Below, piece by piece: positions 1-64,000 of a DNA stretch of 64,000 nucleotides; within the stretch, counting starts at the first letter, position 1, and the number at the start of each line of letters is the position of its first letter. The stretch spans positions 1,974-65,973 of the forward strand of contig CAKZPT010000091.1 in assembly GCA_937139365.1 (NCBI GenBank), read 5' to 3'. The position numbers were made by a program, and so were the translations under genes. The notes beneath the pieces are model-generated. The model made no database searches and was not told where the DNA came from. It saw only the letters and a list, made by a program, of their open reading frames with translations. The stretch is from an uncultured bacterium (lineage in GTDB: Bacteria > Verrucomicrobiota > Kiritimatiellia > PWTM01).

Positions 1-230
1 CTGCGGGGCATCGTGATCCCGGTCGAACGGTGAGGACGCCGGAACGGCGGGACCGGAGGGCGCCGGCCCGAAACCGCCGTTGCCCGCCGCCGGTGCGTAG
101 GGGCGCCGATCCGGTCGAGCCACCCCTCCTGCGCCTGCCCAGACGCGCGGTTGGCCCGGCGCCATGCGCCGTTGGCTCCGAGGCCATGCCGCCGCTGGGC
201 GCGCGGCGGCCGGGCGGCTAGACTCCGCGC

Positions 231-851
231 ATGGGTTCGACTGCTTCGACGTCCCGGACCGCCCGGCAACGCCCCCGCCTTGCGGCGCGCGACCCCGGCC
301 GCGTCCAATCCTTGGAAACCCGCGAGGGCGGATCGTCCAAGGATTGGAAGGCTGCCAAGCGCGTGGTCGTCCGCCCCGCGGCCGCAGCCGACCTGCGCGA
401 GTTGCTGCGGCTTGACGAGGCGCTGATCGCCGAGGACCGGCGCCACGACCCGACGATCGATCCGGCGTGGACCCGGTCGGCGGGCGGCCGCCGGTTTTTC
501 CGGGACCGGGCGACGGGCCGCGAGGGCATCGGGTGGGTCGCCGAGGCCGGCGACCACCTCGCCGGCTACCTCGTCGGGTGCGTCGGGCCGGCGGAGGACT
601 ACCGGCGGGTGCAAAAGGTGGCGGAAATCGAGTGCCTGTACGTCGAGCCGCGCTGGCGAGGCGCGGGGATCGGCGCGCGGCTGGTCCGGCGGTTCGAGCG
701 GTGGGCGCGGCGGCAGGGGGCGGAGCGGATGCGGGTGGTGGTCTCGGCCGGCAACGTTCGCGCGATCCGGTTTTACCAACGCGGCGGCTATCGGTTGCAC
801 GACGTCGTGTTGGAAAAGCCGCGGCGTGGGCGCTCAGACCGCGCTCAATAG
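231..851 (+). CDS. GNAT family N-acetyltransferase. The true start is probably internal: the conserved domain begins near VVVRPAAAADLREL.
   Basis: The ORF translation shows an acetyl-CoA-binding GNAT core (RVQKVAEIECLYVEPRWRGAGIGARLVRRFERWARRQGAERMRVVVSAGNVRAIRFYQRGGY). Stop codon is TAG. Confidence 0.65.
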   Translation: MGSTASTSRTARQRPRLAARDPGRVQSLETREGGSSKDWKAAKRVVVRPAAAADLRELLRLDEALIAEDRRHDPTIDPAWTRSAGGRRFFRDRATGREGIGWVAEAGDHLAGYLVGCVGPAEDYRRVQKVAEIECLYVEPRWRGAGIGARLVRRFERWARRQGAERMRVVVSAGNVRAIRFYQRGGYRLHDVVLEKPRRGRSDRAQ

Positions 852-1481
852 CCGGAGCCATCCGGCGACCGCTGCGGCGGCCATCGCGTCGCCCGCCCGC
901 CAAACGAGGCCGAACAGCGGCGTCAGGAACAGGATGGCAAGCGCGGCCAGCGAGAAGGTCGGCCCCCAGCGCAGTCGGACGCTGGCGAGGGGCGGGAGGG
1001 CCTCCTCCACAGCCGACCAGCCGTCCAGCGGCGGCAACGGCAGGAGGTTGAAGATCGCCAGCGTCGCGTTGGCCCGAGCCGCCAGGGCGAGCAACGCGGG
1101 CGCGCCCTCGATGCGCATGGGCCGGCCCCAGTGCACCGCCGCCGCGCAGGCCGCGGCGAACAAGGCCGCCAGCAGCAGATTGGCGGCGGAGCCGGACACC
1201 GCCACCAGCGTGCGCGCGCCGCGCCCCAGCCGACGGGGCGAGAACGGCGCCGCCCCCCAGGCCAGGCCGAAGATCAGCAGCATCGCGATCGAGCGCGGAC
1301 CCATCTGCACGCGCGGGTCGAGCGAGAGGTGCCCGGCCGCCGCGGCGGTGTCGTCTCCTAGCTGCGCGCCCGCCCAGGCGTGCGCGAACTCGTGGACGCA
1401 GATCGAGAAGGTCACCACCAGGACCCACGCGACGTACGCCCAGGGCTGCTCGAACAATTGAAAGAAAAAAAGGCCGCTCAT
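834..1481 (-). CDS. Peptidase M50 / site-2 protease family membrane metalloprotease
   Basis: HEFAH (HExxH) motif inside a hydrophobic segment, with a multi-TM profile. The start is ATG MSGLFFFQ at 1479-1481, not the upstream Arg-rich extension of the ORF track. It overlaps the upstream rhodanese gene by 4 bp (ATGA). Confidence 0.7.
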   Translation of the reverse strand: MSGLFFFQLFEQPWAYVAWVLVVTFSICVHEFAHAWAGAQLGDDTAAAAGHLSLDPRVQMGPRSIAMLLIFGLAWGAAPFSPRRLGRGARTLVAVSGSAANLLLAALFAAACAAAVHWGRPMRIEGAPALLALAARANATLAIFNLLPLPPLDGWSAVEEALPPLASVRLRWGPTFSLAALAILFLTPLFGLVWRAGDAMAAAAVAGWLRLLSAV

Positions 1482-1840
1482 GCGCCGTCGCGTTCGAACG
1501 GCAAACCCAGGCCGCGCCACCGCGCCATGTGGCCGTTCAGCAAGGCCAGTGGGCCGATGCCCATCGACCGCAGATGGTCGGCGGCGCGGCGGGCGCGGCC
1601 TCCGTGTTCGCAGTAGAGCACCAGGGTACGGCCAGGCCGGGCGCGCATCGGCTCGAGATGTTCGCCGATGAGGTCCCACGGGACGTGCAGCGCGCCCGGC
1701 ACGCGACCCGACAGGTACCCGGCCCGGCTGCGCACATCCACCGGCTGATATGCCTCTGGCGACGCCCTCAGCCGTTCGGGCGGGACCAGCGGTAACGAAG
1801 CGGACTCGGAGAGGAGCGGGCTGGGACGGCGGCGGCGCAT
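1478..1840 (-). CDS. Rhodanese-like domain protein (sulfurtransferase)
   Basis: Single rhodanese domain with an active-site Cys loop (LYCEHGGRARRAA). Translationally coupled to the M50 protease gene. Confidence 0.7.
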   Translation of the reverse strand: MRRRRPSPLLSESASLPLVPPERLRASPEAYQPVDVRSRAGYLSGRVPGALHVPWDLIGEHLEPMRARPGRTLVLYCEHGGRARRAADHLRSMGIGPLALLNGHMARWRGLGLPFERDGA

Positions 1841-1847
1841 CGGTGGA

Positions 1848-2759
1848 TCAGTCGTCCGGGCGCTTGAGGTCCTCGTAAAACGCGGCCGACGCGGTCCAAA
1901 AGTAAGGAAACAACCACAGCCAGCCGAGGCCGCAGGGAAGCGATGCCAGGATTGCCCAGCCGATGAACCGCGCCGTAAACCACAGGTACTTCCATTTATG
2001 GCCGCGCATCAGCCGGACGCTCCGGCGGATCGCCTCGATAGGCCCGCAGGCCGGGTCGTCCGCGATCGCAAAGAAAGTCATCGTGTACCGCAGCGCGACG
2101 GCGATCAGCGCCACCACCGCCGCCACCGCCCCGAGCGCCAGGACCCTTGCGATCGGGCCCTCCGGACGAGCGGGCGCCCGAAGACCGCCGGCGACGGCGA
2201 TGGCCGCCAGGCCGACCGGGAGAAACACGGCCAGCGCCCACAGCATCATGAACAACTGCACCAGCAACGCGGCCACCACCGCTGGCCACCACGACCGGAA
2301 ACCGCGGAAGACCTCCGCGACCTCCGCTGCGGCGCCGCGGTTGCGAAGGAGAAAGAATCGCATCAGGCCGACGGTCAGCGGCGGCAGGAGCGCCAGGGCC
2401 GCCGCCGTCCCCACCGGCGGAACCGCCATGTCCGTCAGGGCCGCAAGCGCCTGGATCGCCATGCCAAGGACGATCACCAGCAGGGTCCCCCCGACCGCCG
2501 GCGCCCAGTGGCCCGCCAAGGCGCGTCGCGCCCGGCGCGTCAGCTCATGGTTGGGCGTCAGTCCGCCCGTGCCGGTCGCACATCGATTGGGCAACGCGGG
2601 GAAGAGACCTTCGATCGAGCCCGCCCGCCGCCATTCGGGGCCAAATTCGGGCTGCCAGACCAAGTCGTCCGGCCCGAACTCGCCGCGCTGCGCCCGCTCG
2701 ACCAGCTCCGTCCACTCCATCGGGCCGACCGTCCGGCCCGCGCGCCCGTAGTGCCACAT
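1848..2759 (-). CDS. Membrane protein with an N-terminal DUF4339 (GYF-like) domain and a multi-TM C-terminal region
   Basis: N-terminus MWHYGRAGRTVGPMEWTELVERAQRGEFGPDDLVW matches the DUF4339 pattern. It is followed by four to five hydrophobic helices. The start is chosen at MWHYG (ATG at 2757-2759); the ORF-track extension upstream is Arg-rich. Confidence 0.55.
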   Translation of the reverse strand: MWHYGRAGRTVGPMEWTELVERAQRGEFGPDDLVWQPEFGPEWRRAGSIEGLFPALPNRCATGTGGLTPNHELTRRARRALAGHWAPAVGGTLLVIVLGMAIQALAALTDMAVPPVGTAAALALLPPLTVGLMRFFLLRNRGAAAEVAEVFRGFRSWWPAVVAALLVQLFMMLWALAVFLPVGLAAIAVAGGLRAPARPEGPIARVLALGAVAAVVALIAVALRYTMTFFAIADDPACGPIEAIRRSVRLMRGHKWKYLWFTARFIGWAILASLPCGLGWLWLFPYFWTASAAFYEDLKRPDD

Positions 2760-2868
2760 GACATGCCCGCTCCGCTCGGCACTACAGCAGAATTCGGGGT
2801 AGAATGCAAAGGGCCGGCGCCTCCCCTCATCGCGTGCGCGGGCGGCTGCGATCCGGTACGCTGGTCGC

Positions 2869-3801
2869 ATGGCTCCTTCGCCCTCCGCACCGGCGCCCAC
2901 CGGCCCATGGACCGTCGTCACCCTGCTGACTCGCCGCGGCGATGCCGCGCGCGTGGCGTCATGGGTCCGACGCGCCTCCGGCCTCGAACCGGTGACGCTG
3001 CTCAAACCGCGGGACACGCGGGCGTGGATTGACCTCTACCTGCCGCCGGGGCGCGACGCGGCTCCCCTGATGGCCGCCGCGCGTCGGCGTGCTGGCGTCT
3101 TGGCCACGGCGACAAGGTTGTTCGTTCAGGGCGACTGGCAACGCCGCTGGCAGGCGCGGTTTCCTCCGCTGCGGATCGGACGGCTGCGGATCGTCTGCGG
3201 CCGCGACGCCGGTCGCAGGGCCCGCGGGACCGTGCAAATCCGGCTCGATCCCGGGTTGAGCTTCGGGACCGGCCATCACTTCACCACCCGTTTTTGCCTT
3301 GAACGAATCTCCGAGCTATGCCGGGGCCGCGATCGGCCAAAGACGGTGCTCGATCTCGGAACGGGCAGCGGCATCCTCGCGATCGCGGCGGTGCGGCTGG
3401 GGGTCCTTCGCGTAACGGCGGCCGACAACGACGCCGCGGCGGTGGAACAGGCGCGCGAGAACGCCCGGCGTAACCGAGCGGCGGATCGCATCCGATTCGA
3501 GGTCGCCGACGTCCTCCGGCGGCCGCCCGGCGGGCGGTACGATCTGGTCGTCGCCAACCTCTACGGACGGCTACTGGCCCGGGCGGCTGCCGCGCTGGCG
3601 GCTGTGACCCGGCGCTATCTGGTCGTCAGCGGACTGAGGGAGGAGGAGGGGGACGAGGTCGCCGCCGCGCTCGCCGCCGAGGGGCTCGAGGAGGTCCTCC
3701 GCGATGGCGACGGCGAATGGTGCGGCATGGAGTTCCGCCGCCGGACGGTCAGACGCCCGGTGGCCCGTTGTGCGCGCCCGCCGGCGCGCGTGTCCACGTG
3801 A
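2869..3801 (+). CDS. prmA: Ribosomal protein L11 methyltransferase
   Basis: SAM-methyltransferase core (VLDLGTGSGILAIAA ... ADNDAAAVEQARENARRN). The PrmA-type N-terminal domain and overall length fit. The C-terminal about 20 aa may be a read-through tail. Confidence 0.75.
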   Translation: MAPSPSAPAPTGPWTVVTLLTRRGDAARVASWVRRASGLEPVTLLKPRDTRAWIDLYLPPGRDAAPLMAAARRRAGVLATATRLFVQGDWQRRWQARFPPLRIGRLRIVCGRDAGRRARGTVQIRLDPGLSFGTGHHFTTRFCLERISELCRGRDRPKTVLDLGTGSGILAIAAVRLGVLRVTAADNDAAAVEQARENARRNRAADRIRFEVADVLRRPPGGRYDLVVANLYGRLLARAAAALAAVTRRYLVVSGLREEEGDEVAAALAAEGLEEVLRDGDGEWCGMEFRRRTVRRPVARCARPPARVST

Positions 3802-5467
3802 CGCGCTGGACGCTGATGCAGTTCGTCGGACACACTTCGAGGCACGCGTTGCAGCGGATGCAGTCGGCCTGGTGGATCCAGTAACTGTGGATGGGCGCGT
3901 TCGGCGCGACCGTGGGCTCGCCGCGATCCGTCCATGGTACGATCCGGCCGTCGGCCGTCCGCTCGATGCGCGGCACCTTGACGATGCAGGACGGGCGCGG
4001 TTTCACCTCGAGGCATTGGTCGCAGTAGATGCACCGCGACATGTCGATCTCGTACTTGTAGTGGCAGAGGTAGCAGCGTCGGGCCTCCTGCGCAGCGGTG
4101 CCGCGGTCGAAGCCGGTCTCGACCTCGGCGTCCAGCCGGCGGCCCTTTAACGGTCGCTTCGGCATCGCATGGCGCGGAATTCGGTCCATCGCCCGCGTGC
4201 GCGGCTGGGCCCGGCCCTCGGCGATCCACGCGCCTTCCGCGATGCGGGGCCCGCCCATCAGACGCGCGTCGACCTCCGCCGCCGCGCGCCGCCCGTCGGC
4301 AATCGCCTCGATCAGGTTCGACGAGGCCTCCGCGAAATCGCCGGCCGGCAGCACGTTCGGCGGCAGGGGGCGGGGCAGCCACGAAGTGTCCGGCTCCTGC
4401 CCGGTGGCCATGAGCACCTGGTCGCACTCCACCTCGATATCCGCCGGGTCGTTCGCGGACCTTTCCGGGCCCGTCCGGGCGAGTCGGATCGCGGTGGCGC
4501 GGTCCTGGCCGAGGACCGCGACGGGCGAGACATGAAGGAGGAACGGAATGCCTTCCCGTTCGGTCTCCTCCTTCTCGCCGGGCGTCACGCGGATGTTCTC
4601 CAGGCCGCGCCGGTAGGCGATCTGCACGGATTTTGCGCCCAGCCGCAGCGCGACGCGGGCGCAGTCCAGCGCGGTGAACCCACCACCGACAACGACCACG
4701 CGGCGGCCGACGGTCCGCTGGCCGAGCTCGTGCACGCCGATCAGGAAAGACAGGCCGGCCTCCACGCCCGGAAGATCGGCGCCGGGGATGCGCGGCGTTC
4801 GGGGGCGGTGGGCGCCGGCGGCGACGATCACCGCGTCGTGTTCGCGCGACAGTTCTTCGATGGTCTCGGCGCGGTCGACTTCCACTCCGCACCGGATCTC
4901 GACGCCGAGCTCCGCGATCTGGCGGACTTCGCGCTCGACGAGCTCCCTCGGCAGTCGGAACGGCGGAATGCCCAGCCGCAGTAGGCCGCCGGGGGCGCGG
5001 TGGCGCTCAAGAACGACGACGTCGTGTCCAAACAGCCGCAGGTCGCGTGCCGCCGCCAGTCCCGCCGGACCCGCGCCGACCACGGCCACCCGCCGGCCGG
5101 TCGGCGGAAACCATGGCTCGAGGAGGACCGGCCGCGGCGGCGGGAAGAAGTCGGCGGCCGCGCGCTTTGAAAGACAAATGGCCACCGGCTCACCCAGCCC
5201 GGACCAACCGTGGCGGCAGGGCGGCTCGCACGGGCGCGAACACACACGGCCCAGCACGCCGGGAAACACGTTGTCCCGGAGGTTGATCCGGTACGCTTCC
5301 GCGAAATCGCCGCGTGAAATGGCCTCGAGATAGCCGGGAATGTCGGTCTTCACGGGGCATGCGGCCTGGCAGGGAATGTTGGCGGCCAACCAGTCGAGAT
5401 CGCTGGGCCGGTCGGCCCAGCCGGTTGGCCGGGAGAGCACCCCCCGCGACGGAATCGGATCGGGCAT
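3749..5467 (-). CDS. GltD-like NAD(P)H-dependent FAD oxidoreductase (glutamate synthase small-subunit family) fused to a C-terminal 2x[4Fe-4S] ferredoxin domain
   Basis: GltD-type N-terminal Fe-S Cys cluster (CQAACPVKTDIPGYL ... RVCSRPCEPPCRHG). Rossmann motifs VAVVGAGPAGLAAA and VVVVGGGFTALDCA. Two CxxCxxCxxxCP motifs at the C-terminus. The start is set at MPDPIPSRG (ATG at 5465-5467). Confidence 0.7.
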   Translation of the reverse strand: MPDPIPSRGVLSRPTGWADRPSDLDWLAANIPCQAACPVKTDIPGYLEAISRGDFAEAYRINLRDNVFPGVLGRVCSRPCEPPCRHGWSGLGEPVAICLSKRAAADFFPPPRPVLLEPWFPPTGRRVAVVGAGPAGLAAARDLRLFGHDVVVLERHRAPGGLLRLGIPPFRLPRELVEREVRQIAELGVEIRCGVEVDRAETIEELSREHDAVIVAAGAHRPRTPRIPGADLPGVEAGLSFLIGVHELGQRTVGRRVVVVGGGFTALDCARVALRLGAKSVQIAYRRGLENIRVTPGEKEETEREGIPFLLHVSPVAVLGQDRATAIRLARTGPERSANDPADIEVECDQVLMATGQEPDTSWLPRPLPPNVLPAGDFAEASSNLIEAIADGRRAAAEVDARLMGGPRIAEGAWIAEGRAQPRTRAMDRIPRHAMPKRPLKGRRLDAEVETGFDRGTAAQEARRCYLCHYKYEIDMSRCIYCDQCLEVKPRPSCIVKVPRIERTADGRIVPWTDRGEPTVAPNAPIHSYWIHQADCIRCNACLEVCPTNCISVQRVTWTRAPAGAHNGPPGV

Positions 5468-6069
5468 GCGCGGAATATACGCCAGCCGCACGGCTCCCGT
5501 ATCCGATCGGTTGCGCGGTGGCTTCGCGGGGCCCGCTGCGCCCGCGGTCCGCTCGGCGTTGCGGCTGCCGGACTGGCGCGGGCCGACTGCGGGAGATCGC
5601 CGTTCGACCGCGGATCGGCTCCGAGGCGCTCTGGCGCCCGGAAATCCTTTCCGTCGGGCGCGGAAAAACGGTGGCGGCGCGCCTTCTAGAGGCTGTGGGC
5701 GCGATCGCCGCCGTCGGGGACCGCAGCGGGTCCGGCGGGTCGGCCGCCGTTTCGGCGATGGGTCCGCCAGGCGACGATGGCGACGACGCGGCTGAAAACG
5801 ATAGGAGGAAGGGGCCGCCACGGGTCAGAAGATGAACATGTTCTCCCGGCTTCGCTTCAAGCGGTGTCCGGTCGAGGTGCTGGAGGGGATGGCGGAGGAG
5901 CACGGCATTCCTGAAAACCGGAAAGCCGATGTGCCGGAAAACCTCCACCTCAAAGCCGTTGCCGAAGCTGGACGACGTCGCACCGGGCGGCCGGGGGACG
6001 GGTGGGGAAGGCGACTCGCCGTCCTCGGGCGCCGCCTGAGGTAGCCGCCGCCGGTTACGCGGGCGGGCC

Positions 6070-7269
6070 GTGGCGACCTTGCCGTCGTGCCCCGCGCCCC
6101 GTATCTTCGGCGGCCGCATGGCAGGGTTTCCAGAGGTCATGAGCCGGCCTGTGCTGGCCGGCAACGAGCCATGGCGGCTGGTGGGGATGTTCGTCGTCCT
6201 GCTGGTTGCCGTTGCGGCCGGGCGCGGGCTCAGGGCATGGGCGCGGCACTGGGCGGCCCGGCTTGAATTGGCCAGGCGCCCCGTGAGTTCCGCCGCGGTT
6301 GTGGCGGCCGGGGAGCCGCTGCATCTCTTTGCCCTGTTGGCCGGGCTGCGTCTCGGCACCGCGATCCTCCGACTCGGCGAGACTGGCCGTGAATGGGCCG
6401 AAACGGCTCACCGTGTTCTGTTGTCCGTCTCGGTGGCGTGGCTGGCCTACCGGCTGGCCGATGCCGTTGGCCGCTGGCTTCAGGCCCGGGCGGCGCGAAC
6501 GGCCAGCAAGCTGGACGAAGCTCTGGCGCCTCTGGTGCGCACCAGCCTCAAGGTAACCGTCGTGGCCCTGGCGGTCGTGCAGGTGGCCACGGTGCTCAGC
6601 GACAAACCGGTCACCTCGCTGCTGGCCGGGTTGGGCGTCAGCGGCGTCGCGGTCGCCCTGGCGGCGCAGGATACGGTCAAGAATTTCTTCGGGTCGGTGG
6701 TCATTTTGTCCGACAAACCCTTCGAGATCGGCGATCGCGTGCAGGTGGATGGGCATGACGGCACGATCGAGGCCGTCGGGTTTCGATCCACGCGGCTGCG
6801 GACGTTGGACGGCACTCTGGTCACGATTCCCAACGGGGAACTGGCCAATCGAACGGTCGTCAACGTCAGCCGGCGGCGGTGGATCCGCAGGATGTTCACC
6901 TTGAGCCTCCCGTACGAGACGCCGCCCGAACGGATCGAGCGGGCGGCTGAAATCGTTCGAGAGATCCTCGCCGGGCGCGACGAGCTGGATCCGGAACGCC
7001 CTCCGAAGGTGGCCGTCCATGAGCTGGGCACCTCGTCCGTCAATGTGTTGGTCGTCTACTGGGCGGGCACGTCGGACTGGTGGCGGCACATCGAATTCGC
7101 TGAGCGCGTCAATCTTGAAATCCTGCGTCGCTTCGCAGAAGAGGGCATAACGATGGCCTATCCGACGCAGAAGGTGTTCGTCGCCGGCGATTCGGAGCCG
7201 CAGGGGGGGAGGAGGACGCGGGAAGGCGGTGGAAGGGCAGGTGGAGAGATGGTGCGGTCCGACGGATGA
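6070..7269 (+). CDS. Mechanosensitive ion channel (MscS family)
   Basis: Three TM helices followed by the conserved MscS beta-domain (GDRVQVDGHDGTIEAVGFRSTRLRTLDGTLVTIPNGEL). The exact start is uncertain: 6070, 6118 or 6142. Confidence 0.7.
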   Translation: MATLPSCPAPRIFGGRMAGFPEVMSRPVLAGNEPWRLVGMFVVLLVAVAAGRGLRAWARHWAARLELARRPVSSAAVVAAGEPLHLFALLAGLRLGTAILRLGETGREWAETAHRVLLSVSVAWLAYRLADAVGRWLQARAARTASKLDEALAPLVRTSLKVTVVALAVVQVATVLSDKPVTSLLAGLGVSGVAVALAAQDTVKNFFGSVVILSDKPFEIGDRVQVDGHDGTIEAVGFRSTRLRTLDGTLVTIPNGELANRTVVNVSRRRWIRRMFTLSLPYETPPERIERAAEIVREILAGRDELDPERPPKVAVHELGTSSVNVLVVYWAGTSDWWRHIEFAERVNLEILRRFAEEGITMAYPTQKVFVAGDSEPQGGRRTREGGGRAGGEMVRSDG

Positions 7270-7466
7270 GAGCGGACCGCGGTGGCGAGGGCGGGGCGGG
7301 GCGCGGTTCCCTGAAGGTCCTGAGCTCGTTCGAGCAGCGGGCAGCGACGACCTCACCAAGTTGTGGCCTTGCGATCGGCACAGGTGGCCATCGGCCTCCG
7401 TAGGGCTCGCCCGTGGTCGTCCCGTGCTATTGCGAGGGGCCTGGGCGAACCGAGATCTGCAGACGA

Positions 7467-7492
7467 GGACACAGTTAATAAAGTCCGGCCCC
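7467..7492. repeat. 26-nt AT-rich intergenic element GGACACAGTTAATAAAGTCCGGCCCC, copy 1 of 2
   Basis: Exact 26/26 identity with 59489-59514. Both copies are intergenic and both are preceded by AGGGGCCTG 20-35 nt upstream. The internal GGAC/GTCC can form a 4-bp stem around the AT-rich loop. Confidence 0.6.
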
Positions 7493-7788
7493 CCGAAATT
7501 TCGAACGACGCGGCCCAATATGGTCCTGAAGTCCGCGTTCGCACGGTCGGTGGCGGGCGTCCGGCTTGCGTTGCAGGGAGGACTAGTTGTTGCAGGGCTC
7601 ATGCTTGCTCAAATCGCGGCAAACGGCCTCCCCGAGGCAAGGCCTAGCGAGTGGCGTGCGTGGCGGATCCCCCCCTCGTAGGGCTCAACCTTGATCCAGC
7701 CGCAATTCGCCTGTTACCGGGTCAGACCCTCCAGCGCGCCGTTTGTGCGGGGTCTGTGTCCATCGCCGCAAGGCGAACGCACTCCGGG

Positions 7789-7817
7789 TTGACACGCCGA
7801 AGGTCGTGACATAGATT
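7789..7817 (+). promoter_or_regulatory. Sigma70-like promoter driving the riboswitch leader
   Basis: TTGACA at 7789-7794, a 17-nt spacer, then TAGATT at 7812-7817. It lies about 15 nt upstream of the riboswitch-like sequence. Confidence 0.45.
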
Positions 7818-7829
7818 GCGCCCGGTTCT

Positions 7830-8005
7830 TTGGGAACATGGCCCGGGCGAACGGAAGTCCGTGAGATTCGGACGCGGTCGCGCCGCTGTAACCGGATACG
7901 AGATCCCACGGCCACTGCCGGTCGGTTGTCCCTTGCGGGGCGATGCCGGTGGGAAGGCGGGATGCCAGGCCAAGCCGGTAGCCAGAAGACGAGTCCGGGC
8001 CATTG
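7830..8005 (+). promoter_or_regulatory. Putative cobalamin (B12) riboswitch aptamer in the 5' leader of the PEP-CTERM gene
   Basis: Contains the hallmark cobalamin-riboswitch elements in the canonical order. First, GGAAGTCCGTGAGATTCGGAC ... CGCCGCTGTAACCGG (compare GGGAA..GGTGnnAATCC..GCCACTGTAAnCGG). Second, GGCCACTG. Third, GGGAAGGCGG. Fourth, a B12-box-like AGCCAGAAGAC..TCCGGGCC. A downstream hairpin TCTCC(8114-8118)/GGAGA(8127-8131) can sequester the SD AGGAGA just before ATG 8139. Confidence 0.6.
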
Positions 8006-8138
8006 CGGTGGATCGCCCCGCGGAGGGCGGATCGGCCGGCCGCGCCCGTCGCGCGGCGGCGCCCATGCCCGGGCGCTGCGTCGTCCAGGCTCTCCCCGAG
8101 CGATTGCGCCGCGTCTCCCGCGAATAGGAGATCGCATC

Positions 8139-8972
8139 ATGATCGCTCAGCGTGTGGCGGCCTGCGTTGCGGCCGGCCTGGTGTGTGCGGTGGGCTCGAC
8201 ACGGGTGTCGGGGGCGGTGATCGGATTCGAGGAGTACGGTCTGCCGCCGGCGTCCGCGGCCCCCTACACGGGTGGGTTCACCATCGGCGCCGCCCATTTC
8301 GCCAACACGTTCTCCGTCTGGGGCGCCTACACGAGCTGGAACGGCTTCGCCGTTTCGACGATGACTGACACCTCCACGCCGGGGCACGTGAACCAGTTCT
8401 CGTGCATCGCCGGCCACGGCGCGGGCGGCAGTCCGGCGTATGCAGTCGGCTACGACGACCACTGGAGCATCGGCCCGGATATGGTGGTCACGTTTCCGGA
8501 CGACGTCCAGTTGTTGAGCCTGCAGGTGAACAACACGACGTACGCCTACCTGAGCATGAGGGACGGAGATGCTTTCGCCAAAAAATTCGGTGGCCCGAGC
8601 GGGACCGATCCGGACTGGTTCCTACTGCGGCTTCAGGCGTTCGACGCGGCGAACGCCCTGTTGGGCACCATTGACTTCTACCTGGCCGACTACCGCTTTC
8701 CCGATCCGGCGGACGACTACATCGTAGCTACCTGGACGCCGATCGACCTGACGGCCTTTGGCTCCACGGTGCGGCGATTGGAGATGACGCTAGACTCGAG
8801 CGACGTCGGTCCGTGGGGCGTGAACACGCCGACCTACGTGGCGGTGGACAATCTCCAGTATATCCCCGAGCCGGCGGCGGCGGGGCTGGCGGTGCTGGGC
8901 GCGGCCGCGGCGGCGCTTCTCCGCCGGCGGCTGGCCGCGGCGGTCGCAGAGGCGGTGGATGGAGCGGAATAA
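8139..8972 (+). CDS. PEP-CTERM-anchored secreted protein; the globular domain resembles the DUF4465 / BtuH-like surface-protein family (family assignment from memory, not searched)
   Basis: Signal peptide MIAQRVAACVAAGLVCAVGS. The C-terminal PEP-CTERM sorting signal is PEPAAAGLAVLGAAAAALLRRR. ATG 8139 is preceded by the SD AGGAGA. It lies immediately downstream of the riboswitch-like leader. Stop codon TAA. Confidence 0.7.
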   Translation: MIAQRVAACVAAGLVCAVGSTRVSGAVIGFEEYGLPPASAAPYTGGFTIGAAHFANTFSVWGAYTSWNGFAVSTMTDTSTPGHVNQFSCIAGHGAGGSPAYAVGYDDHWSIGPDMVVTFPDDVQLLSLQVNNTTYAYLSMRDGDAFAKKFGGPSGTDPDWFLLRLQAFDAANALLGTIDFYLADYRFPDPADDYIVATWTPIDLTAFGSTVRRLEMTLDSSDVGPWGVNTPTYVAVDNLQYIPEPAAAGLAVLGAAAAALLRRRLAAAVAEAVDGAE

Positions 8973-9717
8973 TCGCGCCGGGGCGACGTTGGTCGAGACC
9001 CTGGCCGTCGTCGCGGTCATTGCGGCGACGCTGGCCTTGTTGGCCCCCGGGCTGCGCGCCGCGCGGGACGGCGCGTTGAGGGCGGCCTGCGCCTCCAACC
9101 TCCGCCAAGTTCACATGGCTTGGACCGCGTATCTGGCGGATCACGAAGGCCGGTTTTTCCCGTTTCGCGAGGACGTCGCCGGCGGCGTGTTGTGGTACTG
9201 GGGTTTCGAGCCCGGGGGAGGCGGGCCGGAGGGCGACCGTCCGCTGGACAAGAGCCGCGCGCGGCTGGCGCCGTACCTCGACCATGGCGCGGCGGAAATC
9301 TGTCCGACGCTGCCGTTGCGCGCCCCCTATTTCAAACGCAAATTTCAGATCGCAAGCTACGGATACGGCCTGAACGGCTATCTGCTCGACGGATTGCCGG
9401 GAACGGCCCGGATGGGAGTGATGCTGCTGCAGGACGTCCAACGGCCGGCGGAGACGATCGCCTGGGGCGACTGCATCCAAATCAATACGTGGCAGGCGCC
9501 CGCCTCGCCCGAACGGCCGATGCTGGAGGAGTGGTACGTCCTCGACAATTTCCCGCCGCCCCATTTCCATTTCCGCCACGGGCGGCGCGCGAACGTGACG
9601 ATGGTGGATGGCAGCCTGCGGACCTTCGAGCCCCATTCGCTGGATCCTCGCTGCGACGGCCGGGCCGGCTATATCGATCCGCCGAGGGAAGAGCGATGGC
9701 TGCTGACCCGAAAGTGA
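8959..9717 (+). CDS. Prepilin-type N-terminal cleavage/methylation domain protein with DUF1559 (H-X9-DG) domain
   Basis: N-terminus GATLVETLAVVAVIAATLALLAP is pseudopilin-like. The C-terminal motif is HGRRANVTMVDGS, i.e. H-X9-DG. The gene overlaps the 3' end of the PEP-CTERM gene by 14 bp, so it is probably co-transcribed. Confidence 0.7.
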   Translation: MERNNRAGATLVETLAVVAVIAATLALLAPGLRAARDGALRAACASNLRQVHMAWTAYLADHEGRFFPFREDVAGGVLWYWGFEPGGGGPEGDRPLDKSRARLAPYLDHGAAEICPTLPLRAPYFKRKFQIASYGYGLNGYLLDGLPGTARMGVMLLQDVQRPAETIAWGDCIQINTWQAPASPERPMLEEWYVLDNFPPPHFHFRHGRRANVTMVDGSLRTFEPHSLDPRCDGRAGYIDPPREERWLLTRK

Positions 9718-9758
9718 GCCGCCGCCGCGCGTGAACTTCGGGCCTCCGGCCGGCTATA

Positions 9759-10610
9759 GTGGGGCCGATGCGGATCCGAATCGAGAGCGCGCGAAACGAG
9801 CGGGTGAAACTGGCGGTCCGGCTCCGGGATCGCCGTGCTCGCGACGAAGAAGGCCTGACGTTGATCGAAGGTTACCGCGAAAACCTCCGCGCCCTCGAGG
9901 CCGGGGTCCGGCCGGCCGCGTTCTTTTTCTGCCGGGACCTGTTCCTTGGCTCGAACGAGGACGACCTCTTGCGGCGGGCAGCGGCCGCCGGGGCCGACCT
10001 GCTCGACTGCGCGGAGCCGGTGTTCCGTCGAATATCCTATCGCGACCGTCCCGACGGGCTTCTCTCGATCGCGCCGATTGTCCGGCGCACCTTGGCCGAC
10101 CTGATCCTACCAGCCGCGCCGTTGCTGCTGGTGGTCGAGAGCGTGGAGAAACCGGGCAACCTTGGGACGATGCTGCGCAGCGCGGACGCGGCGGGGGCGG
10201 ACGCGGTGGTGATGTGCGATCCGCGGACCGACCTGTACAACCCGAACACCGTCCGGGCGAGCCTCGGCACGCTGTTCACCGTGCCGGTTACGGTCGCTTC
10301 CAGCCCGGAGGCGCTCTCGTGGTTGCGGGCGAGGAAGGTGCGCATCCTCGCCGGAACGCCGTCGGCGGAGCGGCTGCACTTCGAGTGCGACATGACCGGG
10401 CCGGTCGCCATCGCGGTCGGCGCCGAGCAATATGGCCTGAGCGCCCTGTGGATGGGGGCGGCGGACGAACGGGTACGCATCCCGATGCTGGGCCGCTGCG
10501 ACTCCCTGAACGTCGCGTCGGCGGCGACGCTGCTGCTCTACGAGGCGGTCCGGCAGCGGTGGCCGTCGCGTCAGGATTCCACGACGTCCGGCCCGCCGTC
10601 GAGCGCCTGA
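9759..10610 (+). CDS. TrmH/SpoU family RNA 2'-O-methyltransferase
   Basis: SPOUT core motifs are present (VVESVEKPGNLGTMLRSADAAGADAVV ... IAVGAEQYGLS ... RIPMLGRCDSLNVASAATLLLYE). Confidence 0.75.
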   Translation: MGPMRIRIESARNERVKLAVRLRDRRARDEEGLTLIEGYRENLRALEAGVRPAAFFFCRDLFLGSNEDDLLRRAAAAGADLLDCAEPVFRRISYRDRPDGLLSIAPIVRRTLADLILPAAPLLLVVESVEKPGNLGTMLRSADAAGADAVVMCDPRTDLYNPNTVRASLGTLFTVPVTVASSPEALSWLRARKVRILAGTPSAERLHFECDMTGPVAIAVGAEQYGLSALWMGAADERVRIPMLGRCDSLNVASAATLLLYEAVRQRWPSRQDSTTSGPPSSA

Positions 10611-12559
10611 CGGACCGCGAAGAGCAGTCCGGCGCGGGTGAAAGGCTTGGAGATCACCGGCACGCGGGCCCGCTCGGAGACGGTCGCGAACGGTTCGTGC
10701 GCGTAGCCGGTCATGCACATGGCGCGCAGCTCGGGACGGAGCTTCAACATCCGGTCGATCAGCTCAGGCCCCGAGAGGCCCGGCATGATGATGTCGGTGA
10801 GCACCAAGTCGAACCGCGATGGCTCCCGTTCGAACGCGTGCAGCGCCTCGATGCCGTTGGACGCCTCGACCACCTCGTAGCCGCCGGCCTTCAGCATCCG
10901 GCCGGCGAGGTTCAGGACGCCCCGCTCGTCGTCCACCACGAGGATGGTTTCGGTTCCGCCCCGCACCGTTGCGGAGCGGTCGGGGGCGGCGATGGGCACG
11001 GTGTCGGGCTGGTAGGGGAAGTAGAGCGTGAACACCGTCCCCCCCTCGGGTCGCGCGGCGACCTCACACCCGCCGCCAAAGGCCAGCGCAATGGACCGGA
11101 CCACGGCCAGCGCCATTCCGGTGCCTTTTTCGCCGGGGCGACGATAGAAGGGCTCGAAGGCGTGGGCGAGGTCCTCCTGGGTCGGCGTCGGCCCGTTGTC
11201 CTCGACCTGCAGGCGCACCAACGCCCCCTCGGGCAGGCCGGGCCGCGTCCGGACGAACTCCGCGTTGACGACGACGACGTCGGTGGATAGCTGGAGGCGT
11301 CCGTGCGGCGGCAGCACGTCCCGTGCGCGGATCGCAAGGTTCATCACCGCCTGGCTCAGGCGGCCGGGATCGCCGACGATGATGCAGGGCTGTTCGTCGA
11401 GCAGCGTGACCAGCTCGATGTCCTTGCCCATCGTCCGGCGCAGCAGGCGGTCCATGTCGCGGACGACCTCGTTGACGTCCATCGGGACCCGCTCGCCCTC
11501 GCTGGAGCGTCCAAACGTCTGAAGCTGGCGCACCAGCGTTTCGGCTCGCCGGGCCGCCTGCATCATTTCTGCGATGTCGTTTCGCGCGGTTTCGGGGATG
11601 CCGGGGTCGTGCTCCAGCAGTTGGCCGTAGCCGAGAATGGCCGTGAGCATGTTGTTGAAGTCGTGGGCGATGCCGGCCGACAGACGGCCGATCGTCTCCA
11701 TTTTTTGGAGTTCGGCGAGGCGTTCGCGGCTGGCGTTCAGCTCCTCCTCCGCTCGGCGGCGGTCGGTCAGGTCCCGGATGTGCAGGATCGCCGCCATCTG
11801 TCCCTCGGCGCCGATGCGGCTGGCGCGAATCTCCACCTCGATCGCCCGACCCTCGGCGCCGTACAGCCAACGGTCGCGGCCGCTCCGATCGCCCTGAAAC
11901 CACTGCTTGAGGTCCTGCCGGAGCTCGGCCGTGCGGTCGGGCGGCGTCAGCTCCAGCAGGGTTCGCCCTAGCAGTGTGTCCCGGCGATGGCCAGTCAACG
12001 CCGTGGCGGCGGGGTTGGCTTCGAGAATAGTTCCGTCGGATCCCACAACGACGATGGCGTCGGGGGAGTTTTCCACCAGCAGGCGATAGCGCTCCTCCAT
12101 CGCCCAAAGATCGCTGGTGCGCTTGCGGAGGACCGTTTGAAGCGCCCGCTGGCGGCGCAGGGCGTCCGATCGCCGGCGGAGGCAGCGAACCAAGGCGATG
12201 ACGACGGTCTCGAACGATGCCGGTTCGCCCTCGTCGAGAACCACCTCCGCACCCGCCGCCACGAGCGCCCGGCGTTGTTCGTCGGAAACTGGACCTTTGG
12301 ACGCGACCACCACCGCCGGCCCGAGGGTGGCTGGATCACTCCGTGCCTGGCGGCACAACTCCGCCACCGCCGGGTCGTCGGGCCGGGCGAACGCAACGAC
12401 CACGTCCGGCGCGTCGTCGCCCGTTACGCGCGGTCCGGCGGCCGACGGCGAGGGCACCGCGTCCACCCGGCAATCGCCCAATTCACCGGCAATCCTTCCG
12501 CGAAACCGCGAAAGAACATCGCCGGGGGCGCCAGCCACGAGAATGTGGCCATTTTTCAT
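10571..12559 (-). CDS. Hybrid sensor histidine kinase / response regulator: N-terminal pseudo-receiver, PAS, HisKA, HATPase_c, C-terminal REC
   Basis: H-box is RLSAGIAHDFNNMLTAILGY. G-boxes GTGMALAVV and GGTVFTLYFP are present. The C-terminal receiver reads ILVVDDERGVLNL...DLVLTDIIMPGLSG. Confidence 0.8.
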   Translation of the reverse strand: MKNGHILVAGAPGDVLSRFRGRIAGELGDCRVDAVPSPSAAGPRVTGDDAPDVVVAFARPDDPAVAELCRQARSDPATLGPAVVVASKGPVSDEQRRALVAAGAEVVLDEGEPASFETVVIALVRCLRRRSDALRRQRALQTVLRKRTSDLWAMEERYRLLVENSPDAIVVVGSDGTILEANPAATALTGHRRDTLLGRTLLELTPPDRTAELRQDLKQWFQGDRSGRDRWLYGAEGRAIEVEIRASRIGAEGQMAAILHIRDLTDRRRAEEELNASRERLAELQKMETIGRLSAGIAHDFNNMLTAILGYGQLLEHDPGIPETARNDIAEMMQAARRAETLVRQLQTFGRSSEGERVPMDVNEVVRDMDRLLRRTMGKDIELVTLLDEQPCIIVGDPGRLSQAVMNLAIRARDVLPPHGRLQLSTDVVVVNAEFVRTRPGLPEGALVRLQVEDNGPTPTQEDLAHAFEPFYRRPGEKGTGMALAVVRSIALAFGGGCEVAARPEGGTVFTLYFPYQPDTVPIAAPDRSATVRGGTETILVVDDERGVLNLAGRMLKAGGYEVVEASNGIEALHAFEREPSRFDLVLTDIIMPGLSGPELIDRMLKLRPELRAMCMTGYAHEPFATVSERARVPVISKPFTRAGLLFAVRQALDGGPDVVES

Positions 12560-12606
12560 ACGGGCTTATTGGACACTATACCGTCGGCGCCGCCCCTGCA
12601 ATCCCT

Positions 12607-13551
12607 TTATTTGCCGGCATGGCCATCCTCGAGCATCCGCGTGCCGTGGGGGTCCATGGAGGTCACCCAGCTTCGGGAGGCGATGCCCATTGCGTTGAAG
12701 GTCAGCACCATCTGCTGCTCGATCGCGCGGGCCTTCCCGGGGTTGTCCGTGATCGCGAAGACGGTTGGGCCGGAGCCGGAGATGGCCATGCCGTCTGCCC
12801 CGGCCTTGAGGGCGTTCTGTTTGACCTGGTCGAAGCCTTTGATCAGGCGCGCCCGCACCGGCTCAATGACGACGTCGTGCAGGCTGCGCGCAAAAAGGGA
12901 ATAGTCGTTCTTGGCGAACGCGGCGGTGATCAGCGCCGTGTTGGCCATGTTGGCGACGAAGGCGCTCATCGGGACCGTGGCCGGCAGGATGCGCCGCGCG
13001 TCGCGGGTCAATACGGTGATGGACGGCGTGACCAGGACGATGCGCAGCCGACGGACGATCCCGATGCGCGTTACGTCGAGCGGGACGCAGCATCGCGTCA
13101 GCGTGGCGCCGCCGAGGAGCGCGGGGGCGGTGTTGTCGGCGAAGAACCCGCCCGACACCTCCGCCTCCGCCTGGGTTGCGGCGAGGATTAACTGTTCGGT
13201 GCTCAGATGCCGGCCGTAGAGCCAGTTGGCCGCGAAGGCGCCAGCGGCCGCCGAGGCGGCGCTGGAGCCGAGGCCTGAGCCGGCGGGAAGCCCCTTGTGG
13301 ATACGCAAGTCGAGCCCCCCTGTCTCGCCGAGGATTTTCAACACGTTGGCGGCGGCCAGCGAGGCGGTGTTGCGGGAGGGATCGGACGGCAACGGGGTGG
13401 GGGAGCGGATTTCGAGAATCCGGATGCCCCGGCGTCGCCGGCGGGCCCAGACGACGTCGCCGAGGCCCTTTACCGCCATGCCCAGCACATCGAAGCCGGG
13501 CCCGATGTTGCCGATGGTGGCCGGCGAAAACACCCGGAACCATCCGCTCAT
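12607..13551 (-). CDS. thrB: Homoserine kinase
   Basis: GHMP kinase motif (PAGSGLGSSAASAAAGAFAAN). The start is at MSGWFRVFSPATIGNIGPGFD (ATG 13549-13551). It overlaps the thrC stop by 4 bp. Confidence 0.8.
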   Translation of the reverse strand: MSGWFRVFSPATIGNIGPGFDVLGMAVKGLGDVVWARRRRRGIRILEIRSPTPLPSDPSRNTASLAAANVLKILGETGGLDLRIHKGLPAGSGLGSSAASAAAGAFAANWLYGRHLSTEQLILAATQAEAEVSGGFFADNTAPALLGGATLTRCCVPLDVTRIGIVRRLRIVLVTPSITVLTRDARRILPATVPMSAFVANMANTALITAAFAKNDYSLFARSLHDVVIEPVRARLIKGFDQVKQNALKAGADGMAISGSGPTVFAITDNPGKARAIEQQMVLTFNAMGIASRSWVTSMDPHGTRMLEDGHAGK

Positions 13552-14924
13552 GGTTCCCTCGCAAGCCGCCGGTGGAGCGCCTCGTAGTCGGGGGCCAGCG
13601 GCTCCACCGCGGCAGTTCGTCCCCCCAGCCGCTCGAACGAAGGCGGCTGCAGCGGGGCGAAGCCCAGTTCGCGTTCCATCACTTCGGGAAACTTCGCCGG
13701 ATGCGCAGTCTCCAGGCAGATGGCGACTTCGCGTCCGCGGCCGGCACGCTCGAGCGCTTCGACGCCGACGGCGCCGTGCGGTTCCAGCAGCACGCCCCGC
13801 TCGTGCCACGCGCGTCGGATCCGCTCGACGGTCGCGGCGTCGTCGACCGAGACCGATTCCAGGCGGGCCCGCATCGCGTCGAGGTCGGGCGCCCGCTCCA
13901 CGCGGCCCTCCCGGGTGAGACGCCCTCCGTACCAGTCGAAGTACCGCGCGAGGTTGCTCGGATTACCAACGTTCATCGCGTTGGACAGGCACGCGCGGGA
14001 CGGCGAGAGCGGCTCGTAGCGGCCGGTCGCCAGAAACCGCGGAAACTCGTCGTTCGCGTTCACTGCCAGGATCAGCCGCGCCACGGGCAGCCCCATCCTG
14101 CGGGCCAGCTCGCACCCGAAGGAGTTGCCGAAGTTGCCCGACGGCACCGAAAAGGTCACCGGCTCCCCTGCGCGGGCCGTCCGCAGCCACGCGTACACAT
14201 AGTACACCGCCTGCGGCAGGATCCGGCCGATGTTGATCGAGTTGGCCGACGTCAACCCGTGGCCGGCCAGCCGCGGGTCAAGAAACGCCTCCTTGACCAG
14301 CGACTGACAAAGATCGAACGTCCCGTCCACCGACAGCGCGGTCACGTTGTCGCCGATGTGGTCGAGCTGAAATTTCTGAATCCGGCTGACCTCGGCGGCG
14401 GGATAGAGCAGAAACACGCGAAATCCCTCGAGCCCTCGGAACGCCTCGCCCACGGCGCTTCCGGTGTCGCCCGAGGTTGCCACCAACACGGTGCGCCGAC
14501 GGCCCGGCGGACGCAGGGCTGCCATCATCCGGGCCATCCAGCGGGCTGCGAAATCTTTGAACGACGCCGTCGGCCCGCGGTCGAGCCGCAGGAGCCACAC
14601 CCCCTCCTCATAGGCCTCGAGCGGCACCTCGAAGTCGTACGCGTCGGCGCAGAGGCTCCGGAAGGCCGCGCGCCCGATGCCGCAGTCCTCGACAAAGGGC
14701 CACAGAACATAGTCGGCGATCTCCGCGTAGGAAGCGCCGCGGAGCCGCTCAAGGTCATCGGGGGTCAGCCGCGGCAACCGTTCGGGTAGGTAGAGACCAC
14801 CGTCCGGGGCCAGCCCCCGTTCGAGGGCTTCAGCGAACGACACGGCCGCCGGATCACCCCCCGGCCGTTGCCGGTTTGTGCTGATGTAACGGATCGCGTT
14901 CACGACCGAAAGGATATACATCAA
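13548..14924 (-). CDS. thrC: Threonine synthase
   Basis: PLP-enzyme fold with ThrC-type motifs (GPTASFKDFAARWMA ... SGDTGSAVGEAF). Sits immediately upstream of thrB in an operon. Confidence 0.8.
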   Translation of the reverse strand: MMYILSVVNAIRYISTNRQRPGGDPAAVSFAEALERGLAPDGGLYLPERLPRLTPDDLERLRGASYAEIADYVLWPFVEDCGIGRAAFRSLCADAYDFEVPLEAYEEGVWLLRLDRGPTASFKDFAARWMARMMAALRPPGRRRTVLVATSGDTGSAVGEAFRGLEGFRVFLLYPAAEVSRIQKFQLDHIGDNVTALSVDGTFDLCQSLVKEAFLDPRLAGHGLTSANSINIGRILPQAVYYVYAWLRTARAGEPVTFSVPSGNFGNSFGCELARRMGLPVARLILAVNANDEFPRFLATGRYEPLSPSRACLSNAMNVGNPSNLARYFDWYGGRLTREGRVERAPDLDAMRARLESVSVDDAATVERIRRAWHERGVLLEPHGAVGVEALERAGRGREVAICLETAHPAKFPEVMERELGFAPLQPPSFERLGGRTAAVEPLAPDYEALHRRLAREP

Positions 14925-14952
14925 CCCGTTTTCCGGGCGTGGCGCAAGCGGG

Positions 14953-15026
14953 TGGGCCCGGCAGGACTCGAACCTGCGACCAGAAGATTATGAGTCTCCC
15001 GCTCTGACCGCCTGAGCTACGGGCCC
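14953..15026 (-). tRNA. tRNA with anticodon CAT: tRNA-Met (elongator-type anticodon stem) or tRNA-Ile2 (lysidine)
   Basis: The reverse complement folds as a cloverleaf: acceptor GGGCCCG/CGGGCCC, D-arm GCTC..GAGC, anticodon loop CUCAUAA, T-loop GGTTCGAGTCC, discriminator A. CCA is not encoded. The three G-C pairs typical of an initiator anticodon stem are absent. Confidence 0.75.
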
Positions 15027-15095
15027 CTCGGCGCTGCGACACCTAGTCTAGCATGCTGCCACCGGCGCGGAGAAACTCTCGGGGCGCCAACCGGA

Positions 15096-18000
15096 TCAGG
15101 GACGGCCCGCCTCCGCGACCTCGCGGGCGACGATGGGCGCAACGATGCGGAAGCCGACGTTGAACACGCGCCGCCATTCGGGATACGCCCACCGGGCGGC
15201 TGCGCTCACCCGGCGGGGCGGGTCGAAGAACGAACCGCTGCGCACGACCCTTGGCCCGAGTGCGGCAGGGTCGTTTCGGCCGTCCTCGTCAATCCATGGG
15301 TAGGGGGCGTATCGCGATAGAGTCCACTCCGCCGCGTTGCCGATCATGTCGGCCAAACCGAGGCGGTCGGTCCCGGACACGCCCACGGGGGCGGTCACGA
15401 CATGGCCGTCGTCGTGGCTGGCGGGCGCAGCCCCCTCGCCGTCCACCCAGAGGTGCTCTACCCCGCCGGTGATCAAGGGCTGGCCCGCCAGCGGTGCGAG
15501 GAAGGCGGCGTCGGCAAGGTTCGGAAGAATGCTGACGGGCGGCTCTGCCGCCGCGCGGGCCGCGTACTCCCACTGGGCCTCGGTCGGCAGTTCGAAACGC
15601 TCCCCCGTGATGTCGCTGAGGCGCCGGCAGAATTCCCGGGCGTCGAGCCACGACACCCGGCCGACCCACTAGTCGTCGCCGTCCAGCGAAAGACCATCGC
15701 CCTCCGGTTGCGCATGGCGCCGGAGATACCGACCGCTCGAGTGTCCCGGCATCAGCCGCCGGAACTGGCGGTTCGAGATCTCGGTCCGCGACATCCAAAA
15801 CGGCGCCACGCGCACCCGGCAGGGCGGGGCCGTGTCGTTCGGGCCCGCGTCGGTCCCCATCGTGAACTCGCCCCCGGGGATCTCGACCAGTTCGATCCGC
15901 ACACCGTCCCCGAGGTCGAGGACGCGATCCCTGCCAGGCTGGGGATGCAGCGGTGAAACGGGGGGCGGCGGCTGAATCCCGGTGGCGGCGCTGGGGGAAA
16001 AAGGCGGGGGCCGGTACGGCCGGGTTTCCGGTATGGCCTCGGGATCGTCGGGCGGCCCGCCCGCCATCGCCCACATCTCCATCCGGCGCCGATGCATTGG
16101 GGCCACAAGCGGCGAGATTTCGCCCCACGTGCCGAAAAAGGGGGCGTTGAGATCCGCCCAGGTAACGAGCCGTTCCCACCCCTCCCGGTCCAGAGCCACG
16201 CCGCGGTGGCCAGAGCGAAGCATTTGAACGAGCGGGCTGGTGTCGACGTGGTATTCGCCGGGCCCGAGGAGTCCGACCCCGTCCTCGATGCCCACCCGGC
16301 GGACACGGGCCACGAGGGCATCGTAGGCGGGGGAATGGCGGATGCGGCCGCCCGTCGCCTCGCGCATGGCCGCCGGCATGCGATCGATGGCGAGTTTCGA
16401 TAGCGGATGGCAGCGTACTCCGGCGCTCCGCCGCGGAGGTCGGGCAGCGAGGAGTCGATGCCGTTGTGACAGCGGACACAGTGGTGGTCGAGCACTGGCT
16501 GAACCTCGCGGGAGAACGAGAAGCCGCGCGGCGGTCCCAGCCAGGGCTGTGGGGCCGCCGGCGACCGGCCGAGCGCGTGCCCAGCCCTGGCGGGCGGGGC
16601 ATGGTGGGCCGGCTCGTGGCGGCCGACGCAGGAGACGTGTTCGCCGGGCATGGCCGTGTAGCAGCTCCGCATGATCTGCACGGCCGCGCCGTCGGCATCG
16701 ATGGCCTGGAAGGCGAGCGGCGTGCGCGCCGGCACGCGGAAGAACGCCGAGCCATCGTTCTCGACGGGCACGGTTCCGATGATGCGCATGGCATCCCACG
16801 GACCCCCGCGGCCGATCAGGTCGGGGCCGGCCGTGTCGAGGTAGCCGAAGTGGAAGGCAACCAGCCGTAGCGCACGGACCGTGCCGCGGGGCACGCCGGC
16901 GAGACCGGGCCCCTGGTACACGTCGTGGATGTAGACGATGGCGTCCGTTTGCGACTCGTCGACCCGGTCCGGAATCGCCGGCGGCCTCGGGCGGGGCACG
17001 AGGACGATCGGCTCCAAAAGAGCGTCACCGGGCATCTCGAAGAACGGGACAACGTTGTCGTGGACGTCGGCCACGGCCAGCGCCCAGTTCGAGGTCGGCG
17101 ACGCCTTCACCGAGACCGGCATCGTGGTCTCGTCCACCGGTCACGGAGTAAGGAACCTCGGCCAGGCGCCGCCGACGAGGGGTTGTCGGCGATGCGGCGT
17201 TCCACGGGCTGTCCGCAGCCCGAGATCCGGGGAATTCCACCCCCCTCGGCGGCGCCGAGCCGCGTGTCCTCGACCGCCAGCCATCCCATGCGGTGGGGCC
17301 CGCGGTAGCCGCTGAGAATCGCCGCAATCCGGCCCGGCGCGCCGGGCATCTCGCGCGGGAAATAGAGCGCGTTTGGGAACCACGAATTGCTGCCGTACAG
17401 GGCCCGCTGTCCGGTGCCGTCGGGGTTCATCGCCGTCAACAGCCGCAAGGAATATGTGGTTGATGCCGGCGTATTCCCAGCGGCTGTACACGACCTGTCC
17501 GTTCGAGAGGACGGCGGGGTGGAGGTCGTGGTCTGGTCGAAGCAAAGCTGCCGCAAGCCACTTCCATCGGCGTTCATGCGGTAGAGGACGCAGACGCGCT
17601 TGAGGCCGTGCCAGCAGGGCACGGACTGAAACGTCGCCGTGGCGCCGAACACGATGCGGCCGTCGGGCAGCCAACACGGATCGAAGGCATGCACCTCGTG
17701 CGGCAGACGCGAGACCGTCCGGACGCCGGTTCCGTCCGCACCGATCTCGCACACCTCCCAGCCGTTGGGCGTGGAGCGGGTGAACAACAGGCTATGGCCG
17801 TCCCAATCTGGATCCACCTCGCCGACGTAACCGCCCTCTGGTGGCGCATACAGGGGGGCCCACCGCCATCCGACCGGTGAGCGCTCGAGACGGCCGATCT
17901 CATTGTCGTAGCCGGTCCGTTCGAGGGAACTGTTGCACTCGTGGTTGGACGGCAGGCTGATCTCGCGTCCGTCGTCGCCGCTCCAGGAGATCCGTTGGTC

Positions 18001-18366
18001 GGACCCGCTGCGGCGGCGCCGTTCCTGGACAAGGTTCTTTGGGCTGCGGCGAACCGCCAGCACGGGCATGCCGCGCAGCCGCGGATGGTCCAGTAAGGAT
18101 TTCCCGGGCGAGCGCCGCGGCGTGGCCGGCGAGGGCCGACGCCTCGCCGGCATCGGTCGTCAAGCGGCGGCCGGCCACTCCAGCGCGGCCCGATGCTCCG
18201 GGGCGCGCGGATATTCGTCGCCGTATCGCCTCTCCAGGTCGTCCACCGTCCGCCGCAGGGCGGAGATTCGGTGCCGGAGCCACACATCGCCTTCGGCGGG
18301 ACCGCCCCCTGCGCCGGCGACGGCCACAAGCGTGGCCGCAACCACGGTCTGGCAGATCGGGTGCAT
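15096..18366 (-). pseudogene. Disrupted gene for a roughly 1100-aa secreted multi-domain protein. Domains in order: signal peptide, PD40-like beta-propeller, HzsA-middle-like domain with a CXXCH heme-c motif, C-terminal FGE-sulfatase (SUMF1-like) domain.
   Basis: Homology is continuous but jumps between reading frames. The signal-peptide-like ORF is at 18160-18366. PD40 repeats (DGRIVF, NADGSG) are at 17620-18153. A shift occurs near 17600-17750. The middle domain ...VQPVLDHHCVRCHNG (CVRCH = CXXCH) lies in frame 15752-17137. A shift near 16350 leads into frame 15669-16799 carrying FGE motifs (RIELVEIPGGEFTMGTD). An in-frame TAG at 15669-15671 interrupts the conserved FGE core (..DGDD*WVGRVSWLDAREFC...RLPTEAQWEYAARA), which then continues to 15096. 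Confidence 0.55.
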
Positions 18367-18385
18367 GCGACGTCAACCTATGCGG

Positions 18386-19192
18386 GGGCCATCCCGGCCG
18401 TCAACCGGATCTCTGACCCGCTTGCGGCGCGGTGAGCGGTTGGGCACCATCTCCCCCCCCGTGAGCTCTGCCAGGCCACCGGTTGTTGCCACCGCGGCGG
18501 CGCTTGCATTCACCGTCGTCGTCGGGGAGTTCGAGGCCTTGGAGGCCCGTCGGCAGATGCTTGCGCGGGCTGTGGACGGGGCGCCGACCGAGGGTCAACG
18601 CCGGCAATTGAGGGACGAGCTCTCGGAGCTGAACCGGCGGTGGCTGGCCACGCCGTCGTGGACAGGCGGGAAAACGAACGCGACGGTCCAAAAGGGCGAT
18701 ACGCTGGACCGCATTGCCCGTCGGCTGGGCGTCACGATTGAGCTGCTCCGATGGTCCAACGGCCTGACCAACGATACGATCCGGCCCGGCATGACCCTGA
18801 CGGTGCCCGTCGGCCCGGTGGAGCTGGAGGTGGACAAGTCCGACAACCTCCTGACCGTGCGGCTCGCGGGCCGATTCCTCCTCGAGTACTCGGTGGCCAC
18901 CGGCCGAGACAACTGCACTCCGACGGGGGTGTTCACGATCGTGGACCGTGTCCGAGAGCCCACCTGGTGGAGACCGTCGGACGGACGGCCGATTCCGTAC
19001 GGCCATCCGGAGCATGAGCTGGGGACCCATTGGCTGGCATGGGACCTGAAAGGGTACGGCATCCACGGGACCAGTCGCCCCGAGACGATCGGGACGCAGG
19101 CCAGCCTAGGTTGCGTGCGGATGCGCAACGAGGACGTGGCCGAGGTGTTCGCGCTGTCGCCGGTCGGAACGCGAGTGACCGTCCGCGACTGA
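18386..19192 (+). CDS. LysM domain-containing L,D-transpeptidase (YkuD family)
   Basis: One TM helix (PPVVATAAALAFTVVVG). LysM motif (ATVQKGDTLDRIARRLGVTIELLRWSNGL). YkuD catalytic motif (HGT...ASLGCVRM). The start could also be ATG 18365; the ORF-track extension back to 17933 is Arg-rich antisense of the neighbouring gene. Confidence 0.7.
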   Translation, partial: GPSRPSTGSLTRLRRGERLGTISPPVSSARPPVVATAAALAFTVVVGEFEALEARRQMLARAVDGAPTEGQRRQLRDELSELNRRWLATPSWTGGKTNATVQKGDTLDRIARRLGVTIELLRWSNGLTNDTIRPGMTLTVPVGPVELEVDKSDNLLTVRLAGRFLLEYSVATGRDNCTPTGVFTIVDRVREPTWWRPSDGRPIPYGHPEHELGTHWLAWDLKGYGIHGTSRPETIGTQASLGCVRMRNEDVAEVFALSPVGTRVTVRD

Positions 19193-19253
19193 CGTCCATT
19201 GCAAATCGCAGACAACGGCGTATCGTGCCACCGTAGGCTGGCGCGAGGGTTTC

Positions 19254-19649
19254 ATGTCTGTATATTGCCCCGATTGCGGCCACCTGTTGCGAACGGCGCA
19301 CGAGAAAGGGGCCCCCCTTACCTCATGCGTCGAATGCCATCGGCCTCAGTCGACGGCCCGCGAGCGTCAGCGCGCCGGATCTGGCACGGTCGGGCGGTGG
19401 GTGCGGCGCGGCGTCCGGTTGGCGGCAGTCGCAATAGCGGCCGGGTTGTTGCTCCCCGCGATGTTGCGAGTTCCGGCGGTGCGGGTGGCGGCGAGGTGGT
19501 TTGGCGTGCCGGCCCCGCGAATGCCCGCGCGGGCATGGTGGTTGCCGGAGGAGCCCGCGGCGGAGTCGCTGCGCTCGGCGTTGGGGTTGTTGCTGCTGTA
19601 CCTGGGCATTCGGCCGCCCAAGCGGGACCGCCGGCGGGGGCGCCTCTAG
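19254..19649 (+). CDS. Hypothetical small protein with a zinc-ribbon (CPDCG...CVECH) and one hydrophobic segment
   Basis: ORF only. Weak support; it lies convergent to, and overlaps the stop of, the large histidine kinase. Confidence 0.3.
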   Translation: MSVYCPDCGHLLRTAHEKGAPLTSCVECHRPQSTARERQRAGSGTVGRWVRRGVRLAAVAIAAGLLLPAMLRVPAVRVAARWFGVPAPRMPARAWWLPEEPAAESLRSALGLLLLYLGIRPPKRDRRRGRL

Positions 19650-22600
19650 CAGGGGCTTGAGGCGGAAGGTGGCCGGCCGCCCGCGAGCACGGTGCGAAGC
19701 TGCCCCACCAAATCGACCGTCGTGTAGGGCTTTTGAAGAAACGCGGCGAACCCCTTGACCGCCAGCCGTTCCTCCAGCTCGCTGGCGCTGTAGCCGCTGG
19801 CGAGGATCACGCGGGCCTCGGGATGGATCTGCCGGATCCGCCGGAACGTCTCCTCACCGTTCAGCTGCGGCATGGTCAGGTCGAGGATCACACATCGGAT
19901 TCGGTCACGGTTCAGCCGGTACAGCTCCACCGCCTCGATGCCATCAACCGCCGTTAGCACCTCGAATCCGATGCGCTCGAGCATCCGGGCGCACAGCGCA
20001 CGGACGGATTCTTCGTCGTCCACAAGGAGGATCGTTCCCTCGCCGCGCCACTCCTCGGCCGGGCTGGCCAGAGGAGGTCCATCTGGCGTGGGTTCGGTGA
20101 CGGCGGGCAGCAACACCTTGAACAGCGATCCCCGGCCGGGCTCGCTATAGACCTTGACGGCTCCCCGATGGCCGCGGACGATGCCCATCACCGCCGATAG
20201 GCCGAGGCCCCGGCCGGAGAACTTGGTGGTGAAAAACGGCTCGAAGATCCTTGAGAGGGTTTTCGAGTCCATGCCGCAGCCGGTGTCGGCGACCTCGAGG
20301 GTGATGTACAGGCCTTCGGGCAGATCCCTTTCGAAGCCAATGGCGGCCAGATACGCGCGGTCGAACGTTGCCGCGCCGGTCGTGATGGAGATGGTTCCGC
20401 TACGGTCCCCGATGGCCTCCGCCGCGTTGATCACAAGATTCATCACAACTTGCCGTAGCTGAGAGGGGTCGCCACGGATGAACGGAAGCCCGGGCTCGAG
20501 GTGGAGGCTGAGCAGCACCCGCTTCGAGATGGTCGTCTTCAGCAGATGGACCATCTCCTCGATCAAACGGTTCAGGTCGAAGGTTTCGACGACGAACCGG
20601 CCCCGGCCGGCATACGCGAGCATCTGCCGGCACAGCTCGGCGGCGCGCCGGCTGGCGGTTTCGATCTCCATTAGGTGCTGGCGGCCGGAGCTGCCGCTGG
20701 GCAGCTCCTGCATCGCCAGATCGGCGTTGCCCAGGATCGCCATCAGGATGTTGTTGAAGTCGTGCGCGATCCCGCCGGCCAGAACCCCAAGGCTTTCGAG
20801 GCGCTGCACTTCGGTCATTCGCCTCTCGATCCGCTTGTGCTCCTCCTCCGCCTTCCGCACGGCCGTGATGTCGCGGATGAACTCCACGGCGCCGGTCACC
20901 TCACCGGAGACCGGATCGCGCATGGGGTAGGAGAAGATCTCGAGCCACTCCACCTCGCTGCCCGGCGGCGCCGGGATAACTTCATGCTCCGGACGTCCGC
21001 TGGCGAGGCATCGGAGGGTGGGGCAATGGTCGCAAGGCTCCGTACGGCATCGAAAGACCTCGTGGCATCTTCCCCCCTCGACGGGGGATTCCGGCGCGAA
21101 CCAGCGGCGCACCGTGTCGTTGGCGAAGCGGATCGTCAGGTCCTTGTTCAACACGCAGACGCCGTCCTGGATGCTCAGCAGGATGTCGTGCAGCAGCTGG
21201 CGGTTCCGCAGGATCTCCTCGGCCGCGCGTTTGCGGTCCGTGATGTCGTAGAAGAGCGTTGCGAACTGCCCCGGCGCCGTCCGAAAGGCGGTGACGGCGT
21301 AATGACGCCCCGTCGGCGCATGGGACGACTCGAACCGCATGGTTTCGCCCGTCTCCACGACGCGGCCGTAGGCCGCGATCCAGGGCTCCTCCGTACCCGG
21401 CAAGACTTCGCGCAGGGTCCGGCCGATCAGTTCAGCTGCCTTCAGGCCGGTCTGCCGCTCGAAGGCGGGATTGACTTCGAGAAACCGGTAGTCGCAGGGC
21501 CGACCGGCGTCATCGAAGATCATTTCGTGCAACGCAAATCCGTCGTCCATCGTATTGAACAGCCGCCGGTACCGCTCCTGGCTTTCGGCCAGCTCGGAGC
21601 GCATCCGGAGCTCCTCGGTGACGTCGCGAAACACCACCACAACGCCGTCCGCCCGGCCGTCGGCAGTGGGGAGAATGGGCGAGGCGGTGCCGGCGATCCG
21701 CCGCCACGATCCGTCGGCGCGAACCAGCGCCGCCTCCGCGCTCAGCGAGGCCGGTTTGCGGTGGCGGATCGCGAGGGCAGCAATGTCCTCCGCCGGCTGG
21801 CCGGTAAAGGTGAGGACGACGCGGAAGACCTCGCCCAGCGGCCGCCCGAGGGCGGCCGCGACCGGAAGGCCAGTCATAGTTTCCGCAGCGGAGTTCATCA
21901 GCATGATGCGGCCGTCAGCGGCCGCGGCCAGAACGCCCTCGGCCATCGACTCCAGCGTGATGCGGAGGTCCTCCTCGCGCTCGCGAAGGGTGCGGGTTTG
22001 CGCCAACACCTCGCGTTCGAGCCTCTCCTCCCGGCTGCGAAAGAGGCCGACGACGATGCCCAGCAGGGCAACAAGACCGGTTTCCACCACGATGAGTGCC
22101 GTCGCCATGGGGCTGGACATCAACGTAGGGCGGCCGGGAGATGCGAACGACAGCGCGAAGACCTGCCCCCCCCAATACATCGGGATCTCGACGCCATCCG
22201 AACGTCGTTTCCCAGCCGGCAACGCAAGGAGCTGTGCGGTCGGCTCTACGCCGCCAGGAATACGGCTGCCCAGTACGGCCATCATCCTCTCTAGGTTGAC
22301 GACCGCTCCCACCCAGCCGGCGGGCTCCTCGTTCCGGCCCCTGACCGCGGCCACCATCATGCGGAACGGGAGCACGGGATCCGGTGCCGATAGGGCCGAC
22401 GAGCCGGTGGCGTGCGCGGCCTCCAGCGCATTTGAATAGGTGGCGAACGCGAGCAGGTTCGTACCGGTCCATTCGTGTTGCGAATCCCGTGGCACGACGA
22501 AACCAACCGGTGCCGACATTCCGGTGGCCGTGGCCGTTTCGCGGCCCTGTTCGGCGGAGGAGAGCGGTGCCGACCTGTTGGTGACGGACGCGCGAGGGGC

Positions 22601-23566
22601 CCAAAACAGCAGTTCCACCGGAACGTTGCGGACCAGCGGGCCGGCGAACACGTTGAACTCCCCCTCCGTCACCGCCTCGCTTCCCTCGAAAAAGCTGGCA
22701 AGGGACTCGACGTGCGTCTGAATGTCCCGCATGGCCGACCGCAACATCGCCGCGATCTCCGCAGCCCGCCGCTCGAACTGCCTGCGATGTTCATGGCCGG
22801 CGAGAAACAGTGTCAGCTGTGAGGCGCCAAGCCAGAGCACCGCCCCCACTAGGACCGTCAGGACCGTTTCGAGATGCCGCCAGCGCAGCGCGGTTTCATG
22901 GGGCTGCCGGGACCGCCAAAAAAAGACCGCCACCCCCGCGGCCAGCACGAGCACCAGGGCGGCGCCGAACCCATGGGCCCACCTGCTGATGCGACGAATC
23001 TCCTCGCTCCATAGCGACGCGGGAATCGCGTAGGCCACGGCGGCGAGGACTTCGCCGGTCCGCGGATCCCGAACCGGTGCCAGGGCGACGACGGAACGAG
23101 GGGACAAGACGGTCAGGCCGGCTGCGTCGGGGAGCTTGCCGCGCGACGGGACCAGATGAATGTATTCGGCAGGGGGGATGCCGTCGACGGCCGCCGCGGG
23201 ACCTAGCCGAATCTCGCCGTCCCGTTCCACGATCAGCGCGAGCAGGGATGCGCCGAGGTGGTCGGTCCAGCACCGGAGGTAATTCTGCAGCCGGCGGTAG
23301 ACGAGGGAGACCTCGCCCGTGGTGCCGAAGGGGATGTTGCGGATCAGGTCCGGACGGAGTGCCGCAGCGAGCTGCTCGGCTTCGGAGATGAACCGCTGTT
23401 TCGATCGTTCGGCCGCAAAGCGTCGAGCCCAGTACACCCCGCCAACCCACACCGTGATTGCGAGCGCGGCGGACCCCGCGATCCAGACCATGGCTAGGGC
23501 AGAATGACGCCGCCGGGCTCCTGTGGCCCCAGATGCCTCGCCCGGCTGGCCCGGTGTCATGTTCAC
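19646..23566 (-). CDS. Large hybrid sensor histidine kinase. Domains in order: N-terminal TM/periplasmic sensor region, multiple PAS domains, HisKA, HATPase_c, C-terminal REC.
   Basis: H-box LESLGVLAGGIAHDFNNILMAILG. G-box GCGMDSKTLSRIFEPFFTTKFSGRGLGLSAV. Receiver ILLVDDEESVRAL...DLTMPQLNGEE. At least three PAS-like segments. Stop codon TAG. Confidence 0.8.
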   Translation of the reverse strand: MNMTPGQPGEASGATGARRRHSALAMVWIAGSAALAITVWVGGVYWARRFAAERSKQRFISEAEQLAAALRPDLIRNIPFGTTGEVSLVYRRLQNYLRCWTDHLGASLLALIVERDGEIRLGPAAAVDGIPPAEYIHLVPSRGKLPDAAGLTVLSPRSVVALAPVRDPRTGEVLAAVAYAIPASLWSEEIRRISRWAHGFGAALVLVLAAGVAVFFWRSRQPHETALRWRHLETVLTVLVGAVLWLGASQLTLFLAGHEHRRQFERRAAEIAAMLRSAMRDIQTHVESLASFFEGSEAVTEGEFNVFAGPLVRNVPVELLFWAPRASVTNRSAPLSSAEQGRETATATGMSAPVGFVVPRDSQHEWTGTNLLAFATYSNALEAAHATGSSALSAPDPVLPFRMMVAAVRGRNEEPAGWVGAVVNLERMMAVLGSRIPGGVEPTAQLLALPAGKRRSDGVEIPMYWGGQVFALSFASPGRPTLMSSPMATALIVVETGLVALLGIVVGLFRSREERLEREVLAQTRTLREREEDLRITLESMAEGVLAAAADGRIMLMNSAAETMTGLPVAAALGRPLGEVFRVVLTFTGQPAEDIAALAIRHRKPASLSAEAALVRADGSWRRIAGTASPILPTADGRADGVVVVFRDVTEELRMRSELAESQERYRRLFNTMDDGFALHEMIFDDAGRPCDYRFLEVNPAFERQTGLKAAELIGRTLREVLPGTEEPWIAAYGRVVETGETMRFESSHAPTGRHYAVTAFRTAPGQFATLFYDITDRKRAAEEILRNRQLLHDILLSIQDGVCVLNKDLTIRFANDTVRRWFAPESPVEGGRCHEVFRCRTEPCDHCPTLRCLASGRPEHEVIPAPPGSEVEWLEIFSYPMRDPVSGEVTGAVEFIRDITAVRKAEEEHKRIERRMTEVQRLESLGVLAGGIAHDFNNILMAILGNADLAMQELPSGSSGRQHLMEIETASRRAAELCRQMLAYAGRGRFVVETFDLNRLIEEMVHLLKTTISKRVLLSLHLEPGLPFIRGDPSQLRQVVMNLVINAAEAIGDRSGTISITTGAATFDRAYLAAIGFERDLPEGLYITLEVADTGCGMDSKTLSRIFEPFFTTKFSGRGLGLSAVMGIVRGHRGAVKVYSEPGRGSLFKVLLPAVTEPTPDGPPLASPAEEWRGEGTILLVDDEESVRALCARMLERIGFEVLTAVDGIEAVELYRLNRDRIRCVILDLTMPQLNGEETFRRIRQIHPEARVILASGYSASELEERLAVKGFAAFLQKPYTTVDLVGQLRTVLAGGRPPSASSPC

Positions 23567-23673
23567 AACGGCCGCTTGTCCCCTCGCACACCACTCGCGG
23601 CGCGGATATTTTCAATCGGACGGGCGATTGTCAATCCCGCTAACGATCTCGGATCGGTGGCCGCGCGGGTGTA

Positions 23674-24612
23674 TCAGCGGCCGGCGAATTCTCTCCACCG
23701 CTGTTCGATTGCGGCGGCGTCCACGCGGCCGTCCCAGGCGGCCACCCCGTAGCGCAGGCGGATCTCCTCGCCGGGCCGGATGACCCACGGGGTTTCCTGG
23801 GTCGGCACGAAGTTGCAGAACACGGCGCCGTTGTGCTCTCGGTTCCACGTGCGAAGCCGTTGCGGGGCGTCGCGGTTGGAGGGATGGTCGAACAGCGCCA
23901 CCGTGGCATCGCCGCGCTCCGTCGGGCCGAACATTGCGCACCAGCGGGCCCGCGTCTGATGGCTGTCCACGCGGCGCCGGCCCTCGGAGGTCAGGTAATC
24001 ACTGTTGTCGAGTGTCCAGCCCGGAGGACCACGAAACGCGATTCCGCCGCCGTACCTATAGGCGGCCAGTTCCAGCGGCGCGTCGGCGACGTTGGTCTGC
24101 GTCATCGTGTAGGTGATCAGATTGGCGGCGCCGTCGAACCGGACGCCGACGTCTAGGCGTTCGCGCAACACGACGGTTTCCACGTCGCCCGGTCCGAACG
24201 CGACGTGTTCCTGCTCGACCGCAAAGCCGATGCCCGCCGGATCCTGGCACACGCCGAGGGTTCGCCGATAGCGGACCGTGCCTGTGCGCTCCTTCAGGTT
24301 CCAGAAGTCCACCGGCCGGCCACGGAACGTGCATCGAACCCAGGCATGCCACAGTCCCATGTGATGCAGGTGATCGGCCGGTCGAACGCCCGTCAGAATC
24401 CCGCCGGAGGGGGAACAGAGGGGATGGATGAATCCGCTTCGGCGAAACGCGGGATCGGCGCCGGCGGGGGCGGGATGCTCGGCCTTGTGGTAGACGAGCA
24501 CAACAGCCCCATCGCGCGACACCATGATGCTCTCCGGGGTCTCGCGGATCTCAAACCTCGCATTTGCCGCCGCCCATGCGACGGCCATCGCGCAAACGAC
24601 CACCCGTCTCAT
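23674..24612 (-). CDS. PmoA-family (DUF6807-like) secreted protein
   Basis: Signal peptide MRRVVVCAMAVAWAAANA. The profile (HLHHMGLWHAW ... YGGGIAFR) resembles the PmoA-like proteins common in Planctomycetes and Verrucomicrobia. Start at ATG 24610-24612. Confidence 0.55.
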   Translation of the reverse strand: MRRVVVCAMAVAWAAANARFEIRETPESIMVSRDGAVVLVYHKAEHPAPAGADPAFRRSGFIHPLCSPSGGILTGVRPADHLHHMGLWHAWVRCTFRGRPVDFWNLKERTGTVRYRRTLGVCQDPAGIGFAVEQEHVAFGPGDVETVVLRERLDVGVRFDGAANLITYTMTQTNVADAPLELAAYRYGGGIAFRGPPGWTLDNSDYLTSEGRRRVDSHQTRARWCAMFGPTERGDATVALFDHPSNRDAPQRLRTWNREHNGAVFCNFVPTQETPWVIRPGEEIRLRYGVAAWDGRVDAAAIEQRWREFAGR

Positions 24613-25011
24613 ACGATCCCCCTTGAACCGCCCGTACGAGTGGAATGACCCAGCCACACGGGACAGTACAACAATTATCCGTGCGGAGACGGTCCATGTC
24701 AAACGGTCTTTCGAGGAGCCGTTTGCAACGCCGCCGGATAGGCCACGGCGCTGCGCGCCGTGCGCCCTCCGTCACCGCGCTCGCCCAGAATGGGCCAATG
24801 ATAAGTTCATAAATGTACATGCGATGGCCAATCCAGACAAAGATGTAGCACGGTTTGACTGCCAATTTTTTTATAAAGTACCGATGATCCAATGCCTTAT
24901 ATTCTCCTTGCCGTCTCAAACAAGCTTGGCATCCTCGCTGCTTAATGGGGCAGGCCGGCCGGTACCGGGCGCGGCCGGCTCCGCACGATGGCCCGAGAGA
25001 AGGAACGCTCG

Positions 25012-25764
25012 ATGAGAGGAGCAATGGTGTGGGCGGTGTTAGTGGTGGGGGTCCCTGTGGCCCTGGGAGCGGGAGGATCGGTTTCGATGGCCCCGATGTC
25101 AGGGTACATGTGGCGCGGACAGTACTACAGCGATGAGGCGGTGTTGCAACCGAGCATTACGTTGAAGTCCGAGAGCGGCCTCGCGTTCAACACCTGGGGC
25201 AACATGGACCTGACCGACGACAACGCGAACCCAGAGTCGGGCCTGGATCCGACCGGGGAGTTCACGGAACTGGACGTCACACTCTCCTACGATCTTCCGC
25301 TCGACGGTCCGGTGGGCCTCACGCTGGGCTTCATCCAGTATTCGTTCCCCGCGTCCGGAGCGCCGGGCACGCGCGAACTGCTCGCCACCGTCTCGGCAAA
25401 GGCCCCGCTTGCGCCGACGCTGTCCGTCTATGCCGACATCGACGAAGCCGAGGGATGGTATGCGACTTTCGGCCTATCCCATTCCGTCGAGCTGGGCGGA
25501 TCCCTGTCGCTCGGGCTTCTGGCGACGCTTGGCGCGGCGACGGACAAATACAACGCTTTTTACTTCGGCGTGGATCAAACCCGGCTGAACGATCTGAACG
25601 TGGGCGCGTCCCTGACCTGGGATGCCACGGAGAACCTCTCAACAGGCGTGTCCGCGACATACGTTACGTTGCTTGACGGCGACATCCGTGACGGGGCGCA
25701 CACGATTGGCTATGACGGAGCTGACGCCCTGATCTACGGCGTGACGCTCTCTTGGCAGTTTTGA
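25012..25764 (+). CDS. Putative outer-membrane beta-barrel protein
   Basis: Signal peptide. Alternating amphipathic beta-strand pattern. C-terminal aromatic W-Q-F terminus typical of OM barrels. Confidence 0.55.
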   Translation: MRGAMVWAVLVVGVPVALGAGGSVSMAPMSGYMWRGQYYSDEAVLQPSITLKSESGLAFNTWGNMDLTDDNANPESGLDPTGEFTELDVTLSYDLPLDGPVGLTLGFIQYSFPASGAPGTRELLATVSAKAPLAPTLSVYADIDEAEGWYATFGLSHSVELGGSLSLGLLATLGAATDKYNAFYFGVDQTRLNDLNVGASLTWDATENLSTGVSATYVTLLDGDIRDGAHTIGYDGADALIYGVTLSWQF

Positions 25765-25881
25765 ACGCGGTCCGAAAGGCCGTCCCGCCACCAAATAGCA
25801 GGCGGCGGTCTGAGCTCCTCAACGAACCCGCAGTGGCCTTCATCGGCCCTCGGCTTGACAGCCGCCGCCCGCTCCACCTAA

Positions 25882-28431
25882 ATGGTCGACGGAGTCGGGA
25901 GTCGTTTCATGTCCTCCAGTCGCTTTGCGGCAGGAGGCCGGCGATGTGAAGCCGTCGGCGCCGAGAGGTGGCAGCGCCGGGGCGGCGTCGGTCCGATTCC
26001 GGCGGCTGTCTGCGCTGTTGTCAGGGTGGTCGTCGCCGGGCTGGCGACGAGTGCAACCGCGGCGCCAGCAACCGCGTCCCCGCGCGAGCTTCGCGTGGCG
26101 ATCGACGACAACTATCCGCCCTACATCTTCCGTGATTCGTCGGGTGGGCTGACCGGCTATCTCCCGGAGTGGTGGGCGCTGTGGGAGAAGTCGACCGGCG
26201 TTCGCGCCGTTTTGCTGGCGACCAACTGGGCCGAGGCGCAACGGTTGATGGACACCGGCTTGGCCGACGTGATCGACACCCTCTTCGACACGCCCGAACG
26301 CCGGCGGAAGTTCGAGTTTTCTGAGCCCTACGCCGAGATCGAGGTGCCGCTGTTCGTGCACCGCGACGTCGCCGGCATTCACGACGTGACGACGCTGCGT
26401 GGTTTCGTCGTCGGCGCGAAGGCGGGCGATGCCGCCGTGGACTGGTTGCGGCGCAACGGCGTGACGAACGTCGAAAAGCATGCCAGCTATGAGGGCCTGA
26501 TCCGGACGGCGGCCGACGGCGGGGTGCGGGTGTTCACCGTGGACCGCCCGCCGGCGATGTACTATATGGCGAAGCTGGACATCAAGGATCGCTTTCGCGA
26601 GGCGATGATCCTGTACACGGGCCGGTTTCACCGGGCGGTCCGTGCGGGCCGCGCGGATCTGCTGGCGGAGATCGAAGAGGGCTTCCGGCGGATCCCGGTC
26701 TCCGAGGTGCGCCGCCTTGGGAGAAAGTGGTTTGGGCGGCAAATCCTCCCGCCGGTGCTGGTTCGGGGGGTCCGGCTCTGCGTAACCGTGGGCGCGGCGA
26801 TCGGCGCGACGCTGGTGGTCTTCATCCTGGTCCTTCGCCGCCAGGTGCGGCAGAAGACGTCGGAACTGGAGGCGGCCGTCGCCGCGCAGGAGAAAACGGC
26901 GGAGCATTTGCGGGGCATCCTTCGGGCGGCGCCGGCGGGCATCGGTGTGGTCCGGCACCGCGTGTTCCTCGACGTTAACGACCACATGTGCCGGATGACC
27001 GGTTATTCCCGGGAGGAGCTGATCGGCGCCAACGCGCGGATGTTGTATCCCGACGAGGCGGAGTTCGAACGAGTCGGCCGTCTTAAGTACGAGGAAATCC
27101 GGCGTATGGGGGCCGGCGCCATCGAGACGCGGTGGCGGCGACGCGACGGGACGCTTTGCAATGTGCACCTGAGCGCCGTTGCGTTCCGCCCGGCGGATCC
27201 GGACTCCGAGGTGGTCTTCGTCGCGCTCGACATCACGGAGGTGAAACGCACGGCGGCCCGTGCGCTCGAGCTGGAACGCGAATTGCAGCATGCCCAGAAG
27301 CTCGAGAGTCTCGGCCTGATGGCAGGGGGCATTGCGCACGACTTCAACAACCTGCTGACTGCGGTGCTGGGCCACGTGTCGCTCGCGATGGAGGCGCTCC
27401 CGCCCGCATCGCCGATCCGGCCGGATCTAGCGGCGGCGCAGGACGCCGTCCGACGGGCGGCAGACCTCACACGCCAGTTGCTGGTGTACGCGGGACGCGC
27501 CGCCCCCAGCCGGTGTCCGCTGGACCTGACCGAAGTCGTCCGCGCCATGTTTCCGCTCGTGCGCCTCGGCGTGTCGAAAAAAATCGACTTTCGCTTTGAG
27601 TGCCGGGAGGGCCTGCCGAGGGTGGAGGCCGACCGCGCACAGGTGCAGCAGGTCGCCATGAACCTGATGCTCAACGCGGCCGAAGCGATCGGGGAAGGGA
27701 CGGGCACCGTCGTGGTCTCGGTGTATGCATGCCGGCCTGGCCCCGCCAACGGCTACCGCCCGCTGGCTCAGTCCCGCGAGGGCAACCACGTCGCCATCGA
27801 GGTCGCCGACAACGGATGTGGGATCTCCGCGGCAGACATGCCGAGAATCTTCGACCCTTTTTTCTCCAACAAGCAGTTCGGCCGCGGCCTTGGGTTGAGC
27901 GCGGTGCTGGGGGTGTTGCGTGGCCACGACGGGTTCATCGAGGTCCAAAGCGAGCCCGGCCGGGGGACGGTGTTCCGAGCGTTTTTCCCGGCGGCGGAGG
28001 GCGCGGTTCCGGCGGCCGGGACGGCGGCGGAGGAGGAGCCCGCCGTGGAGAAGAAGGGGAGGGGCTCTGGCGTGGTGCTGCTGGTGGACGACGAGGAGAG
28101 GCTGCGGGCCATCGGCGCGGCCATGCTTTGCCGGCTGGGCTTCACGGCCTGCACGGCGGCGGATGGCGACGCGGCGTGCGCCGCCACCCGCGCCACTCCG
28201 CCGGCGTGCGTGCTGATGGACCTGACGATGCCGCTCATGGACGGCGTCGAGGCGTTCCGCAGGCTTCGGGAGATCAACCCCACCGTGCCGGTCGTGTTGT
28301 GCAGCGGATACGATGAGGGCGAAAACGCCCGCCGATTCGGGCACGTCGGATTCGCCGGCTTTCTGCAGAAGCCCTACCACCTCCAACGGCTGGGCGCGGT
28401 GCTCAGGCGGGTTCTGGCGTCGTCCGGCTGA
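25882..28431 (+). CDS. Hybrid sensor histidine kinase with a periplasmic solute-binding (SBP_bac_3-like) sensor domain. Domains in order: SBP, TM, PAS, HisKA, HATPase_c, REC.
   Basis: The N-terminal segment ELRVAIDDNYPPYIFRDSSGGLTGYLPEWW...FDTPERRRKFEFSEPYAEIEVPLFVHRD matches amino-acid-binding periplasmic proteins. H-box LESLGLMAGGIAHDFNNLLTAVLG. C-terminal receiver VLLVDDEERLRAI...DLTMPLMDGVE. Confidence 0.8.
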   Translation: MVDGVGSRFMSSSRFAAGGRRCEAVGAERWQRRGGVGPIPAAVCAVVRVVVAGLATSATAAPATASPRELRVAIDDNYPPYIFRDSSGGLTGYLPEWWALWEKSTGVRAVLLATNWAEAQRLMDTGLADVIDTLFDTPERRRKFEFSEPYAEIEVPLFVHRDVAGIHDVTTLRGFVVGAKAGDAAVDWLRRNGVTNVEKHASYEGLIRTAADGGVRVFTVDRPPAMYYMAKLDIKDRFREAMILYTGRFHRAVRAGRADLLAEIEEGFRRIPVSEVRRLGRKWFGRQILPPVLVRGVRLCVTVGAAIGATLVVFILVLRRQVRQKTSELEAAVAAQEKTAEHLRGILRAAPAGIGVVRHRVFLDVNDHMCRMTGYSREELIGANARMLYPDEAEFERVGRLKYEEIRRMGAGAIETRWRRRDGTLCNVHLSAVAFRPADPDSEVVFVALDITEVKRTAARALELERELQHAQKLESLGLMAGGIAHDFNNLLTAVLGHVSLAMEALPPASPIRPDLAAAQDAVRRAADLTRQLLVYAGRAAPSRCPLDLTEVVRAMFPLVRLGVSKKIDFRFECREGLPRVEADRAQVQQVAMNLMLNAAEAIGEGTGTVVVSVYACRPGPANGYRPLAQSREGNHVAIEVADNGCGISAADMPRIFDPFFSNKQFGRGLGLSAVLGVLRGHDGFIEVQSEPGRGTVFRAFFPAAEGAVPAAGTAAEEEPAVEKKGRGSGVVLLVDDEERLRAIGAAMLCRLGFTACTAADGDAACAATRATPPACVLMDLTMPLMDGVEAFRRLREINPTVPVVLCSGYDEGENARRFGHVGFAGFLQKPYHLQRLGAVLRRVLASSG

Positions 28432-28476
28432 CGCGGCGGTGGCATCCGCCTCCGCCGGTGCCTATCATCCTCGACC

Positions 28477-29304
28477 ATGGCCTACGGACCGTGGGACCCG
28501 CCCCGCATCGGATTGGTGTCGGATATCCATTACTGCGAGGCGCCAGACGCGATCGGTCGCCACTACCGGCTGGCGCCGGCGACGCTGCAGGCGGTCGTCT
28601 GCGCTTGCCGGGAGATTCGCGTCGCGGCCATCGTCGAGCTCGGCGATATGAAGGATCAGGACGATCCGCCCGACCCGGCGCGCACCCGGACCTACGCCCG
28701 CCGGATCGAGGGCCTCCTCCACGAGGCCGGCGTCCCCGTCATCCACGCCCTCGGGAACCACGAGGTGGACTGCTTGGAGAAACCGGAGTTCCTGGAGCTC
28801 ATTCGGGAGCCGGCCGGCGTCCCCGCCGGCGCCGCGCATTTCCGGCTGGACCTGGCGGGGGTGACCTGGCTGGTGCTGGACGCGAATTTCCGGCCGGACG
28901 GCACGGCGCTGACCCGCGGCCACGAGTTCTGGACCGACCCGACCCTGCCGGCCGATCAGATCGAGTGGCTCGAGCGCGAACTGGCCGCCGCGTCCGCGCC
29001 GCCCGTCGTCGTGATCCACCAGCGGCTCGACTTAGATCCCCCCAACGAGTTCGCCGTGCGCAACTCGGCGGCCGTACGGGATGTGCTGGAGCGCTCCGGC
29101 CGCTCGCCGTTGGTGGTCCAGGGCCACACGCACGTTGGCGATGCGCGCGTCCTCGGCGGCGTCGTTTACTACACCGTCGCCGCCCTTGTGGATTCGACGC
29201 CGGACGACCCCTCCTGGGCCCTGTTGGAGACCGGAAGGGGCACGTGGCGCATCCGCGGCTACGGCCGGTCCCCTTCGTTCGAATTTCCCGCCCCGCGCGC
29301 CTGA
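28477..29304 (+). CDS. Calcineurin-like metallophosphoesterase
   Basis: Metal-ligand motifs in order: GLVSDIHY, ELGDMKD, GNHE, VVIHQ, GHTHV. Confidence 0.7.
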   Translation: MAYGPWDPPRIGLVSDIHYCEAPDAIGRHYRLAPATLQAVVCACREIRVAAIVELGDMKDQDDPPDPARTRTYARRIEGLLHEAGVPVIHALGNHEVDCLEKPEFLELIREPAGVPAGAAHFRLDLAGVTWLVLDANFRPDGTALTRGHEFWTDPTLPADQIEWLERELAAASAPPVVVIHQRLDLDPPNEFAVRNSAAVRDVLERSGRSPLVVQGHTHVGDARVLGGVVYYTVAALVDSTPDDPSWALLETGRGTWRIRGYGRSPSFEFPAPRA

Positions 29305-29421
29305 CCGCGGCTTCGCCCCGCACGAACGCTTGACGCTTTCCTCACCGCAACCAAACCGCGCTCGAACGGTACGCGGCGACGTTGATTTCGGGCCGTCATC
29401 CGGTCGTCGGAGGATGCCAAC

Positions 29422-31848
29422 ATGTCCGAAAGCCGCGCCGACCTGCACGTCCACAGCCGGTATTCCGACCGGCCGAGCGAGTGGTTCCTCCGCCGCATCG
29501 GTGCGCCGGAGAGCTTTGTCGACCCGCGCGAGATCCATCGGCGCTGCCGCGAACGGGGGATGGATTTCGTCACGGTGACGGACCACAACACCCTCGCCGG
29601 CTCGCTGGCGATCGCCGACCTGCCCGGCGTGTTCCTTTCGGCCGAGATGACGACCTACTTTCCGGAGGACCGCTGCAAGATCCACTGCCTGGTCTTCGGC
29701 GTGACGGAGGCGGACTTCGCCGAGCTCGACGCGACGCGGGAGAACATCTACGAGTTCGCGGGCCTCCTGCGGCGCCGGGGGATCGCGCACGCGGTGGCGC
29801 ATCCGCTGTTCCGCATCAACGACCGCCTGACGCCGGACCACGTCGAGAAGCTGCTGCTGCTGTTCAACCACTTCGAGCTGTTGAATGGCTCGCGGGACCG
29901 GCGGGCCGCTCAGATCGCGCGGCGGGTGTTCGACGGGCTGACGCCAGAGTGGATGGCGCGGATGGCGGACCGCCACGGCCTGGAGCCGGTCGGGCCCGAG
30001 CCGTGGCGGAAGCACCTGACGGGCGGCAGCGACGACCACAGCGGCCTCTTCGTGGCCGCCGCCCACACGGCGACCCCCCCGGCGGCCGACGCGGTGGAGT
30101 TCGTGGCCCACCTCCGCTTCGGCCGGACCGAGCCGAGGGGGCGCTCGGGGGACAGTCTGCGCCTCGCCCGTAGCCTCTACCAGATCGCGGGCGACTACTA
30201 CCGCAGCCGTTTTCTCGGCCAGGGCGGGGGGTCGAGCGTGCTGGGCGCGATGCTGGCGCGCCTTGCCGAGGGCTCCGGAGAGTCCGCACCGGCCGCCTCG
30301 AGTGGCGGCCTGTGGCGGCGAGGGGCCGGCCGGATCATCCAGAGGGTCCGTCGCCGGCGGCTGCCCGAGTCCGAGCGGCGGCTGCTCGATGCGATCTCCG
30401 ACCTCGTCGGTCGGGGACCGGCGGGCGACGACACGGACCTGCCGCCCGAGCGGCGCGCGTTTCAGCGGGCCGCTCGCGTGGCCCAGGAGCTGACGCTGGC
30501 GTTCGGCACGCGGCTGTTCGAACAGTTCCGGCGCGGGCGCCTCACCGAGGCCCTGGAGGCCCTGGCCTCGCTCTGCCCCGTCGGCGTGGGCATTCTGCCG
30601 TACCTGACCGCGTTCGTCGCCCAGCACAAAGACGAACGGTTCCTGCAGGAGGTCGCGCTGCGGTTTCCCGGCGCCGCCACGCTGCGCCGGCGCAGCGCGC
30701 GCTCGGTGTGGATCACCGACACCTTCCACGAGATCAACGGCGTGGCGCGCTCGGTGCGCACCCTCGCCGGCATCGCTGCGCGCTGCGGCCGCGACGTCAC
30801 GGTCCTGGTCTGCCAGGACAGGCCGCCCGCCGCCGACTTTCCGCTGCGGAATTTTCCGCCGCTGCGCACGTTCACGCTGCCGGAGTATCCGGCCCAGCCG
30901 CTGGCGTTTCCCCCCTACCTCGAAATCCTCGCGTGGATCGAGGACCAGCGCTTCGATCGCGTGGTGATCTCGACGCCGGGGCCGTTGGGGCTGTGCGGGC
31001 TGGCCGCCGCACGGCTCTTCGGGCTCCGGTGCGTCGGCGTCTACCACACCGATTTTCCCGAGTACGTCCGGCTGTGGACGGACGACGAGCAGATGAAAGA
31101 GCTCACCTGGCGGTACATGCGGTGGTTCTATGGCGACATGGACCGCGTGTTCGTCCCCAGCCGGGCGTATCTCGAACGGCTCTCGGAACAGGGCTTTCGT
31201 CGCGAGCGGCTGGCGGTCATGCCCCGCGGCATCGACCGGGAGCTGTTTCGGCCCGAACGACGCGACCCCGCCTTCTGGAGCCGGTACGGCATCGGCGGTG
31301 GCCTCAAGTTCGTCTACGTGGGCCGTCTGGCGCGCGAGAAGAACCTCGCGCTGCTCGGCGACGCGTTCCTGGAGGTCCGGCGGCGCGTGCCGTCGGCCAA
31401 CCTGGCGTTCGTCGGCGACGGGCCGGACGCCCCCGAGCTGCGCGCGCGGTTCGGTCGGGAGCCGGGCATCGTGTTCACCGGGCCGTTGCATGGCGTCGAA
31501 CTGGCCCGGGCCTACGCCAGCTCCGACGCGCTGGTCTTTCCTAGCTTGACGGACACCTTTGGAAACGTCGTGCTCGAGGCGCACGCCTGCGGGCTGCCCG
31601 CGATCGTGGCCGACCGCGGCGGCCCGCCGGAAATCGTCCGCGCTTACGGGTCGGGGCTGGTGGTGGAGGGCGGAAATGCCGCCGCGTGGGCGGCGGCGAT
31701 GGAACGGCTGGCGGAGGATCGCGAGCTCGCCGCCCGCTTGCGCGAGATGGCCCTCCGGTGCGCGGCCGATAGTCGCTGGGAATCGGCGCTGACGATTTTC
31801 GACGACGAGGCCGCGCCCGAGCCCGCTCTGGAGCTGGCTCCGGCGTGA
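29422..31848 (+). CDS. Fusion protein: N-terminal PHP (polymerase/histidinol-phosphatase) domain joined to a C-terminal GT4 (GT-B, group 1) glycosyltransferase
   Basis: PHP motifs (ADLHVHSRYSDRPSEW ... VTVTDHNT ... HAVAHP ... GGSDDHSG). GT4 motifs (SVWITDTFHEINGVARSV ... FVYVGRLAREKNL ... EAHACGLPAIVADRGGPPEIV). A single uninterrupted 808-aa ORF. Confidence 0.75.
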   Translation: MSESRADLHVHSRYSDRPSEWFLRRIGAPESFVDPREIHRRCRERGMDFVTVTDHNTLAGSLAIADLPGVFLSAEMTTYFPEDRCKIHCLVFGVTEADFAELDATRENIYEFAGLLRRRGIAHAVAHPLFRINDRLTPDHVEKLLLLFNHFELLNGSRDRRAAQIARRVFDGLTPEWMARMADRHGLEPVGPEPWRKHLTGGSDDHSGLFVAAAHTATPPAADAVEFVAHLRFGRTEPRGRSGDSLRLARSLYQIAGDYYRSRFLGQGGGSSVLGAMLARLAEGSGESAPAASSGGLWRRGAGRIIQRVRRRRLPESERRLLDAISDLVGRGPAGDDTDLPPERRAFQRAARVAQELTLAFGTRLFEQFRRGRLTEALEALASLCPVGVGILPYLTAFVAQHKDERFLQEVALRFPGAATLRRRSARSVWITDTFHEINGVARSVRTLAGIAARCGRDVTVLVCQDRPPAADFPLRNFPPLRTFTLPEYPAQPLAFPPYLEILAWIEDQRFDRVVISTPGPLGLCGLAAARLFGLRCVGVYHTDFPEYVRLWTDDEQMKELTWRYMRWFYGDMDRVFVPSRAYLERLSEQGFRRERLAVMPRGIDRELFRPERRDPAFWSRYGIGGGLKFVYVGRLAREKNLALLGDAFLEVRRRVPSANLAFVGDGPDAPELRARFGREPGIVFTGPLHGVELARAYASSDALVFPSLTDTFGNVVLEAHACGLPAIVADRGGPPEIVRAYGSGLVVEGGNAAAWAAAMERLAEDRELAARLREMALRCAADSRWESALTIFDDEAAPEPALELAPA

Positions 31849-31906
31849 TCCGCGGCCGCCGCGCCGGCACCCGACCGAGCGGCCGGACGCAGGGGCCGCC
31901 ACCGCG

Positions 31907-33007
31907 GCGGGAGGCGGGAGCCGCCGAGGCCGGCCAACGTGGGCTGAAGATTGGTCATCGCCGTCATTTCGCCGCAGACGCAGCCGGCAGGAATGCGGCC
32001 GGGCCACCGAGGCAGCGTCGGCAACCGCACGCCGCCGTCCCGCGTGCATCCCTTCGCGCCGCGTAGCGGCCTGTTGGCCGCCCCCACGTTGATCGCGCCG
32101 CCGTTGTCGCTGGTGAGAATCACGAGGGTGCGATCCGCCAGGCCGGCGGCGACCAGTGCTTCCAACACGCGGCCGACGGCCGCATCCATCGCCGCGATCG
32201 TCGCGGAGTACATCGCGTGGTCGTGGGTCAGGCGCACGTCGCGTTCGCCGTCGCGTCCCCACCGAGAGATCAGCTCCAGCCGTGACGCTTTCTGCTCGAA
32301 ATGCCGGCGCCGGTCAGCCCGCGCCTAAAGGGGGCGTGGAAACGGAGTTGTAGGGCAGCTACGCCAAAAACGGTCGATTGCGGTACGCGCAAAATGAACC
32401 GCGCCGTCTCCTCCGCGAGCCGTGCCGTGAGATACTTGGCCGGTGGGCCGTCGGGGAGCCGGGGGATGTCGTAGGGCGAGAAGTACTTTCCGCCGCTGTA
32501 AGGGCCGCCCTGTTTCGTGCGGCCGAGGTTGCGATTCGAAGCCCTGGGTCCTCTAGCTATCATCCCTCGGGGCCCAGGTGCCATCTGCCCCCAAAGGCGT
32601 ATCCCCTCTGCTTCGACAGTTCGGTCCCCATCACCTCCTCGCGCGCGGGCCGCTCGGCATAAGGGGAAAACAGCCCGCGTGTTCCGGGCCCATGCGCCGA
32701 GTTGCGGAGCGCCGGGCTGATCGGAAATCCCCGTACGTTGCGGCCAGCAACCCGGCATCAGGTTGGCGCGGGCCGTCGAGCAGATGGGGCAAGTGGCATC
32801 GGCGACCGTGAACGGGATGCCCACCGCCGCCAGGCGCTCGGTGTTGGGGATCTCGTAGAAGTGGTCACCGAGGCAGACGGCATCCGTCGCCCCCAATCTT
32901 TCACGAGGCAGCCCCGAAAATTTGGTGGCGAGGGGGCGGAGACTGGCGGCAACGCCAGCGTGCCACAGCAACGGCGGCAAGCGCAGTGTGAAGACCTGCG
33001 ACGGCAC
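31907..33007 (-). pseudogene. Sulfatase remnant: N-terminal and middle regions in two reading frames; the C-terminus is missing (cut off by the end of the GT4 gene)
   Basis: Frame 32270-33007 carries the sulfatase N-terminal signature region with a degenerate active-site motif (ADATCPICSTARANLMPGCWPQRTG: C-S-T-A-R where C-S-P-S-R is expected). Frame 31907-32237 carries the middle region (HAMYSATIAAMDAAVGRVLEALVAAGLADRTLVILTSDNGG). No room is left for the C-terminal domain. Confidence 0.5.
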
Positions 33008-33061
33008 AGAGATCGTCGGGCGCGCAGCGGGTCGGCGCTTCGTTCGCGTGGCGGCGAAACC

Positions 33062-34363
33062 CTACCGCCGCCGCGGCCGGTTTGCACGGGCGGCCTTCCG
33101 TCGGCGAGGCACGCGTTCCGAAGCCCCGCTGCGCGGATTGAGCTGATCGAGAATGGCCTGCAGTCGGTGCCGGGCCTCGGCGGCCTCCGCGCCGCCCTCA
33201 CCGGGCGCCACCGCCTTTTGCGAAAACGGGGCGTCGCTCATGTCGAACAGCTCGCCGCTTTCCGTCAGTTTCCAGCGAGCGCTCCGCACGTACCAGCGGT
33301 CGCCGAGCTGCACGAAGACCCATTCCCTAGGCTGGCCCCGCTCGCCCTTGATTTGAGGGGCAAAGCTGCCGCCGTCGAGGACGGTGTTCACCGGGATCTT
33401 CGCCCCCGCGAGTTCGGCGAAGGTGGGGAAGAAATCCGTCAGGTCCACGAGGTCGTCGCAGGTGCGTCCGGCGGGCGCGACCCCCTTCCAGTTGACGATC
33501 AGCGGAACTCGAGCGCTTCCCTCGAGCATCGACCCCTTCTGCCCGTCGATCCTTCGGCCGTTCAGAAGGGAGTGGCCGGCGCCGAACCTCGCCGTGCCGT
33601 TGTCGGCGGTGAAGAGGATCAGGGTGTTTTCGCGCAGGCCGAGCCGGTCCAGCTCCTCCAGGAGGCGGCCGACCTTCTTGTCAAGGTAGATCATCATGTC
33701 CTCGTAGAAGTCCTTCGTCTCCGGGCGGCTGTCGGGCGTGCGGACGATGGGGCCGTGGATCAGGTGGGTCGAGTAGTAAAACAGGAACGGCCGGTCGCGA
33801 TGCCGGCGCAAGAAGTCGAGCGTGAACTCGAGGCAGGCGTCGGGGCCGTAGATCTCGTGATCGAAGGTGCGCGTTTCGCCGTTCACGGTGTAGCTCTTCA
33901 CCCAGAACCAACCGCCGGCGACGGGGTCGGTCAACCATTCGTCGAAGCCCCAGTCGCCCGGCGTCTCGCCCATCTGCCGCCATTTGCCGGCCATGCCGGT
34001 GACGTAGCCGGCGGCGCGTAGCGTCTTAGCAAACGAGGGCTCGTCGGCCGACTTCGGGTTGACGGCCGAGGGATTCGTATGGCCGCCGGTCCGAAAACCG
34101 TAGCGACCGGTGATCAGCGCGCACCGCGACGGCCCGCAAAGCGGCATCGCGAAACAATGGGTGAACTTCATGCCGGTCTCGGCCAGCCGGTCCAGGCTCG
34201 GTGTCTTGCCCCGGAACCGGTCGCTGCCGAAACATCCAACGCCGTCCAGCCCGAGGTCGTCGGCGAAGATCAGCAGAATATTGGGGCGGACGGGCACGTC
34301 CGCGGCGCATGCCGCCGCGACCAGCCCCGCCGCCGCCACGAGGCAACAACAAGCGCGGTTCAT
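33062..34363 (-). CDS. Sulfatase (arylsulfatase family)
   Basis: Signal peptide MNRACCCLVAAAGLVAAACAA. Metal-binding IFADDLG. Active-site signature CGPSRCALITGRYGFRTG (CxPxR for formylglycine). TADNG motif. Start at ATG 34361-34363. Stop codon TAG. Confidence 0.8.
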   Translation of the reverse strand: MNRACCCLVAAAGLVAAACAADVPVRPNILLIFADDLGLDGVGCFGSDRFRGKTPSLDRLAETGMKFTHCFAMPLCGPSRCALITGRYGFRTGGHTNPSAVNPKSADEPSFAKTLRAAGYVTGMAGKWRQMGETPGDWGFDEWLTDPVAGGWFWVKSYTVNGETRTFDHEIYGPDACLEFTLDFLRRHRDRPFLFYYSTHLIHGPIVRTPDSRPETKDFYEDMMIYLDKKVGRLLEELDRLGLRENTLILFTADNGTARFGAGHSLLNGRRIDGQKGSMLEGSARVPLIVNWKGVAPAGRTCDDLVDLTDFFPTFAELAGAKIPVNTVLDGGSFAPQIKGERGQPREWVFVQLGDRWYVRSARWKLTESGELFDMSDAPFSQKAVAPGEGGAEAAEARHRLQAILDQLNPRSGASERVPRRRKAARANRPRRR

Positions 34364-34616
34364 GGCATTTTCTCCGATCCGCACGACCCAACAACGGCCG
34401 GGCCGGATGGATATTTTGCCGGCCGGGGGGCGCGAGAAGGCACCCGAGGTGGCTCGGCGGTTTCGGACGGCAGGCGCCACGGCCCGCGGCGATGCGCGGT
34501 GCGCGTTCGATCCGTTCATTCCCCTCGCATCGCCTTGCCAGATGCCGGCCACCGCGACGCGGCCCGGCCGCCGTAGGCGACCCCGGACGGGGCCGCTTCC
34601 GGAGAATCGACGCGCG

Positions 34617-36973
34617 TCAGTTGGCCGCCGCGGCGCAGGGAAACTCGATGATCGTGGCCGACAGGGCGGCGAGGCGGAGTTCGCCGAGCTCGACGGCGCC
34701 GACTTCCGCCACCGAGACCACGGGATCCTGGTCGGGATCGTTGAAGGACGTGGGGGCCGGGCCACTCAGCCGCCAGGCGCGGCCCGGGCCTTTGATGCGT
34801 GCGCCGGCCACGCGCAGCGGAACGCGCAGTTCCTCCCGCCACGGGTTGACGACAGACACCACCAGCCGGCGGCCATCGGACGACCGCAGGGCCTGCGCCT
34901 CCAGCAGGTGGCCGGTCTCGGTACGCAATGGTGAGCCGAGGAAACGGTTGCGGTACAGTTCGAGGGCCAGCCCCGTGGTCTCCATGGCCGCCCGGGTGCG
35001 GCTGGTCTTGATCGCGCCGATGACATTGACCGTCTGCGCGTAGAACGCCGAGACGATGACGTCCGACTGCCGGGCATACTCGTGGAACCCGGCGGCGATG
35101 CCCAGCGCGTCGCGCAGGAAATATCGGGTCCCGAGCTCGCCGAAGACGTGAGGGCCGTACCAGTAGTTCCACTCGGTCATGGCCACCGGGATGGGACGGT
35201 CGCGGAGGCCGGGAATGGAGGCGCGGTAGGCGCGATGGGCTTCCGCCTTCTGCCGGATCCTTTCGGGGATCTGGCGCACGTGGCTCATGTCGCCCGGCAG
35301 GTCGCCGCAATAGAAATGTTCCGCGATCCAGTCCATGTGGGCGGCGCAGGCCTTGAGCATGCCCTCGCTCCACGGCCCGGCGTTGCCGGAGGCGATCGCG
35401 ATAAAGGAAGGGTGCGTTTGTCGCATGGTCCCCACCACCCAGTTGTGTTTGAGGAAATAGTGCTCGGGTTTCATGTAGCCGAGCTGCCAGGTTCCCCACA
35501 TCTCGTTGCCGATGCACCAGTAGCGGATGTTGAACGGCTCGCGCGCGCCGTTGTCCGCGCGTTTCCGACCCCACCAGGTCGTTCGGGCATCGCCGTTGCT
35601 GTACTCGAGCTCGGCGGCGGCCGAGTGTGCGTCGCCGAACCCGGTGTCGACCGTCACCATCGGCTCCGTCCCGACGAGCCGGCAGAAATGGACGAACTCG
35701 TGCAGGCCGGAGTCGTTCGGTTCGATGCCCGTCCATGCCGGGTTCGCGCAAGTGGGCCGGCGGTCGCGCTCGCCGATGCCGTCGCGCCAGTCGTAACCCG
35801 AGACAAAGTTGCCACCCGGCCACCGGTAGATGGGGGCGCGCAGCCGGCGCAGCAACTCGACCGTGTCCCGGCGCATGCCCTCGACGCGATCCGCCGGCAT
35901 GAGTGAAACGGCGCCTACCCGGACCGGCGCCCCGTCGGCACGCAGCGCCAACGCCGCGGAGGCGACGGTGCCTGTGGCGGTGAACTCGAACGGGATCCGC
36001 CGGGGCTCATCCCCCGCGACGGCCGCGCCGGTCAGGCCGCCGACGGCCCCCTCCAATGATACGGTCAGCCGCGCACCCCGCACGGCCGAGGACGCGACAA
36101 CGTACCCCGTATACCGCCGCCCCGCCTCTACCGCCAAATGCCGCTGCCGGATGGCCGCCCCCGGCGCAAGCTCCACCGCGTGACGCCCCGACACCACGCC
36201 ATGGGTGGTCATCGCCACGGCGTTCGGCCCGCCCGAGATGATCTCCCATGGCGAGGTGCGGAGAATCGGGTACGGGTTTGCCGGCGTGGGCTCCACACCC
36301 GGACCATAGGGCGCGTAGTCCGGCCGGACGGGGAAAAAGAACTTCCGGTCCTCCAGCATCTCGGCCCATATGCCACCATAGATACACCGGCCCAGGTGTT
36401 CGATGAACTGGCTGTACACCCGTTCGTCCAGCGGAGGACCGGACACGGAGGCGTCCACCGAAATGCCGCCCACCGACATTGGGTCGGTGGCCAGGATTTC
36501 AAGACGGACGTCGCGAAACGACGCCCGCCCCCGGCACTGACCGGGGCCGCCCAAGGCAGCCCGAATCTCGACCATGTCGTTCGTCGTCGAGTCGAACTCG
36601 ATGAACAGACGTGTCCAGTCCGAGGTGCCCGTCAGCCGTGCTGATGCAGTGGCGAGGCCGGGGATGGAAAGGTACGCGCCGTCAGCCCCTCCACGCCCTC
36701 GGCGCGAGCCCATGCGGTGAGCCGATGGCGGGAGAAGGGCCGTAGCCCGACGCGGTGGAGCCATCCTGCGTGAGCAGGCCGCACGGCCTCCACGACGGCA
36801 ACCGGGCGCCCTTCGAAACGCTGGACCGCAAAGAAGGCCTCACCGTTCCAGGTTCGGGTCCGCCAGCCGCGCGCGGCGTCGTCGGAGCGCTCGGGAAACT
36901 CCAGCGGCTCGGTTGCGGCAGCCGCGGCGATGGCGAGGGAGAGATGAATCTTCGATGCGACGTGGACACCCAT
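34617..36973 (-). pseudogene. GH51 alpha-L-arabinofuranosidase. The signal-peptide exon is in a different frame from the catalytic body (one frameshift near 36650-36760).
   Basis: Catalytic body in frame 34617-36764 (LRAPIYRWPGGNFVSGYDWRDGIG ... YWCIGNEMWGTWQLG ... TEWNYW). An upstream ORF 36632-36973 starts with a strong SD (AAGGAG, 8 nt before ATG 36971-36973) and a signal peptide MGVHVASKIHLSLAIAAAAA, but it is in another frame. Confidence 0.6.
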
Positions 36974-37128
36974 AGGTTTTCTCCTTATTTGGGAATACTA
37001 AGTATATGTGGTGACGAGGTCAAGCCCGCCGTCGGCCAGGGCGCCGGCGGGGCTGTTGGGGCGGGGCGGGTGGCTTGCGGTGCGCGGTGGGCCGACCGAT
37101 GATGCGCGGCGCAGAAAGGTGGACTCAT

Positions 37129-37941
37129 ATGACGAAAGTGGTGATCGTGGGTGCAGCCGGCCGGATGGGCCGCACCCTGGTCCGGTGCATCCGGGAGGGG
37201 GCCGTACCGGACGTTGTGCTGGTCGGAGCGGTGGACCTGTGGGACTGCCCGGATCTGGGCCGGGACGCCGGGCGCGTGGCGGGGGTGGACGAGGTCGGCG
37301 TGCCGATCGGCTGCGACCTGGCAGCCGTGGCGCCGCAGGCGGATGTGGTGGTGGATTTCAGTTCCCATCACGGGTCGACCGGCAACTCCTCGCGCTGCGC
37401 CGAATGGGGGCGACCGATGGTGATCGGCACGACAGGTTTGAGCGCGGACGAGCAGGCCGAGGTGGGGGCTGCGGCGCGGCGGATTCCGATCGTGATGTCG
37501 GCCAACATGAGCCTCGGCGTGAACCTGCTGCTATCCCTGCTCGAACGGGCGGCCGTGGCGTTGAGGGACCGGGGGTACGACGTGGAGATCGTCGAGCGCC
37601 ATCATCGTCAGAAACGCGATGCGCCCAGCGGCACGGCGCTGATGCTCGGCGCCGCAGTGGCTGCGGGATTCGGCCGGCGGTTGGAGGAGGTCGCGGTTTA
37701 CGGCCGTCGTGGGATGAGTGACGGCTCGCGGCCGGGGGGCGAGATCGGCTTTCACGCGATGCGCGGCGGGGACATCGTGGGTGACCACACCGTGCTGTTT
37801 GCGGGGATGGGCGAGCTGCTGGAGTTCACGCACCGTGCAACCGGCCGTGAAACCTTCGCGATCGGCGCGCTGCGTGCCGCCGCGTGGGCGAAGGATCGGG
37901 CGCCGGGCCTGTATTCGATGCGGGACGTGCTGGGGGTGTGA
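37129..37941 (+). CDS. dapB: 4-hydroxy-tetrahydrodipicolinate reductase
   Basis: N-terminal Rossmann VVIVGAAGRMGRTLV. DapB core (MVIGTTGL ... IVMSANMSLGVNLL ... EIVERHHRQKRDAPSGTAL). The SD AAAGGTGG precedes ATG 37129. Confidence 0.8.
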   Translation: MTKVVIVGAAGRMGRTLVRCIREGAVPDVVLVGAVDLWDCPDLGRDAGRVAGVDEVGVPIGCDLAAVAPQADVVVDFSSHHGSTGNSSRCAEWGRPMVIGTTGLSADEQAEVGAAARRIPIVMSANMSLGVNLLLSLLERAAVALRDRGYDVEIVERHHRQKRDAPSGTALMLGAAVAAGFGRRLEEVAVYGRRGMSDGSRPGGEIGFHAMRGGDIVGDHTVLFAGMGELLEFTHRATGRETFAIGALRAAAWAKDRAPGLYSMRDVLGV

Positions 37942-37975
37942 CGAGGCGCCGCCGGGGGCGGCCGGAGGAACGGAA

Positions 37976-38273
37976 CATGGTGGTGACGCTGGTGCACGTG
38001 ACGGTGCGGCCCGACCGCGTGGCGGACTTCATCGAAGCGACCCGCCGCAACCACGAGGCCTCCGTGCGCGAGCCGGGCAACCTGCGCTTTGACGTGTTGC
38101 AATCGGCCGACGACCCCGCACGGTTCATCCTCTACGAAGCCTATGTGGACGAGGCTGCGGCGGCGGCGCACAAGTCCACGGCGCACTATGCCGAATGGCG
38201 GGACGCCGTGGCCGGGTGGATGGCCGGGCCGCGTCGGGGCGAACGCTACGCAGGTTTGTTTCCCTCCTCCTGA
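37976..38273 (+). CDS. Antibiotic-biosynthesis-monooxygenase (ABM) domain protein
   Basis: About 100-aa ferredoxin-like ABM pattern (MVVTLVHVTVRPDRVADFIEATRRNHEASVREPGNLRFDVLQ...). Confidence 0.55.
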
Positions 38274-38294
38274 GGCCCGGCGTTCGGGCCGCGG

Positions 38295-41200
38295 TCAACG
38301 GCCGGGACTGGGCGGGCGCTCGCCCGCCGGCGGGTCCGGGACCGGCGTCGGCCCACGCGACGCCGGCGGCTCGGCGCGGAAAAACTCTTCGATCGGCATA
38401 AGGTTTTCGGCGGAATAGCCGACGTATTTCAACGAGGGGATGGTGGAGACGGCCGCGCGCCAGCGAGAACTCTCGGAGGGGACCACTAGCGAGGTCAGCG
38501 TGCGGCACCGGGCAAGCGGAGCCAGGTCGCGAACGTGCAAAGCCCCTGCCAGGTCGAGATACGTCAACGGCAGATCGGCCAAAGGCGAAAGGTCGACGAC
38601 GCGGGTGCGCCCGATGGTCAGGTGTCTCAAGGGCGCTCCCCGGAGCGGGGAGAGATCGTCCACGGCGCAAGCGCGCACGGACAACGTCTCCAGCGGCATT
38701 CCGCGCAACGGAGACAGGGAGTTGACCTCCTGCAGGCCGTTGGCGATCAACGACTGAAGGCGCAATCCGGCCAGCGGCGCCAGGGAGGCCATGGGGTTCC
38801 CGCTGATGTTGAGTTCCTTGAGCGGCAGGGCCTTCAACGGCGTCAGATCCTTCACCCCAGGGCATGCGGCGATGTTCAGCGACTCGATCGGTGAGTCAGA
38901 CAACGGCGAGAGGTCCGTGACCGCGGTGTCCGCGATGGAGAGCGTCGTCAGCGGCATGCCGCGCAGCGGCTTTAGGTCATCCACCCGCGCGCAGCCGTCC
39001 AAGGCGAGCTCCTCCAGCGCCATGCCGGTCAGGGGCCGCAGCGAAGCCAGATGCGAATTCTGCCGGACCGCCAGGCGCTTCAGCGGCATGCCGGCCAGGG
39101 GTGCCAGGTTGGAGATTCGATTCTCGGACACGTCGAGGGATTCGATCTGCAATCCCGAGACGATCGTCAGGCTGTCGATGGCGCAGCGGATGAGGGCCAG
39201 GCGCCGCAGCGGGAGGGCGCGGAGGCCGTCGTAGGTTTCCAGGCGCGCACCGCGCAGTTCAAGTTCCTGGATCGGCAGTCCGCGCAGCACCGACAGATCG
39301 CGCCAGCCGGGCGCGGTGGCCGTCACCCGCACCAAGGGCAGCCCCGCCAGCGGCGCCAGGGACGTCACCTGCGGACCGGCCGCGCCGTCAAGGACGAGTT
39401 CGAGGCCGTCGGGGACGGGCCGCAACAGCGCGTCGGGCGGGGCCGTCAGGGAGGGATTGGCACGACGTAGCCCCTCGCGGGCGCGGTCGAGCACGGCCGG
39501 CTCCACTTCTCGAGGGTACGTGTTGACCTTTTCGATCGCCCGAAGCACGTCCTCCATCTCGGCGGCGTGCCGAGTGGTACCGTGGATGCGGCGGAACTCG
39601 GCGGCGGCGGCGCGAATGTTGGCGAGGTCGGCGGCGGGGAACGCCGTGCGGCGGATGCGGGCGGCGATCTCGGTGGGGGGGAGGCCCTCCGGAATGTTGA
39701 GCCGGCGCAGCAGCGTTGCGAGCGCGCGCTGGGCAGTGGATTCGGCGGCGGCCTGCAACTCCGTGTCGAGGGCCATCAACATGCGCCGGGCGACCTCGTC
39801 GCTCGCGACGGCCTCAAGCTGCTTGCGAGCCATCGGCAAGTTGTTGGCCTCGATCAGAAGGAGGGCCTGCAGGATGCGGTTGGCGGGCGATGGCACGCGC
39901 TCCAGACGGCGGAATTTTTCGGACGGCGCCAACTCTGCGTAACTGAACGACCGCTCCACGTAACCGCCGCCGACCTTCCGGCGGGCGGCGACCGCGGACC
40001 CGTTGACTCCGGTGATCTCCCAGTGCTCAGATCCGCCATTGGATTGGATCTCGATCGTCCGGCCGGCGTCGACGCGGAAGGCGTCGAGGACCAATTCGCG
40101 CATTCGCTGTGCCGCGAGGAGGATGTTGCGGAAGGCCACCAGCTCGGGTGCGGATGGATCCATCTGGGCCTCCCGGCAGCCCTCGTCAAAGGCGGCGAGC
40201 GCCGCCGCGGGGTTCAGCCGGACGAGTTGCCGCGCGGCCTCCCGGTGGGCGCGCTCCATCGTGTCCTGGGCGGCTTGCGCGCGACGGGCCTCGGCCTCCT
40301 CCTCCAGCTTGCGGATTCGCTCGATCTCCTGTTTCCGGGCCGCCTCCGTCTCGCGTGCCCAGGGGCCGTCGTATTCTTCGAGGAGGCGGCGGGCGCCGTC
40401 GAAGTCGCCCGCCTCGACCAGGGGAGTGACCGACTGGCGGAGCTCCTCGACGGCGCGGCGGATCTCCTCAGTCATGCGCTTGCGGAGAGCCGCGATCTGG
40501 GTCATCGCGAGCTTGGCGAACTCCGTACCCTCGGCCTCGCGGTGGAACGCGCTCCAGATCTGCAGGCCCTCCTTTGGCGACGCCGCGTGTCGCTCCTGCT
40601 GGGCGATCAGCTCCTTATACTGCGCTTCGAGGGCATCCATCTTCTGGGGTCGCTCCTCGAGCGGCGGGGCGGGCGTGGAGGGTGCCACGGGCGGTGTCAG
40701 CGGGCTGTGCACGTGGCGAACGACAAACGACGCGAAGGCGGCTACGATCAACAGCGCGACCACGGTGATCGCAATCATCGCGGCCGTTTCGCCGGGCGTA
40801 CGCCGCCGCCGCTGGGCGCCGCTGTCGCGCAGGGCGCTGAGCTCGGCGGCCGTCAGGCGCAGACGGTTCGTCGGCTCGGCCGGCAGGGCGCTGTGCACCG
40901 GCGGCTTGCCGGCCAGACAGCGGTCCATGTCGGTCAACAGCTCTTTCCAGGTGGAGTATCGCTCGGCGCGGTCGCGGGCCAGCATGCCGCCGAGCAGGGC
41001 GACGACGTTGGCGGAGATCTGCGGATTGAGGCTGCGCGGGTCCGGTAGGGGCTCCTCGAACTTGCGGCGAAGCGTTTCCTCCTGCGTGTCGGCCGCGTAG
41101 GGAAGCTGGCCGGTGAGCATGTGGTAGAGGGTGGCGCCGAGGGCGTAGATGTCCGACCGGCAGTCAAGGTCGTCGCGTCCCTCCGCCTGCTCGGGGCTCA

Positions 41201-41849
41201 TGTAGTTCGGCGTGCCTGCGACCCTCGGCTTGGCGTCCACCGCACCGGCGGTTTGCACGGAATGGGCGAGGCCCAGGTCGGCCAGCTTGGGCTCTCCGTG
41301 GGCGTCCACGAGGATGTTGCCGGGCTTGATGTCACGGTGGAGCAGTCGATGTTCCGTCCACGCGTATTCGAGCGCCCGCGCGATCTTCCGGACGATCTTC
41401 AGCGCCTCGCGTTCCGGGATGCGCCCATGGGCCGCCAGCCGGCGGTCAAGCGCCTCGCCGTTGACGTAGCTCATCGCGAGGTAGAGGTAGCCGCCGTCCT
41501 CCCCCGCCTCGTGGGCGGTGACGATGTTGGGATGCTCCAGCCGTGCGAGCGTTCGCACCTCCTGGATGAACCGCTGCTTGTCCTCTTCGCTGCGGGCATG
41601 GCCGGCGAGAATCTTCAGGGCGACCATGCGATCCATCGACAGCTGTCGGGCGAGGTAAACCTCGCCCATGCCGCCGGTGCCGATCAGGCGGTCGATCTTG
41701 AAGCCCCCAATCGTCACCCCGGGCCCGAGGCGCGCCTGGGGGACAGTCACCGACGTGTTGCACGCCGGGCACCTGACCTCCTGCCCTGCCGCCGAGGCGT
41801 CGATCGCCAGCTTGCTTTGGCAGGCTGGACACCGGAAACTGATCTCCAT
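38295..41849 (-). CDS. Ser/Thr protein kinase with leucine-rich repeats (LRR). Domains in order: N-terminal zinc-ribbon, kinase domain, single TM, coiled-coil, about 15 LRR units.
   Basis: Zinc ribbon CPACQSKLA...CPACN. Kinase motifs GGMGEVYLA, VALK, HRDIKPGNIL, DLGLA, SPEQ. TM helix IAITVVALLIVAAFASFVV. Repeats of the form L..L.L..N.I.DL.PL (e.g. LDVSENRISNLAPLAGMPLKRLAV). Confidence 0.8.
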   Translation of the reverse strand: MEISFRCPACQSKLAIDASAAGQEVRCPACNTSVTVPQARLGPGVTIGGFKIDRLIGTGGMGEVYLARQLSMDRMVALKILAGHARSEEDKQRFIQEVRTLARLEHPNIVTAHEAGEDGGYLYLAMSYVNGEALDRRLAAHGRIPEREALKIVRKIARALEYAWTEHRLLHRDIKPGNILVDAHGEPKLADLGLAHSVQTAGAVDAKPRVAGTPNYMSPEQAEGRDDLDCRSDIYALGATLYHMLTGQLPYAADTQEETLRRKFEEPLPDPRSLNPQISANVVALLGGMLARDRAERYSTWKELLTDMDRCLAGKPPVHSALPAEPTNRLRLTAAELSALRDSGAQRRRRTPGETAAMIAITVVALLIVAAFASFVVRHVHSPLTPPVAPSTPAPPLEERPQKMDALEAQYKELIAQQERHAASPKEGLQIWSAFHREAEGTEFAKLAMTQIAALRKRMTEEIRRAVEELRQSVTPLVEAGDFDGARRLLEEYDGPWARETEAARKQEIERIRKLEEEAEARRAQAAQDTMERAHREAARQLVRLNPAAALAAFDEGCREAQMDPSAPELVAFRNILLAAQRMRELVLDAFRVDAGRTIEIQSNGGSEHWEITGVNGSAVAARRKVGGGYVERSFSYAELAPSEKFRRLERVPSPANRILQALLLIEANNLPMARKQLEAVASDEVARRMLMALDTELQAAAESTAQRALATLLRRLNIPEGLPPTEIAARIRRTAFPAADLANIRAAAAEFRRIHGTTRHAAEMEDVLRAIEKVNTYPREVEPAVLDRAREGLRRANPSLTAPPDALLRPVPDGLELVLDGAAGPQVTSLAPLAGLPLVRVTATAPGWRDLSVLRGLPIQELELRGARLETYDGLRALPLRRLALIRCAIDSLTIVSGLQIESLDVSENRISNLAPLAGMPLKRLAVRQNSHLASLRPLTGMALEELALDGCARVDDLKPLRGMPLTTLSIADTAVTDLSPLSDSPIESLNIAACPGVKDLTPLKALPLKELNISGNPMASLAPLAGLRLQSLIANGLQEVNSLSPLRGMPLETLSVRACAVDDLSPLRGAPLRHLTIGRTRVVDLSPLADLPLTYLDLAGALHVRDLAPLARCRTLTSLVVPSESSRWRAAVSTIPSLKYVGYSAENLMPIEEFFRAEPPASRGPTPVPDPPAGERPPSPGR

Positions 41850-42314
41850 TCAGGCTGGGCTCGCTTTTAGCGTGGCCCTGATAGTAGGGGACCGCTGGGG
41901 CTCCATCAACCCTTCCGGTCGGGACCGCGGGTTGGACGGCGCGAACAGCCATGAACATTAAAGTGTTGGAAGCGGCCTTGCGCGCTGCCGGCTACGTTAC
42001 CGGCGTCGCTGGTGCCCTCCTGACTGCCCGGGCCGGCGCCGATGGGACTGCTCGCCGGATCGGTTTTGTTCTGCTGATTTTGATGTTCGCGGCCTTTCTT
42101 GCGGCGATGTCGCTGCGGGTTGCGGACCAATGGCTTTCGGTTCAACGGCGGGTGCGCGGCGTCCGGATTCGTTCCTCCGAACAACGCCGGGACGGCGAGC
42201 AGGGCCGACAGAGCCGCTAGCATGCGGCGACGGTTCATGGTTGGCCCCATAGCCCCAAGGCGGGGCGCGGACATGAAGCGCAGGCCCGGCTGTTCGGCGA
42301 ACGCCGGGGACCGG

Positions 42315-43499
42315 CTATTCGACGGACGAGAGGCGCCGCCGGAACGAGTCGGCCATGCCGCTGAGGAGGCTGTACATGGCCGGCACCAGTCCCAGCGTCA
42401 GCAGCGTGGCCGAGGTCAGACCGAACATGACGGCGACCGCCATCGGGGCCCACCAGGCGCTGGATTCGGACCCGGTGACCAGCCGCCACGGCCACGTGTG
42501 GATGTCCAGACTCCACCCGACCGCCATCGGAAACAGCCCGAGCACCGTGGTCGCCGCGGTGAGCAGGACGGGGCGCAGCCTACGGACACCGGCGACGACG
42601 ATCGCCTGGTGGCGGTCCATGCCCTGTGCCCGGAGCTGTCGGATGCAGTCGATCAGCACGATCGCGTTGTTGACGACGAAGCCGGCCAGCGTGATGACGC
42701 CCAGACCCGTCATGATGATGCCGAACTTCATCCGGCGGAGGATCAGGCGCCACATCACGCCGACCAGCGACAGCAGGACCGAGGAGAAGACAATGCCCGG
42801 GATTAAAACGGAGTTGAACTGGAGGACCAGGATCACGAGGATCGCCGCGCTGGCGACCATGAACGCGTGGAGCAGAAACCGGGCCGACTGCTGCATCTGG
42901 CGGTTCTCGCCGGTGAAGGCGACCGCGCACCCCGGCGGCACCGGCACGGCGGCCACCCGCGCCTTGACGTCGCGCAGGATCCGGTCCACGCCCCGGCCGG
43001 CGTCGTTGCCGCTGATCTTGATGACGCGCTTCTGGTCCTTGCGCTGGATGGCGACGCGGCCGGCCGCGTAGCGGAACGTCCCCAGCGACGTGATCGGGAC
43101 GGCGGCGCCAGACGGCGTCGGGATGCGCAACCGTTCCGTCCAGTCGAGCGTGGCGCGCTGGTCCGCGGGCAGGCGGACGGTAATGTCGTACTCCTCGGTC
43201 TCGCCCCGGAAGCGCCCCGCCTCGACGCCGTAGAGCGCCATGCGCAGGAACGTCCCGATCGACCGCGTGTCGCCGCCCAGCATCGCGGCCCGCTCGCGGT
43301 CGACGTGGAACTGGAGTTCGGGCAGCGCGTCCTCGAAGTCGTCGCGGAGGTCCACCAGCCCGGGGACGTCGGCGACGGCGCGGGCGATCTCGACGCCACG
43401 TTCGGCCTGTTCCACCGTGCGAGACGACGCCGCGACGGCCGCCGCCTCCCGCAGCCGAAGAATTGCCTCCTCCACCTCGAGCTGGATCGTCCGCTCCAT
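42315..43499 (-). pseudogene. C-terminal half (about 390 aa) of an RND (AcrB/HAE1-type) efflux transporter. The N-terminal roughly 650 aa are absent.
   Basis: Covers the second periplasmic loop plus TM8-12 (..RFLLHAFMVASAAILVILVLQFNSVLIPGIVFSSVLLSLVGV...). The ORF begins inside the periplasmic loop, with no TM7. The upstream space is occupied by the ABC exporter gene on the other strand. Confidence 0.6.
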
Positions 43500-43547
43500 C
43501 TCGTCGAGGTCCGCCCGAGCCGATTCGAGGATAAAGCCGAAACAATG

Positions 43548-43591
43548 TCAACCGGCCGGGGGCGCGCCGGGCGGCGCGCGCGGCCGGTTGA
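43548..43591. repeat. GC-rich palindromic hairpin (11-bp perfect inverted repeat TCAACCGGCCG/CGGCCGGTTGA around a 22-nt loop containing GGCGCGCC)
   Basis: Read directly from the sequence. It lies between the truncated RND start (43499) and the ABC exporter start (43638). Confidence 0.7.
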
Positions 43592-43637
43592 CTTCCGGCG
43601 GCGGGGCGGGGAACCTGTCGCGTTTTCGGGATTTCGT

Positions 43638-45395
43638 GTGAACCGTTCCGTTCCAACCCATCCACGTCTCTCGGCGTACGTGTTCGAGCACCGGGGCGCG
43701 GTGGCGCTGTCGGTGGCGTGCGTGATCGCCGCGGTGTCGGCGCAGACCTATGCCCCGGTGGTGATCCGCGGGATCGTGGACGGGCTGGCGGCGGGCGCGC
43801 TGGATCGGGCCGGCTTGTGGCGGGGAACGGCGCTGTTTCTGGCGGTGACGCTGGCCGGCGGCGCGGCGTCGCTGTGGATGCGCGGCGTGCCGCTGCGCAT
43901 GAGCCACCGGGTGGAGCGGGCGCTGCGGCGGGACCTGTTTCGGCATCTGGCGACCCTCGACCCTGGGTTCTACCGGTCCATACGGACCGGCGACCTGATG
44001 ACGCGGATGGTGTCCGACGTGGCGATGGTCCGGGAGTTCGTCGGCCAGGGCATCCTGCAGGGCGTGCGCTCGGCGGTGGCGGCCATCGTGGCGTTCGGGG
44101 CGATGCTGGCGACCAGCCCCCGGCTGATGCTGGTGATGGCCGCGCTGTATCCTCCGCTGATCCTGGTCTTTTTTCTTCTGCTCGGGCTGATCCGCCGCCG
44201 CCACGAGGCGGCGCAGGAACAGCAGGCCGAGTTGTCCAACCACTGCCAGGAGACGTTCGCGGGGTTGCGGACGGTCCGGGCGCTGGCGGTGGAACACCTG
44301 CGCGAGGCGGCCTTCGAGCGCCACAGCCGGGAGGCGGCCCGGCGCAACCTGGCGCTGGCGTGGGTTCAAAACCCGTTGTGGCCACTCTTCGGGTTCGCCT
44401 TTGCCGCCAGCTCGCTGGCGCTGGTCCTTGTGGGGGGGCGGATGATCATGACGGGCCGGCTCACCATCGGGACCCTGGTCCAGTTCCAGCAGTACCTGCT
44501 CTACCTGCAGTGGCCGATGCTGGCCATCGGCTGGACGGCCAGCCTCATCCAGCGCGGCCGGGCCTCGTGGCGGAGGCTCTCGGAGATTCTGGAACGGGCG
44601 CCGGTCATCTGCGACGGCCCGCGCACCGACGGGTCACTCCGGGTGGTGGAGGGGGACATCGAGTTCGACGGCGTGTCGGTCGTCGTCGAGGGCCGGCCGC
44701 TGCTGCGGGACGTGCGACTGCGCATCCCGGCGGGGCGGGTCGTCGGCATCACAGGGCCGACGGCGGCCGGCAAGACGCTCCTCGCCTCGCTGCTGCCGCG
44801 CCTGCTCGACCCGAGCGAGGGCGCCGTCCGGATCGGGGGCCGCGATGTCCGCGAGTACCCGCTTGCGACGCTGCGGGCGGCGTTTGGCGTGGTGCTTCAG
44901 GAGCCGGTGCTGTTTTCCGACACGCTCGCGGGCAACCTGGCCTTCGGCCTGGAAGGGGCGGAGGACGAATGGCTCCGCCGCGTCGCCTGGCTGGCGCACC
45001 TGCACGAGGATGCGCAGGAGCTGCCACAGCAGTACGAGACGCTGGTGGGGGAACGCGGCGTGACGCTGTCCGGCGGTCAGCGCCGCCGGGCGGCGCTCGG
45101 CCGGGCCCTTGCGCGCCGGCCGCGTTACCTGGTGCTCGACGACGTCTTTTCGGCGGTGGATACGCAGACGGAGGCGGCGATCCTCGCCAAGCTCGGACCG
45201 GTGCTGCGGGAGGGGACGGCGCTGGTCGTCAGCCATCGTGCCTCGACGCTGCGCCGGACCGATTTCATCGTCGTCCTCGAGGAGGGCCGCATCACGGCCG
45301 TCGGCCCCCATGACGAGCTGATCGCGCGGCCGGGCTATTATCGCGACCTCGTCCGCCGCCAGGAGCTGGAGGCCCGGCTGGAGGAGCCGGCATGA
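43638..45395 (+). CDS. ABC exporter, fused permease/ATPase (subunit 1 of a heterodimeric pair)
   Basis: Six-TM exporter domain followed by Walker A GPTAAGKT, the signature LSGGQRRRAALGRAL, and Walker B YLVLDD. The start is tentatively GTG 43638, which lies before the first TM (RLSAYVFEH...). An upstream ATG 43545 would lie inside the palindrome. Confidence 0.75.
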   Translation: MNRSVPTHPRLSAYVFEHRGAVALSVACVIAAVSAQTYAPVVIRGIVDGLAAGALDRAGLWRGTALFLAVTLAGGAASLWMRGVPLRMSHRVERALRRDLFRHLATLDPGFYRSIRTGDLMTRMVSDVAMVREFVGQGILQGVRSAVAAIVAFGAMLATSPRLMLVMAALYPPLILVFFLLLGLIRRRHEAAQEQQAELSNHCQETFAGLRTVRALAVEHLREAAFERHSREAARRNLALAWVQNPLWPLFGFAFAASSLALVLVGGRMIMTGRLTIGTLVQFQQYLLYLQWPMLAIGWTASLIQRGRASWRRLSEILERAPVICDGPRTDGSLRVVEGDIEFDGVSVVVEGRPLLRDVRLRIPAGRVVGITGPTAAGKTLLASLLPRLLDPSEGAVRIGGRDVREYPLATLRAAFGVVLQEPVLFSDTLAGNLAFGLEGAEDEWLRRVAWLAHLHEDAQELPQQYETLVGERGVTLSGGQRRRAALGRALARRPRYLVLDDVFSAVDTQTEAAILAKLGPVLREGTALVVSHRASTLRRTDFIVVLEEGRITAVGPHDELIARPGYYRDLVRRQELEARLEEPA

Positions 45396-47209
45396 TCGAG
45401 GACGCCGTCGCGCTCCATCGCCGCGGGGCCACCGCCCGGCTGCTCGCCCGCGCACTGCGCTATGCTCGGCCGTACGCCGGCCATGTTCTTGTCTCGATCG
45501 CGCTGCTGATGCTGGTCTCGGCCGCCATCAATGCCCTCCCGCTGTTGATCCGCCGCGCGATCGACCGCCGCATCCTGGCGGCGGAGCTGCCGGTGGGCGT
45601 GCGCTGGAGCGGACTCGTTCAGGACGCCGCCTGGTTCCTCGTCCTGGCCGGCGGCGCCTTCGTGCTCCGCTTTCTGGAGAGCATGCTGACGGCGTGGATC
45701 GGCCAGCGCATCGTCCATAACGTGCGGATGGATGCCTTTCGCCGGGCGCAATCGCTGGACATGGCCATGCTCGATCGCACCCCCATAGGGCGCCTGATGA
45801 CGCGCCTGACCTCGGACATCGAGGCCGTTCAGCGGTTCATCACCGAGGGGCTGGTGGGCGGCGTGGCCGACCTCTTCATGCTGATCGGGGTGGTGGGGTT
45901 CATGTGGGCGCTCGACCGGCGGCTGGCGGCATGGACGCTGGCGGCCCTGCCGCCGATGGTCGCGGCGTTGGCGTGGGTCAACGTCCGGCTGCGCCGGGCC
46001 GGCCGCGAGATCCGCACTCGGGCCTCGGCCCTGAACAGCCTTCTGCAGGAGCAGATCGCGGGGATGACCACGATCCAGTTGTTCAACCGGGAGGAGCACG
46101 CCCGCCGCCAGCACGACGAGCGCAACGACGCACTGTTCCGCGCCCATCTGGACGAGGTCCGCTGGTTCAGCCTCTACTGGCCGGTCCTCGAGACCGCTCA
46201 GGCGGTCTCCATGGTGCTCGTTCTGGTGCTCGCCGTCGCGGGCCGGTCTTCCGGCGCGGCGGTCTCGGTCGGTGCGCTCGCGGCCTTTCTCGCGTACGTG
46301 CGCGAACTGTACCGCCCGATCGGTGCCCTGGCCGACAAGGCCGGCCTCCTGCAGCAGGCCGCCGTCTCCGCCGAACGGCTCTTCGACCTGCTCGACACGC
46401 CGGTGACGATCGCCGATCCGCTGGCGGCCGCCGCGCCGGAGATCCCCGACCCACCGGCGGGCGGCCCGGCCATCCGCTTCGACCATGTGTGGTTCGCCTA
46501 TTCGGGGGAGCACTGGGTGCTGCAGGACGTCGACCTGGACATCCGGCCTGGCGAGTCGGTGGCCGTCGTCGGGACCACCGGCGCAGGAAAGAGCACCCTG
46601 GCGGCGCTGCTGGCGCGATTCTACGACGTGACGCGGGGCGCGGTGCGCGTCGGCGGCGTCGACGTGCGCGAAGTGCCCCTGCGCGACCTGCGCCGACGCA
46701 TCGGCCTCGTACTGCAGGAACCGTTCCTCTTCTCCGGCACCATCGCGGAGAACATCGCGCTGGCCGACCCCGCCCGGCCGCGGGCGGACATCGAGGCGGC
46801 CGCCCGTTTTGTCCACGCGCACGAGTTCATCGAGCGGCTGCCCCGCGGGTACGACACGCTGGCGGGAGAGCGCGGCGGCACGCTCTCGGCCGGTGAAAAA
46901 CAACTGATTGCCCTAGCCCGCATCGCGTTGGCCGCCCCGCCGTTGCTGGTGGTGCTTGACGAGGCGACGTCGAGCGTGGACAGCGAAACCGAACACCGCA
47001 TCCAGCAGGCGATCCGCCGGCTGATGCGCGGTCGCACGACCCTGGCGATCGCTCACCGGCTTTCCACGATCCGCGACGCCGACCGCATCATCGTGTTGCG
47101 GCAAGGGCGCGTCGTTGCGCAGGGGCCTCACGAGGATCTGCTCCGGAGCAGTCCGTACTATCGGCGCCTCTACGAGCTGCTGGGTCTCGATACCGCGACG
47201 GCTGCCTGA
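45392..47209 (+). CDS. ABC exporter, fused permease/ATPase (subunit 2)
   Basis: Walker A GTTGAGKST, signature LSAGEKQLIALARIAL, Walker B LLVVLDEATS. Overlaps subunit 1 by 4 bp (ATGA). Confidence 0.8.
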   Translation: MIEDAVALHRRGATARLLARALRYARPYAGHVLVSIALLMLVSAAINALPLLIRRAIDRRILAAELPVGVRWSGLVQDAAWFLVLAGGAFVLRFLESMLTAWIGQRIVHNVRMDAFRRAQSLDMAMLDRTPIGRLMTRLTSDIEAVQRFITEGLVGGVADLFMLIGVVGFMWALDRRLAAWTLAALPPMVAALAWVNVRLRRAGREIRTRASALNSLLQEQIAGMTTIQLFNREEHARRQHDERNDALFRAHLDEVRWFSLYWPVLETAQAVSMVLVLVLAVAGRSSGAAVSVGALAAFLAYVRELYRPIGALADKAGLLQQAAVSAERLFDLLDTPVTIADPLAAAAPEIPDPPAGGPAIRFDHVWFAYSGEHWVLQDVDLDIRPGESVAVVGTTGAGKSTLAALLARFYDVTRGAVRVGGVDVREVPLRDLRRRIGLVLQEPFLFSGTIAENIALADPARPRADIEAAARFVHAHEFIERLPRGYDTLAGERGGTLSAGEKQLIALARIALAAPPLLVVLDEATSSVDSETEHRIQQAIRRLMRGRTTLAIAHRLSTIRDADRIIVLRQGRVVAQGPHEDLLRSSPYYRRLYELLGLDTATAA

Positions 47210-47239
47210 CGCGAGCGGACACCGCCGGCGCGACGGCGC

Positions 47240-48367
47240 CTACGGATCCCGGACCGTCCAGTGCCGGCCGTCGGGACCGCGAATCACCGCGCCATCTCGC
47301 GTCCAGCGGACCACCGCGCCCGGCGCCAACGGCACCTTGCTCTCGCCGCCCGGCACGTCGATGACGAACTGGGGGATCGCCAGGCCGGTCAGCCGCCGCC
47401 GCATCATCGCCACGAGTCGGAGGGCGCGCCGGAGGGGGACGCGAAAATGCCCCGCCCCACGCACCGGATCGCAGTGCAGCAGGTAGTACGGGCGTACCCG
47501 GATCTCGACCAGGCCGCGGAAGAGATCCTCCAGCGTCCGGGCATCGTCGTTCACGCCGCGGAGCAGAACCGTTTGGTTGCCGACCGGCACGCCGGCGTCG
47601 ACGAGCCGGCGGCAGGCCTCCGCGGAGGCCGGCGTGATCTCGGCCGGGTGGTTAAAATGCGTGTTGAGCCAGACCGGATGGTGCCGCCGAAGCACCCGGC
47701 ACACCGACCGCGTGATCCGCGCCGGCAGCAAAACGGGCATCCGAGTGCCAATCCGTATCACGCGGACGGTCGGGACGGCGCGCAGCGCGCCGAGCAACTC
47801 ATCCAGCCGTCGGTCGGAGAGGCACAGCGGATCGCCGCCAGTGACGAGCGCCTCCCGGACCTCCGGGTGACGCCGCAGCCATTCGGCCGCCCGGGCCGCA
47901 TCCGCCGCCGCCAGCGTCGCGCCGTTCGCGTTCGTGACCAGTTCGTTGCGACGCGTGCAGTGCCGGCAGCGAACCGCGCACTCGCGCGTGGCGCACAGCG
48001 CCACGCGATCCGCATAGCGCCGGATCACTCCGGGCACGACCGTGTGGCCCTCCTCGTCGAACGGATCCGGCGGCAGGCCGCGGTGGCGAAGCTCCTCGCG
48101 CAGGGGGACGCACATGCGCACGATCGGGTCGCGCGGCGACCATTCGCGGATGAGCGACGCGTAATACGGCGTGACCGCCATCGGCCATCCCGAGGACTCC
48201 GGGTCCGCCGCCCAGGGGACCGGGCCGGCCTTTCCCAGCCATCGGGCCAATTCCTCAGGGGTGCGAAGCCGCGCCCTCATCTGGACCGGCCACGGCGCCC
48301 CCGGGCTGACCCGGCGGGGCGTCCGCGACATTGACCGGATACGGCCGGCGGCGGTCCGTCTGGTCAT
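47240..48367 (-). CDS. KamA-family radical-SAM aminomutase (lysine 2,3-aminomutase / EpmB-like)
   Basis: Radical-SAM cluster CAVRCRHCTRR (Cx3Cx2C). KamA-type core (VTGGDPL ... RIGTRMPVLLPARIT). Stop codon TAG. The exact start is uncertain. Confidence 0.7.
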   Translation of the reverse strand: MTRRTAAGRIRSMSRTPRRVSPGAPWPVQMRARLRTPEELARWLGKAGPVPWAADPESSGWPMAVTPYYASLIREWSPRDPIVRMCVPLREELRHRGLPPDPFDEEGHTVVPGVIRRYADRVALCATRECAVRCRHCTRRNELVTNANGATLAAADAARAAEWLRRHPEVREALVTGGDPLCLSDRRLDELLGALRAVPTVRVIRIGTRMPVLLPARITRSVCRVLRRHHPVWLNTHFNHPAEITPASAEACRRLVDAGVPVGNQTVLLRGVNDDARTLEDLFRGLVEIRVRPYYLLHCDPVRGAGHFRVPLRRALRLVAMMRRRLTGLAIPQFVIDVPGGESKVPLAPGAVVRWTRDGAVIRGPDGRHWTVRDP

Positions 48368-50011
48368 GGCGCAGCGGTGCTCCGGGGAACGTCGGGCGCC
48401 GCCGCGGAGGCCGCGTCGTCCGCCTCCTCCTGTTCCACTTGGAGCCAGGCGGCGGCGGAGCGGTTCGACGCCAGCTCGCGGGCGCGGATTTCCCAGAACC
48501 CACTCTCGTCGTTGGGGGCGATCTCGATCATCAGGTTCAGCTCACCGTCCCGCGTGGCGTGCCATCCAGTCCATTCGGCCTCGCGTCCGGCGGAGTCGCG
48601 GACCTCCACCCGGAGCGGCACGACGGCCGGAACGGGGGTGCCGACGTCGTCCTCGACGCGGATCGTCAGGGGGGCGGTGCCGCCGCGCCGCGCGACGGCC
48701 GGCGCGACGATCCGTACGCACGCGATCGGCCGGTCGACCACCATCCAGATCCGTCCCTTCGCACGGACCGAACTCGTGGCGAAAGACGAGGTCGCCGCCG
48801 CGTTCCTCGGCGGCCACGGGCAGATGCGCGACGAGATCGTAGACGTGGCCGCCCGTCCGGCGAAGACGCACCTCCGCGGATTGGGGCACACCGTCCTCCA
48901 TCACCAGGCCGTGCCGGCCGACGTAGGTTCCGTATTGCCGGAGGTCGTTCACCGCGAACACGTAGTCCGTGGCTCCGTATTGCCGCAGGCGGGGCACGAC
49001 GGTCGGCGACGAGGTGCGCAGCCGCGCCGGGTGTCGGCTGCCGAGGGCCTCGGCAAGGCGGCGGCCCTTTTCCACCATGGCGGCGTGTTCCTCGCTGGCA
49101 CGCCCCGTCCGGGGAACGATGGGGATGCGCAGGTCGGCCTCGACGGCCGGTGACAGTCGCTCGTCGCCGATGACCAGCCCGCCGCGCCGGCGGAAGTCGG
49201 CGATGCGGTCGACGATCGTGCGGGGTAGCACGTCGCAGTCGGGAAGCGCGAGCACCGAAATGCCGTCGAGGCCGTCGCGCGCGATCGTCTCCTCGTACAG
49301 GATGCGGGGCGACAGTTGCGCGTAGGTCAGGATGTGCCATGCGGTGCCGGCCCAGCCCTGCCCCCAGCCGTAGGTGCCACGGCCGGCGAACATCTGCGAG
49401 GTGAAGCTCTCTAGCATCCCCGAGGGCGCCGGGGCGTCGGGGATCTGCAGCAGCGCCGGCCCGAGCGGCTCGAGCACCTCGCGCAGCAGGCGGCGCAGTT
49501 CGTGCTGGGTCTCCGGATGCGTCAGCCGATAAGGCCCGCGGACACCGGGGCAGGGGACCAGCGACTGCCAGCCGTGGTACATGATGCCGGCGACCGGCCG
49601 CGCGATCTTCACCCAGAAACACTCGCGCAGGTGCATCGGCGCGATCGTCAGGAAGGCGGCGTCGGGTTCGATGTCCTCCCACGGCGAGAGCGCCGCCGCC
49701 CGCGCGGCCGAATCCGCATTGGCCGGCGCGAGCGCGGCGCGCCGGACGGCGCGGTCCGGCGCCGCGTCGGTGGACAGCAGGCAGGGACCGAATCGTCCGT
49801 TCGATACGATCGAGGCGCCCGCCAATTGCAGGTGCAGGCCGTTCGGACCGGCGTCGCGCAACGGGTCGTCGGGGAGAACCAACCAGCAGGCGATCACCCT
49901 GGGCCCCGAGGCCTGCGCACCCTGGTAACGCGCGGTCCACGGTTCGCAGGCCGCCCACGACAGCGCAGCCAGCAGCGGGAGGATGAGGCCGGCAAGGGAT
50001 TCAGCCTTCAT
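48364..50011 (-). pseudogene. Secreted hypothetical protein (possibly glycoside-hydrolase-like), interrupted by one frameshift near 48740-48770
   Basis: Signal peptide MKAESLAGLILPLLAALSWAA. Protein-like sequence runs to about 48770 and then turns Arg-rich. A protein-like C-terminal region continues in frame 48364-48891 (..LTIRVEDDVGTPVPAVVPLRVEVRDSAGREAEWTGWHATRDGELNLMIEIAP..). Confidence 0.4.
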
Positions 50012-50148
50012 GGGCCCATCATGATACCTTCGCCGGGGCCGCGAAGCCAGCGGCAGTTTGACAACCGCCGTGCGGACTGGTCTATTGTCCGGTCGGAACG
50101 CGCGGCGGCGCCGGCCTGCGGGCCGGCGGCCGAACTGGCTCCCGACGT

Positions 50149-50224
<76 letters not shown>

Positions 50225-50268
50225 TTGGGGCCGGTGCGGCGACCGCTCCGCGCGCGGGGAGGTGAGCC

Positions 50269-51073
50269 GTGCGCGTTCCCGCGCGGTTCGTTGCGGGGTG
50301 GATGGCGGCCATGACGGCGGCAGGATCGGCGGCCGAATCCGCCGGACAAGGGCGACGGCGTCCGGCGGATCACGAACGTCCGGCCGCGCCTGGAGGTGTA
50401 CTCTCCGGCCGACCCGTGCGGTACGGCGGTGCTGGTCTGTCCCGGCGGGGGCTACAATATTCTCGCCATTTCGCACGAGGGCACGGACGTTTGCCGCTGG
50501 CTCAACGGCCTGGGGGTGACGGCCGCGTTGCTGCACTACCGCGTGCCGAATCTGCGCGACGCCGCGTTCACGGACGCGCAGCGAGCAATGGGCCTGCTGC
50601 GGCGGCGGTCGGCGGAGTTCGGAATCCGCCCCGACCGGATCGGCCTCCTCGGCTTCTCCGCCGGCGGCCACCTCGCCGCTCGGGTGTGCGCTCACGATGG
50701 GCCGAGAATGTACGCGCCCGTCGACGACGCCGACGAGGCGCCCGCCCGGCCCGATTTCGCGGTGCTGATCTACCCCGCTTACCTGGCCGACACCAACTCG
50801 CCCGGCGGCGTTAGCGCGACCCTGCCGGCCGGAGCGCACTGTCCGCCCACCTTCCTCGTCCACGCGGCCGACGACCGTAGTTCGCCCGCCAACAGCATCT
50901 CCTGGTTCCTGGCGTTGCGCGGGGCCGGAGTGCCGGCCGAGATGTACGTGTACGAGTCCGGTGGCCATGGGTTCGGCATGAAAACGTCGGTGCCGCCGAC
51001 GCTGCGCGAGTGGCCCGAGCGGTGCGCGGAATGGATGCGCGACCGCGGTCTGGTGCCCGCCCTGCCGCCATGA
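50269..51073 (+). pseudogene. Alpha/beta-hydrolase carbohydrate esterase (BD-FAE / acetyl-xylan-esterase-like). The signal-peptide region is in a different frame from the catalytic domain.
   Basis: GTG 50269 with the SD GGAGGTGA starts a signal peptide MRVPARFVAGWMAAMTAAGSAAESA in frame 1. The esterase domain (RPRLEVYSPADP..VLVCPGGGY ... LGFSAGGHLAA ... VHAADD ... GGHGF) is in frame 2, which is open from 50315. The shift lies at about 50320-50345. Confidence 0.55.
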
Positions 51074-51227
51074 TCCGGAGAAAGACGACCACGGGCGCTG
51101 GCCCCGCCGTTTGCAGCAGGTGGCCATCGGCAGTGGCGCTGCGCGGGTGGCGCGACCGCAGCGGCGCACGGGTGGCCGGGTGGCGCCTGTCCCTGAATCG
51201 TCACAGGCCAGAACGCAAGCCGGTCCG

Positions 51228-52459
51228 ATGAGCCCTGCCGCCTCCATGTCTCCGCGGGAACGGTTGCGCGTCACGCTGGCGGGGGGGATGCCCGACCGCG
51301 TCCCCGTCTCGCCGTTCGTCCAAGAGGAATACCTGGCGTTCTGTTATCCGGACCGCCCCACGGCGGACCGGGTGGTGGATGCGACCCGGCTGGCGGAGGC
51401 GCTGGATTTCGACCTGATGGCGCATCCGCGCACCCTCGAGCCTCCGCATTTTTCCGCCGGAGCCGGCCGGGGTGGGAGGTGCGTCCGGAGCGGGCCGAGG
51501 AGGACGGCATGCAGGTGCAACGGCTCCGGATCCGCACGCCGTCGCATGAGCTGGTGCGTAAGGACCGCCGTCCCCTGGCCGGCGCGGCGACGGCGGGGGT
51601 GAGCTGGACGCCGGTGCGGCCGCTGCTGGCCGACGCGAACGACCTCGCCGTCTTACTGGAACGGATGCCGCCGCCGGACGACGCGGGTCGCCGCGAGATG
51701 AAGGAGACGATCGCCGGCTGGCGCGCCGTTCTCGGCGAACGCGGCATCGTGGCGCCATGGGGATTCGCCGGCGTGTTCAACGCGGCGGCGGAACCGGTCG
51801 GCATGGACCGGCTCTACGCGATGCCCTTCGAGGAACCGGACGAGTATGCGGCGCTGATGGAGGGGCTCGCCGCGGCCGAGGCCGACTACAACGCCGTGCT
51901 GGCCGCCGCCGGCGCCGCCGCCGTCGGCATCCAGGGCCACATCGCCGGCGGCCAGTCGGTCGGCCCCGATTTCTTCCGGGAACGTGTCCTGCCATGGGAA
52001 CGCCGCGTGGTCGGGGCCATTCACGCGGCCGGGGCCTTCACCGTGTACCACAACTGCGGCCACGCGCGTTCCCTGTACGAGGTCTATCGCCAGCTGGGGA
52101 TGACCGCGTAGGAGACGGTCGCCGAGCCGCCGCGGGGCGACAACACCCTCGAGGAGGCGAAAGCCATGCTTGGCGACCGGATCGTGCTGATCGGCAACCT
52201 CGAGCAGGTCGGGTTTCTGAAGCGAGCCACCCCCCGCGAGGTCGCCGAGCGGACGCGACGGATGGTTCGAGTAGGCAAACCCGGCGGCCGCTACATCGCC
52301 GCCGCCGCAGACTTCATCGAGCGCGGAACCCCGCTGGGCAACCTGCGCGCGATGATCGAGGCGGCGAAGGACGAGGGAGACCACGGATCACGATGGTGCG
52401 CCTGCCGCGAATCGAACGCGGAACCTTCAGCTCCGGAGGCTGACGCTCTGTCCAATTGA
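51228..52459 (+). pseudogene. Uroporphyrinogen-decarboxylase (URO-D) family protein (MtaA/CmuA-like). It carries one frameshift and one in-frame TAG, and its 3' end runs over tRNA-Arg on the opposite strand.
   Basis: The N-terminal part is in the frame of 51111-51602 (RERLRVTLAGGMPDRVPVSPFVQEEYLAFCYP). It shifts to frame +2 at the T5 run near 51455-51470. That frame continues (..VYHNCGHARSLYEVYRQLGMTA) to a TAG at 52109-52111. It then resumes in-frame (ETVAEPP...LGDRIVLIGNLEQ ... GRYIAAAADFIERGTPLGNLRAMIEAAKDEG). Confidence 0.55.
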
Positions 52460-52470
52460 GCTACAGGCGC
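52394..52470 (-). tRNA. tRNA-Arg (CCG)
   Basis: The reverse complement is GCGCCTGTAGCTCAATTGGACAGAGCGTCAGCCTCCGGAGCTGAAGGTTCCGCGTTCGATTCGCGGCAGGCGCACCA. Anticodon loop CUCCGGA. The full cloverleaf forms. CCA is encoded. Confidence 0.8.
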
Positions 52471-52635
52471 GCGCCGCCCTGGGCCCGCTCGGGCCGGGCA
52501 GGCGCCAGGATGCCATTCGGGCCCCGGAAAGGCAACCGTGCCCCGCGCCGCCGCCCCTCGGCCGCTCGGATTGAGGAGCGGCCGGCGGCGGGGGATACTC
52601 CAGGGGGCCCGGCCCGCGGCCGGGGCGTGCGTCCG

Positions 52636-54444
52636 ATGGGCGGAATCTCCCGCGACACGATCGAACTGATCCGGCGACGATGCGACATTGTCGAGGTCGT
52701 CGGCGCGTACCTGCCCCTGCAACGAGCGGGCGCGGCCTTCCGGGCCCTGTGCCCCTTCCACAAAGAGAAGACGCCATCCTTTTACGTCAACCCCGTCCGC
52801 CAGATCTTTCACTGCTTCGGATGCCACGCCGGCGGCGATGTGATCCGCTTCGTGATGGAGTACGAGCGGCTCGATTTCCTCGCCGCGGTGCGGCTGCTCG
52901 CCGAGCGGGCGGGCGTGGCGGTCCAATTCGACGATCGAGACCGCCCGGAGCGTTCACGCCGCGAGCTGCTCCTCAAACTGCACGAAGCGGCGGTCGAATT
53001 TTTCCGCGAGCGGCTGCGTACCGGGCCCGGCTCGGAGGAGGCGCGCGCCTATCTGAAGGCCCGGCGTCTCGAGGGCGAGGCCGAACGCCGGTTTCGGATT
53101 GGCTGGGCGCCCCCGGGCGGCGCGGACCTCGTCGAGTGGGCCCGTCGCCAGGGGTGGGCCCTGGACCTCCTGATCGAGGGAGGACTCGCCGTCGCGGGCG
53201 ACCGGGTCCGCGACCGTTTCGTGGGGCGGCTCATGTTCCCGATTTGCGACGAGCAGGGACGCCCGATCGGCTTCAGCGGCCGCCTCGTGCGAACGGACGA
53301 GTCCGGCGCCAAGTACGTCAACACGCCCGAGACGCCCCTGTTCCACAAGGGGCGGATCCTTTTCGCGCTCGACAAGGCGCGCCGGGCCATCCTCGAACGC
53401 CGGCGGGCCGTGTTGTGCGAGGGCCAGATCGACGCCCTCCGCTGCCACCTGGCCGGCCTGGACCATGTCGTCGCGGCGCAGGGGACGGCCGTGACAGAGG
53501 ACCAGGCGAGGCTGCTCAAGCGCCACGCAGACGAGGTCATCGTGATGCTCGACGCCGACGAGGCTGGCCGCGAAGCGGCCATCCGGTCCGCGCGCACGCT
53601 GCTGGCCGCCGACCTGGCGGTCCGGCTGGCGCCGCTGCCGCCGGGCGAGGATCCCGATTCGCTCATCCTCGGACGGGGCGTCGGGGCGCTGCAGGAGATC
53701 CTCGACCACGCCGAGTCGGCGGTGGACTTCGTTGCACGGGTCGCCCGGGACCGGGGCGAACTGTCCGGCGACGCGGGCCGCATTCGGACGACGGAGCGGC
53801 TGTTGGAGATCATCGGGTCCGCCTCGTCGGCGGTCCTTCGCGATCAGCTCCTCGTCCAGGCGGCCGGCCGGATGGGAGTTCCCGTCGCCGCGATGCGCCG
53901 TGAACTCGAGGGGCGGGCGCACCGCCACCGCCGGCCGGCAAACGGCGCGCCTCCGGCCGGCGAAACGGCGCCGGCGGAAGCCGAACCGGCCCCCGAGGAG
54001 CTGTGGCTGGCCGAGATCGCCGTGCACCGCCCCGAGTGCCGGCCGCTCATCCGGGATCGCCTGCGCCCTCGGCTGATCCGCCATCCGCTGGTCCGGCGCG
54101 TCATCGAGCTGGCGCTCGATGCCGGCGACGGGCCCGTGACCTGGCCCGCGGACGAGCGCTCGGACGCGTTCGAACGGTTCGTGGCGGCCGTTGAAATGTC
54201 CGACCGCGCGCTTCGGTTGGAGGGCGAGGACGCCTCCGCCGTCCGCGCCACGCAGGACTGCATCCTGCGGCTATGGATCCGGGACCGCGAGCGCTGCCGG
54301 CAGGAGGCGGCGTCGCGGATGGCCTCGGCACCGCCCGAGGAACGGCCTCGCTGGCTGGAGGTGTGCCAGCGGCATCTTCGCGAGATCGCCATGCTCAAGC
54401 GAGGCTGGGAGGTGGCGCACCCCTTGTTCGACCTGATGGAATAG
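52636..54444 (+). CDS. dnaG: DNA primase
   Basis: Zinc-binding domain (CPFHKEKTPSFYVNPVRQIFHCFGCHAGGDVIRFV). TOPRIM domain (VLCEGQIDALR...VIVMLDADEAG). Start at MGGISRDTIELI (ATG 52636). Stop codon TAG. Confidence 0.85.
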   Translation: MGGISRDTIELIRRRCDIVEVVGAYLPLQRAGAAFRALCPFHKEKTPSFYVNPVRQIFHCFGCHAGGDVIRFVMEYERLDFLAAVRLLAERAGVAVQFDDRDRPERSRRELLLKLHEAAVEFFRERLRTGPGSEEARAYLKARRLEGEAERRFRIGWAPPGGADLVEWARRQGWALDLLIEGGLAVAGDRVRDRFVGRLMFPICDEQGRPIGFSGRLVRTDESGAKYVNTPETPLFHKGRILFALDKARRAILERRRAVLCEGQIDALRCHLAGLDHVVAAQGTAVTEDQARLLKRHADEVIVMLDADEAGREAAIRSARTLLAADLAVRLAPLPPGEDPDSLILGRGVGALQEILDHAESAVDFVARVARDRGELSGDAGRIRTTERLLEIIGSASSAVLRDQLLVQAAGRMGVPVAAMRRELEGRAHRHRRPANGAPPAGETAPAEAEPAPEELWLAEIAVHRPECRPLIRDRLRPRLIRHPLVRRVIELALDAGDGPVTWPADERSDAFERFVAAVEMSDRALRLEGEDASAVRATQDCILRLWIRDRERCRQEAASRMASAPPEERPRWLEVCQRHLREIAMLKRGWEVAHPLFDLME

Positions 54445-54524
54445 GACCCGGCTTTCCCCGCCCTGCTGGAGTACCCGCCGTCCGACTTTCGCCCAGCCGC
54501 CTTCACCAATAGGATGCGCGCGGG

Positions 54525-55199
54525 ATGTGCGGCCGGTACAGCCTGGCGCTTCGCGCGCGCGACCTCGTCGAGGTATTTGGGCTCAACGCCGTCGATCCGT
54601 CGGCGCCCGACCGTCCCCGCTACAACATCGCGCCCGGCCAGACCGTTGCGGTAATATCCGCCGCCGGCCCGTCGCGTTGGCTGGGCGGCGCGATCTGGGG
54701 TTTGCCCGCCGCCGGCGGCGGCTCTCGCCCGCTGATCAACCTCCGCGCCGAGAGCCTCCGCGACGGCGCGTTTCCGCTGGCGCGGTACTTGCGGAACCGA
54801 CGGTGCGCGGCCCCGGCGGACGGCTTTTTCGAATGGCAGCCCGGCGGACGTCATCGTCGGCCGTGGCACATCCGGCGCCGCGATGGCCGCCCCTTCCTGA
54901 TGGCGGCGGTCTGGACGGATTCGCCCGATCCGCCAGGGCGGCGTGTCGCGATCCTCACGACGGAGCCCAACGCCGTCGTCGCGCCGATCCACCGGCGGAT
55001 GCCTGTGGTGCTCCCGCCCGCGCTGGTCGACGCCTGGCTCGACGCCGCGGTCCGTCTGGACGACCTGTCTCTCTGCTGGCTGGCGCCTTCGCCGGCGGAG
55101 GCGTGGGTCGCCGTTCCCGTCTCGCCCCTCGTCAACCGCCCCGACCGCGATGACCCGGACTGCGTCCGCCCCATCCCTGCGCCGGGCGAGCTATTCTGA
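54525..55199 (+). CDS. yedK: SOS-response-associated peptidase (SRAP/YedK family; abasic-site DNA-protein crosslink protein)
   Basis: N-terminal MCGRY with catalytic Cys2, plus the conserved SRAP core (NIAPGQ ... DGFFEWQ ... ILTTEPN). Confidence 0.7.
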   Translation: MCGRYSLALRARDLVEVFGLNAVDPSAPDRPRYNIAPGQTVAVISAAGPSRWLGGAIWGLPAAGGGSRPLINLRAESLRDGAFPLARYLRNRRCAAPADGFFEWQPGGRHRRPWHIRRRDGRPFLMAAVWTDSPDPPGRRVAILTTEPNAVVAPIHRRMPVVLPPALVDAWLDAAVRLDDLSLCWLAPSPAEAWVAVPVSPLVNRPDRDDPDCVRPIPAPGELF

Positions 55200-55333
55200 A
55201 CGGGCTCCATTTGCACAAAATGACCCTTCGTTTGGATCCGGGCGACCTTGCATCGCCCAGCGAATCCCGGCGGCATGGGCGCGAAGGAACGGCTCCGGAC
55301 CGGCTCGGAAGGGTCGTTCGCGGGGAGCACGGG

Positions 55334-56597
55334 ATGACGAACAAACGGATCGAGGCGGCGTATCGATTAGCGAGGGAACGGTACGGGGACATCGGGGTGG
55401 ACACCGAGGCGACCCTTGGCCGGCTGGCGAGGATTCCGATCTCGATGCACTGCTGGCGGGGCGACGACGTCGGCGGCTTCGAGAACTTCGACGGCGGCCT
55501 CGGCGGCGGGCTGGCCGCGACCGGCAATTATCCGGGCAAGGCGCGGACGCCGGACGAGTTGCGGGCCGACGCAGAGAAGGCGTTCTCCCTGATCCCCGGC
55601 CGGCACCGGTTCAACCTGCATGCCTTCTATGCCGAGTTCCGCGGCCGCAAGGCGGACCGCGACGCGATCGAGTTCCGCCACTTTCGCGGATGGTGGACTG
55701 GGCGAAGTCGCTTGGGATCGGGCTCGACTTCAATCTGACGTGCTTCTCCCATCCAAAGGCCGCCAGTGGGTTCACGTTGTCGCACCCCGACCGGGATATC
55801 CGCCGATTCTGGATCGGCCACTGCGTGGCCTGCCGGCGGGTCGGTGCGGCGATGGGTCGGGCGCTGAACAACCCGATGGTCACCAATATCTGGATCCCCG
55901 ACGGGATGAAGGACACGCCGGCGGACCGCTCCGGCTTTCGCGACCGGCTGCAGGAGTCTCACGACGAGATCCTGGACGCGAAGGTGGACACTCGTCACAA
56001 CCTCGACGCCGTCGAGGGCAAGCTGTTCGGGCTCGGCTGCGAGAGCATGACGGTCGGCTCGCACGAGTTTTACCTCGGCTACGCCGTGCGGCGGCAGATC
56101 CTCTACACGCTGGATTCTGGCCACTGTCATCCGACCGAACAGGCGCGGACAAGATCTCGTCGGTGTTGCGGTACATGCCCGGCCTGCTGCTGCACGTCAG
56201 CCGCGGCGTGAGGTGGGACAGCGACCACGTCGTGGCGCTCAACGACGAGCTGCGGTCGATCGCGGAGGAGCAGGTGCGCGGCGACGCGCTGGATCGCACG
56301 CACATCGGCCTGGACTACTTCGACGCCAGCATCAATCGGATCGCCGCGTGGGTGATCGGCACGCGCAACGTGATCAAGGCGCTCCTGCTGGCGCTGTTGG
56401 AGCCCCGCGCGACGCTGCGGCGGATGGAGCTGGCCGGCGACTACACCGGGCGCCTGGCGCTGCTGGAGGAACTCAAGACGCTGCCGACCGGCGCGGTCCG
56501 GGACGAGTACTGCCGGCGCCAGGGGGTGCCGGTGGGCGCGGCGTGGTTGGACGAGGTGCGGGCCTATGAAAAGGCCGTGCTCGCGCGCCGGGCTTGA
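55334..56597 (+). pseudogene. rhaA: L-rhamnose isomerase, split over three reading frames by two single-base deletions
   Basis: The three segments are collinear with E. coli RhaA. Segment 1: MTNKRIEAAYRLARERYG..PISMHCWRGDDVGGFEN..GNYPGKAR. Segment 2: [21 protein letters not shown]...IWIPDGMKD...DSGHCHPTE. Segment 3: [29 protein letters not shown]...[16 protein letters not shown]. Restoring one G in each of two GG runs (near 55690 tggtgg to tgggtgg; near 56147 gcgcgga to gcgcggga) gives a single ORF. Confidence 0.7.
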
Positions 56598-56627
56598 GGC
56601 GCGGCGGCCGGCCGGGAGGACGCGGAG

Positions 56628-57719
56628 ATGGAATCGGCGACGAATCCGGCACTAAGCGTGGCGATCTTCACCCTCGGCGGGCTGGCAGGCGCGGTCTTTT
56701 ACTTGCCGTTCAAGAGGGCCCGCCAGTGGGCGTGAGAGAGCTACTGGCTGGTCTACGCGATCGCGGGGCTGGTGGTCGTGCCGTGGATCCTCCCGATGAC
56801 GACCTCGCCGAACACGCTCTCGGTGCTGCGGCAGGGACCGGCGGGGGTGATCAGGCGGTGTTTCATGTACGGCGCGATGTGGGGCGTCGGCGGTTTGACG
56901 TGGGGTCTGATGATCCGCTATCTCGGCATCGGCCCGGCGATCGGCTGCGGGCTGTGCTCCGCCGCCGGCACGCTTGTGCCTCCGATCCTGGAGGGCAACC
57001 TCGGCAGGCTCTACGGCACGCCGGCGGCCAACGCGTCGCTGCTGGGGGTGGCCGTCTCGCTGGCCGGCATCGTGCTGGTGGGCACGGCGGGCATGTCGAA
57101 GGAGGCCGAGCTGCCGGAGGAGCAGAAGAAAAAAGCGGTGGCCGAGTACAACTTCCGCAAGGGAATCCTCGTGGCGATCTTCTCCGGCCTGATGAGTTCC
57201 GAGATGAGCGTCGGCCTGCAGGGCGGCAAGGCGATCGAGGAGTTGACCCGCACCGTCGAGCCGGCCACCCCATTGACCTGGAGCGGCATGCCCGTGCTGG
57301 TGGTGGTGCTCCTCGGCGGCTTTGTCGTGAACGCCCTCTGGTGCCTCCATTTGGACGTGAACAACAGGACGCTGGGCGACTACGCGAAGCCCGGCGCCCC
57401 GATCGCCGCCAACCTATTCCGGGCGGCGTTGGCCGGCGCGATCTGGTGCGCGCAATTCATCTGCTTTAAAACGGGCGAGTCGGCGATGGGCTCCATGGCC
57501 TGCATCGGCTGGGCGGTGCTGATGGCCAGCGCGATCGGCTTCAGCACCCTGCTGGGCATCGTACTGGGCGAATGGAAGGGCACCGGCCAGCGGACCCGGT
57601 CCCGCCTCGCGGTGGGGTTGATCCTGCTGCTGGGCTCGACCATCCTGGCCGGCTACAGCGGGCGCCTCGTGCAACGGAGCGCGCCGCCGGCTACCGAAAC
57701 GCCCGCCGTGGAGCCCTGA
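56628..57719 (+). pseudogene. rhaT: L-rhamnose-proton symporter, with an in-frame TGA at 56733-56735 replacing a conserved Trp codon. Alternatively an N-terminally truncated CDS starting at GTG 56772.
   Basis: ATG 56628 ... FYLPFKRARQWA*ESYWLVYAIAGLVVVPW, compared with E. coli RhaT [30 protein letters not shown]: the stop aligns to W. Downstream, MYGAMWGVGGLTWGLMIRYLG matches the RhaT signature [21 protein letters not shown]. Confidence 0.6.
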
Positions 57720-57817
57720 CCGGCTTCGGGCCTGTCCAAACCTTGGAAGCTTTGGCCGGCCTTGGGTCCAAACCTTGGATGGCCGGCGCGGACAGAACGA
57801 CGAAAGGAGAGCGGACC

Positions 57818-59314
57818 ATGGCGGATCGAGTGTACCTGGGCGTCGACCTCGGGGCCGAAAGTGGGCGGGTCATTGCGGGCGTTTGGAACGGCCGGAAACT
57901 CCGTCTGGAGGAGGTCCACCGGTTTCCGAACGGGCCGGTCCACCTGGCCGACTCCATACGATGGGACGTCCTGCGCCTGTGGGCGGAGGTCCAGAACGGG
58001 CTGTCCGCCGCCGCCCGGCGGTATGGCCGCCAGATCGTCTCCGTCGGCGCCGACACCTGGGGGGTGGACTACGTTCTGCTCACCCGCCGCGGGGAGATGC
58101 TCGGCCTGCCCTACCACTATCGGGACTCGCGTACGGACGGCGTCATGGCCTCGGCCTTCCGCAAAGTGCCCCGCGCGGAGATCTTCCGGCAGACGGGCCT
58201 CCAGTTCATGCAGCTCAACACGCTGTTCCAGCTCATCGCGCACCGCCGGGAGCACCCGGACATGCTCGACCATGCCGACCGCCTGCTGATGATGCCGGAC
58301 TTCTTCCATTGGGCGATGTGCGGATCGAAGGTCGTCGAGTTCACCGACGGCTCCACGACCCAGTGCATGAGCGCCGGCCGGCGGACGTGGGCGACCGGCC
58401 TGCTGCGCGCCTTAGACATCCCCACGCGCATTTTCCCGAAGGTGGTCCAGCCCGGCACCGACCTCGGCGAGCTGCGCCGTTCGGTCGCCGAGCGCACCGG
58501 CTTAGATGGCGTCCGCGTCGTCGCGCCGCCCACCCATGACACCGCCTCCGCCGTCGCGGCCGTCCCGACCGACCGCACCGGCTCGGCCGAGTGGGCGTAC
58601 CTCAGCTCCGGTACCTGGTCCCTGATGGGCGTCGAGGTGCGGCGCCCCGTGATCACCGCCCGGGCCCTCGAGCTGAACGTCACCAACGAGGGCGGCGTCG
58701 ATGGCACCTACCGGCTGCTGAAGAACATCATGGGCTTGTGGCTCGTGCAGCAGTGCAAACGGGCCTTCGAGGCCGCCGGCCGGACCTACACCTACGCCGA
58801 TCTCGTCCACGAAGCCGCTGCGGCGCCGGCCCTCCGATCGTTGGTGGACCCCGACGATACCCGTTTCCTCAACCCGCCCGACATGCCCCGCGCCATCCAA
58901 TCCTACTGCCGCGAAACGGGACAGCCCATCCCCTCGACCGACGGGGCACTGGTCCGCTGCGCGTACGACAGCCTTGCGCTCAAGTACCGGCAGGTGGTCG
59001 GGTCGCTGGAGGAACTGACCGGCGGGCGCATCGAGGTGATCCACATCGTCGGCGGCGGCTCGCAGAACGACCTGCTGAACCAGTTCACCGCCGACGCCTG
59101 TCAGCGGCCTGTGCTGGCCGGTCCCGTCGAGGCTACGGCGATGGGCAACGTCCTCGTCCAGGCGCGCGCCAGCGGCGAGGTCGGGTCGCTGGCGGAGATC
59201 CGCGAGGTCGTCCGCCGGTCGTCGGCGCTTCGATCGTTCGAGCCCGGCGACCCCGGCCCGTGGGACGAGGCCGCCAACCGCATGGAGCGCCTGCGTCGCC
59301 GCAAGGAGTCCTGA
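57818..59314 (+). CDS. rhaB: Rhamnulokinase (FGGY carbohydrate-kinase family)
   Basis: FGGY N-terminal motif [13 protein letters not shown]. RhaB-like core (HYRDSRTDG ... MPDFFHW ... [16 protein letters not shown]). The SD AGGAGA precedes ATG 57818. The ORF is intact. Confidence 0.8.
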
Positions 59315-59488
59315 AGCCCGGGCGAACTTCAAGGATCCCTGGCAGTTCCCCGGCGAGGCGCCCTGATTATTCGCCCTGTCGCAAGGTGGGGCGCTGCGCC
59401 GCGACGGCTACACCGTGCCCTCGGGACTCGACCTTGCACGAGCCGCGCGATCGCGATCGGCCCCGGCAAGCCAGGGGCCTGTGGCCGG

Positions 59489-59514
59489 GGACACAGTTAA
59501 TAAAGTCCGGCCCC
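59489..59514. repeat. 26-nt AT-rich intergenic element GGACACAGTTAATAAAGTCCGGCCCC, copy 2 of 2
   Basis: Identical to 7467-7492. It lies between rhaB and the DUF5060/GH-like gene. Confidence 0.6.
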
Positions 59515-59698
59515 GGGCTCGCTGAGGCTCTGCCATTCGCCCTCGCACAGTTGGTGGCCGCGGCGCCGGGGTTGCGCCGCAGTCCACCGCGAGAGGCCTC
59601 GCGCCGCGGCCTCGCTAGCCCACATCCATTCATCCCGTGCCGCTTGATTGCGCCTCCGCTTCGTTCGTAGGATTTCGCGCGCCGAGGATAACCAGGAG

Positions 59699-61475
59699 GT
59701 GCAAACGCAACCGTACGGCATCACGGCGGGCATGGTGTGGGCCGCTCTTGCATTCAGCGGGACGGTGTGGGCGGCGGACGGCGTCGAGGCGGGGCTTGTC
59801 CATGTCCGCGGGGAGTGCCGCCAATAGCATCCGTCGACCCTCGACGTGCAAGGGCCGGAGGCCGACGAGACGGGCACATCGCCCAATCCGTTTCTCGATT
59901 ATCGATTGACGTGGCGGCTGACCGCGCCCAGCGGAGGCCGCGAGGTCGCCGTGCCGGGATATTTTGCGGCGGACGGCCGCGCGGCGGAAAGCGGTGCGAC
60001 CCGCGGGAACCGGTGGCGCGCGCATTTTGTCCCCGACCAGTCGGGGCGGTGGACGTGGCGGCTGGAGTTCGTCCAGGGGCCGGGCATCGCCGTCTCCGAT
60101 GACCCCGGGGAGCCTGTGGCGGGGCCGCATGGGGCGGGCGGCGCGTTTAAGGTGGCGCCGGCGGCCCTTTCCGACGATCCTATCCGCCGCCGCGGCCGCC
60201 TGACGCCGGCTGGCGGCCGGTACCGGCGTTTCCTCGGCGACGGCTCGTGGTTCTTGAAAGCGGGCGCCGCCTCCCCCGAGACCCTACTGGCGTACCGCGA
60301 CTTCGACGGCACCGAGGCGCGCAAATCCTCGGCCGCTCCGCTGAAAACATAGGCGCCGCACCCTGGCGACTGGCAGCCCGGCGATCCCGTCTGGCGCGGC
60401 GAGCGCGGCCGTGGCCTGATCGGGGCCTTCAACTACCTGGCCGCCGTTGGCGTCAACGGCGTCTCCTTCCTCACCAACAATGCGGGCGGCGACGGCGACA
60501 ACGTCTGGCCGTTCGCCGCCCGCGACGACAAGCTGCACTACGACTGCGGACGGCGGCCGCCTGGGCGTGGAGCGGAAGCTCTACCTCCGCGAGATCGTCG
60601 CCCGCTTCGAGCATTTCCTGGCCGTCACGTGGAACCTTGGAGAGGAGTGCTCGTTGAGCACCGACGAGATCGCCGCGATGGCCCGCCACCTCCGGCAGCT
60701 CGATCCCTACGGCCACCTCGTTGTCGGCCACACCTTCCCCGACCAGCAGGACGCTGTCTACCGCCCCCTGCTCGGCCGCGCGGACGTCGTTACGGGGGTC
60801 TCGCTCCAGAACGGCTGGTCCGCCGCCCACCGCCAGACCTGGACTTGGATCGTCGAGTCCGAGCGCAGCGGCCATCTGTGGGTGGTGGCCAACGACGAGC
60901 AGAACCCCGCCGATCTGGGCGTGCCCCCCGACGAGGGCTGGAAGGGGTTCGACGGGCTTGCCCGCGGCGAACGCGGCCGACCCTACACCCGCCACGACAT
61001 CCGCAAGCGCTGCCTCTGGGGCACCCTCATGGCTGGTGGGGAGGGCGTCGAGTACTTCTTCGGGTACCGCCTGCCGGAAAACGACCTGAATTGCGAGGAT
61101 TTCCGCAGCCGCGAAGGCGCCTGGCGCGACGCCGCCTTGGCGCGCGCCTTCTTCCGCGACCACAAGGTGCCGTTCTGGGAGATGCGGAACGCGGACGAAC
61201 GGGTCGGCAACCATCGCCGCGGCGACGGCGCCTATTGCCTTTCGAAGCCCGGCCTCGCCCACGTGGTCTACCTGCCAACGGGGGGTACGGTGCGCCTCGA
61301 CCTGTCGGACGACCCGACGGAGTACGACGCCGGATGGTACGACCCCCGCGCCGGCGGCCCGCTCCGGCCCGTCGCGCCGGCGCGAGTGCGCGGGGGAGGG
61401 GTTGTTGAGATTGGGCCTCCGCCGGCCGATCCACCGGAGGACTGGGCGTTTCTATTGCGCAGGACCGGAGGGTGA
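59699..61475 (+). pseudogene. Secreted glycoside-hydrolase-like protein (DUF5060 N-terminal domain plus a DUF4038/GH-like catalytic domain), interrupted by two in-frame TAG codons and one frameshift
   Basis: Signal peptide (M)QTQPYGITAGMVWAALAFSG. TAG at 59825-59827 sits in ..VRGECRQ*HPSTLDVQGPEADETGTSPNPFLDYRL; the stop aligns to the conserved W of DUF5060 homologues (..KQWHxVTLTFxGP..NPFxDYRL). A second TAG is at 60350-60352 (..APLKT*APHPGDWQPGDPVW..). A frameshift near 60545 leads into frame 60447-61475 (..YLREIVARFEHFLAVTWNLGEE ... HLWVVANDEQN ...). Confidence 0.55.
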
Positions 61476-61501
61476 GAACCGTCCGCAGGGGGGGGCGTCG
61501 G

Positions 61502-62419
61502 TCACACTTCCGGCGGACGTTCCCGGAACGCGAGGACAGGGTCGAGGCTCTCGGCGCCGCAGAGCAGCATCGCGAGGCGGTCCACGCCGAGCGCGATCCC
61601 CGCGCAGCGGGGCAGGCGGCCGAGGCAGGCGAGAAACGCATCGTCCAAGGGATGAACCTCGTCGCCCGCGGCCTGCCGTTGCGCCGCCCACTCCGCGTAC
61701 CGCTGCTCGTGCTCGGTGCGATCGGTCAACTCGTCGTAGGCGTTGGCCACCTCCACCCCATCGAGGTAGAGCTCGAATCGCTCCGCCCGCGGCGGGGGAC
61801 CGGGTGCGGTGCGGGCGAACGCGGCCCGCTGCGGCGGATATCCGGTCAACGCCACCGGCCGATCGCGCGGAAGTGCCGGCTCGACCTTCCCGACGAGGTC
61901 GAGGTCGAACCGGTCCTCGTCCCACGCCGCGAGCGGATCCCACCCCGCCCAGCGGCGGAACGCCTCCGCGACCTCGAGCTTCGCCCACGGCGCGGTGAGG
62001 TCCGTTTCGCCCTCCCCGCGCCGGATCACGTTCCGGCCGGTCGCCCGCACCGCGACGAACGGCAGCAGTTCGCGCAAGTCCCGTTCGATCTCGTCGAGGC
62101 CGGCGCCAGCGCGGTACCACTCAAGCATCGTGAACTCGGGGTGGTGCAGCGGGCCCGTCTCGCCGGCGCGGAAACAGGGCCCGATCTGGACCAGCCGCGG
62201 CCAGCCCTCGGCCAGCAGCCGCTTCATGTGCAGTTCCGGCGAGGTGCGCAGCCAGCCGCCGCCGGCGGGCACGGCGCGGATGTGTGGCTCTAACACCGGG
62301 GTCGTCACGCGTACCGGTGTCTCCACCTCGAGGAAGTCGCGGTCGTGGAAAAACTCCCGGATTGCGGCCAGCATGCGCGCGCGAATCGCCAGCGGGTGGT
62401 CCGCGGACGGCGGCGGCAC
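61502..62419 (-). CDS. epmA: EF-P lysine-34 beta-lysyltransferase (PoxA/GenX, class II aaRS-like)
   Basis: LysRS-like catalytic motifs (FLEVETP ... WLRTSPELHMKRLL ... GPCFRAGETGPLHHPEFTMLEWY ... GIALGVDRLAML). Confidence 0.75.
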   Translation of the reverse strand: MPPPSADHPLAIRARMLAAIREFFHDRDFLEVETPVRVTTPVLEPHIRAVPAGGGWLRTSPELHMKRLLAEGWPRLVQIGPCFRAGETGPLHHPEFTMLEWYRAGAGLDEIERDLRELLPFVAVRATGRNVIRRGEGETDLTAPWAKLEVAEAFRRWAGWDPLAAWDEDRFDLDLVGKVEPALPRDRPVALTGYPPQRAAFARTAPGPPPRAERFELYLDGVEVANAYDELTDRTEHEQRYAEWAAQRQAAGDEVHPLDDAFLACLGRLPRCAGIALGVDRLAMLLCGAESLDPVLAFRERPPEV

Positions 62420-62431
62420 GTCGCCCCCTCC

Positions 62432-63034
62432 TCAGCCCGCCGGCCCGGCGGCCAGCGTCTCCAGCCCGTGCCGGATGATCTTCACCGCGATCGCCGCCAA
62501 TAGCAGCTCCGCGATCTTCGCGAGCGCCTTCGCGCCCGACTGGCCCAGCGCCCGCTGGATGCGCGCAGCAAAGTGCAGCGTCGCGCCGACGATCAGGAGG
62601 TTGCCCAACAGCGCCGCAATCGTCGCCGCCGCGCCGTGCTGATCGAGCAGCAAGATCGTCGTCGTCAGCGTCGCCGGCCCCACGATCAGCGGCACGCCGA
62701 TCGGCACCGCGCCCAGGGTGTCGTCCGCCAGGCCCGTCCGGTGCGGATCCGAAGCCACAAGGTTCCGCAGCGAGATGATGAACAGCAGCAGCCCGCCGGC
62801 GACCATGAAGTCCGCGACGCTGACCCCCAGCAGGTTGAAGATCGCCTTCCCCACGGCGAGGAACGCCAGCGCCACCGCCGTCGCCGTGATCATGGACTGG
62901 GCGACAATCCGCCGGACGCGTTCCGGCGGCAGGCCCTCGACCAGCGAATTGAACGTCGGGACGACCGAAATCGGGTTCAACGCCGCGAACAGCGGAACGA
63001 AGCACAGCCAGAACCCGTCGACGATCCCGGCCAT
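62432..63034 (-). CDS. MarC family (UPF0056) integral membrane protein
   Basis: Roughly 200-aa six-TM protein whose profile matches MarC/UPF0056. Confidence 0.55.
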   Translation of the reverse strand: MAGIVDGFWLCFVPLFAALNPISVVPTFNSLVEGLPPERVRRIVAQSMITATAVALAFLAVGKAIFNLLGVSVADFMVAGGLLLFIISLRNLVASDPHRTGLADDTLGAVPIGVPLIVGPATLTTTILLLDQHGAAATIAALLGNLLIVGATLHFAARIQRALGQSGAKALAKIAELLLAAIAVKIIRHGLETLAAGPAG

Positions 63035-63049
63035 GGCGTGCCCCGCCCC

Positions 63050-63619
63050 CTACCGACGGGCCACGCGTTCGACGTACTCGCCCGTGCGAGTGTCGATGCG
63101 CACCCAGTCGCCCTGGTTGATGAACAAGGGCACGCGCAGCTCGTAGCCGCTGTCGATCTTAGCGGGCTTCGTCACGTTCGTCGCCGTGTCGCCCCGGACG
63201 CCCGGCTCGGTCTCCACGATCTCCTTCTCCACGAAAGGCTTGACGAATTCGACCGCGATGACCTGCCCGTTGTGGCGCAGCAGGCTGACCTCGCAGTCCT
63301 CCGTCAGAAAATACCGCGCGTCGCCGAGGGTTTCGGGGGAGAGGGAGAACTCCTCGAAAGTGCGCGGGTCGGTGAAGACGTAGTGGTGCCCGTCCTCGTA
63401 CGAGAAGTGGACGATCCGTTCCTCGAGGTCCGGCTTGTTGATCTTGTCCACCTCCCGGAAGGTGCGGTCCTGGGTGGTGCGCGTGATCAGGTTCTTGATT
63501 CGGCACTTGTACATGGCCTGGCCCTTGCCGGGCTTGACGAAGTTGAACTCGACGACCTCGTACGGCACGCCGTCGAGCTCGATCTTCAGGCCCTTTCGAA
63601 GGTCGGAAGCGGTGTACAT
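63050..63619 (-). CDS. efp: Elongation factor P
   Basis: MYTASDLRKGLKIELDGVPYEVVEFNFVKPGKGQAMYKCRIKNL... The modifiable Lys in the PGKGQA loop is present. Start at ATG 63617-63619. Confidence 0.85.
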   Translation of the reverse strand: MYTASDLRKGLKIELDGVPYEVVEFNFVKPGKGQAMYKCRIKNLITRTTQDRTFREVDKINKPDLEERIVHFSYEDGHHYVFTDPRTFEEFSLSPETLGDARYFLTEDCEVSLLRHNGQVIAVEFVKPFVEKEIVETEPGVRGDTATNVTKPAKIDSGYELRVPLFINQGDWVRIDTRTGEYVERVARR

Positions 63620-63786
63620 GTCGCGGTCTCCGGGTCGGTGGCCAACGGCCCGCAAACCCACAGTATGTGCGAAGGCCCGCCGGCCCGCAAGCCGCCTCCC
63701 CTCCGCGGTCCGCTCGCCCTCCCGCATTCCGCCGAGCCGAAGGGCGGTTGACGCACTCCTCCTGTTCATTTATTTTTGAACTCGAT

Positions 63787-64000
63787 GAACATCCAGGCCC
63801 CGACCCGGCCCGGCACCACCTCCGCCGCGGCCGCCGCCATCGAGCGCGAGCTGATCGAGTTGTTCGTCCACGTCGCCGACCTCGTCGGTCTGCCCCGTTC
63901 CGTCGGCGAACTGTACGGCTGCCTGTTCATCGCCTCCTCGCCGCTGACCATGGACGACCTAATGCGGAGGCTGGGGCTCAGCAAAGGCGCCACCAGCCAG
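63787..64000 (+). CDS. Partial (5' end only) HTH transcriptional regulator, GbsR/MarR-like winged helix. The gene continues beyond the window.
   Basis: MNIQAPTRPGTTSAAAAAIERELIELFVHVADLVGLPRSVGELYGCLFIASSPLTMDDLMRRLGLSKGATSQ matches the N-terminal wHTH of GbsR-type regulators. An AT-rich stretch lies upstream. It has no stop codon, so it is absent from the ORF track. Confidence 0.45.

Follow-up and report, generated by a model that had tools for sequence, protein, structure and literature searches.

Members of microbial communities trade the cofactor B12 and compete for it, and the accessory machinery that captures it (BtuG, BtuH and BtuJ) is known almost entirely from gut Bacteroides, where riboswitch control of btuJ loci is known as well. 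To our knowledge, PVC genomes contain hundreds of H-X9-DG/DUF1559 paralogues for which no function is known. The BtuJ proteins of B. thetaiotaomicron, BtuJ1 (BT1491) and BtuJ2 (BT1957) (PDB 9FCT/9QPM/9I2L), are lipoproteins on the Bacteroides outer membrane, and their genes lie beside btuB, btuG and btuFCD. B12 binding was demonstrated in 2026 for eight proteins of the DUF4465 family (PMC13398666), and the PVC binders described there are the verrucomicrobial Coraliomargarita protein D5EK51 (9HMU, solved with B12), the Haloferula protein 'Halo' and the planctomycete Mucisphaera protein 'Pan'. For D5EK51, that paper contains no analysis of regulation, sorting signal or gene neighbours, and it never mentions PEP-CTERM or exosortase. 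[quoted passage not shown]

Our study identified, in the window (the whole stretch of 64,000 nucleotides that was analysed), a two-gene operon of a PVC bacterium that lies under a B12 riboswitch and encodes a secreted DUF4465 (BtuJ-family) protein and a pilin-like protein. The host is probably a member of the Kiritimatiellota; the PVC lineage proposed earlier for this DNA agrees with the window's threonine synthase, whose nearest named relatives are 'Verrucomicrobia bacterium A1' and Kiritimatiellae MAGs, with 64-72% identity. The BtuJ binding module is redeployed here in a PVC bacterium with another, predicted surface-sorting signal, and a common operon and riboswitch tie it to a pilin-like protein. 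The link of this pilin-like subfamily to B12 riboswitches is the new part of the observation.

The explanation that best accounts for the whole locus, to which we give a probability of about 0.72, is a corrinoid-repressed two-gene scavenging operon in which a kissing-loop OFF switch controls a binder and its pilin-like partner. Transcription would begin near position 7824, downstream of a sigma70-like promoter, and the 5' UTR would fold as a cobalamin aptamer (7838-8003). Once a corrinoid is bound, L5 (UCGCG) would pair with L13 (CGCGA) and stabilize P13, whose 3' arm is the SD, so that initiation at the ATG at 8139 would be blocked; when B12 is scarce, both proteins would be made. The first protein, a Sec-exported beta-jellyroll of the BtuJ family, would capture corrinoids. 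The second, a translationally coupled pilin-like H-X9-DG protein from a small dedicated subfamily, would cooperate with the binder in carrying the corrinoid across the envelope, acting as a subunit of a (pseudo)pilus or else as a periplasmic receiver tethered to the inner membrane.

The secreted DUF4465 protein and its C-terminal tail

The first gene of the operon and the parts of its product are as follows.

8139-8972, + strand: CDS of a 277-aa secreted DUF4465 (BtuJ-family) predicted corrinoid-binding protein (PF14717)
About aa 1-25 of this protein, + strand: signal peptide (N-terminus MIAQRVAACVAAGLVCAVGSTRVSG/AV...)
8328-8855 (aa 64-239), + strand: DUF4465 domain (PF14717)
8862-8930 (aa 242-264), + strand: PEP-CTERM-like tail (PEP motif, hydrophobic stretch, Arg cluster)
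aa 265-277, + strand: post-Arg extension of 13 aa, atypical

The original prediction had assigned the secreted product to DUF4465, and the Pfam search confirms this with a match to PF14717 (E 3.8e-49, 167.8 bits against a cutoff of 25) that covers profile positions 3-176 of 176. It was likewise right to place the regulated gene outside the classical targets of the B12 regulon, the product being a DUF4465 protein with a signal peptide, and to regard DUF4465 as a B12-binding family, as the eight members that bind B12 attest (PMC13398666). Its assignment of BtuH to this family was mistaken: DUF4465 is the family of BtuJ, with BtuJ1 and BtuJ2 as Bacteroides members, and BtuH is a distinct protein (bioRxiv 10.1101/2025.07.01.662609; PMC13398666). 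No homology to BtuH was found: every PDB match, whether from the sequence or from the fold comparison, is a DUF4465/BtuJ entry. The best PDB match by sequence is 9hmu_A (E 8.5e-25), and 9QPM, 9FCT and 9I2L are further relatives by sequence and fold. The top nine Foldseek matches of the AF2 model (pLDDT 93.9) in the PDB are all DUF4465 structures with the augmented beta-jellyroll, including 9hmu (E 2e-17) and 4jqr (TM 0.67/0.82). The tyrosines that contact B12 are kept, with Y135 in the DE helix (NTTYAYL; modelled helix 134-142) and Y233 in the HI loop (NTPTY), and residues N229, T230, P231 and Y233 are invariant or almost so in 78 homologues. From this strong homology to B12-bound structures and the conservation of the contact residues, we infer that the protein binds corrinoids with high affinity. 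Of the 26 DUF4465 loci that were scanned, 22 also have an RF00174 match upstream of the gene and in its orientation. The earlier view that such a combination had not been characterised is only partly true, given the riboswitch control known for Bacteroides btuJ and the B12 binding published in 2026 for PVC members of the family.

Compared with BtuJ1 and BtuJ2, the window protein belongs to the same PF14717 family, adopts in its model the same augmented beta-jellyroll (Foldseek E 3e-16 to 4e-13) and has in common with them the DE-helix Tyr and the NTPxY HI loop, although identity is only 20-26%. All three are secreted and encoded in loci controlled by B12 riboswitches. Unlike the two Bacteroides proteins, the window protein combines a Sec signal peptide with a PEP-CTERM-like tail, and no transporter is encoded next to it; its locus also contains the pilin-like partner, which the Bacteroidota loci do not have. 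The closest solved relative is D5EK51 of Coraliomargarita akajimensis (Verrucomicrobiota, PVC; phmmer E 8.5e-25, about 30% identity), which lacks the GPWGVN insertion that precedes the HI loop in the window protein. The crystallised chain of D5EK51 stops at ...VVPE, precisely at the position of IPEP in the window protein, which suggests that D5EK51 also carries a PEP-type tail and that this tail was removed with the 'soluble domain' construct.

The window protein, whose C-terminal sequence is ...YIPEPAAAGLAVLGAAAAALLRRRLAAAVAEAVDGAE, follows the plan of the PEP-CTERM/exosortase system (TIGR02595, PF07589), that is, a signal peptide, a PEP motif, a hydrophobic segment of about 18 residues and an Arg cluster, the tail reading IPEP-AAAGLAVLGAAAAALL-RRR. 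The PEP-CTERM signal called in the original prediction holds for this layout, but not for the profile HMMs, whose scores lie below the curated cutoffs (15.4 vs 20.7 for PF07589 and 12.8 vs 16 for TIGR02595). The protein also departs from that system in the 13-residue acidic or Ala-rich extension that follows the Arg cluster, since canonical PEP-CTERM domains stop at or just past the cluster, and in that no cognate exosortase is seen in the 64-kb window; none was found among its ~50 ORFs or in the upstream flank of L081. This is the sole PEP-type tail among the window ORFs, and the literature searched for PEP-CTERM together with cobalamin contained nothing relevant.

These departures point to a different reading, in which the tail would be a plain transmembrane anchor or a variant signal of another system and the binder would be tethered facing the periplasm, not displayed at the surface. 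In agreement with it, residues 245-275 form a single continuous helix in the AF2 model, and 26 of the 83 homologous tails, unlike that of the window protein, end exactly at the basic cluster. We consider this reading rather improbable, because [VI]PEP, hydrophobic segment and RRR recur in 83 of the 120 best homologues and across many PVC lineages, several homologues have precomputed PF07589 matches, and one JGI record is titled 'DUF4465/PEP-CTERM motif'. The closest relatives have the post-Arg extension as well, and short sorting-signal HMMs are frequently sub-threshold. In Bacteroidota, moreover, family members either have T9SS tails at the equivalent position or are lipoproteins, which argues for the C-terminus as a slot for surface-sorting signals. 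It is plausible that the tail would direct exosortase-type processing and surface attachment.

In four Pfam batches, no BtuB, TonB-dependent receptor, BtuFCD or cob/cbi genes were found in the 64-kb window; therefore, the route from the binder to the cell interior is not visible there. The protein might instead serve as an extracellular corrinoid reservoir or as a sequestering agent in competition, or it might bind another tetrapyrrole or a corrinoid precursor. A reservoir would fit the lack of a transporter gene adjoining the operon, and BtuJ1 of B. theta has been proposed to act as an extracellular B12 reservoir that passes B12 on to other proteins (bioRxiv 10.1101/2025.07.01.662609); a different ligand would fit the WX and YA loops, which shape ligand specificity and vary within the DUF4465 family. 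We judge these roles unlikely, given that control by a B12 riboswitch couples expression to the B12 status of the cell itself and that relatives are found beside genes for BtuFCD-type transporters (L086) or ExbB-ExbD-TonB (L082, L092), both of which favour scavenging by the cell.

The cobalamin riboswitch and its expression platform

The leader of the operon had been described as 870 bp long; this is close to the intergenic gap of 869 bp (7270-8138), of which only about 315 nt would be transcribed leader. The elements recognised in it are listed below.

7789-7817, + strand: predicted sigma70-type promoter (-35 TTGACA 7789-7794, 17-nt spacer, -10 TAGATT 7812-7817)
7838-8003, + strand: cobalamin riboswitch aptamer, from the P1 5' arm to the P1 3' arm (RF00174 and 8-locus comparison)
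7838-7848 and 7993-8003, + strand: P1 arms, AUGGCCCGGGC and GUCCGGGCCAU (8-locus comparison)
7878-7882, + strand: L5 loop UCGCG (Rfam structure line; position of the UCCCG consensus)
7980-7992, + strand: B12 box AGCCAGAAGACGA, running into the P1 3' arm (aligned to the conserved AGCCAGGAGAC block of RF00174)
8113-8132, + strand: P13 hairpin (GUCUCC 8113-8118, L13 CGCGAAUA 8119-8126, GGAGAU 8127-8132)

The promoter, as originally proposed with its TTGACA, 17-nt spacer and TAGATT, matches the consensus at 10 of 12 positions and is the sole sigma70-like site in 7270-9800, where 0.2 such sites are expected from shuffles, and a TTGACA-like-16..18-TAnnnT site is found 19-30 nt 5' of P1 in six of the eight clade loci. 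The transcription start is predicted near 7824. The cobalamin riboswitch itself was recovered by cmscan well above the gathering score, as RF00174 (Cobalamin) at 7807-8012 on the + strand with 68.3 bits against 31.5 (E 9.9e-15) and a full-length alignment that covers model positions 1-189. The conserved blocks quoted in the original prediction are all in place: GCCACTG at 7911-7917, GGGAAGGC at about 7951-7958 and the B12 box AGCCAGAAGAC at 7980-7990. The B12 box is invariant or almost so in the eight loci.

The comparison of eight clade loci led us to redefine P1. A helix of 10-11 bp directly flanks the core in each of them and presents compensatory changes, and in an 8-sequence alignment (A3) RNAalifold finds such changes in 14 of 47 pairs, six of them P1 pairs. 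The start of this helix was revealed by relatives whose Rfam matches begin at model position 47. By this sequence comparison, P1/P2 as drawn in the Rfam alignment is poor and forced, the true P1 is 7838-7848/7993-8003, and the element is a class-I-type cobalamin aptamer at 7838-8003. An apparent clash of the promoter with the Rfam P1 (the -10 box extends to 7817, and P1 as aligned by Rfam starts near 7820) was rejected, as the true P1 begins at 7838. The T-loop hairpin CCG-UGAGAUU-CGG (7860-7872) was considered as L5 and also discarded, because the Rfam structure line places L5 at 7878-7882. There, the sequence UCGCG is invariant across the eight clade loci; the UCCCG consensus and the role of L5 are described in PMC10327014.

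With respect to the expression platform, a small TCTCC/GGAGA hairpin able to occlude the SD had been proposed, and hairpin P13 bears this out, with the SD GGAGA hidden inside its 3' arm, 7 nt ahead of the ATG at 8139. The CGCGA of L13 perfectly complements the UCGCG of L5, giving five pairs, and both loops are invariant in the clade set; therefore, the support for the kissing loop comes from complementarity and location and not from covariation within this set. P13 with the SD, together with the L5/L13 complementarity, is present in all eight clade loci, while the stems differ (besides that of the window, CGUUCC/GGAACG, CGCCUC/GAGGCG, CUCC/GGAG, UCCGC/GCGGG, CCUC/GAGG and CCCC/GGGG). The MFE fold lengthens the P13 helix over the AUG. 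RNAalifold favours a longer P5 with a stem of 5 bp, in which L5 would be partly buried. In several distant loci (L004, L012, L015, L017 and others), no exact complement of L5 was found; therefore, the kissing-loop claim is limited to the clade of the window.

[quoted passage not shown] The window differs from them in its L5, UCGCG in place of the UCCCG consensus, and correspondingly in its L13, CGCGA in place of CGGGA. Further differences are that most members of the window's clade have no P2, that the aptamer is followed by a GC-rich linker of 110 nt before P13, and that the riboswitch controls different genes. From the complementarity, the conservation in eight loci and the btuB/env8 mechanism, we infer that the switch is a classic kissing-loop translational OFF switch. 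The clade offers eight naturally occurring versions of this predicted kissing-loop platform, whose L5/L13 pair deviates from the consensus with matching changes on both sides.

Regulation could also act mainly on transcription (for example, through Rho-dependent termination in the GC-rich linker) or on mRNA stability, or the element could be an ON switch. No function is assigned to this long linker (8004-8112), shuffled sequences match the expression platform in MFE z-score, the distant loci L016 and L008 have an intrinsic terminator, and activating corrinoid riboswitches exist (PMC10327014). Nevertheless, we hold such modes of control to be quite improbable: no intrinsic terminator or terminator-like site was found on the + strand of the leader, the SD of the clade members lies within the P13 3' arm, L13 complements L5 in the manner of btuB and env8, which are repressing switches, and repression by B12 is what would be expected for a function in uptake or scavenging.

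The pilin-like partner and its genomic context

The second gene of the operon was absent from the original prediction, and it is the more novel component of the two.

8959-9717, + strand: CDS of a 252-aa type IV pilin/pseudopilin-like protein (prepilin motif, alpha-1 helix, H-x9-DG)

Its start overlaps the stop of the upstream gene by 14 nt, which suggests translational coupling of the two. The protein carries a prepilin motif (RAG/ATLVE), in which E13 corresponds to pilin E5 and is invariant in 85 homologues, a long alpha-1 helix modelled at residues 11-61, and an H-x9-DG motif (H207-GRRANVTMV-D217-G218) in which the conservation of H207 and D217 is 90% or higher. The G/xTLxE motif with its Glu, the long alpha-1 helix, the H-x9-DG motif and a predicted pilin-like fold are common to the partner and to the prepilin and H-X9-DG proteins (DUF1559/PF07596; TIGR04294 by its name in JGI), and JGI names homologues of the partner as prepilin/H-X9-DG proteins. 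Profile matches of the partner itself fall short, with PF07963 sub-threshold (14.9 vs 21.2) and no H-X9-DG model at E<=1 in an NCBIfam scan; many of its homologues have precomputed PF07963 and PF07596 matches. At ~250 aa, the partner is shorter than typical DUF1559 proteins. Unlike DUF1559 proteins at large, it belongs to a small and sharply bounded subfamily that is embedded specifically in cobalamin-riboswitch operons. No similarity of its head domain to a known B12 binder was found, and the literature searched contained no function for any member of the DUF1559/H-X9-DG superfamily and nothing relevant on a cobalamin riboswitch with a pseudopilin.

In the loci scanned, the partner lies directly 3' of a DUF4465 gene (L001, L006, L082, L086, L092, L093 and L094) or of a gene for an unrelated secreted protein of ~370 aa, and a cobalamin riboswitch precedes the pair every time. 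The latter arrangement (RF00174, then the unrelated secreted protein, then the partner) was found in L088, L090 and L091, which had been chosen solely by homology to the partner; this ~370-aa upstream family, encoded at 4824-6011 of L088, 4905-6014 of L090 and 4901-6001 of L091, has no Pfam match and no PDB relative by sequence. That the pilin-like gene is an incidental neighbour without a role in B12 biology, as might be thought from the extreme number of H-X9-DG/DUF1559 genes in PVC genomes, from the size of the superfamily (403,936 representatives at E<=1e-3), from generic superfamily members elsewhere in the flanks of L005, L074 and L082 (opposite strand) and from a head without likeness to a known B12 binder, is very unlikely, given that its own subfamily has only 256 representatives at E<=1e-30, that all clade loci have it in the orientation of the upstream gene, either overlapping or directly adjoining it, that it is better conserved than DUF4465 on the same contigs (78% vs 54%), that a cobalamin riboswitch is present in all three loci selected solely through the partner, that it occurs in none of ~50 Bacteroidota or Myxococcota DUF4465 loci, and that merged gene calls put it beside BtuF-type proteins.

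The presence of a riboswitch before the pair at every scanned locus, with either DUF4465 or the ~370-aa protein as the upstream member, suggests that the operon is a PVC-specific corrinoid-acquisition module without an adjacent BtuB. A broader and clearly tentative proposal is that corrinoid acquisition in PVC bacteria (Kiritimatiellota, Lentisphaerota, Planctomycetota) may have as a core, B12-regulated component a dedicated H-X9-DG pilin-like subfamily, working with interchangeable secreted capture proteins (PEP-CTERM-tagged BtuJ/DUF4465 or the unannotated ~370-aa family) and perhaps replacing the BtuB-BtuG outer-membrane route by a pilus or pseudopilus hand-over. If true, a function would for the first time be assigned to a protein of the very large DUF1559/H-X9-DG superfamily, and a subfamily that stands behind a B12 riboswitch at every scanned locus offers a concrete, testable entry point into its paralogues. 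Finally, some long representatives containing the partner domain were considered as true fusions and rejected, as they look like gene calls merged with the upstream gene; in these, the partner comes right after BtuF-type Peripla_BP_2 proteins (P0369, P0393) or after PEP-CTERM proteins (P0377, P0404).

The DUF4465 protein and its C-terminal tail

The gene at 8139-8972 encodes a 277-aa protein whose residues 64-239 match PF14717 (DUF4465; 167.8 bits, cutoff 25, E 3.8e-49), in agreement with the original prediction. The accompanying identification of this family as BtuH is incorrect: PF14717 corresponds to BtuJ, and the name BtuH belongs to a different lipoprotein (bioRxiv 10.1101/2025.07.01.662609). 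The best sequence relative in the PDB is 9hmu_A (E 8.5e-25), then 9qpm/9fct, 4jqr, and 9i2l, and these entries also make up the nine best Foldseek PDB matches of an AlphaFold model (78 homologues, pLDDT 93.9). The 9HMU entry shows D5EK51, from the verrucomicrobium Coraliomargarita akajimensis, in complex with vitamin B12; 9FCT and 9QPM (BtuJ1) and 9I2L (BtuJ2) come from Bacteroides thetaiotaomicron. B12 binding has been reported for eight divergent members of DUF4465, among them proteins from Haloferula ("Halo") and from the planctomycete Mucisphaera ("Pan"); the core of the site is given as a conserved Tyr of the DE-loop helix plus the NTPAY motif of the HI loop (Clarke et al., FEBS Open Bio 2026; PMC13398666). 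In the window protein, we identified NTTYAYL, whose Y135 falls in the modelled helix 134-142, and NTPTY, which contains Y233; residues N229, T230, P231, and Y233 vary little or not at all in the 78 homologues. The earlier core reading, a predicted B12-responsive, secreted corrinoid binder, is right in kind, and the view that this protein type was uncharacterised in the PVC superphylum is partly outdated, since PVC members have already been shown to bind B12 (PMC13398666). By itself, the DUF4465 locus is one more member of a known B12-binder type. What is new is the putative PEP-CTERM-type sorting and, above all, a riboswitch-linked subfamily of pilin-like partners, represented in the window by an H-X9-DG protein (8959-9717, +) whose gene overlaps the 3' end of the DUF4465 gene.

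The window protein ends in IPEP-AAAGLAVLGAAAAALL-RRR-LAAAVAEAVDGAE and is the only one among the window's ORFs with a PEP-type tail. The PEP-CTERM motif proposed for it is present but scores below the curated cutoffs (PF07589, 15.4 against 20.7; TIGR02595, 12.8 against 16). P[EVIGA]P followed by a hydrophobic stretch and a basic cluster ends 83 of the 120 best homologues (strict PEP in 68 of the 83), the others being mostly T9SS Por_Secre_tail proteins, lipoproteins, or tail-less. The closest relatives (P0002-P0016) share an unusual 8-13 residues past the Arg cluster, and one JGI record bears the name "DUF4465/PEP-CTERM motif". From the PEP-type, T9SS, and lipoprotein alternatives, the tails of the closest relatives, and this name, the DUF4465 C-terminus looks like an exchangeable surface-sorting slot. 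The best reading of the window tail is a PEP-CTERM-type signal with putative exosortase processing; neither the window nor the short flank upstream of it yielded an exosortase gene. The end of the 9HMU chain (...VVPE) aligns exactly at the IPEP position. PMC13398666 cloned "soluble domains" only and makes no mention of PEP-CTERM; D5EK51 probably carries the same kind of tail.

Cobalamin riboswitch and predicted expression platform

In this window of 69.6% G+C, an 869-bp gap extends from the end of a mechanosensitive-channel gene (7269) to the ATG at 8139. A cmscan search with all of Rfam identified a sole cis-regulatory RNA in the 64 kb, RF00174 (Cobalamin) at 7807-8012 (+), which covers the full model and scores 68.3 bits (E 9.9e-15; gathering score 31.5). 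This confirms the proposed cobalamin riboswitch, and all the sequence features originally named were found. The promoter TTGACA-17-TAGATT (7789-7817), with 10 of 12 matches, is the lone sigma70-like site between 7270 and 9800 (0.2 expected from shuffles), and its -10 box lies 20 nt 5' of the aptamer. The promoter call is further supported by conservation: a TTGACA-like-16..18-TAnnnT site occurs 19-30 nt 5' of P1, the aptamer base helix, in six of the eight loci comprising the window and seven relatives of its clade. P1 of the window is an 11-bp helix, AUGGCCCGGGC (7838-7848) with GUCCGGGCCAU (7993-8003), immediately next to the core; at this position, the seven relatives carry helices of differing sequence (10 bp, or less in L006 and L094). 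For the eight aptamers, RNAalifold gave 47 pairs, 14 with compensatory double changes, six of them in P1. This helix and these changes place the predicted aptamer at 7838-8003. In the closest relatives, the Rfam match begins at model position 47, which indicates that they lack P2. In the window (7824-7837) and in the leaders of L086 and L093, the short stretch from the predicted TSS to P1 contains a conserved GUUCUUU(G/C) motif, which Rfam aligns as P2. The ~520 bp 5' of the promoter (7270-7788) lack both an Rfam match and any ORF with coding-type GC3, and include an AT-rich patch (~7470-7500) with a minus-strand terminator-like hairpin.

The elements of the predicted expression platform are the following:

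7878-7882 (+), L5, UCGCG, from the Rfam structure line
8113-8118, 8119-8126, and 8127-8132 (+), hairpin before the start codon: GUCUCC, loop CGCGAAUA, and GGAGAU

The SD (GGAGA) lies in the 3' arm of this hairpin, 7 nt from the ATG, and CGCGA in its loop is the exact complement of L5. CGCG(A) occurs in the loop of a hairpin at the same position in all eight loci, on differing stems (CGUUCC/GGAACG, CGCCUC/GAGGCG, CUCC/GGAG, UCCGC/GCGGG, CCUC/GAGG, and CCCC/GGGG); both L5 and the hairpin loop, L13, are invariant within this clade. In E. coli btuB and env8, the bound corrinoid leads to an L5-L13 kissing loop that stabilises P13 and hides the RBS (PMC10327014), and the clade has what appears to be a similar arrangement of L5, P13, and SD. 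Compared with the L5 consensus UCCCG (PMC10327014), the window has a C-to-G change in L5 that is matched by G-to-C in L13. The search of more distant loci gave no exact L5 complement, part of L5 can be covered by an extended P5 in RNAalifold, and the MFE of the platform is not unusual. No terminator-like site was found on the + strand of the leader, whereas the more distant L016 and L008 have obvious intrinsic terminators in place of the hairpin arrangement.

Of the 26 DUF4465 loci scanned, 22 have RF00174 upstream in the same orientation (L004 and L084 are almost identical; contig ends truncate two of the four loci without a match), in Planctomycetota, Verrucomicrobiota, Lentisphaerota, and Myxococcota.

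The pilin-like partner subfamily

On the partner side, we examined four homologues (42-54% identity) picked independently of DUF4465. In all of them, the partner overlaps an upstream gene of 299-396 aa without a Pfam match, preceded by a gap of 450-580 nt, and the three with DNA contain RF00174 in this gap (67.2, 41.5, and 72.7 bits). The partner profile finds 403,936 representatives at E<=1e-3 and 256 at E<=1e-30, which identifies the partner group, by sequence, as a small discrete subfamily within a vast superfamily. Four long partner representatives appear to be calls merged with the upstream gene; the product of that gene is a BtuF-type Peripla_BP_2 protein in two cases and has a terminal PEP-CTERM motif in the other two. 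In L086, a convergent Peripla_BP_2/FecCD/ABC_tran cluster adjoins the DUF4465-partner pair, and ExbB-ExbD-TonB lies near the pair in L082 and L092. The literature searched gives no B12 link for DUF1559/H-X9-DG proteins or for PEP-CTERM proteins, and any mechanism for the partner is a proposal. P0366, P0396, and P0376 have short N-terminal Cys_rich_CWC or DUF5522 segments before the prepilin motif; these may be genuine extensions or stem from small upstream ORFs merged into the call.

In three loci chosen via partner homology alone, an unannotated secreted family of ~370 aa takes DUF4465's position between the cobalamin riboswitch and the partner gene:

L088, 4824-6011, member of the ~370-aa family
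L090, 4905-6014, member of the ~370-aa family
L091, 4901-6001, member of the ~370-aa family

These proteins have signal peptides and 40-51% mutual identity; no PEP tail, detectable DUF4465 similarity, Pfam match, or PDB sequence relative was found for them. Because they occupy this place, they are candidates for a new corrinoid-binding or corrinoid-handling protein.

Other architectures were also seen. In Rhodopirellula and other Pirellulaceae (L018, L022, L023, L026, L029, and L039), ORFs of up to ~2000 aa score >800 bits against the DUF4465 profile and therefore hold several repeats per protein; where contig ends permit a view, a cobalamin riboswitch and a DUF1559-type gene precede them. In L084 (Phycisphaerales), a 428-aa protein without assigned function and with a weak dockerin-like C-terminus (10819-12102) separates DUF4465 from a 308-aa N_methyl protein within one riboswitch operon. 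P0377 (904 aa) has a similar order of dockerin-like region, PEP-CTERM motif, and partner.

Neighbourhood and source organism

The remainder of the window consists of housekeeping and sensory genes; cob/cbi, btuB, and btuFCD genes are absent from it. For the threonine synthase of the window, the named relatives are "Verrucomicrobia bacterium A1" (72%) and Kiritimatiellae/Kiritimatiellia MAGs (64-70%), which bears out the PVC assignment; the lineage is most likely Kiritimatiellota. L093 shares the order DUF4465-partner-SpoU methylase with the window. This SpoU/TrmH-type RNA methyltransferase gene (9759-10610, +) starts 41 nt past the partner with no terminator-like site between, and ~1 kb 3' of the partner gene in L093; co-transcription in the window is possible, and a functional meaning is unlikely.

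L-rhamnose isomerase appears split into two overlapping ORFs (55211-55738 and 55620-56597; profile positions 3-126 and 269-417), and fragments of AcrB (only profile positions 658-1020), URO-D, and FGE-sulfatase occur (42318-43499, 51479-52111, and 15099-15656); these genes may be assembly-error frameshifts or pseudogenes. A 461-aa ORF (15755-17137, -) carries the middle domain of the hydrazine-synthase alpha subunit (PF18582, 85 bits), although the context is not that of anammox. Within 18 kb there are three large hybrid histidine kinases with PAS and receiver domains, one with a CHASE domain and one with an SBP_bac_3 sensor domain (10574-12559, -; 19649-23566, -; 25882-28428, +).

Follow-up and report, generated by a model that had tools for sequence, protein, structure and literature searches.

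The locus at positions 15096-18366 of the window (the whole 64,000-nucleotide stretch of DNA analysed here) is very probably a fixed, non-functional pseudogene, judging from the lesions in its sequence and from the agreement among assemblies of the same organism. As such it is an ordinary one, derived from a common exported heme protein of PVC bacteria, and no new kind of protein. The first-pass annotation had described a single, multiply disrupted and inactivated gene with a propeller, a heme-c HZS_alpha region and an FGE-sulfatase domain, and our analysis supports that description.

Using tblastn, we found that homology runs continuously for about 3.3 kb on the minus strand across three frames, as had been claimed, and belongs to one protein family from 15096 to 18366. 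The intact 1110-aa protein P0001, from the Kiritimatiellae MAG GCA_026417735.1, matches 18339-15099 in three frames through its residues 12-1104, with 59% identity over those residues (tblastn and frameshift-aware alignment). The features of the locus are listed here in the direction of reading.

15096..18366, minus strand: entire pseudogene of about 1,090 codons, colinear with intact family members of about 1,100 aa that combine an HzsA-like module with an FGE-fold domain
18178..18366, minus strand: segment A, with the start codon, the first helix and the hydrophobic, signal-peptide-like N-terminus MHPICQTVVAATLVAVAGAG
18177..18180, minus strand: frameshift 1, one base missing, site ambiguous within about 10 nt
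18093..18097, minus strand: frameshift 2, an inserted base (CTT A CTG GAC)
17534..18093, minus strand: segment C, first part of the beta-propeller
17533..17535, minus strand: frameshift 3, one G missing, CAG GAC CAC becoming CAGACCAC
17443..17449, minus strand: frameshift 4, one extra T, CTG CGG becoming CTTGCGG, 90 nt past frameshift 3
17179..17181, minus strand: frameshift 5, a C-run shortened by one C, AAC CCC CTC becoming AACCCCTC
17141..17143, minus strand: in-frame TGA, at a site flanked by two near-invariant prolines and occupied in the family by Tyr, Phe or Trp
16613..16885, minus strand: HZS_alpha (PF18582), Pfam E 6.7e-25, profile positions 1-98 of 98
16616..16630, minus strand: first heme motif, destroyed (CVGRH, TGC to CGC); C-x-G-C-H in 99% of the family
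16466..16480, minus strand: CVRCH, the second CXXCH motif, intact; the one noted in the first-pass annotation
16399..16405, minus strand: frameshift 6, one C missing, ATC CCG becoming ATCCG, also in contigs L004, L006 and L086 (see below)
16125..16142, minus strand: PFFGTW, against P-C-H-G-T-W in the family, whose Cys and His are each 97% conserved
15141..15893, minus strand: FGE-sulfatase (PF03781) fold domain, with the TAG inside it, Pfam E 1.7e-35, profile positions 4-254 of 255
15669..15671, minus strand: in-frame TAG, Gln in 118 of 120 family members (98%)
15096..15098, minus strand: the gene's original stop codon
14951-15026: tRNA-Met, downstream of the gene's original stop

The domain scan recovered HZS_alpha and FGE-sulfatase by Pfam, as the first-pass annotation had expected; the propeller that it had assigned to PD40 stood as a fold, by structure, but not as that family. 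In the N-terminal 318 aa no PD40 or other Pfam or NCBIfam family was found (Pfam threshold E<=0.01). On the structure predicted for the intact homologue P0001, which has a helical hairpin at its N-terminus, the ancestral N-terminal region is a beta-propeller at the level of fold.

Altogether the gene carries six single-base frameshifts (four 1-nt deletions and two 1-nt insertions) and two in-frame stops. The frameshift-aware alignment places the frame switches at 18177/18178, 18093/18094, 17533/17534, 17443/17444, 17179/17180 and 16399/16400, and an independent Viterbi segmentation based on codon usage returned the same six sites. The earlier count of at least four frame hops therefore holds as a lower bound, with junctions (18160, 17600-17750, 17140 and 16350) that were roughly right and imprecise. 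Frameshift 2, 84 nt past frameshift 1, brings back the frame in which segment A is read. The TGA, overlooked in that earlier reading, lies 37 nt downstream of the switch at 17179/17180, while the TAG had been placed correctly inside the FGE core, immediately 5' of WVGRVSWLDAREFC. It is part of a cluster of four substitutions within 12 nt, and the residue that follows it is Trp in the window copy versus Pro in 120 of 120 members. All of the lesions lie outside long homopolymers. The largest possible product of the locus is about 460 aa, and none of its fragments includes an entire functional module.

The window copy also deviates at 19 of the 239 alignment columns that are at least 97% conserved, whereas family members deviate at a median of 2 and at most 14; losses on this scale fit neutral decay rather than fresh error. 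Two CXXCH motifs are present in 119 of 120 members and only CVRCH is left in the window copy, a shortfall that is consistent with the decay of a former family member. Some of the deviant conserved residues could be older than the inactivation.

Whether the lesions are real was judged by agreement among assemblies, probably all short-read. Three independent metagenome assemblies differ from the window by SNPs elsewhere and show zero indels across the parts of the gene that they cover. Over 15000-18500, ENA contig k141_102797 (L006) matches the window base for base; it has 20 SNPs and one indel elsewhere, and carries all eight lesions. JGI contig Ga0209721_1006736 (L086) spans 13731-18101 without a gap and has seven of them (five frameshifts and both stops), along with three SNPs within the gene; a strain SNP in this contig changes an invariant Thr to Met. 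JGI contig Ga0116210_1003970 (L004), which spans 9180-16660 without a gap, has one frameshift and the TAG. An uninterrupted reading frame, which the first-pass annotation had named as the observation that would speak against inactivation, was not seen; the interruptions recur in independent assemblies.

It is unlikely, though it deserves more weight than the alternatives that follow, that the loss is fixed in the sampled strains only and that intact alleles or a paralogue elsewhere in the species or genome preserve the function. The data consist of one 64-kb window and a few contigs, and the family is often multi-copy in PVC genomes, with three loci (L008, L013 and L069) in one Verrucomicrobia MAG. 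However, a search of 5.8 billion protein clusters gave no intact sequence above 59% identity, the metagenome contig scan yielded no intact close orthologue (its only close match, L086, bears the lesions), and the lesions recur in all four versions, the window among them, wherever these cover the gene. Relatives recovered by the genome contig scan reach at most 45% identity, and it was by matches to ThrC that the organism was given its approximate placement. Exact-protein look-ups of guessed ORFs at 17107-18153, 15752-17137 and 57572-59314 gave no match, probably owing to wrong start codons or alleles; those that started from intact genes nearby did give matches.

We regard it as very improbable that the gene has been split into fragments that work as smaller proteins, for example a 320-aa propeller piece or 236- and 186-aa halves of the FGE fold. 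Gene callers in the other assemblies do divide the locus into four ORFs, of 68, 320, 236 and 186 aa, and codon bias is kept in every segment. Yet the breaks cut through folded domains (propeller blades and the FGE-fold core). Between the 320-aa and 236-aa ORFs, a stretch of about 730 nt with the HZS_alpha domain and the heme motifs belongs to no called ORF. The signal peptide is kept only by the first, 68-aa piece, and invariant residues are gone throughout. Still less credible is an assembly or sequencing artefact, with erroneous indels in what would really be an intact gene. An error-prone assembly would indeed yield something like six 1-nt indels within 3.3 kb, and one of the six sits in a short C-run, but the recurrence of the lesions in contigs that each carry strain-level SNPs elsewhere, the long intact ORFs across about 45 kb of neighbouring coding sequence, and, at near-invariant sites, two nonsense and 17 missense changes that cannot be indel errors have already largely refuted this explanation. 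Programmed recoding, by which ribosomal frameshifting and stop-codon read-through would give a full-length protein, can practically be dismissed: the two compensating frameshift pairs (84 and 90 nt apart) and the stop-free read-through frame of the second would suit it, but the ribosome would have to shift six times, both forwards and backwards, and read through TGA as well as TAG, the read-through frame of the first pair contains a TGA, none of the 120 listed homologues depends on recoding, and key cofactor residues are missing regardless.

The ancestral gene encoded an exported protein of about 1,100 aa belonging to a widespread PVC-superphylum family. In a Kiritimatiellia-like lineage it gained its six 1-nt indels (four deletions and two insertions) and its two nonsense codons, and many normally invariant residues changed as well. 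Replacement of about 7% of the near-invariant residues would correspond to roughly 3% neutral nucleotide divergence since the loss of constraint. Such divergence predicts about 2-3 stops and a few indels, and the observed lesions agree; stops arise from 2.6% of possible substitutions, which fits two stops among roughly 100 substitutions. The codon bias, still legible in every segment, suggests that the loss was evolutionarily recent. The pseudogene's neighbours in the window are the tRNA-Met, thrC, thrB and a LysM-YkuD gene, and neighbouring genes form intact ORFs of 1306, 1184, 849 and 808 aa; the damage is thus specific to this gene.

The family to which the pseudogene belongs is large. A database search with a threshold of E<=1e-10 gave 1,436 proteins; the best 120 of these are 1045-1206 aa long, show 47-59% identity and each contain both PF18582 and PF03781. 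The domain combination had been called unusual in the first-pass annotation; its presence at similar length in all 120 best matches indicates that it is not. Members are named 'SUMF1/EgtB/PvdO family nonheme iron enzyme' by NCBI and occur in Planctomycetes (including Thermoguttaceae), Verrucomicrobia (including Akkermansia, whose loci match at 35-39% identity), Kiritimatiellae and Lentisphaerae; examples besides P0001 are P0052 from Thermostilla marina and P0058 from Thermopirellula anaerolimosa. They share a signal-peptide-like N-terminus, a helical hairpin, an HzsA-like module (a beta-propeller, the HZS_alpha middle domain and a region with two CXXCH c-type heme motifs), a proline-rich linker and a C-terminal FGE-fold domain. 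The window copy is colinear with them over the full length, with the same size, domain order and N-terminal signal-like segment, and differs by its six frameshifts and two stops and by the loss of one CXXCH, the conserved C-H dyad and a further 17 near-invariant residues. In the literature searched we found no description of the fusion family, as a family or under a Pfam accession, nor of the samples. With well over 1,000 proteins in PVC bacteria, Akkermansia muciniphila among them, it is a large unstudied family that joins an HzsA-like heme module to a non-canonical FGE-fold domain, and it is relevant to those gut and marine PVC bacteria that are rich in sulfatases.

The best structural match of the P0001 model is the hydrazine synthase alpha subunit, HzsA, of Kuenenia stuttgartiensis (PDB 5C2V, chains A and D; Foldseek E 7e-25), with a TM score of 0.59-0.60 normalised to HzsA over about 840 aligned columns. 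The match takes in the propeller, the middle domain and the C-terminal heme region that have been described for HzsA (PMC12758564), and in this predicted structure the first 800 or so residues resemble the entire subunit. A sequence-profile match (E 4e-13) agrees with the likeness. The family differs from HzsA, however, in being only 15-16% identical to it, in scoring 27 bits against the cut-off of 800 for the NCBIfam hydrazine_alpha equivalog, and in having the extra FGE-fold domain. No beta- or gamma-subunit genes are evident beside the window gene, P0001, P0052, P0002 or the Akkermansia copy. HzsA homologues outside anammox bacteria have been reported to be without key catalytic residues, and the family bears on the debate over the origin of anammox HZS (PMC12758564).

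The C-terminal domain has the fold of the formylglycine-generating enzyme (SUMF1/FGE; PDB 1Y1E, 2Q17, 6MUJ): that of P0001 matches human FGE at Foldseek E 3e-13 and TM about 0.64, with matches including 1Y1E and 5SSY. Canonical FGEs, in contrast, are without a heme module. When the FGE of S. coelicolor is aligned, its 'LCHDSYC' falls on 'FFDPPPLC' of P0001, so that the first catalytic Cys is replaced by Asp. FFDPP is found in the family consensus and the window copy alike, and in the latter, which reads FFDPPRRV, both of the catalytic, copper-binding cysteines of FGE (CxxxxC) are absent. The replacement of the first catalytic Cys, examined in P0001 and the same in the consensus and the window copy, does not support the redox-linked sulfatase-maturation function suggested in the first-pass annotation; an 'FGE-sulfatase' match should not be taken for a sulfatase-maturation enzyme. 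The best or near-best PDB sequence matches of this domain (E 5e-29 to 5e-27) are PorK/GldK, the type IX secretion ring lipoprotein (9MZU, 9OTS), and PvdO (5HHA), which have the FGE fold without FGE chemistry. Their NCBIfam models score only 69 bits against a cut-off of 350 (GldK) and 37 bits against 500 (PvdO), their architecture is different, and the T9SS or pyoverdine context is absent from the family. TolB, a PD40 beta-propeller, resembles the N-terminal propeller in fold (Foldseek E 1e-10, TM about 0.5), but with 12% identity and no Pfam PD40 match, and HzsA is a far better match.

The neighbourhood comparison revealed no conserved operon around the family genes, only nearby sulfatases, which in two loci are no more than two genes away from the homologue. 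These are uninformative because the host genomes are sulfatase-rich. A sulfite-reductase and ABC-transporter cluster is found near the Akkermansia homologue. It is a tentative and rather doubtful suggestion that the family may be a periplasmic redox enzyme for the use of sulfated glycans or sulfate esters, with which the co-loss of a sulfatase paralogue, rhamnose catabolism genes and a glycosidase would fit; its role may then be, for instance, a modification step that is coupled to electron transfer and differs from those of Cu-FGE and the radical-SAM anSME.

Taken alone, the pseudogene carries little weight: annotation pipelines split it into four ORFs called 'hypothetical' or 'FGE-sulfatase'. 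Its loss would belong to a broader erosion of glycan and sulfate-ester utilisation genes within the same 64 kb, where five or six further pseudogenes were seen (a sulfatase, RhaA, RhaT, a URO-D-like gene, a DUF5060 glycosidase and one unverified). Six to seven of the roughly 47 genes in the window are thus fixed pseudogenes, mostly for carbohydrate or sulfate-ester utilisation, a concentration that would be the signature of ongoing niche narrowing in this uncultured Kiritimatiellia-like organism, which is represented in at least three further metagenome assemblies. The sulfatase at 33062-34363, by comparison, is intact, as first reported: an independent contig has a called PF00884 gene of 433 aa at the corresponding position.

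Read on the minus strand, positions 18366-15096 of the window (G+C ~70%) encode one protein that is legible across three frames jointly and in none of them alone. The stitched translation matched 1,436 proteins in the database (E<=1e-10). The top match (P0001; 59% identity, 98% of the query covered) is a Kiritimatiellae MAG protein to which NCBI gives the name 'SUMF1/EgtB/PvdO family nonheme iron enzyme'; in tblastn its residues 12-1104 were covered by the three window frames. Pfam detected HZS_alpha (PF18582, E 6.7e-25) and FGE-sulfatase (PF03781, E 1.7e-35) in the translated pieces. The first-pass annotation had called the domain combination unusual, a view that does not hold, as each of the best 120 of the 1,436 matches (1045-1206 aa) carries both PF18582 and PF03781. 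A tRNA-Met gene (CAT; 14951-15026, minus strand) follows the pseudogene's stop codon at a distance of 70 nt.

We mapped the lesions with a frameshift-aware dynamic-programming alignment to P0001, and then inspected the DNA site by site. The multiple disruption noted earlier could thereby be sharpened to six frame changes and two in-frame stops, all given by the alignment, with the base change at each frameshift suggested by the DNA inspection:

~18180, minus strand: frameshift 1, one base missing
~18097, minus strand: frameshift 2, one base extra
17535, minus strand: frameshift 3, G missing (CAG GAC to CAGAC)
17449, minus strand: frameshift 4, T extra (CTG CGG to CTTGCGG)
17181, minus strand: frameshift 5, C missing from a C-run
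16405, minus strand: frameshift 6, C missing
17141-17143, minus strand: in-frame stop TGA
15669-15671, minus strand: in-frame stop TAG

A Viterbi model of codon usage, fitted to the window's long ORFs and blind to homology, switched frame at the same six places (18177/78, 18093/94, 17533/34, 17443/44, 17179/80 and 16399/400). The TGA occupies a position that is Tyr, Phe or Trp in the family, flanked by two near-invariant prolines, and the TAG replaces a residue that is Gln in 118 of 120 family members.

Such lesions might be assembly artefacts. This was examined in three independent assemblies of the same organism, standing in for read mapping and retrieved by exact-sequence look-up of intact neighbouring proteins, and every junction they cover was reproduced. 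An ENA contig (L006; ERZ27245459, k141_102797) aligns to window positions 3549-24921 with 20 SNPs and one indel, all outside 15000-18500. Two JGI contigs align ungapped: L086 (3300025104, Ga0209721_1006736) to 13731-18101 with five SNPs, three inside the gene, and L004 (3300010288, Ga0116210_1003970) to 9180-16660. The ORFs called at the locus in these assemblies are fragments of 68, 320, 236 and 186 aa, with none called over the HZS_alpha and heme region, and the same fragments stand as separate entries in NCBI, ENA, JGI and Logan. Since the independent assemblies agree and the surrounding genes have uninterrupted ORFs (1306, 1184, 849 and 808 aa), the damage is gene-specific and reproducible, and an assembly artefact is ruled out.

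Two deletion-and-insertion pairs on the minus strand restore the frame, at 18094-18178 (84 nt apart) and 17444-17534 (90 nt apart), and reading through the second meets no stop. These pairs could be due to chance (p ~0.07 by a rough estimate), or could have been left by compensated frameshifts or by mutation at several sites in one event. Four substitutions also fall within 12 nt at the TAG (15660-15677, minus strand), where TAG TGG GTC GGC stands in place of the expected Q-P-V-V (e.g. CAG CCG GTC GTC); the residue beside the TAG is Trp, versus Pro in all 120 family members. This cluster, too, could reflect chance or a clustered multi-nucleotide mutation event. Neither observation changes the pseudogene verdict.

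The substitutions point to neutral decay. When the window copy was aligned with 120 family members, it deviated at 19 of the 239 columns with conservation of at least 97% (family median 2, maximum 14). The first CXXCH motif (16616-16630) has lost its second cysteine (CVGCH to CVGRH), leaving the window copy with one such motif where 119 of 120 family members have at least two; also lost are the conserved Cys-His dyad (NAPCHGTW to NAPFFGTW), the His of SGYHGPH and the Gly of RGGSF. A SNP in L086 further changes the invariant Thr of GTW to Met. As a rough inference, an excess of ~6-7% in replacements at constrained residues corresponds to ~3% unconstrained nucleotide divergence, or ~100 substitutions; a stop arises from 2.6% of the substitutions possible in this gene, so some 2-3 stops would be expected, and two are seen. 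On the same rough estimate, the six indels amount to about one per 16 substitutions, a ratio commonly seen in bacterial pseudogenes. All segments still show codon bias, suggesting, again roughly, that the loss was relatively recent. The six frameshifts and two stops bear out the earlier claim of inactivation: the gene is a real pseudogene of an ordinary kind, from a PVC protein family that is common but uncharacterised, and several further pseudogenes lie in the same region of the genome.

To describe the ancestral protein we used an AlphaFold2 model of P0001 (28-sequence alignment; mean pLDDT 75.6, pTM 0.75). The model predicts an N-terminal helical hairpin, a large beta-rich region (~110-460), a beta-sandwich (~480-585), a helical heme-motif region (~600-780) and an FGE-fold domain set off by a disordered, proline-rich linker. 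In a Foldseek search of the PDB its first match was the hydrazine synthase alpha subunit (5C2V chains D and A; E 7e-25, TM 0.59-0.60 normalised to HzsA, ~840 alignment columns), followed by FGE structures (E ~3e-13, TM ~0.64) and TolB propellers (E 1e-10, TM ~0.5). Of the propeller proposed earlier, the PD40 assignment found no Pfam match in the translated pieces, while the TolB likeness reappears at this structural level. By these matches, the first ~800 residues resemble the entire HzsA subunit, beyond its middle domain; following Dietl et al. 2015, PMC12758564 divides HzsA into a propeller of six blades, a middle domain that carries heme alpha-I and a C-terminal domain that carries heme alpha-II. 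PMC12758564 also describes distant HzsA homologues without key catalytic residues in non-anammox bacteria, and makes no mention of an FGE fusion. Hydrazine synthase itself was rejected: the NCBIfam equivalog reaches 27 bits where 800 are required, identity is ~15%, and neither the window locus nor any of the family loci examined (P0001, Thermostilla, Akkermansia and P0002, another family member) has a neighbouring beta/gamma partner gene.

By sequence, the C-terminal domain is nearest to PorK/GldK, FGE and PvdO. The catalytic LCHDSYC of Streptomyces FGE aligns with FFDPPPLC in the family, where the first copper-binding cysteine is Asp, and with FFDPPRRV in the window copy, which has neither cysteine. 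With this pair incomplete, the sulfatase-maturation (formylglycine-generating) role suggested by the first-pass annotation is not justified.

Full-length homologues occur in Thermoguttaceae, other Planctomycetes, Verrucomicrobia, Kiritimatiellae and Lentisphaerae. Those of Akkermansia muciniphila share 35-37% identity, and the Akkermansia locus L100 (PDYJ01000001.1) holds an intact 1,197-aa ORF with both domains at 9524-13117. Genes for a NIR_SIR sulfite or nitrite reductase and an ABC transporter lie 3-7 kb downstream of it on the opposite strand, a sulfatase lies two genes off at the P0001 and Thermostilla loci, and no relevant neighbour was seen at the P0002 locus. No neighbourhood is conserved across these four loci, and such neighbours are weak functional hints at best. 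Against its nearest relatives, of which the named ones are 'Verrucomicrobia bacterium A1' and Kiritimatiellae MAGs, the window ThrC shows 70-75% identity, indicating a PVC bacterium that is Kiritimatiellia-like and has no close sequenced relative.

Further broken genes emerged when the window was segmented with the codon model and read in six frames:

31900-33061, minus strand: sulfatase remnant beside the intact sulfatase 33062-34363, with N- and C-terminal homology in two frames
48364-50194, minus strand: putative broken gene, candidate frameshift near 48770 joining two ORFs
51440-52400, plus strand: URO-D-like gene split in two, the window ORF stopping at profile position 261 of 346
55330-56600, plus strand: L-rhamnose isomerase (RhaA), frameshifts at ~55687 and ~56144
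56630-57719, plus strand: RhaT rhamnose transporter, in-frame stop near the start (RQWA*ESYWL), inside the Pfam match
59670-61475, plus strand: DUF5060 and apiosidase-like/collagen-binding-domain glycosidase gene, two in-frame stops and one frameshift (~60545)

The active-site CxPxR of the sulfatase remnant is degraded to CSTAR, and no gene is called there in the independent contigs L001 and L002. Stitched, RhaA matches Pfam RhaA positions 3-417 of 417 (E 5e-193). The breaks in RhaA, RhaT and the URO-D-like gene are found again in three independent contigs: RhaA is three ORFs in L168, L169 and L170, gene callers elsewhere give just a 307-aa remainder of RhaT, and the URO-D-like gene forms ORFs of 198 and 97 aa in the ENA contig L168. 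The rhamnulokinase downstream of RhaT (57818-59314) is intact. The 48364-50194 protein has no Pfam match, and its gene is probably broken by a single frameshift, judging from the reading frames. In total, about 6-7 of the ~47 protein-coding loci are pseudogenes, concentrated in glycan and sulfate-ester utilisation. The HzsA-like pseudogene alone matters little; what has moderate side value is its protein family and the way genes have decayed in this lineage.

Elsewhere the window carries tRNA-Ala (GGC; 50149-50224, plus strand) and tRNA-Arg (CCG; 52394-52470, minus strand) genes, and a cobalamin riboswitch (Rfam RF00174, 68 bits; 7807-8012, plus strand) upstream of a DUF4465 gene (8130-8958), after which comes a gene for a protein with a prepilin-type N-terminal domain.

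Follow-up and report, generated by a model that had tools for sequence, protein, structure and literature searches.

A 64,000-nt window (the whole stretch of DNA that was analysed) from an uncultured PVC-group bacterium of ~70% GC, whose nearest sequenced relatives show about 50-60% protein identity, contains ten broken genes, which are very probably true, fixed pseudogenes from a dispensable gene set, mostly for the breakdown and uptake of sulfated and plant glycans, that is under relaxed selection. Decay of the "use it or lose it" kind is a known phenomenon, found here in a poorly known PVC-type lineage.

Gene inventory and lesion census

The gene table for the window holds 43 genes with 57.1 kb of coding sequence. 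An earlier note on this DNA had named ten broken genes; Pfam profiles and homologue alignments show nine to be clearly broken and the tenth, an esterase, probably so, and its count of about 16 lesions is revised to about 22. The lesions comprise 13-14 frameshifts, six in-frame stops (four of them TAG) and 2-3 deletions or truncations. GH51, rhaT and the MG2-like gene carry one each, rhaA and the URO-D gene two each, the DUF5060-GH gene three and the FGE gene eight, and the sulfatase-2 and RND genes are reduced to remnants. In the FGE, GH51 and MG2-like genes, lesions were defined by full-length single-ORF homologues, which align end to end only when frameshifts and stops are allowed; in rhaA, rhaT, URO-D, DUF5060-GH, the RND remnant and the sulfatase they were defined by Pfam profile coordinates. 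Less secure than the rest are the esterase lesion, the shift at the URO-D T5 run and the first two FGE frameshifts, which fall in a variable region. The other 33 genes (~41 kb coding), with three large sensor kinases and a Ser/Thr kinase of 1184 aa among those for signalling, are each one single full-length ORF with a full-length Pfam match, as the earlier note had held for core and regulatory genes.

Pseudogenes of glycan degradation and uptake

The most heavily mutated gene (15096..18372, minus strand; Pfam, tblastn and frameshift-aware alignment) is a pseudogene of ~1110 aa with HZS_alpha and FGE-sulfatase (SUMF1-type formylglycine-generating) domains. Relative to three homologues of 1110-1121 aa it carries six frameshifts (~18176-79, ~18097-18139, 17534, 17449, 17180 and ~16404-34), a TGA stop at 17141-43 where the homologues have Y/F, and a TAG stop at 15669-71 where they have Q, and the conserved CxxCH is changed to CVGRH. 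The closest homologue (60% identity) is from a Kiritimatiellae MAG, and thousands of genomes have the homologue (3389 matches below 1e-20) as one intact ORF. The pseudogene sequence is the same in an ENA and a JGI contig.

Sulfatase-2 (about 31907..33007, minus strand) is a heavily decayed relic, recognized by Pfam and by PDB alignment (6ust_A, E=1e-18). Its N-terminal and C-terminal halves lie in different frames, the latter matching Sulfatase profile positions 200-299; the metal-binding DD is changed to ER, the C-x-P-x-R motif to C-S-T-A-R, and the N-terminus is gone, with the first beta-strand and the signal peptide. No indel was found relative to three other contigs. The comparator sulfatase-1 (33062..34363, minus strand) is an intact Cys-type sulfatase of 433 aa (Pfam Sulfatase 1-301/301), which retains the C-G-P-S-R motif, is identical as a protein in three other assemblies and has zero SNPs among those compared. 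Its predicted activity would depend on an FGE or anSME.

The GH51 alpha-L-arabinofuranosidase pseudogene (34617..36973, minus strand; CBM_4_9-like domain, ASD1 and AF_C; Pfam and homologue alignment) is broken by exactly one frameshift, which lies at ~36684 within the G4 run GGAGGGGCTGAC; it cuts off the signal peptide together with one half of the CBM and leaves the remainder collinear with homologues. Alignment with each of three homologues (786-796 aa, 60-62% identity) requires one frameshift; the closest (60%) is from a Kiritimatiellae MAG. In other assemblies the gene is called as 113 + 652 aa. The DUF5060 + apiosidase-like glycoside hydrolase pseudogene (59732..61475, plus strand; Pfam) contains TAG stops at 59825-27 and 60350-52, replacing W and Y, respectively, of what we take to be the family consensus, as well as an internal deletion near 60540 that shifts the frame. 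It is also called in pieces on another contig. The carbohydrate-esterase-like alpha/beta hydrolase (50269..51073, plus strand; Pfam, PDB alignments and sequence reading) has its conserved N-terminal strand ITNVRPRLEVYSP ahead of its first start codon, GTG 50396, with homology extending up to a stop at 50312-14, and the candidate N-terminus (GTG 50269 or ATG 50301) sits in another frame. From this layout, the gene is probably broken by a 5' frameshift, less certainly than the other nine.

In the rhamnose genes, the L-rhamnose isomerase rhaA (55334..56597, plus strand) is split into three frames covering Pfam profile positions 3-126, 115-267 and 269-417. The first -1 frameshift, at ~55691-96, changes TGGGTGG to TGGTGG, and the second, at ~56140-46 (about 56143), involves no homopolymer. 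The gene is called as three ORFs in each of three contigs; in one of them, ENA contig L162, a SNP removes an out-of-frame stop at 55736. The rhamnose-proton symporter rhaT (56628..57719, plus strand) has a TGG to TGA change at codon 36 (56733-56735), with the Pfam match (profile 35-332) beginning just past the stop, and callers of other assemblies give only a 307 aa 3' ORF. The rhamnulokinase rhaB (FGGY family by Pfam; 57818..59314, plus strand), used as a comparator, is an intact ORF. With 11 SNPs, five of them non-synonymous, it has the top SNP density among intact genes, and it may be newly dispensable.

Pseudogenes not clearly related to glycans

The earlier note had confined the lesions to accessory carbohydrate and sulfatase genes. 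Three broken genes, encoding the RND remnant, the MG2-like protein and the URO-D-like enzyme, are indeed accessory but not demonstrably of those two kinds. The RND efflux pump 3' remnant (42315..43547, minus strand; Pfam ACR_tran profile 656-1020 of 1021) lacks about 2 kb of 5' coding sequence, and its N-terminal half was not found anywhere in the 64-kb window. An inverted repeat with 12-nt arms lies at the break (43547-43591).

The MG2-domain secreted protein pseudogene (48364..50011, minus strand; Pfam and homologue alignments) is interrupted once, by a frameshift at 48751-48757 (GAAGGGACGG) that is probably GG to GGG, and six homologues align across the site. Judging from homologues 180-520 residues longer at the N-terminus, it is possibly also 5'-truncated. 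A JGI contig is gap-free relative to the window in this region. The URO-D-family pseudogene (51228..52459, plus strand; Pfam) has an in-frame TAG at 52109-52111, between the segments matching profile positions 143-261 and 272-345, and a frame switch, read from the sequence, in the run of five T at 51449-51453. In contig L162, 6 nt of this gene (51874-79) are missing as well; this deletion and the L162 SNP in rhaA make neutral drift visible.

Reproducibility of the lesions among assemblies

The earlier note had left systematic sequencing error open. At least four further assemblies were compared with the window (JGI 3300025104, JGI 3300010288, ENA ERZ27245459 and NCBI GCA_036845605.1); of these, ENA ERZ27245459 consists of short-read MEGAHIT (k141) contigs. 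Twelve contigs of four assemblies tile window positions 1-64000 at 99.75-99.99% identity. All lesions are present in the other assemblies, with zero indels or substitutions at any lesion site; the indels among assemblies (3 nt, 6 nt, 2 nt, 1 nt and one intergenic insertion) restore no frame. Their gene callers break the same genes, dividing RhaA into three pieces and URO-D and FGE into two each. The assemblies are separated from the window and from one another by 101 SNP positions in reticulate patterns, and each has its own SNP haplotypes; they are therefore separate consensus sequences and not copies. Independence at the level of samples is inferred from differing sample accessions together with these haplotypes, and JGI 3300025104 may represent a related sample that was assembled again. 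Intact alleles of the broken genes were absent among ~15 billion proteins, where the next-best matches are 58-61% identical (FGE, MG2-like, GH51). Since the same breaks occur in all other public assemblies of the species, the question is decided for gene decay and against sequencing error.

That the lesions arose as artefacts in sequencing or assembly, through miscounted homopolymers, long reads left unpolished or a chimeric join at the RND break, is thus extremely improbable. The homopolymer context that the earlier note had stressed applies to five of the 11 placeable frameshifts, which sit in short runs of one base, 3-5 nt long (GH51 G4, MG2-like G3, rhaA GGG, URO-D T5, FGE C4) and would fit miscounting, but the other six lie outside any homopolymer, and the six nonsense substitutions and 2-3 deletions are not miscounts either. 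The RND remnant is a 394 aa ORF found as four sequence variants on four different contigs. Random error would spare 41 kb of coding sequence with a probability of 5e-13 (calculated post hoc), and would produce neither the clustering of lesions in few genes nor a pN/pS of about 1 specifically in broken genes (both described below).

Selection on broken and intact genes

Among the assemblies, SNPs give a pN/pS of 1.24 in broken genes (6 synonymous, 21 non-synonymous) vs 0.31 in intact genes (28 and 24; Fisher p=0.0087), with identical pS (0.0025). At equal pS, this difference shows that the broken genes are under relaxed selection. FGE, sulfatase-2, URO-D and the esterase have zero SNPs and therefore do not contribute to the test. 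SNP density in the pseudogenes (1.7 per kb) is only modestly higher than in intact genes (1.3 per kb).

The interrupted genes might still be expressed, through programmed frameshifting, stop recoding (Sec, Pyl or suppression), phase-variable contingency loci or functional split genes. In keeping with this, several shifts fall in short G or T runs, TAG predominates among the in-frame stops and occurs inside the URO-D-family gene, GH51 has an intact catalytic region 3' of its one shift, and long 3' ORFs persist in the esterase and rhaT. However, the runs are only 3-5 nt and invariant in length among five assemblies, the stops match ordinary W, Y or Q residues of homologues, and both TAG and TGA end normal genes (6 and 18, respectively, of the 26 checked). 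Single genes carry up to eight lesions, the elevated pN/pS speaks against maintained function, and Pyl or Sec machinery genes are absent from the window, with a location elsewhere in the genome possible. We regard continued expression as very improbable.

Distribution and functional bias of the decay

With 22 lesions spread uniformly over the 57.1 kb of coding sequence, the mean number of genes hit would be 16.3, and the probability of hitting ten or fewer is 2.6e-4, which upholds the non-random distribution proposed earlier. Within the window, 7/9 glycan or sulfatase genes are broken vs 3/34 others (Fisher p=1.2e-4, length-weighted p=3.7e-4), with functional classes assigned after inspection of the data and ~75 kb of the genome covered. 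This enrichment favours function-biased decay, as the earlier note did. Its picture of an eroding polysaccharide-utilisation island does not hold: the pseudogenes are interleaved with thrBC, dapB, dnaG, epmA/efp and three tRNAs, base composition is uniform along the window, and neither an integrase nor a SusC/SusD-type core was seen in it.

Alternatively, the decay could be real and not function-specific, reflecting weak purifying selection that stems from a small effective population size, a past as a mutator or an early phase of genome reduction, with glycan genes being hit simply because no other dispensable genes are as numerous in PVC genomes. The three pseudogenes that are not glycan genes, their scatter among core genes in no single locus, and the intact-gene pN/pS, which is not especially low, are consistent with this, as is a MipA-like outer-membrane gene with a nonsense allele segregating in the ENA population (25112). 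Against it stand the strong glycan-gene enrichment, the zero lesions in ~41 kb of intact coding sequence, and ~9 kb of exopolysaccharide-synthesis genes past the right end, which have single gene calls and no adjacent split calls. Unlike in classic early genome reduction, the window shows neither IS elements nor transposases. We consider non-specific decay unlikely.

In the favoured reading, decay of a dispensable, mostly glycan-related gene set, the FGE sulfatase maturase, a sulfatase, GH51, the carbohydrate-esterase-like hydrolase, rhaA, rhaT and the DUF5060 glycosidase are decaying, and the RND pump, the MG2-like secreted protein and the URO-D-like enzyme likewise, while adjacent housekeeping and signalling genes stay under purifying selection. 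The mutations are of the usual spontaneous kinds, with slipped-strand indels where G, C or T runs are short, further indels of 1-2 nt, nonsense changes and larger deletions; with the codon usage here, single-step paths to a stop mostly yield TAG. The pseudogenes represent different stages of decay, from one lesion to a remnant. A change of niche or substrate range may be the cause, and the order of events could have included, for example, loss of the FGE rendering Cys-type sulfatases useless.

Comparison with known systems

In Streptococcus thermophilus, a niche specialist adapted to milk, roughly 10% of genes are pseudogenes, many in sugar uptake and catabolism. The window resembles it in function-biased decay, with frameshifts, nonsense mutations and truncations scattered among intact housekeeping genes, and in the persistence of partial pathways (here rhaB is intact, and rhaA and rhaT are dead). 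It differs in its GC-rich uncultured PVC-type host, in the substrates (sulfated and plant glycans and rhamnose), and in a higher local pseudogene density (10/43 genes, for the window only).

Mycobacterium leprae, Sodalis glossinidius, Shigella and Salmonella Typhi exemplify reductive evolution after recent host restriction. Shared with these are a high local pseudogene fraction, genes hit more than once, dead genes whose substitutions are neutral-like, and fixation of the lesions across strains. In contrast to them, no IS expansion, sign of host association or GC drop was seen in the window, and core and regulatory genes are all intact in the 64-75 kb covered.

The ancestral gene set is typical of sulfatase/FGE-rich PVC glycan degraders (Kiritimatiellae, Planctomycetota and Lentisphaerota), with Cys-type sulfatases, FGE, GH51, a DUF5060 glycosidase and rhamnose genes, including HZS_alpha + FGE-sulfatase proteins of ~1100 aa ("SUMF1/EgtB/PvdO family"), and the genes are likewise dispersed and not arranged in Bacteroidota-style PULs. 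Unlike in those bacteria, most such genes are dead here, and the FGE homologue that is intact elsewhere carries eight lesions.

Gene content and host

The GC content of the window is ~70% and flat (63-73% per 2 kb). Because raw ORF lists are uninformative at this GC content, codon-position GC was used to segment the sequence into genes, and the pieces were named by Pfam matches together with the gene calls on near-identical public contigs. The resulting table holds 43 genes and three tRNAs. Single ORFs with full-length domain matches account for 33 genes (~41 kb), in line with the earlier note, which had described the long core and regulatory genes as intact. These full-length ORFs include three kinases (1281, 840 and 636 aa), an STK-LRR protein (1184 aa), a GT4 protein (808 aa), two ABC exporters, dnaG, thrBC, prmA, dapB, epmA, efp, rhaB and one sulfatase.

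The best matches of DnaG come from Verrucomicrobiota, Kiritimatiellae and Lentisphaerota MAGs, with identities of 43-47% at best in the genome collection and 52% for the best metagenome match, L082, which shares no gene order with the window beyond dnaG. The top homologues of two pseudogenes (FGE and GH51) are Kiritimatiellae proteins with 60% identity. Since DnaG is at most 52% identical to any match and the best homologues are of Kiritimatiellae type, the host, as judged from these proteins, branches deeply within the PVC group. In the left part of the window, a DUF4465 gene (8139-8972) is directly preceded by a cobalamin riboswitch (7807-8012, plus strand; Rfam RF00174, 68 bits) and overlapped by a gene for a 252 aa hypothetical protein (8959-9717), suggesting a putative B12-regulated operon for uptake or binding.

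Lesions in the broken genes

Ten genes carry ~22 disabling lesions, nine of them being clearly broken and the esterase probably so. These are the ten genes that the earlier note had listed as broken; its picture of many lesions holds, and its figure of about 16 was too low. The families concerned normally occur as single full-length ORFs and the homology is clear, while the lesions appear in alignments, in tblastn matches and as profiles split across frames or stops, with only the esterase left as probable. For FGE, GH51 and the MG2-like secreted protein, homologues were fetched and compared by tblastn and frameshift-aware protein-to-DNA alignment. For rhaA, rhaT, URO-D, DUF5060, ACR_tran and Sulfatase, family identity and breaks were taken from Pfam profile coordinates.

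The most heavily damaged gene is FGE (HZS_alpha and FGE-sulfatase domains; 15096-18372, minus strand), in which six frameshifts and two nonsense codons are found consistently with three homologues, the normal protein having ~1110 aa. The homology search gave 3389 hits, the best of them 60% identical and covering 99% of the query. Around the first frameshift pair, low-stringency tblastn meets a variable region and is uninformative, and the frameshift-aware alignment backs the pair with three homologues. In GH51 there is exactly one frameshift, which falls within a G4 run at ~36684, and the rest of the gene aligns collinearly with homologues of 786-796 aa; the homology search gave proteins of 786-800 aa with 93-99% coverage. 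The MG2-like gene, whose homology search gave 117 hits, also has one frameshift (48751-57). Its homologues contain 180-520 further N-terminal residues, some with LamG, to which nothing corresponds in the stretch upstream of 50011 that holds tRNA-Ala, and one homologue hints at another frame excursion at 49813-49694. The damage to this gene may thus extend beyond the single confirmed frameshift.

In rhaA, three frames match RhaA profile positions 3-126, 115-267 and 269-417. The first shift (~55691-96) is the loss of one G from TGGGTGG, and the second (near 56143) lies outside any homopolymer. In rhaT, the Pfam match begins at profile position 35, directly after a TGA (56733-35) at a site that we take to be Trp in E. 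coli RhaT. The URO-D-like gene contains an in-frame TAG (52109-11) that splits profile positions 143-261 from 272-345, and by reading of the sequence its N-terminus (MSPRERL...DRVPV) lies in another frame, up to a T5 run at 51449-53. DUF5060-GH has TAG codons at 59825-27 and 60350-52, presumably in place of W and Y, and a frameshifting internal deletion near 60540.

Two genes are reduced to remnants. The RND remnant covers ACR_tran positions 656-1020 only, and its N-terminal half is absent from the window, as searched using the internal repeat of the pump. Exactly at its 5' break is an inverted repeat (43547-43591) with 12-nt arms (GTCAACCGGCCG ... CGGCCGGTTGAC) and a 21-nt spacer, just upstream of a divergent ABC-exporter pair; the repeat may act as a terminator or be what a deletion left behind. 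The sulfatase-2 relic (~31907-33007, minus strand) lacks its N-terminus and has its halves in different frames, the metal-binding DD replaced by ER, and CSTAR as its Cys motif. Its open frame overlaps the convergent GT4 gene (29422-31848) by ~205 nt at that gene's 3' end (31644-31848), the original stop of the relic having probably been lost. The esterase is the weakest case of the ten: the first available start codon comes only after a conserved N-terminal strand, which a stop (50312-14) closes off, and a plausible N-terminus is in another frame, a reading on which the gene is probably broken.

Recurrence of the lesions across assemblies

Twelve contigs from four other assemblies (JGI 3300025104, JGI 3300010288, ENA ERZ27245459 with MEGAHIT k141 contig names, and NCBI GCA_036845605.1), found by exact-protein look-up, tile positions 1-64000 at 99.75-99.99% identity. 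At every lesion site these consensus sequences are free of indels and SNPs, and the gene callers of the comparison assemblies divide the same genes. An 81.6 kb NCBI/ENA contig with the exact alleles of the window, found by cluster look-up, is its probable source and is not counted among the twelve. SNPs separate the contigs from the window and from one another at 101 positions, shared in mixed patterns, so that they represent distinct consensus sequences.

Indels among the assemblies are limited to five. A 3-nt in-frame deletion (39599-39601) in the STK-LRR gene of the NCBI contig is the sole indel inside an intact gene. One assembly has a 6-nt deletion inside the URO-D pseudogene, and 2 nt (61487-61488) between DUF5060-GH and epmA are missing from the JGI and ENA contigs. 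The remaining two are in the intergenic stretch between the genes for a GltD-like oxidoreductase and MscS: one extra A at 6043 in ENA contig L172, and ~183 nt extra at ~5926-5979 in NCBI contig L171. No other sizeable structural difference separates the assemblies, and these extra ~183 nt may represent either a tandem duplication or a variable element of small size.

The earlier note had left systematic sequencing error open. Of 11 frameshifts placed, five are in 3-5 nt runs and six are outside any run; the other lesions comprise six base substitutions to stop and two or three deletions. The occurrence of the same lesions in every assembly, the six nonsense codons, the six shifts outside runs and the clustering of lesions in 10 of 43 genes contradict an origin in sequencing or polishing, and such an artefact is effectively excluded. 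A phase-variable contingency locus was also rejected, the longest lesion tract being T5 and tract length being invariant among the five assemblies. In programmed recoding, by selenocysteine, pyrrolysine or programmed frameshift, the interrupted genes would still be expressed. The stops lie at positions that are Y, Q or W in homologues, and among 26 intact genes checked, TAG ends 6 and TGA ends 18. Since both are normal terminators in the window, recoding is not an option and is effectively excluded.

Selection on broken and intact genes

SNPs were classed as synonymous or non-synonymous in the ancestral reading frames, giving a small sample of 79 SNPs in which four pseudogenes are SNP-free. 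Intact genes have 28 synonymous and 24 non-synonymous SNPs (pN/pS 0.31), compared with 6 and 21 in pseudogenes (pN/pS 1.24), with the same pS of 0.0025 per site in both classes (Fisher p=0.0087). The difference in pN/pS at equal pS indicates that the broken genes drift neutrally while their neighbours are constrained. SNP density differs only weakly (1.7 per kb in broken and 1.3 in intact genes), and the split into synonymous and non-synonymous changes is the informative measure. Further, small signs of drift are the loss of an out-of-frame rhaA stop (55736) in one assembly and the 6-nt deletion inside the URO-D gene in another.

Among the intact genes, rhaB (57818-59314, plus strand), with both rhaA and rhaT broken, has the top SNP density (11 in 1.5 kb, 5 of them non-synonymous). 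It may already be drifting, or the SNPs may mark a tract acquired by recombination from the JGI 3300010288 strain. In the otherwise intact MipA-like outer-membrane gene (25087-25764, plus strand), a nonsense allele is segregating: codon 9 is changed from TGG to TAG at 25112 in ENA contigs L166 and L172, and for this reason the ENA gene call begins farther downstream (206 instead of 225 aa).

Distribution and function of the broken genes

With 22 lesions placed uniformly over 57.1 kb of coding sequence, 16.3 genes are expected to be hit, and the probability of 10 or fewer is 2.6e-4, supporting the non-random distribution described in the earlier note. Such clustering is pseudogene-like, since lesions pile up after the first hit and random error gives no clustering.

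A glycan class was formed from FGE, both sulfatases, GH51, the esterase, rhaA, rhaT, rhaB and DUF5060-GH. Seven of these nine genes are broken, compared with 3 of the 34 others (Fisher p=1.2e-4; length-weighted permutation p=3.7e-4), p-values that are indicative only, as the classes were assigned after seeing the data. The main surviving alternative is that any dispensable gene decays under weak selection, irrespective of function, and it draws support from the three non-glycan pseudogenes and from the MipA-like nonsense allele. It differs from the explanation that we prefer, a function-biased decay, only in emphasis. Together, the recurrence of the lesions in four assemblies, the pN/pS contrast and this enrichment uphold the earlier proposal of genuine decay biased by function.

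The accompanying idea of an eroding polysaccharide-utilisation island does not fit the arrangement of the genes. The pseudogenes alternate with thrBC, tRNA-Met, dapB, ABC exporters, tRNA-Ala, tRNA-Arg, dnaG, SRAP and epmA/efp. All three tRNAs stand between pseudogenes and core genes: tRNA-Met(CAT) (14951-15026, minus strand), tRNA-Ala(GGC) (50149-50224, plus strand) and tRNA-Arg(CCG) (52394-52470, minus strand), the last of which shares ~60 nt with the end of the URO-D pseudogene ORF. No called gene of the window has a Pfam match to integrase, transposase or SusC/SusD. An island or PUL was rejected on this interleaving with core genes and three tRNAs, the lack of a GC step at the borders, and the lack of those markers. 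Broken genes are absent from the leftmost 15 kb of the window, and in the 9 kb past its right end (exopolysaccharide-synthesis genes on public contig L169) there are single gene calls only.

Proposed course of decay

We propose that selection on a dispensable gene set was relaxed, most plausibly via a changed substrate range, an ecological cause that we infer, and that spontaneous indels, nonsense mutations and deletions then accumulated in those genes. The nonsense codons are mostly TAG, the bias expected with GC-rich codons. The genes stand at different stages of decay, from one lesion (GH51, rhaT, MG2-like) through eight (FGE) to remnants (sulfatase-2, RND), which suggests a staggered loss far older than the 0.1-0.25% divergence of the sampled strains. 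Sulfatase-1 (33062-34363, minus strand) keeps the C-G-P-S-R motif and therefore needs a formylglycine-generating enzyme, and the only FGE gene of the window is broken, with 8 lesions. Early loss of FGE may have made Cys-type sulfatases useless.

A broader reading, which seems to us rather doubtful, is an ongoing lineage-wide abandonment of the PVC glycan/sulfatase lifestyle in a deep-branching species (nearest proteins 50-61%), with the graded lesions recording the order of loss. That order would run from the sulfatase-2 and RND remnants through FGE (8 lesions) and rhaA (2) to GH51 (1), with rhaB and sulfatase-1 still open, and the sulfatase maturase could have been lost early. If the local pseudogene density of ~23% holds genome-wide, the organism would represent early genome reduction in an environmental, free-living bacterium without IS expansion.

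Implications and comparison with known systems

In metagenome-assembled genomes, split genes are usually written off as errors, but here cross-assembly comparison and the pN/pS contrast identify them as biological. Metabolic reconstructions of this organism should therefore leave out rhamnose use, GH51 activity and this FGE. The functions that a PVC-type bacterium gives up first can be read from this case, in which genes decay one at a time amid intact core genes and are not lost as a block. It also provides a cheap recipe that needs no reads, in which a region is tiled with near-identical public contigs and synonymous and non-synonymous polymorphism is compared between broken and intact genes. 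The same well-known pattern, a pseudogenisation biased by function, is seen in bacteria that are niche-specialised or recently restricted; the process is familiar and involves no new mechanism, and what is new is the lineage of the host and a clean demonstration that needs no reads.

What the first reader, a model, noticed from the sequence alone, without database searches (positions are those of the whole stretch)
55334..61475. Rhamnose/glycan locus: rhaA broken by two single-G deletions in G-runs; rhaT and the DUF5060-GH gene carry stop codons exactly at conserved Trp codons; rhaB is intact
Alignment to E. coli RhaA shows the three out-of-phase segments rejoin perfectly if one G is restored in each of two GG runs (GGG to GG, near 55690 and 56147). 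rhaT has TGA at 56733-56735 where E. coli RhaT has W (..KKWSWETMW.. against ..RQWA*ESYW..). The DUF5060 gene has TAG at 59825-59827 at the conserved W of the KQWH motif. It has a second TAG at 60350-60352 and a frameshift near 60545. TGG-to-TGA/TAG changes are G-to-A transitions, the dominant spontaneous change in high-GC genomes. Single-base losses in homopolymers are classic replication slippage. They are equally the classic consensus error of long-read or older pyrosequencing assemblies. Either way the locus is a useful diagnostic. If the lesions are real, the organism has recently lost rhamnose and rhamnogalacturonan-type catabolism, even though rhaB (1.5 kb) stays intact.
Basis: seen in the sequence. 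Interest (0 to 1): 0.65.

Follow-up and report, generated by a model that had tools for sequence, protein, structure and literature searches.

The report
Decaying rhamnose genes, real not artefact
An uncultured bacterium related to Kiritimatiellia carries a rhamnose-utilisation gene cluster and a neighbouring glycan-cleaving enzyme gene that are truly broken, because the same lesions appear in independent metagenome assemblies; this is ordinary gene decay, not a sequencing error or a new mechanism.

Summary
rhaA (55334-56597) is split over three frames by two one-base deletions. rhaT has TGA at 56733-35 where the closest orthologous locus has TGG in the same local DNA context. rhaB (57818-59314) is intact. 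The DUF5060 gene (59732-61475) has TAG at an invariant Trp, and a second TAG at a Trp/Tyr position.

The "frameshift near 60545" is really a deletion of about 125-143 nt that removes a helix and a strand of the catalytic barrel.

Every lesion is identical in all the other public contigs that cover it (two to four per site). These come from an NCBI MAG, an ENA assembly and two JGI metagenomes, and each has its own SNPs. So the lesions are real and were shared by every strain sampled here.

Between-strain SNPs are 18 nonsynonymous to 4 synonymous in the three broken genes, which fits neutral drift. The counts are 5:6 in rhaB and 0:3 in dnaG. A later 6-nt deletion in rhaT is still polymorphic.

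A related locus (L169: SRAP-rhaA-rhaT-rhaB) has all three genes intact.

Stops at Trp are what a transition-biased mutation spectrum predicts (44-68%). The "G lost from a GGG run" detail is not demonstrable. At least four other gene remnants lie in the window. This is ordinary stepwise gene decay, and interest is low.

The parts
55334..56597 (+). rhaA (L-rhamnose isomerase) pseudogene. It lies in three frames: 55334-55693, 55693/4-56142 and 56145-56594. One base is missing after 55693 and one within 56143-56147.
   Evidence: Pfam and NCBIfam profile coverage is contiguous across the three pieces. The junctions were read. Identical junction 26-mers occur in L001, L002, L087 and L088. All 7 between-strain SNPs are nonsynonymous. 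Three columns conserved in at least 98% of orthologues carry radical changes: Q42R, L210H and W390R.
56628..57719 (+). rhaT (L-rhamnose/H+ symporter family) pseudogene. TGA at 56733-56735 is codon 36, formerly TGG. A later in-frame 6-nt deletion near 56928-56936 changes GVGLGLAIG to GIGPAIG.
   Evidence: Pfam RhaT positions 35-332 of 344 match after the stop. The L169 DNA has TGG at this codon. The TGA is identical in L001, L002, L086 and L088, while the 6-nt deletion is absent from L086. The SNP count is 8 nonsynonymous to 4 synonymous. The branch is accelerated: 35 window-specific against 16 L169-specific changes, p=0.008.
57818..59314 (+). rhaB (rhamnulokinase), an intact 498-aa ORF
   Evidence: FGGY_N and FGGY_C match at full length. 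TIGR02627 equivalog scores 542 bits against a cut-off of 528. The exact protein is found on three other assemblies. The SNP count is 5 nonsynonymous to 6 synonymous, pN/pS about 0.29. Only conservative changes occur at conserved columns. The branch is not accelerated.
59732..61475 (+). DUF5060 / TIM-barrel glycoside-hydrolase-like / Collagen_bind_2 pseudogene. TAG at 59825-27 replaces an invariant Trp. TAG at 60350-52 falls on a Trp/Tyr column. A deletion of about 125-143 nt has its junction at 60547-60549.
   Evidence: Alignment to 8 intact homologues of 615-646 aa. The lesions are identical in L001 and L085, and the first TAG also in L002 and L003. An AlphaFold model of the homologue P0004 (pLDDT 90) shows that the deletion removes helix 260-275, strand 279-283 and the invariant residues E286, E288 and D291. 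The nearest folds are GH5 and GH140.
51255..52380 (+). Context: URO-D/MtaA-like family pseudogene. It has a -1 frameshift in a T-run near 51445 and TAG at 52109-11, where the closest homologues have Trp.
   Evidence: Pfam URO-D positions 143-261 and 272-345 lie on either side of the stop. The alignment is A3. The lesions are identical in L001 and L002.
15099..16379 (-). Context: FGE-sulfatase-domain gene interrupted by an in-frame TAG at 15669-71
   Evidence: Pfam FGE-sulfatase positions 4-54 lie before the stop and 95-254 after it. The JGI contig L084 shows the same split.
31647..33061 (-). Context: heavily degraded sulfatase remnant spread over at least two frames
   Evidence: Only Pfam Sulfatase positions 200-299 of 301 match. 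Sulfatase-like pieces appear in another frame upstream.
42318..43547 (-). Context: truncated RND (AcrB-family) remnant; only the C-terminal third is present
   Evidence: Only Pfam ACR_tran positions 656-1020 of 1021 match. The space for the N-terminal two-thirds is occupied by an ABC transporter gene on the other strand.

Best explanation
This is a three-gene L-rhamnose utilisation cassette: rhaA (isomerase), rhaT (proton symporter) and rhaB (rhamnulokinase). It lies in an uncultured PVC-group bacterium that is closest to Kiritimatiellia MAGs. The cassette has been inactivated by ordinary spontaneous mutations, and so has an unrelated neighbouring glycoside-hydrolase gene.

What is shown: rhaA carries two one-base deletions. 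rhaT carries a TGG-to-TGA nonsense mutation at codon 36. The hydrolase gene carries two nonsense mutations and a deletion of about 130 nt that removes part of the catalytic barrel. All of these lesions are shared by every strain sampled here.

What followed: the broken genes then drifted neutrally. They show an excess of nonsynonymous SNPs, radical changes at conserved residues, and a still-polymorphic 6-nt deletion in rhaT.

rhaB has no lesion. It shows weak signs of continued purifying selection, but it may also simply not have been hit yet.

Inferred: with neither isomerase nor transporter, the cell cannot run the canonical rhamnose-to-rhamnulose-1-phosphate route from this locus. The loss is part of a wider erosion of accessory genes, mostly glycan-related, in this lineage.
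For: Gene identity and lesions.

The lesions are real. The exact RhaB protein and near-identical DNA (98.7-99.9%) occur on contigs from NCBI GCA_036845605.1, ENA ERZ27245459, JGI 3300025104 and JGI 3300010288. Each contig has its own SNPs. Every lesion-spanning 26-29-mer is identical in all contigs that cover it.

Ancestral state. Locus L169 shares the upstream SRAP gene and has intact rhaA (420 aa), rhaT (371 aa) and rhaB (80% identical). It has TGG at the rhaT stop codon. L004 and L171 are also intact.

Neutral drift. The broken genes carry 18 nonsynonymous to 4 synonymous SNPs, against a neutral expectation of 74% nonsynonymous (p=0.62). rhaB has 5:6 (p=0.04 against neutrality; p=0.049 against the pseudogenes). 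dnaG has 0:3.

Relative-rate tests. rhaT is accelerated (35 against 16, p=0.008). rhaA is not significant (32 against 26). rhaB is not accelerated (24 against 44).

Conserved columns. RhaA and RhaT carry radical replacements and a 2-aa deletion. RhaB carries only conservative ones.

No codon reassignment. TGA and TAG terminate the intact genes of the window.

Wider decay. A URO-D-like gene, an FGE-sulfatase gene, a sulfatase and an AcrB-family gene are remnants, while the housekeeping genes dnaG, dapB, thrB, thrC, efp and epmA are intact.

Taxon. The best named DnaG relatives are Kiritimatiellia MAGs at up to 56% identity.
Against: No raw reads were examined, so allele frequencies within each sample are unknown. 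It is also not documented that the assemblies come from fully independent samples; independence is inferred from the different sources and the different SNPs.

The polymorphism counts are small. Ten of the eleven rhaB SNPs come from one contig (L085) and cluster within 630 bp, so they may be a single recombination tract.

Only 64 kb of the genome is visible. A second intact rhamnose pathway, or rhaD and rhaM, could exist elsewhere.

The absence of a lesion in rhaB is compatible with chance (P about 0.11).
Confidence: 0.9

Rival explanations
1. The lesions are assembly or consensus errors: homopolymer indels from long-read or pyrosequencing data, and miscalled bases. On this view the genes are intact in the organism.
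For: The two rhaA indels lie next to short G-rich stretches.
Against: The same lesions appear in every contig that covers them (two to four per site). The sources are NCBI, ENA (a contig named k141_469) and two JGI metagenomes. The contigs differ from the window and from each other at other positions. Between assemblies there is no homopolymer indel noise inside genes; the only indels seen are two 6-nt indels in pseudogenes and one 2-nt intergenic indel. The runs concerned are only 2-3 bases long. The SNP pattern in these genes is neutral, which sequencing errors would not produce.
Confidence: 0.02
2. The interruptions are functional: programmed frameshifting, stop-codon read-through or a reassigned codon (TGA or TAG read as Trp), or reversible phase variation at G-runs. 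On this view the proteins are still made.
For: Four of the five in-frame stops seen in the window fall at positions where homologues have Trp, or in one case Trp or Tyr.
Against: TGA and TAG are the normal terminators of the intact genes here, including rhaB, thrC, dnaG and efp. Two different stop codons would both have to be reassigned to Trp. The DUF5060 gene also lacks about 45 codons of its barrel. The broken genes evolve neutrally and carry radical changes at invariant residues. Runs of 2-3 G are far too short for contingency loci, and every strain is in the same 'off' state. Stops at Trp are expected at 44-68% under a transition-biased spectrum.
Confidence: 0.02
3. rhaB is intact only by chance. 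It is already free of selection and simply has not yet been hit. This is a sub-hypothesis about rhaB and is compatible with the main explanation.
For: Lesion density in the neighbouring genes is about 1.5 per kb, which gives P(no hit in 1.5 kb) of about 0.11. The SNP density in rhaB is as high as in rhaA and rhaT. A kinase without its isomerase and transporter has no obvious substrate supply.
Against: pN/pS is about 0.29 (p about 0.04), and rhaB differs from the pseudogenes (Fisher p=0.049). Only conservative changes occur at conserved columns. The branch is not accelerated, and may even be slower.
Confidence: 0.4

Closest known systems
E. coli-type phosphorylated L-rhamnose pathway: RhaT permease, RhaA isomerase, RhaB kinase, then RhaD aldolase (Rodionova et al. 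2013, PMC3870299)
   Same: The same three protein families are present. RhaB passes the rhamnulokinase equivalog threshold. The RhaA pieces together cover the whole L-rhamnose isomerase equivalog profile.
   Different: The gene order is rhaA-rhaT-rhaB in one compact cassette, without rhaD, rhaM or an AraC-type regulator nearby. This arrangement recurs in 33-41 of 80 loci from genomes of other species, mostly Verrucomicrobiota and Planctomycetota. The RhaT fragment scores below the enterobacterial equivalog cut-offs. Here two of the three genes are dead.
Stepwise natural decay of rha genes in the Shiga-toxin E. coli lineage CC119 (PMC10132054)
   Same: A lesion shared by all strains is followed by strain-specific secondary lesions. 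In CC119 the shared lesion is a 1-bp deletion in rhaR. The secondary lesions are a 6-bp indel in rhaT, in-frame indels in rhaB and a 1-bp deletion in rhaA. Here the pattern is the same: shared frameshifts and nonsense mutations, then a polymorphic 6-nt deletion in rhaT.
   Different: In CC119 the first hit was in the regulator and the phenotype was tested. Here the structural genes are hit, the organism is uncultured, and no phenotype is available.
GH140 apiosidase BT_1012 (PDB 5msy), GH5-type TIM-barrel hydrolases (ManDH5, 9gpe) and the putative glycoside hydrolase BVU_0362 (4n0r)
   Same: The predicted fold of an intact homologue of the DUF5060 gene matches these structures: a central (beta/alpha)8 barrel flanked by beta-strand-rich N- and C-terminal regions. 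Foldseek E-values are 1e-17 to 1e-23. There are weak Pfam hits to Apiosidase and Collagen_bind_2.
   Different: Sequence identity is only 13-16%. Sequence searches of the PDB find no match, and no NCBIfam family matches. Substrate specificity is unknown. The copy in the window lacks a helix and a strand of the barrel.

Membership tests
L-rhamnose isomerase RhaA (PF06134 / NF002203) | Full-length similarity to the family profile | tested here: met
   The three pieces cover Pfam positions 3-417 of 417. They cover NF002203 positions 2-118, 120-268 and 270-418 of 419, with bit scores summing to about 627 against a cut-off of 572 (a rough sum).
L-rhamnose isomerase RhaA (PF06134 / NF002203) | A single uninterrupted reading frame encoding the enzyme | tested here: not met
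   There are two -1 frameshifts. Intact orthologues are 420-421 aa. The window copy is therefore a pseudogene of the family.
L-rhamnose/H+ symporter RhaT (PF06379) | Full-length similarity and an uninterrupted frame | tested here: not met
   Profile positions 35-332 of 344 match after the stop, and the N-terminal 35 codons align to orthologues. However, codon 36 is TGA, and a 2-aa deletion lies in an invariant motif. The fragment scores below the NCBIfam equivalog cut-offs (289 against 468).
Rhamnulokinase RhaB (TIGR02627, FGGY family) | A score above the curated equivalog cut-off, with both FGGY domains at full length | tested here: met
   542.2 bits against a cut-off of 527.95. FGGY_N covers 1-243 of 245 and FGGY_C covers 1-197 of 198.
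Rhamnulokinase RhaB (TIGR02627, FGGY family) | Kinase activity on L-rhamnulose | not testable with these tools
   This needs an enzyme assay. The only support here is the genomic association with rhaA and rhaT in many loci.
DUF5060-containing glycoside-hydrolase-like proteins (PF16586 + PF12904) | An N-terminal DUF5060 domain, a central TIM barrel and a C-terminal Collagen_bind_2 domain | tested here: inconclusive
   DUF5060 (52 bits) and Collagen_bind_2 (22.8 bits) are present. The barrel lacks 41-47 residues, including invariant acidic residues, and the frame is broken three times. It is a pseudogene of the family.
GH140 apiosidase (PF13204) | A match to the catalytic-domain profile above the gathering score | tested here: not met
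   20.7 bits against a cut-off of 26.5 for the window fragment. The intact homologue P0001 has no PF13204 hit. The similarity is at fold level only.

The most novel reading that the evidence does not exclude
This uncultured lineage, related to Kiritimatiellia, may be in an early stage of genome-wide loss of its glycan-degrading repertoire. About 7 of roughly 50 gene-like units in this window are remnants, mostly sugar- and sulfatase-related. That could reflect a recent change of niche. Within that decay, rhaB would be kept by selection for a role other than rhamnose catabolism.
Probability: 0.2. Interest if true: 0.4.

Novelty: new member of a known kind. Interest (0 to 1): 0.22.

Why it matters
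The practical value is methodological. Frameshifts and in-frame stops in a MAG-derived sequence are usually suspected to be errors. Here, agreement across independent public assemblies, together with the nonsynonymous-to-synonymous pattern of between-strain SNPs, shows that they are real pseudogenes shared by every strain sampled.

Biologically, the locus documents stepwise loss of a sugar-utilisation cassette in an environmental population. It also hints that this deep-branching PVC lineage is shedding glycan-related genes. No new mechanism is involved.

Tried and rejected
Apart from the exact-match contigs, they returned nothing closer than 77-78% identity, and they did not return this lineage's own JGI contigs. 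Closer material came from exact-protein look-ups and cluster members and from the large protein search.

2. Exact look-ups of two other window proteins found nothing.

3. A full-text search for the sample and assembly accessions found no paper, so the habitat is unknown. A search for 'DUF5060' found nothing useful.

4. PDB sequence searches for the DUF5060 family, with a single sequence and with a profile, found nothing. Only the fold search was informative.

5. I looked for a remnant of the AP_endonuc_2 gene that follows rhaB in L169. There is none in the window.

6. No flanking synteny with L004 or with the other loci from the genome scan was found. Only L169 shares the upstream SRAP gene.

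7. The promoter and terminator scan of the locus gave nothing above the shuffled expectation. Rfam found no RNA element inside the locus.

8. I considered and dropped a deaminase-type mutational signature for the Trp stops, because the ordinary transition bias already explains them.

9. An apparent rearrangement in L001 within marC is a scaffold gap filled with Ns, not biology.

Full report
**The observation**

The window is about 70% G+C. Between 55334 and 61475 on the + strand there are four genes.

- rhaA is read in three successive frames. The three pieces match the RhaA Pfam profile at positions 3-127, 115-267 and 269-417 of 417. They match the NCBIfam L-rhamnose isomerase equivalog at 2-118, 120-268 and 270-418 of 419. 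Exactly one profile position is lost at each junction, which is what two single-base deletions would do. The junctions lie after 55693 and within 56143-56147.
- rhaT starts at 56628 and has TGA at 56733-35, which is codon 36. The remaining 327 codons match RhaT positions 35-332 of 344.
- rhaB (57818-59314) is an uninterrupted 498-codon ORF. Both FGGY domains are full length, and the score is above the rhamnulokinase equivalog cut-off.
- The DUF5060 gene (59732-61475) has TAG at 59825-27 and at 60350-52, and changes frame at 60547-60549.

**Comparison with intact relatives**

About 33-41 of 80 loci retrieved from genomes of other species, mostly Verrucomicrobiota and Planctomycetota, carry the same compact rhaA-rhaT-rhaB arrangement.

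The closest relative found is a Logan contig, L169. Its RhaB is 80% identical. It shares the upstream SRAP gene with the window and has intact rhaA (420 aa) and rhaT (371 aa). At the rhaT stop, L169 reads TGG GCG TGG GAG AGC TAC TGG where the window reads TGG GCG TGA GAG AGC TAC TGG. That is a clean G-to-A change in a Trp codon.

In an alignment with eight intact DUF5060-family homologues of 615-646 aa, the first TAG falls on an invariant Trp. The second falls on a column that is Trp or Tyr. The supposed frameshift turns out to be a gap of 41-47 residues. Given the frame change, this corresponds to a deletion of about 125-143 nt.

An AlphaFold model of the homologue P0004 has a mean pLDDT of 90. 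It shows that the deleted stretch is a helix (260-275), a barrel strand (279-283) and the invariant residues E286, E288 and D291. The gene would be dead even without the stops.

**Real lesions or errors?**

The exact RhaB protein is encoded on contigs from an NCBI third-party MAG (GCA_036845605.1), an ENA assembly (ERZ27245459, contig k141_469) and JGI metagenome 3300025104. Cluster members led to further contigs from JGI 3300010288 and 3300025104.

These contigs are 98.7-99.9% identical to the window, and each has its own SNPs. The 26-29-mers spanning each lesion are identical in every contig that covers them:

| Lesion | Contigs with the identical sequence |
|---|---|
| both rhaA junctions | L001, L002, L087, L088 |
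| rhaT TGA | L001, L002, L086, L088 |
| first TAG | L001, L002, L003, L085 |
| second TAG and the deletion | L001, L085 |

The different gene call in L002 (a 177-aa fragment) is caused by a SNP at 55736 that removes an out-of-frame stop. It is not a different lesion. The lesions are therefore real and are shared by all the strains sampled here.

**Evolution after inactivation**

Between-strain SNPs break down as follows:

| Gene | Nonsynonymous | Synonymous |
|---|---|---|
| rhaA | 7 | 0 |
| rhaT | 8 | 4 |
| DUF5060 gene | 3 | 0 |
| rhaB | 5 | 6 |
| dnaG | 0 | 3 |

Pooled, the broken genes give 18:4. This fits the neutral expectation of 74% nonsynonymous (p=0.62). rhaB deviates from neutrality (p=0.04) and from the pseudogenes (Fisher p=0.049).

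A 6-nt in-frame deletion in an invariant RhaT motif (GVGLGLAIG to GIGPAIG) is present in the window and in three contigs but absent from L086. It is therefore a later hit that is still polymorphic.

At columns conserved in at least 98% of orthologues, RhaA has three radical replacements. RhaT has seven deviations, including L103P and the 2-aa deletion. RhaB has four, all conservative.

Relative-rate tests, with L169 as the comparison lineage and L171 or L004 as outgroup, show acceleration for RhaT (35 against 16 changes, p=0.008). They show none for RhaA (32 against 26), and if anything a slower RhaB (24 against 44). Overall identities to L169 are similar for the three proteins (81.6, 81.0 and 79.8%). 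So the inactivation is recent compared with the roughly 20% protein divergence from L169. rhaT is probably the oldest casualty.

Stops at Trp are not remarkable. From the codon content of these genes, Trp codons account for 21% of possible one-step nonsense mutations under a uniform spectrum. The share is 44% under a typical transition bias and 68% if only G:C-to-A:T transitions are counted. By my own count from the SNP list, about 32 of 44 between-strain SNPs are transitions. A further in-frame TAG in the window, in a URO-D/MtaA-like gene at 52109-11, also sits where the closest homologues have Trp.

The 'G lost from a GGG run' claim cannot be shown. At the first junction the affected codon is Ile in 44 of 50 orthologues, Met in 5 and Leu in 1, and L169 has ATC. 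The lost base may be A (ATG) as well as G (GTG). L169 reads GTG GCG there, which suggests loss of a G from a GG pair plus a substitution. By contrast, the frameshift in the URO-D-like gene does sit in a run of five T, where homologues imply six.

Codon reassignment, programmed frameshifting and phase variation are all rejected, for these reasons:
- TGA and TAG terminate the intact genes of the window.
- The broken genes evolve neutrally.
- The hydrolase gene lacks part of its fold.
- All strains are in the same state.

**The DUF5060 gene**

It is not part of the conserved rhamnose cassette. No other locus carrying the rha cassette has it next to the cassette. Its intact homologues have no sequence relative in the PDB and no NCBIfam family.

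The predicted fold is a central (beta/alpha)8 barrel flanked by beta-strand-rich N- and C-terminal regions. Its nearest solved structures are a GH5 mannanase (9gpe), the putative hydrolase BVU_0362 (4n0r) and the GH140 apiosidase BT_1012 (5msy), all at 13-16% identity. It is best described as a clan GH-A-like hydrolase of unknown specificity. The link to rhamnogalacturonan is not supported.

**Context**

DnaG of this organism is at most 58% identical to any other protein cluster. Its best named relatives are Kiritimatiellia MAGs, so this is a deep, uncultured PVC lineage.

The same 64 kb holds at least four more gene remnants:
- a URO-D/MtaA-like gene with a frameshift and a stop;
- an FGE-sulfatase-domain gene with an in-frame TAG, also present in JGI contig L084;
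- a fragmented sulfatase;
- the C-terminal third of an RND (AcrB-family) pump.

Housekeeping genes (dnaG, dapB, thrB, thrC, efp, epmA, the epmB-like radical SAM gene, prmA) and several sensor kinases are intact. Roughly 7 of about 50 gene-like units are therefore dead. The rhamnose loss looks like one instance of a broader erosion of accessory, mainly glycan-related, functions.

**Verdict**

The finding is a correct and careful observation of ordinary pseudogenes. The closest described parallel is the stepwise decay of rha genes in E. coli CC119. There, a frameshift shared by all strains is followed by clade-specific 6-bp, 3-bp, 12-bp and 1-bp indels in rhaT, rhaB and rhaA (PMC10132054). The canonical pathway is described in PMC3870299.

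What remains open is whether rhaB is retained by selection or by chance (P of no hit about 0.11), and how far the decay extends across the genome. Neither question can be settled from this window.

Noticed in passing
window 51255-52380 (+): A URO-D/MtaA-like family gene is a pseudogene. It has a -1 frameshift in a T-run near 51445 (homologues imply PHFF) and TAG at 52109-11 where the closest homologues have Trp. A 6-nt indel at 51874-79 is polymorphic between the window and L002.
   Followed up: yes
window 15099-17140 (-): An FGE-sulfatase-domain gene is interrupted by an in-frame TAG at 15669-71, also seen in JGI contig L084. Just upstream, in another frame, there is a hydrazine-synthase-alpha-like (HZS_alpha) middle domain. 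Whether this is a separate gene or a frameshifted N-terminus was not resolved.
   Followed up: partly
window 31647-33061 (-) and 42318-43547 (-): A fragmented sulfatase remnant, and a truncated AcrB-family (RND) remnant in which only profile positions 656-1020 of 1021 remain. This suggests a high density of pseudogenes in the lineage.
   Followed up: partly
window 7807-8012 (+): A cobalamin riboswitch (Rfam RF00174, 68 bits) lies directly upstream of a DUF4465-domain gene.
   Followed up: no
window 14951-15026 (-), 50149-50224 (+), 52394-52470 (-): Three tRNA genes: Met-CAT, Ala-GGC and Arg-CCG. The tRNA-Ala carries a SNP (50168 G/A) between the window and L002.
   Followed up: no
window 47243-48541 (-), 61505-62431 (-), 63053-63769 (-): A gene with radical-SAM and lysine-2,3-aminomutase (LAM_C) domains, an epmA/poxA-like tRNA-synt_2 gene and efp all lie within about 16 kb. 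This hints at an EF-P beta-lysylation system in this PVC lineage.
   Followed up: no
L001 14981-15113 (corresponds to window about 62799, inside marC): The NCBI MAG contig has a run of N and about 120 nt of foreign sequence inside marC, which splits the gene call. It looks like a scaffolding artefact of that assembly. The window and L085 have marC intact.
   Followed up: yes
window 56400-58510 compared with L085, L086 and L087: In JGI 3300010288 the assembly breaks into three contigs exactly over rhaA-3'/rhaT/rhaB-5', and SNP density is highest there (up to 1.3%). This could be strain heterogeneity or a recombination tract centred on the decaying genes.
   Followed up: partly
L169 4924-5799: In the closest orthologous locus, rhaB is followed, with overlapping stop and start, by an AP_endonuc_2 (xylose-isomerase-like TIM barrel) gene. 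This gene is absent from the window, with no detectable remnant.
   Followed up: yes
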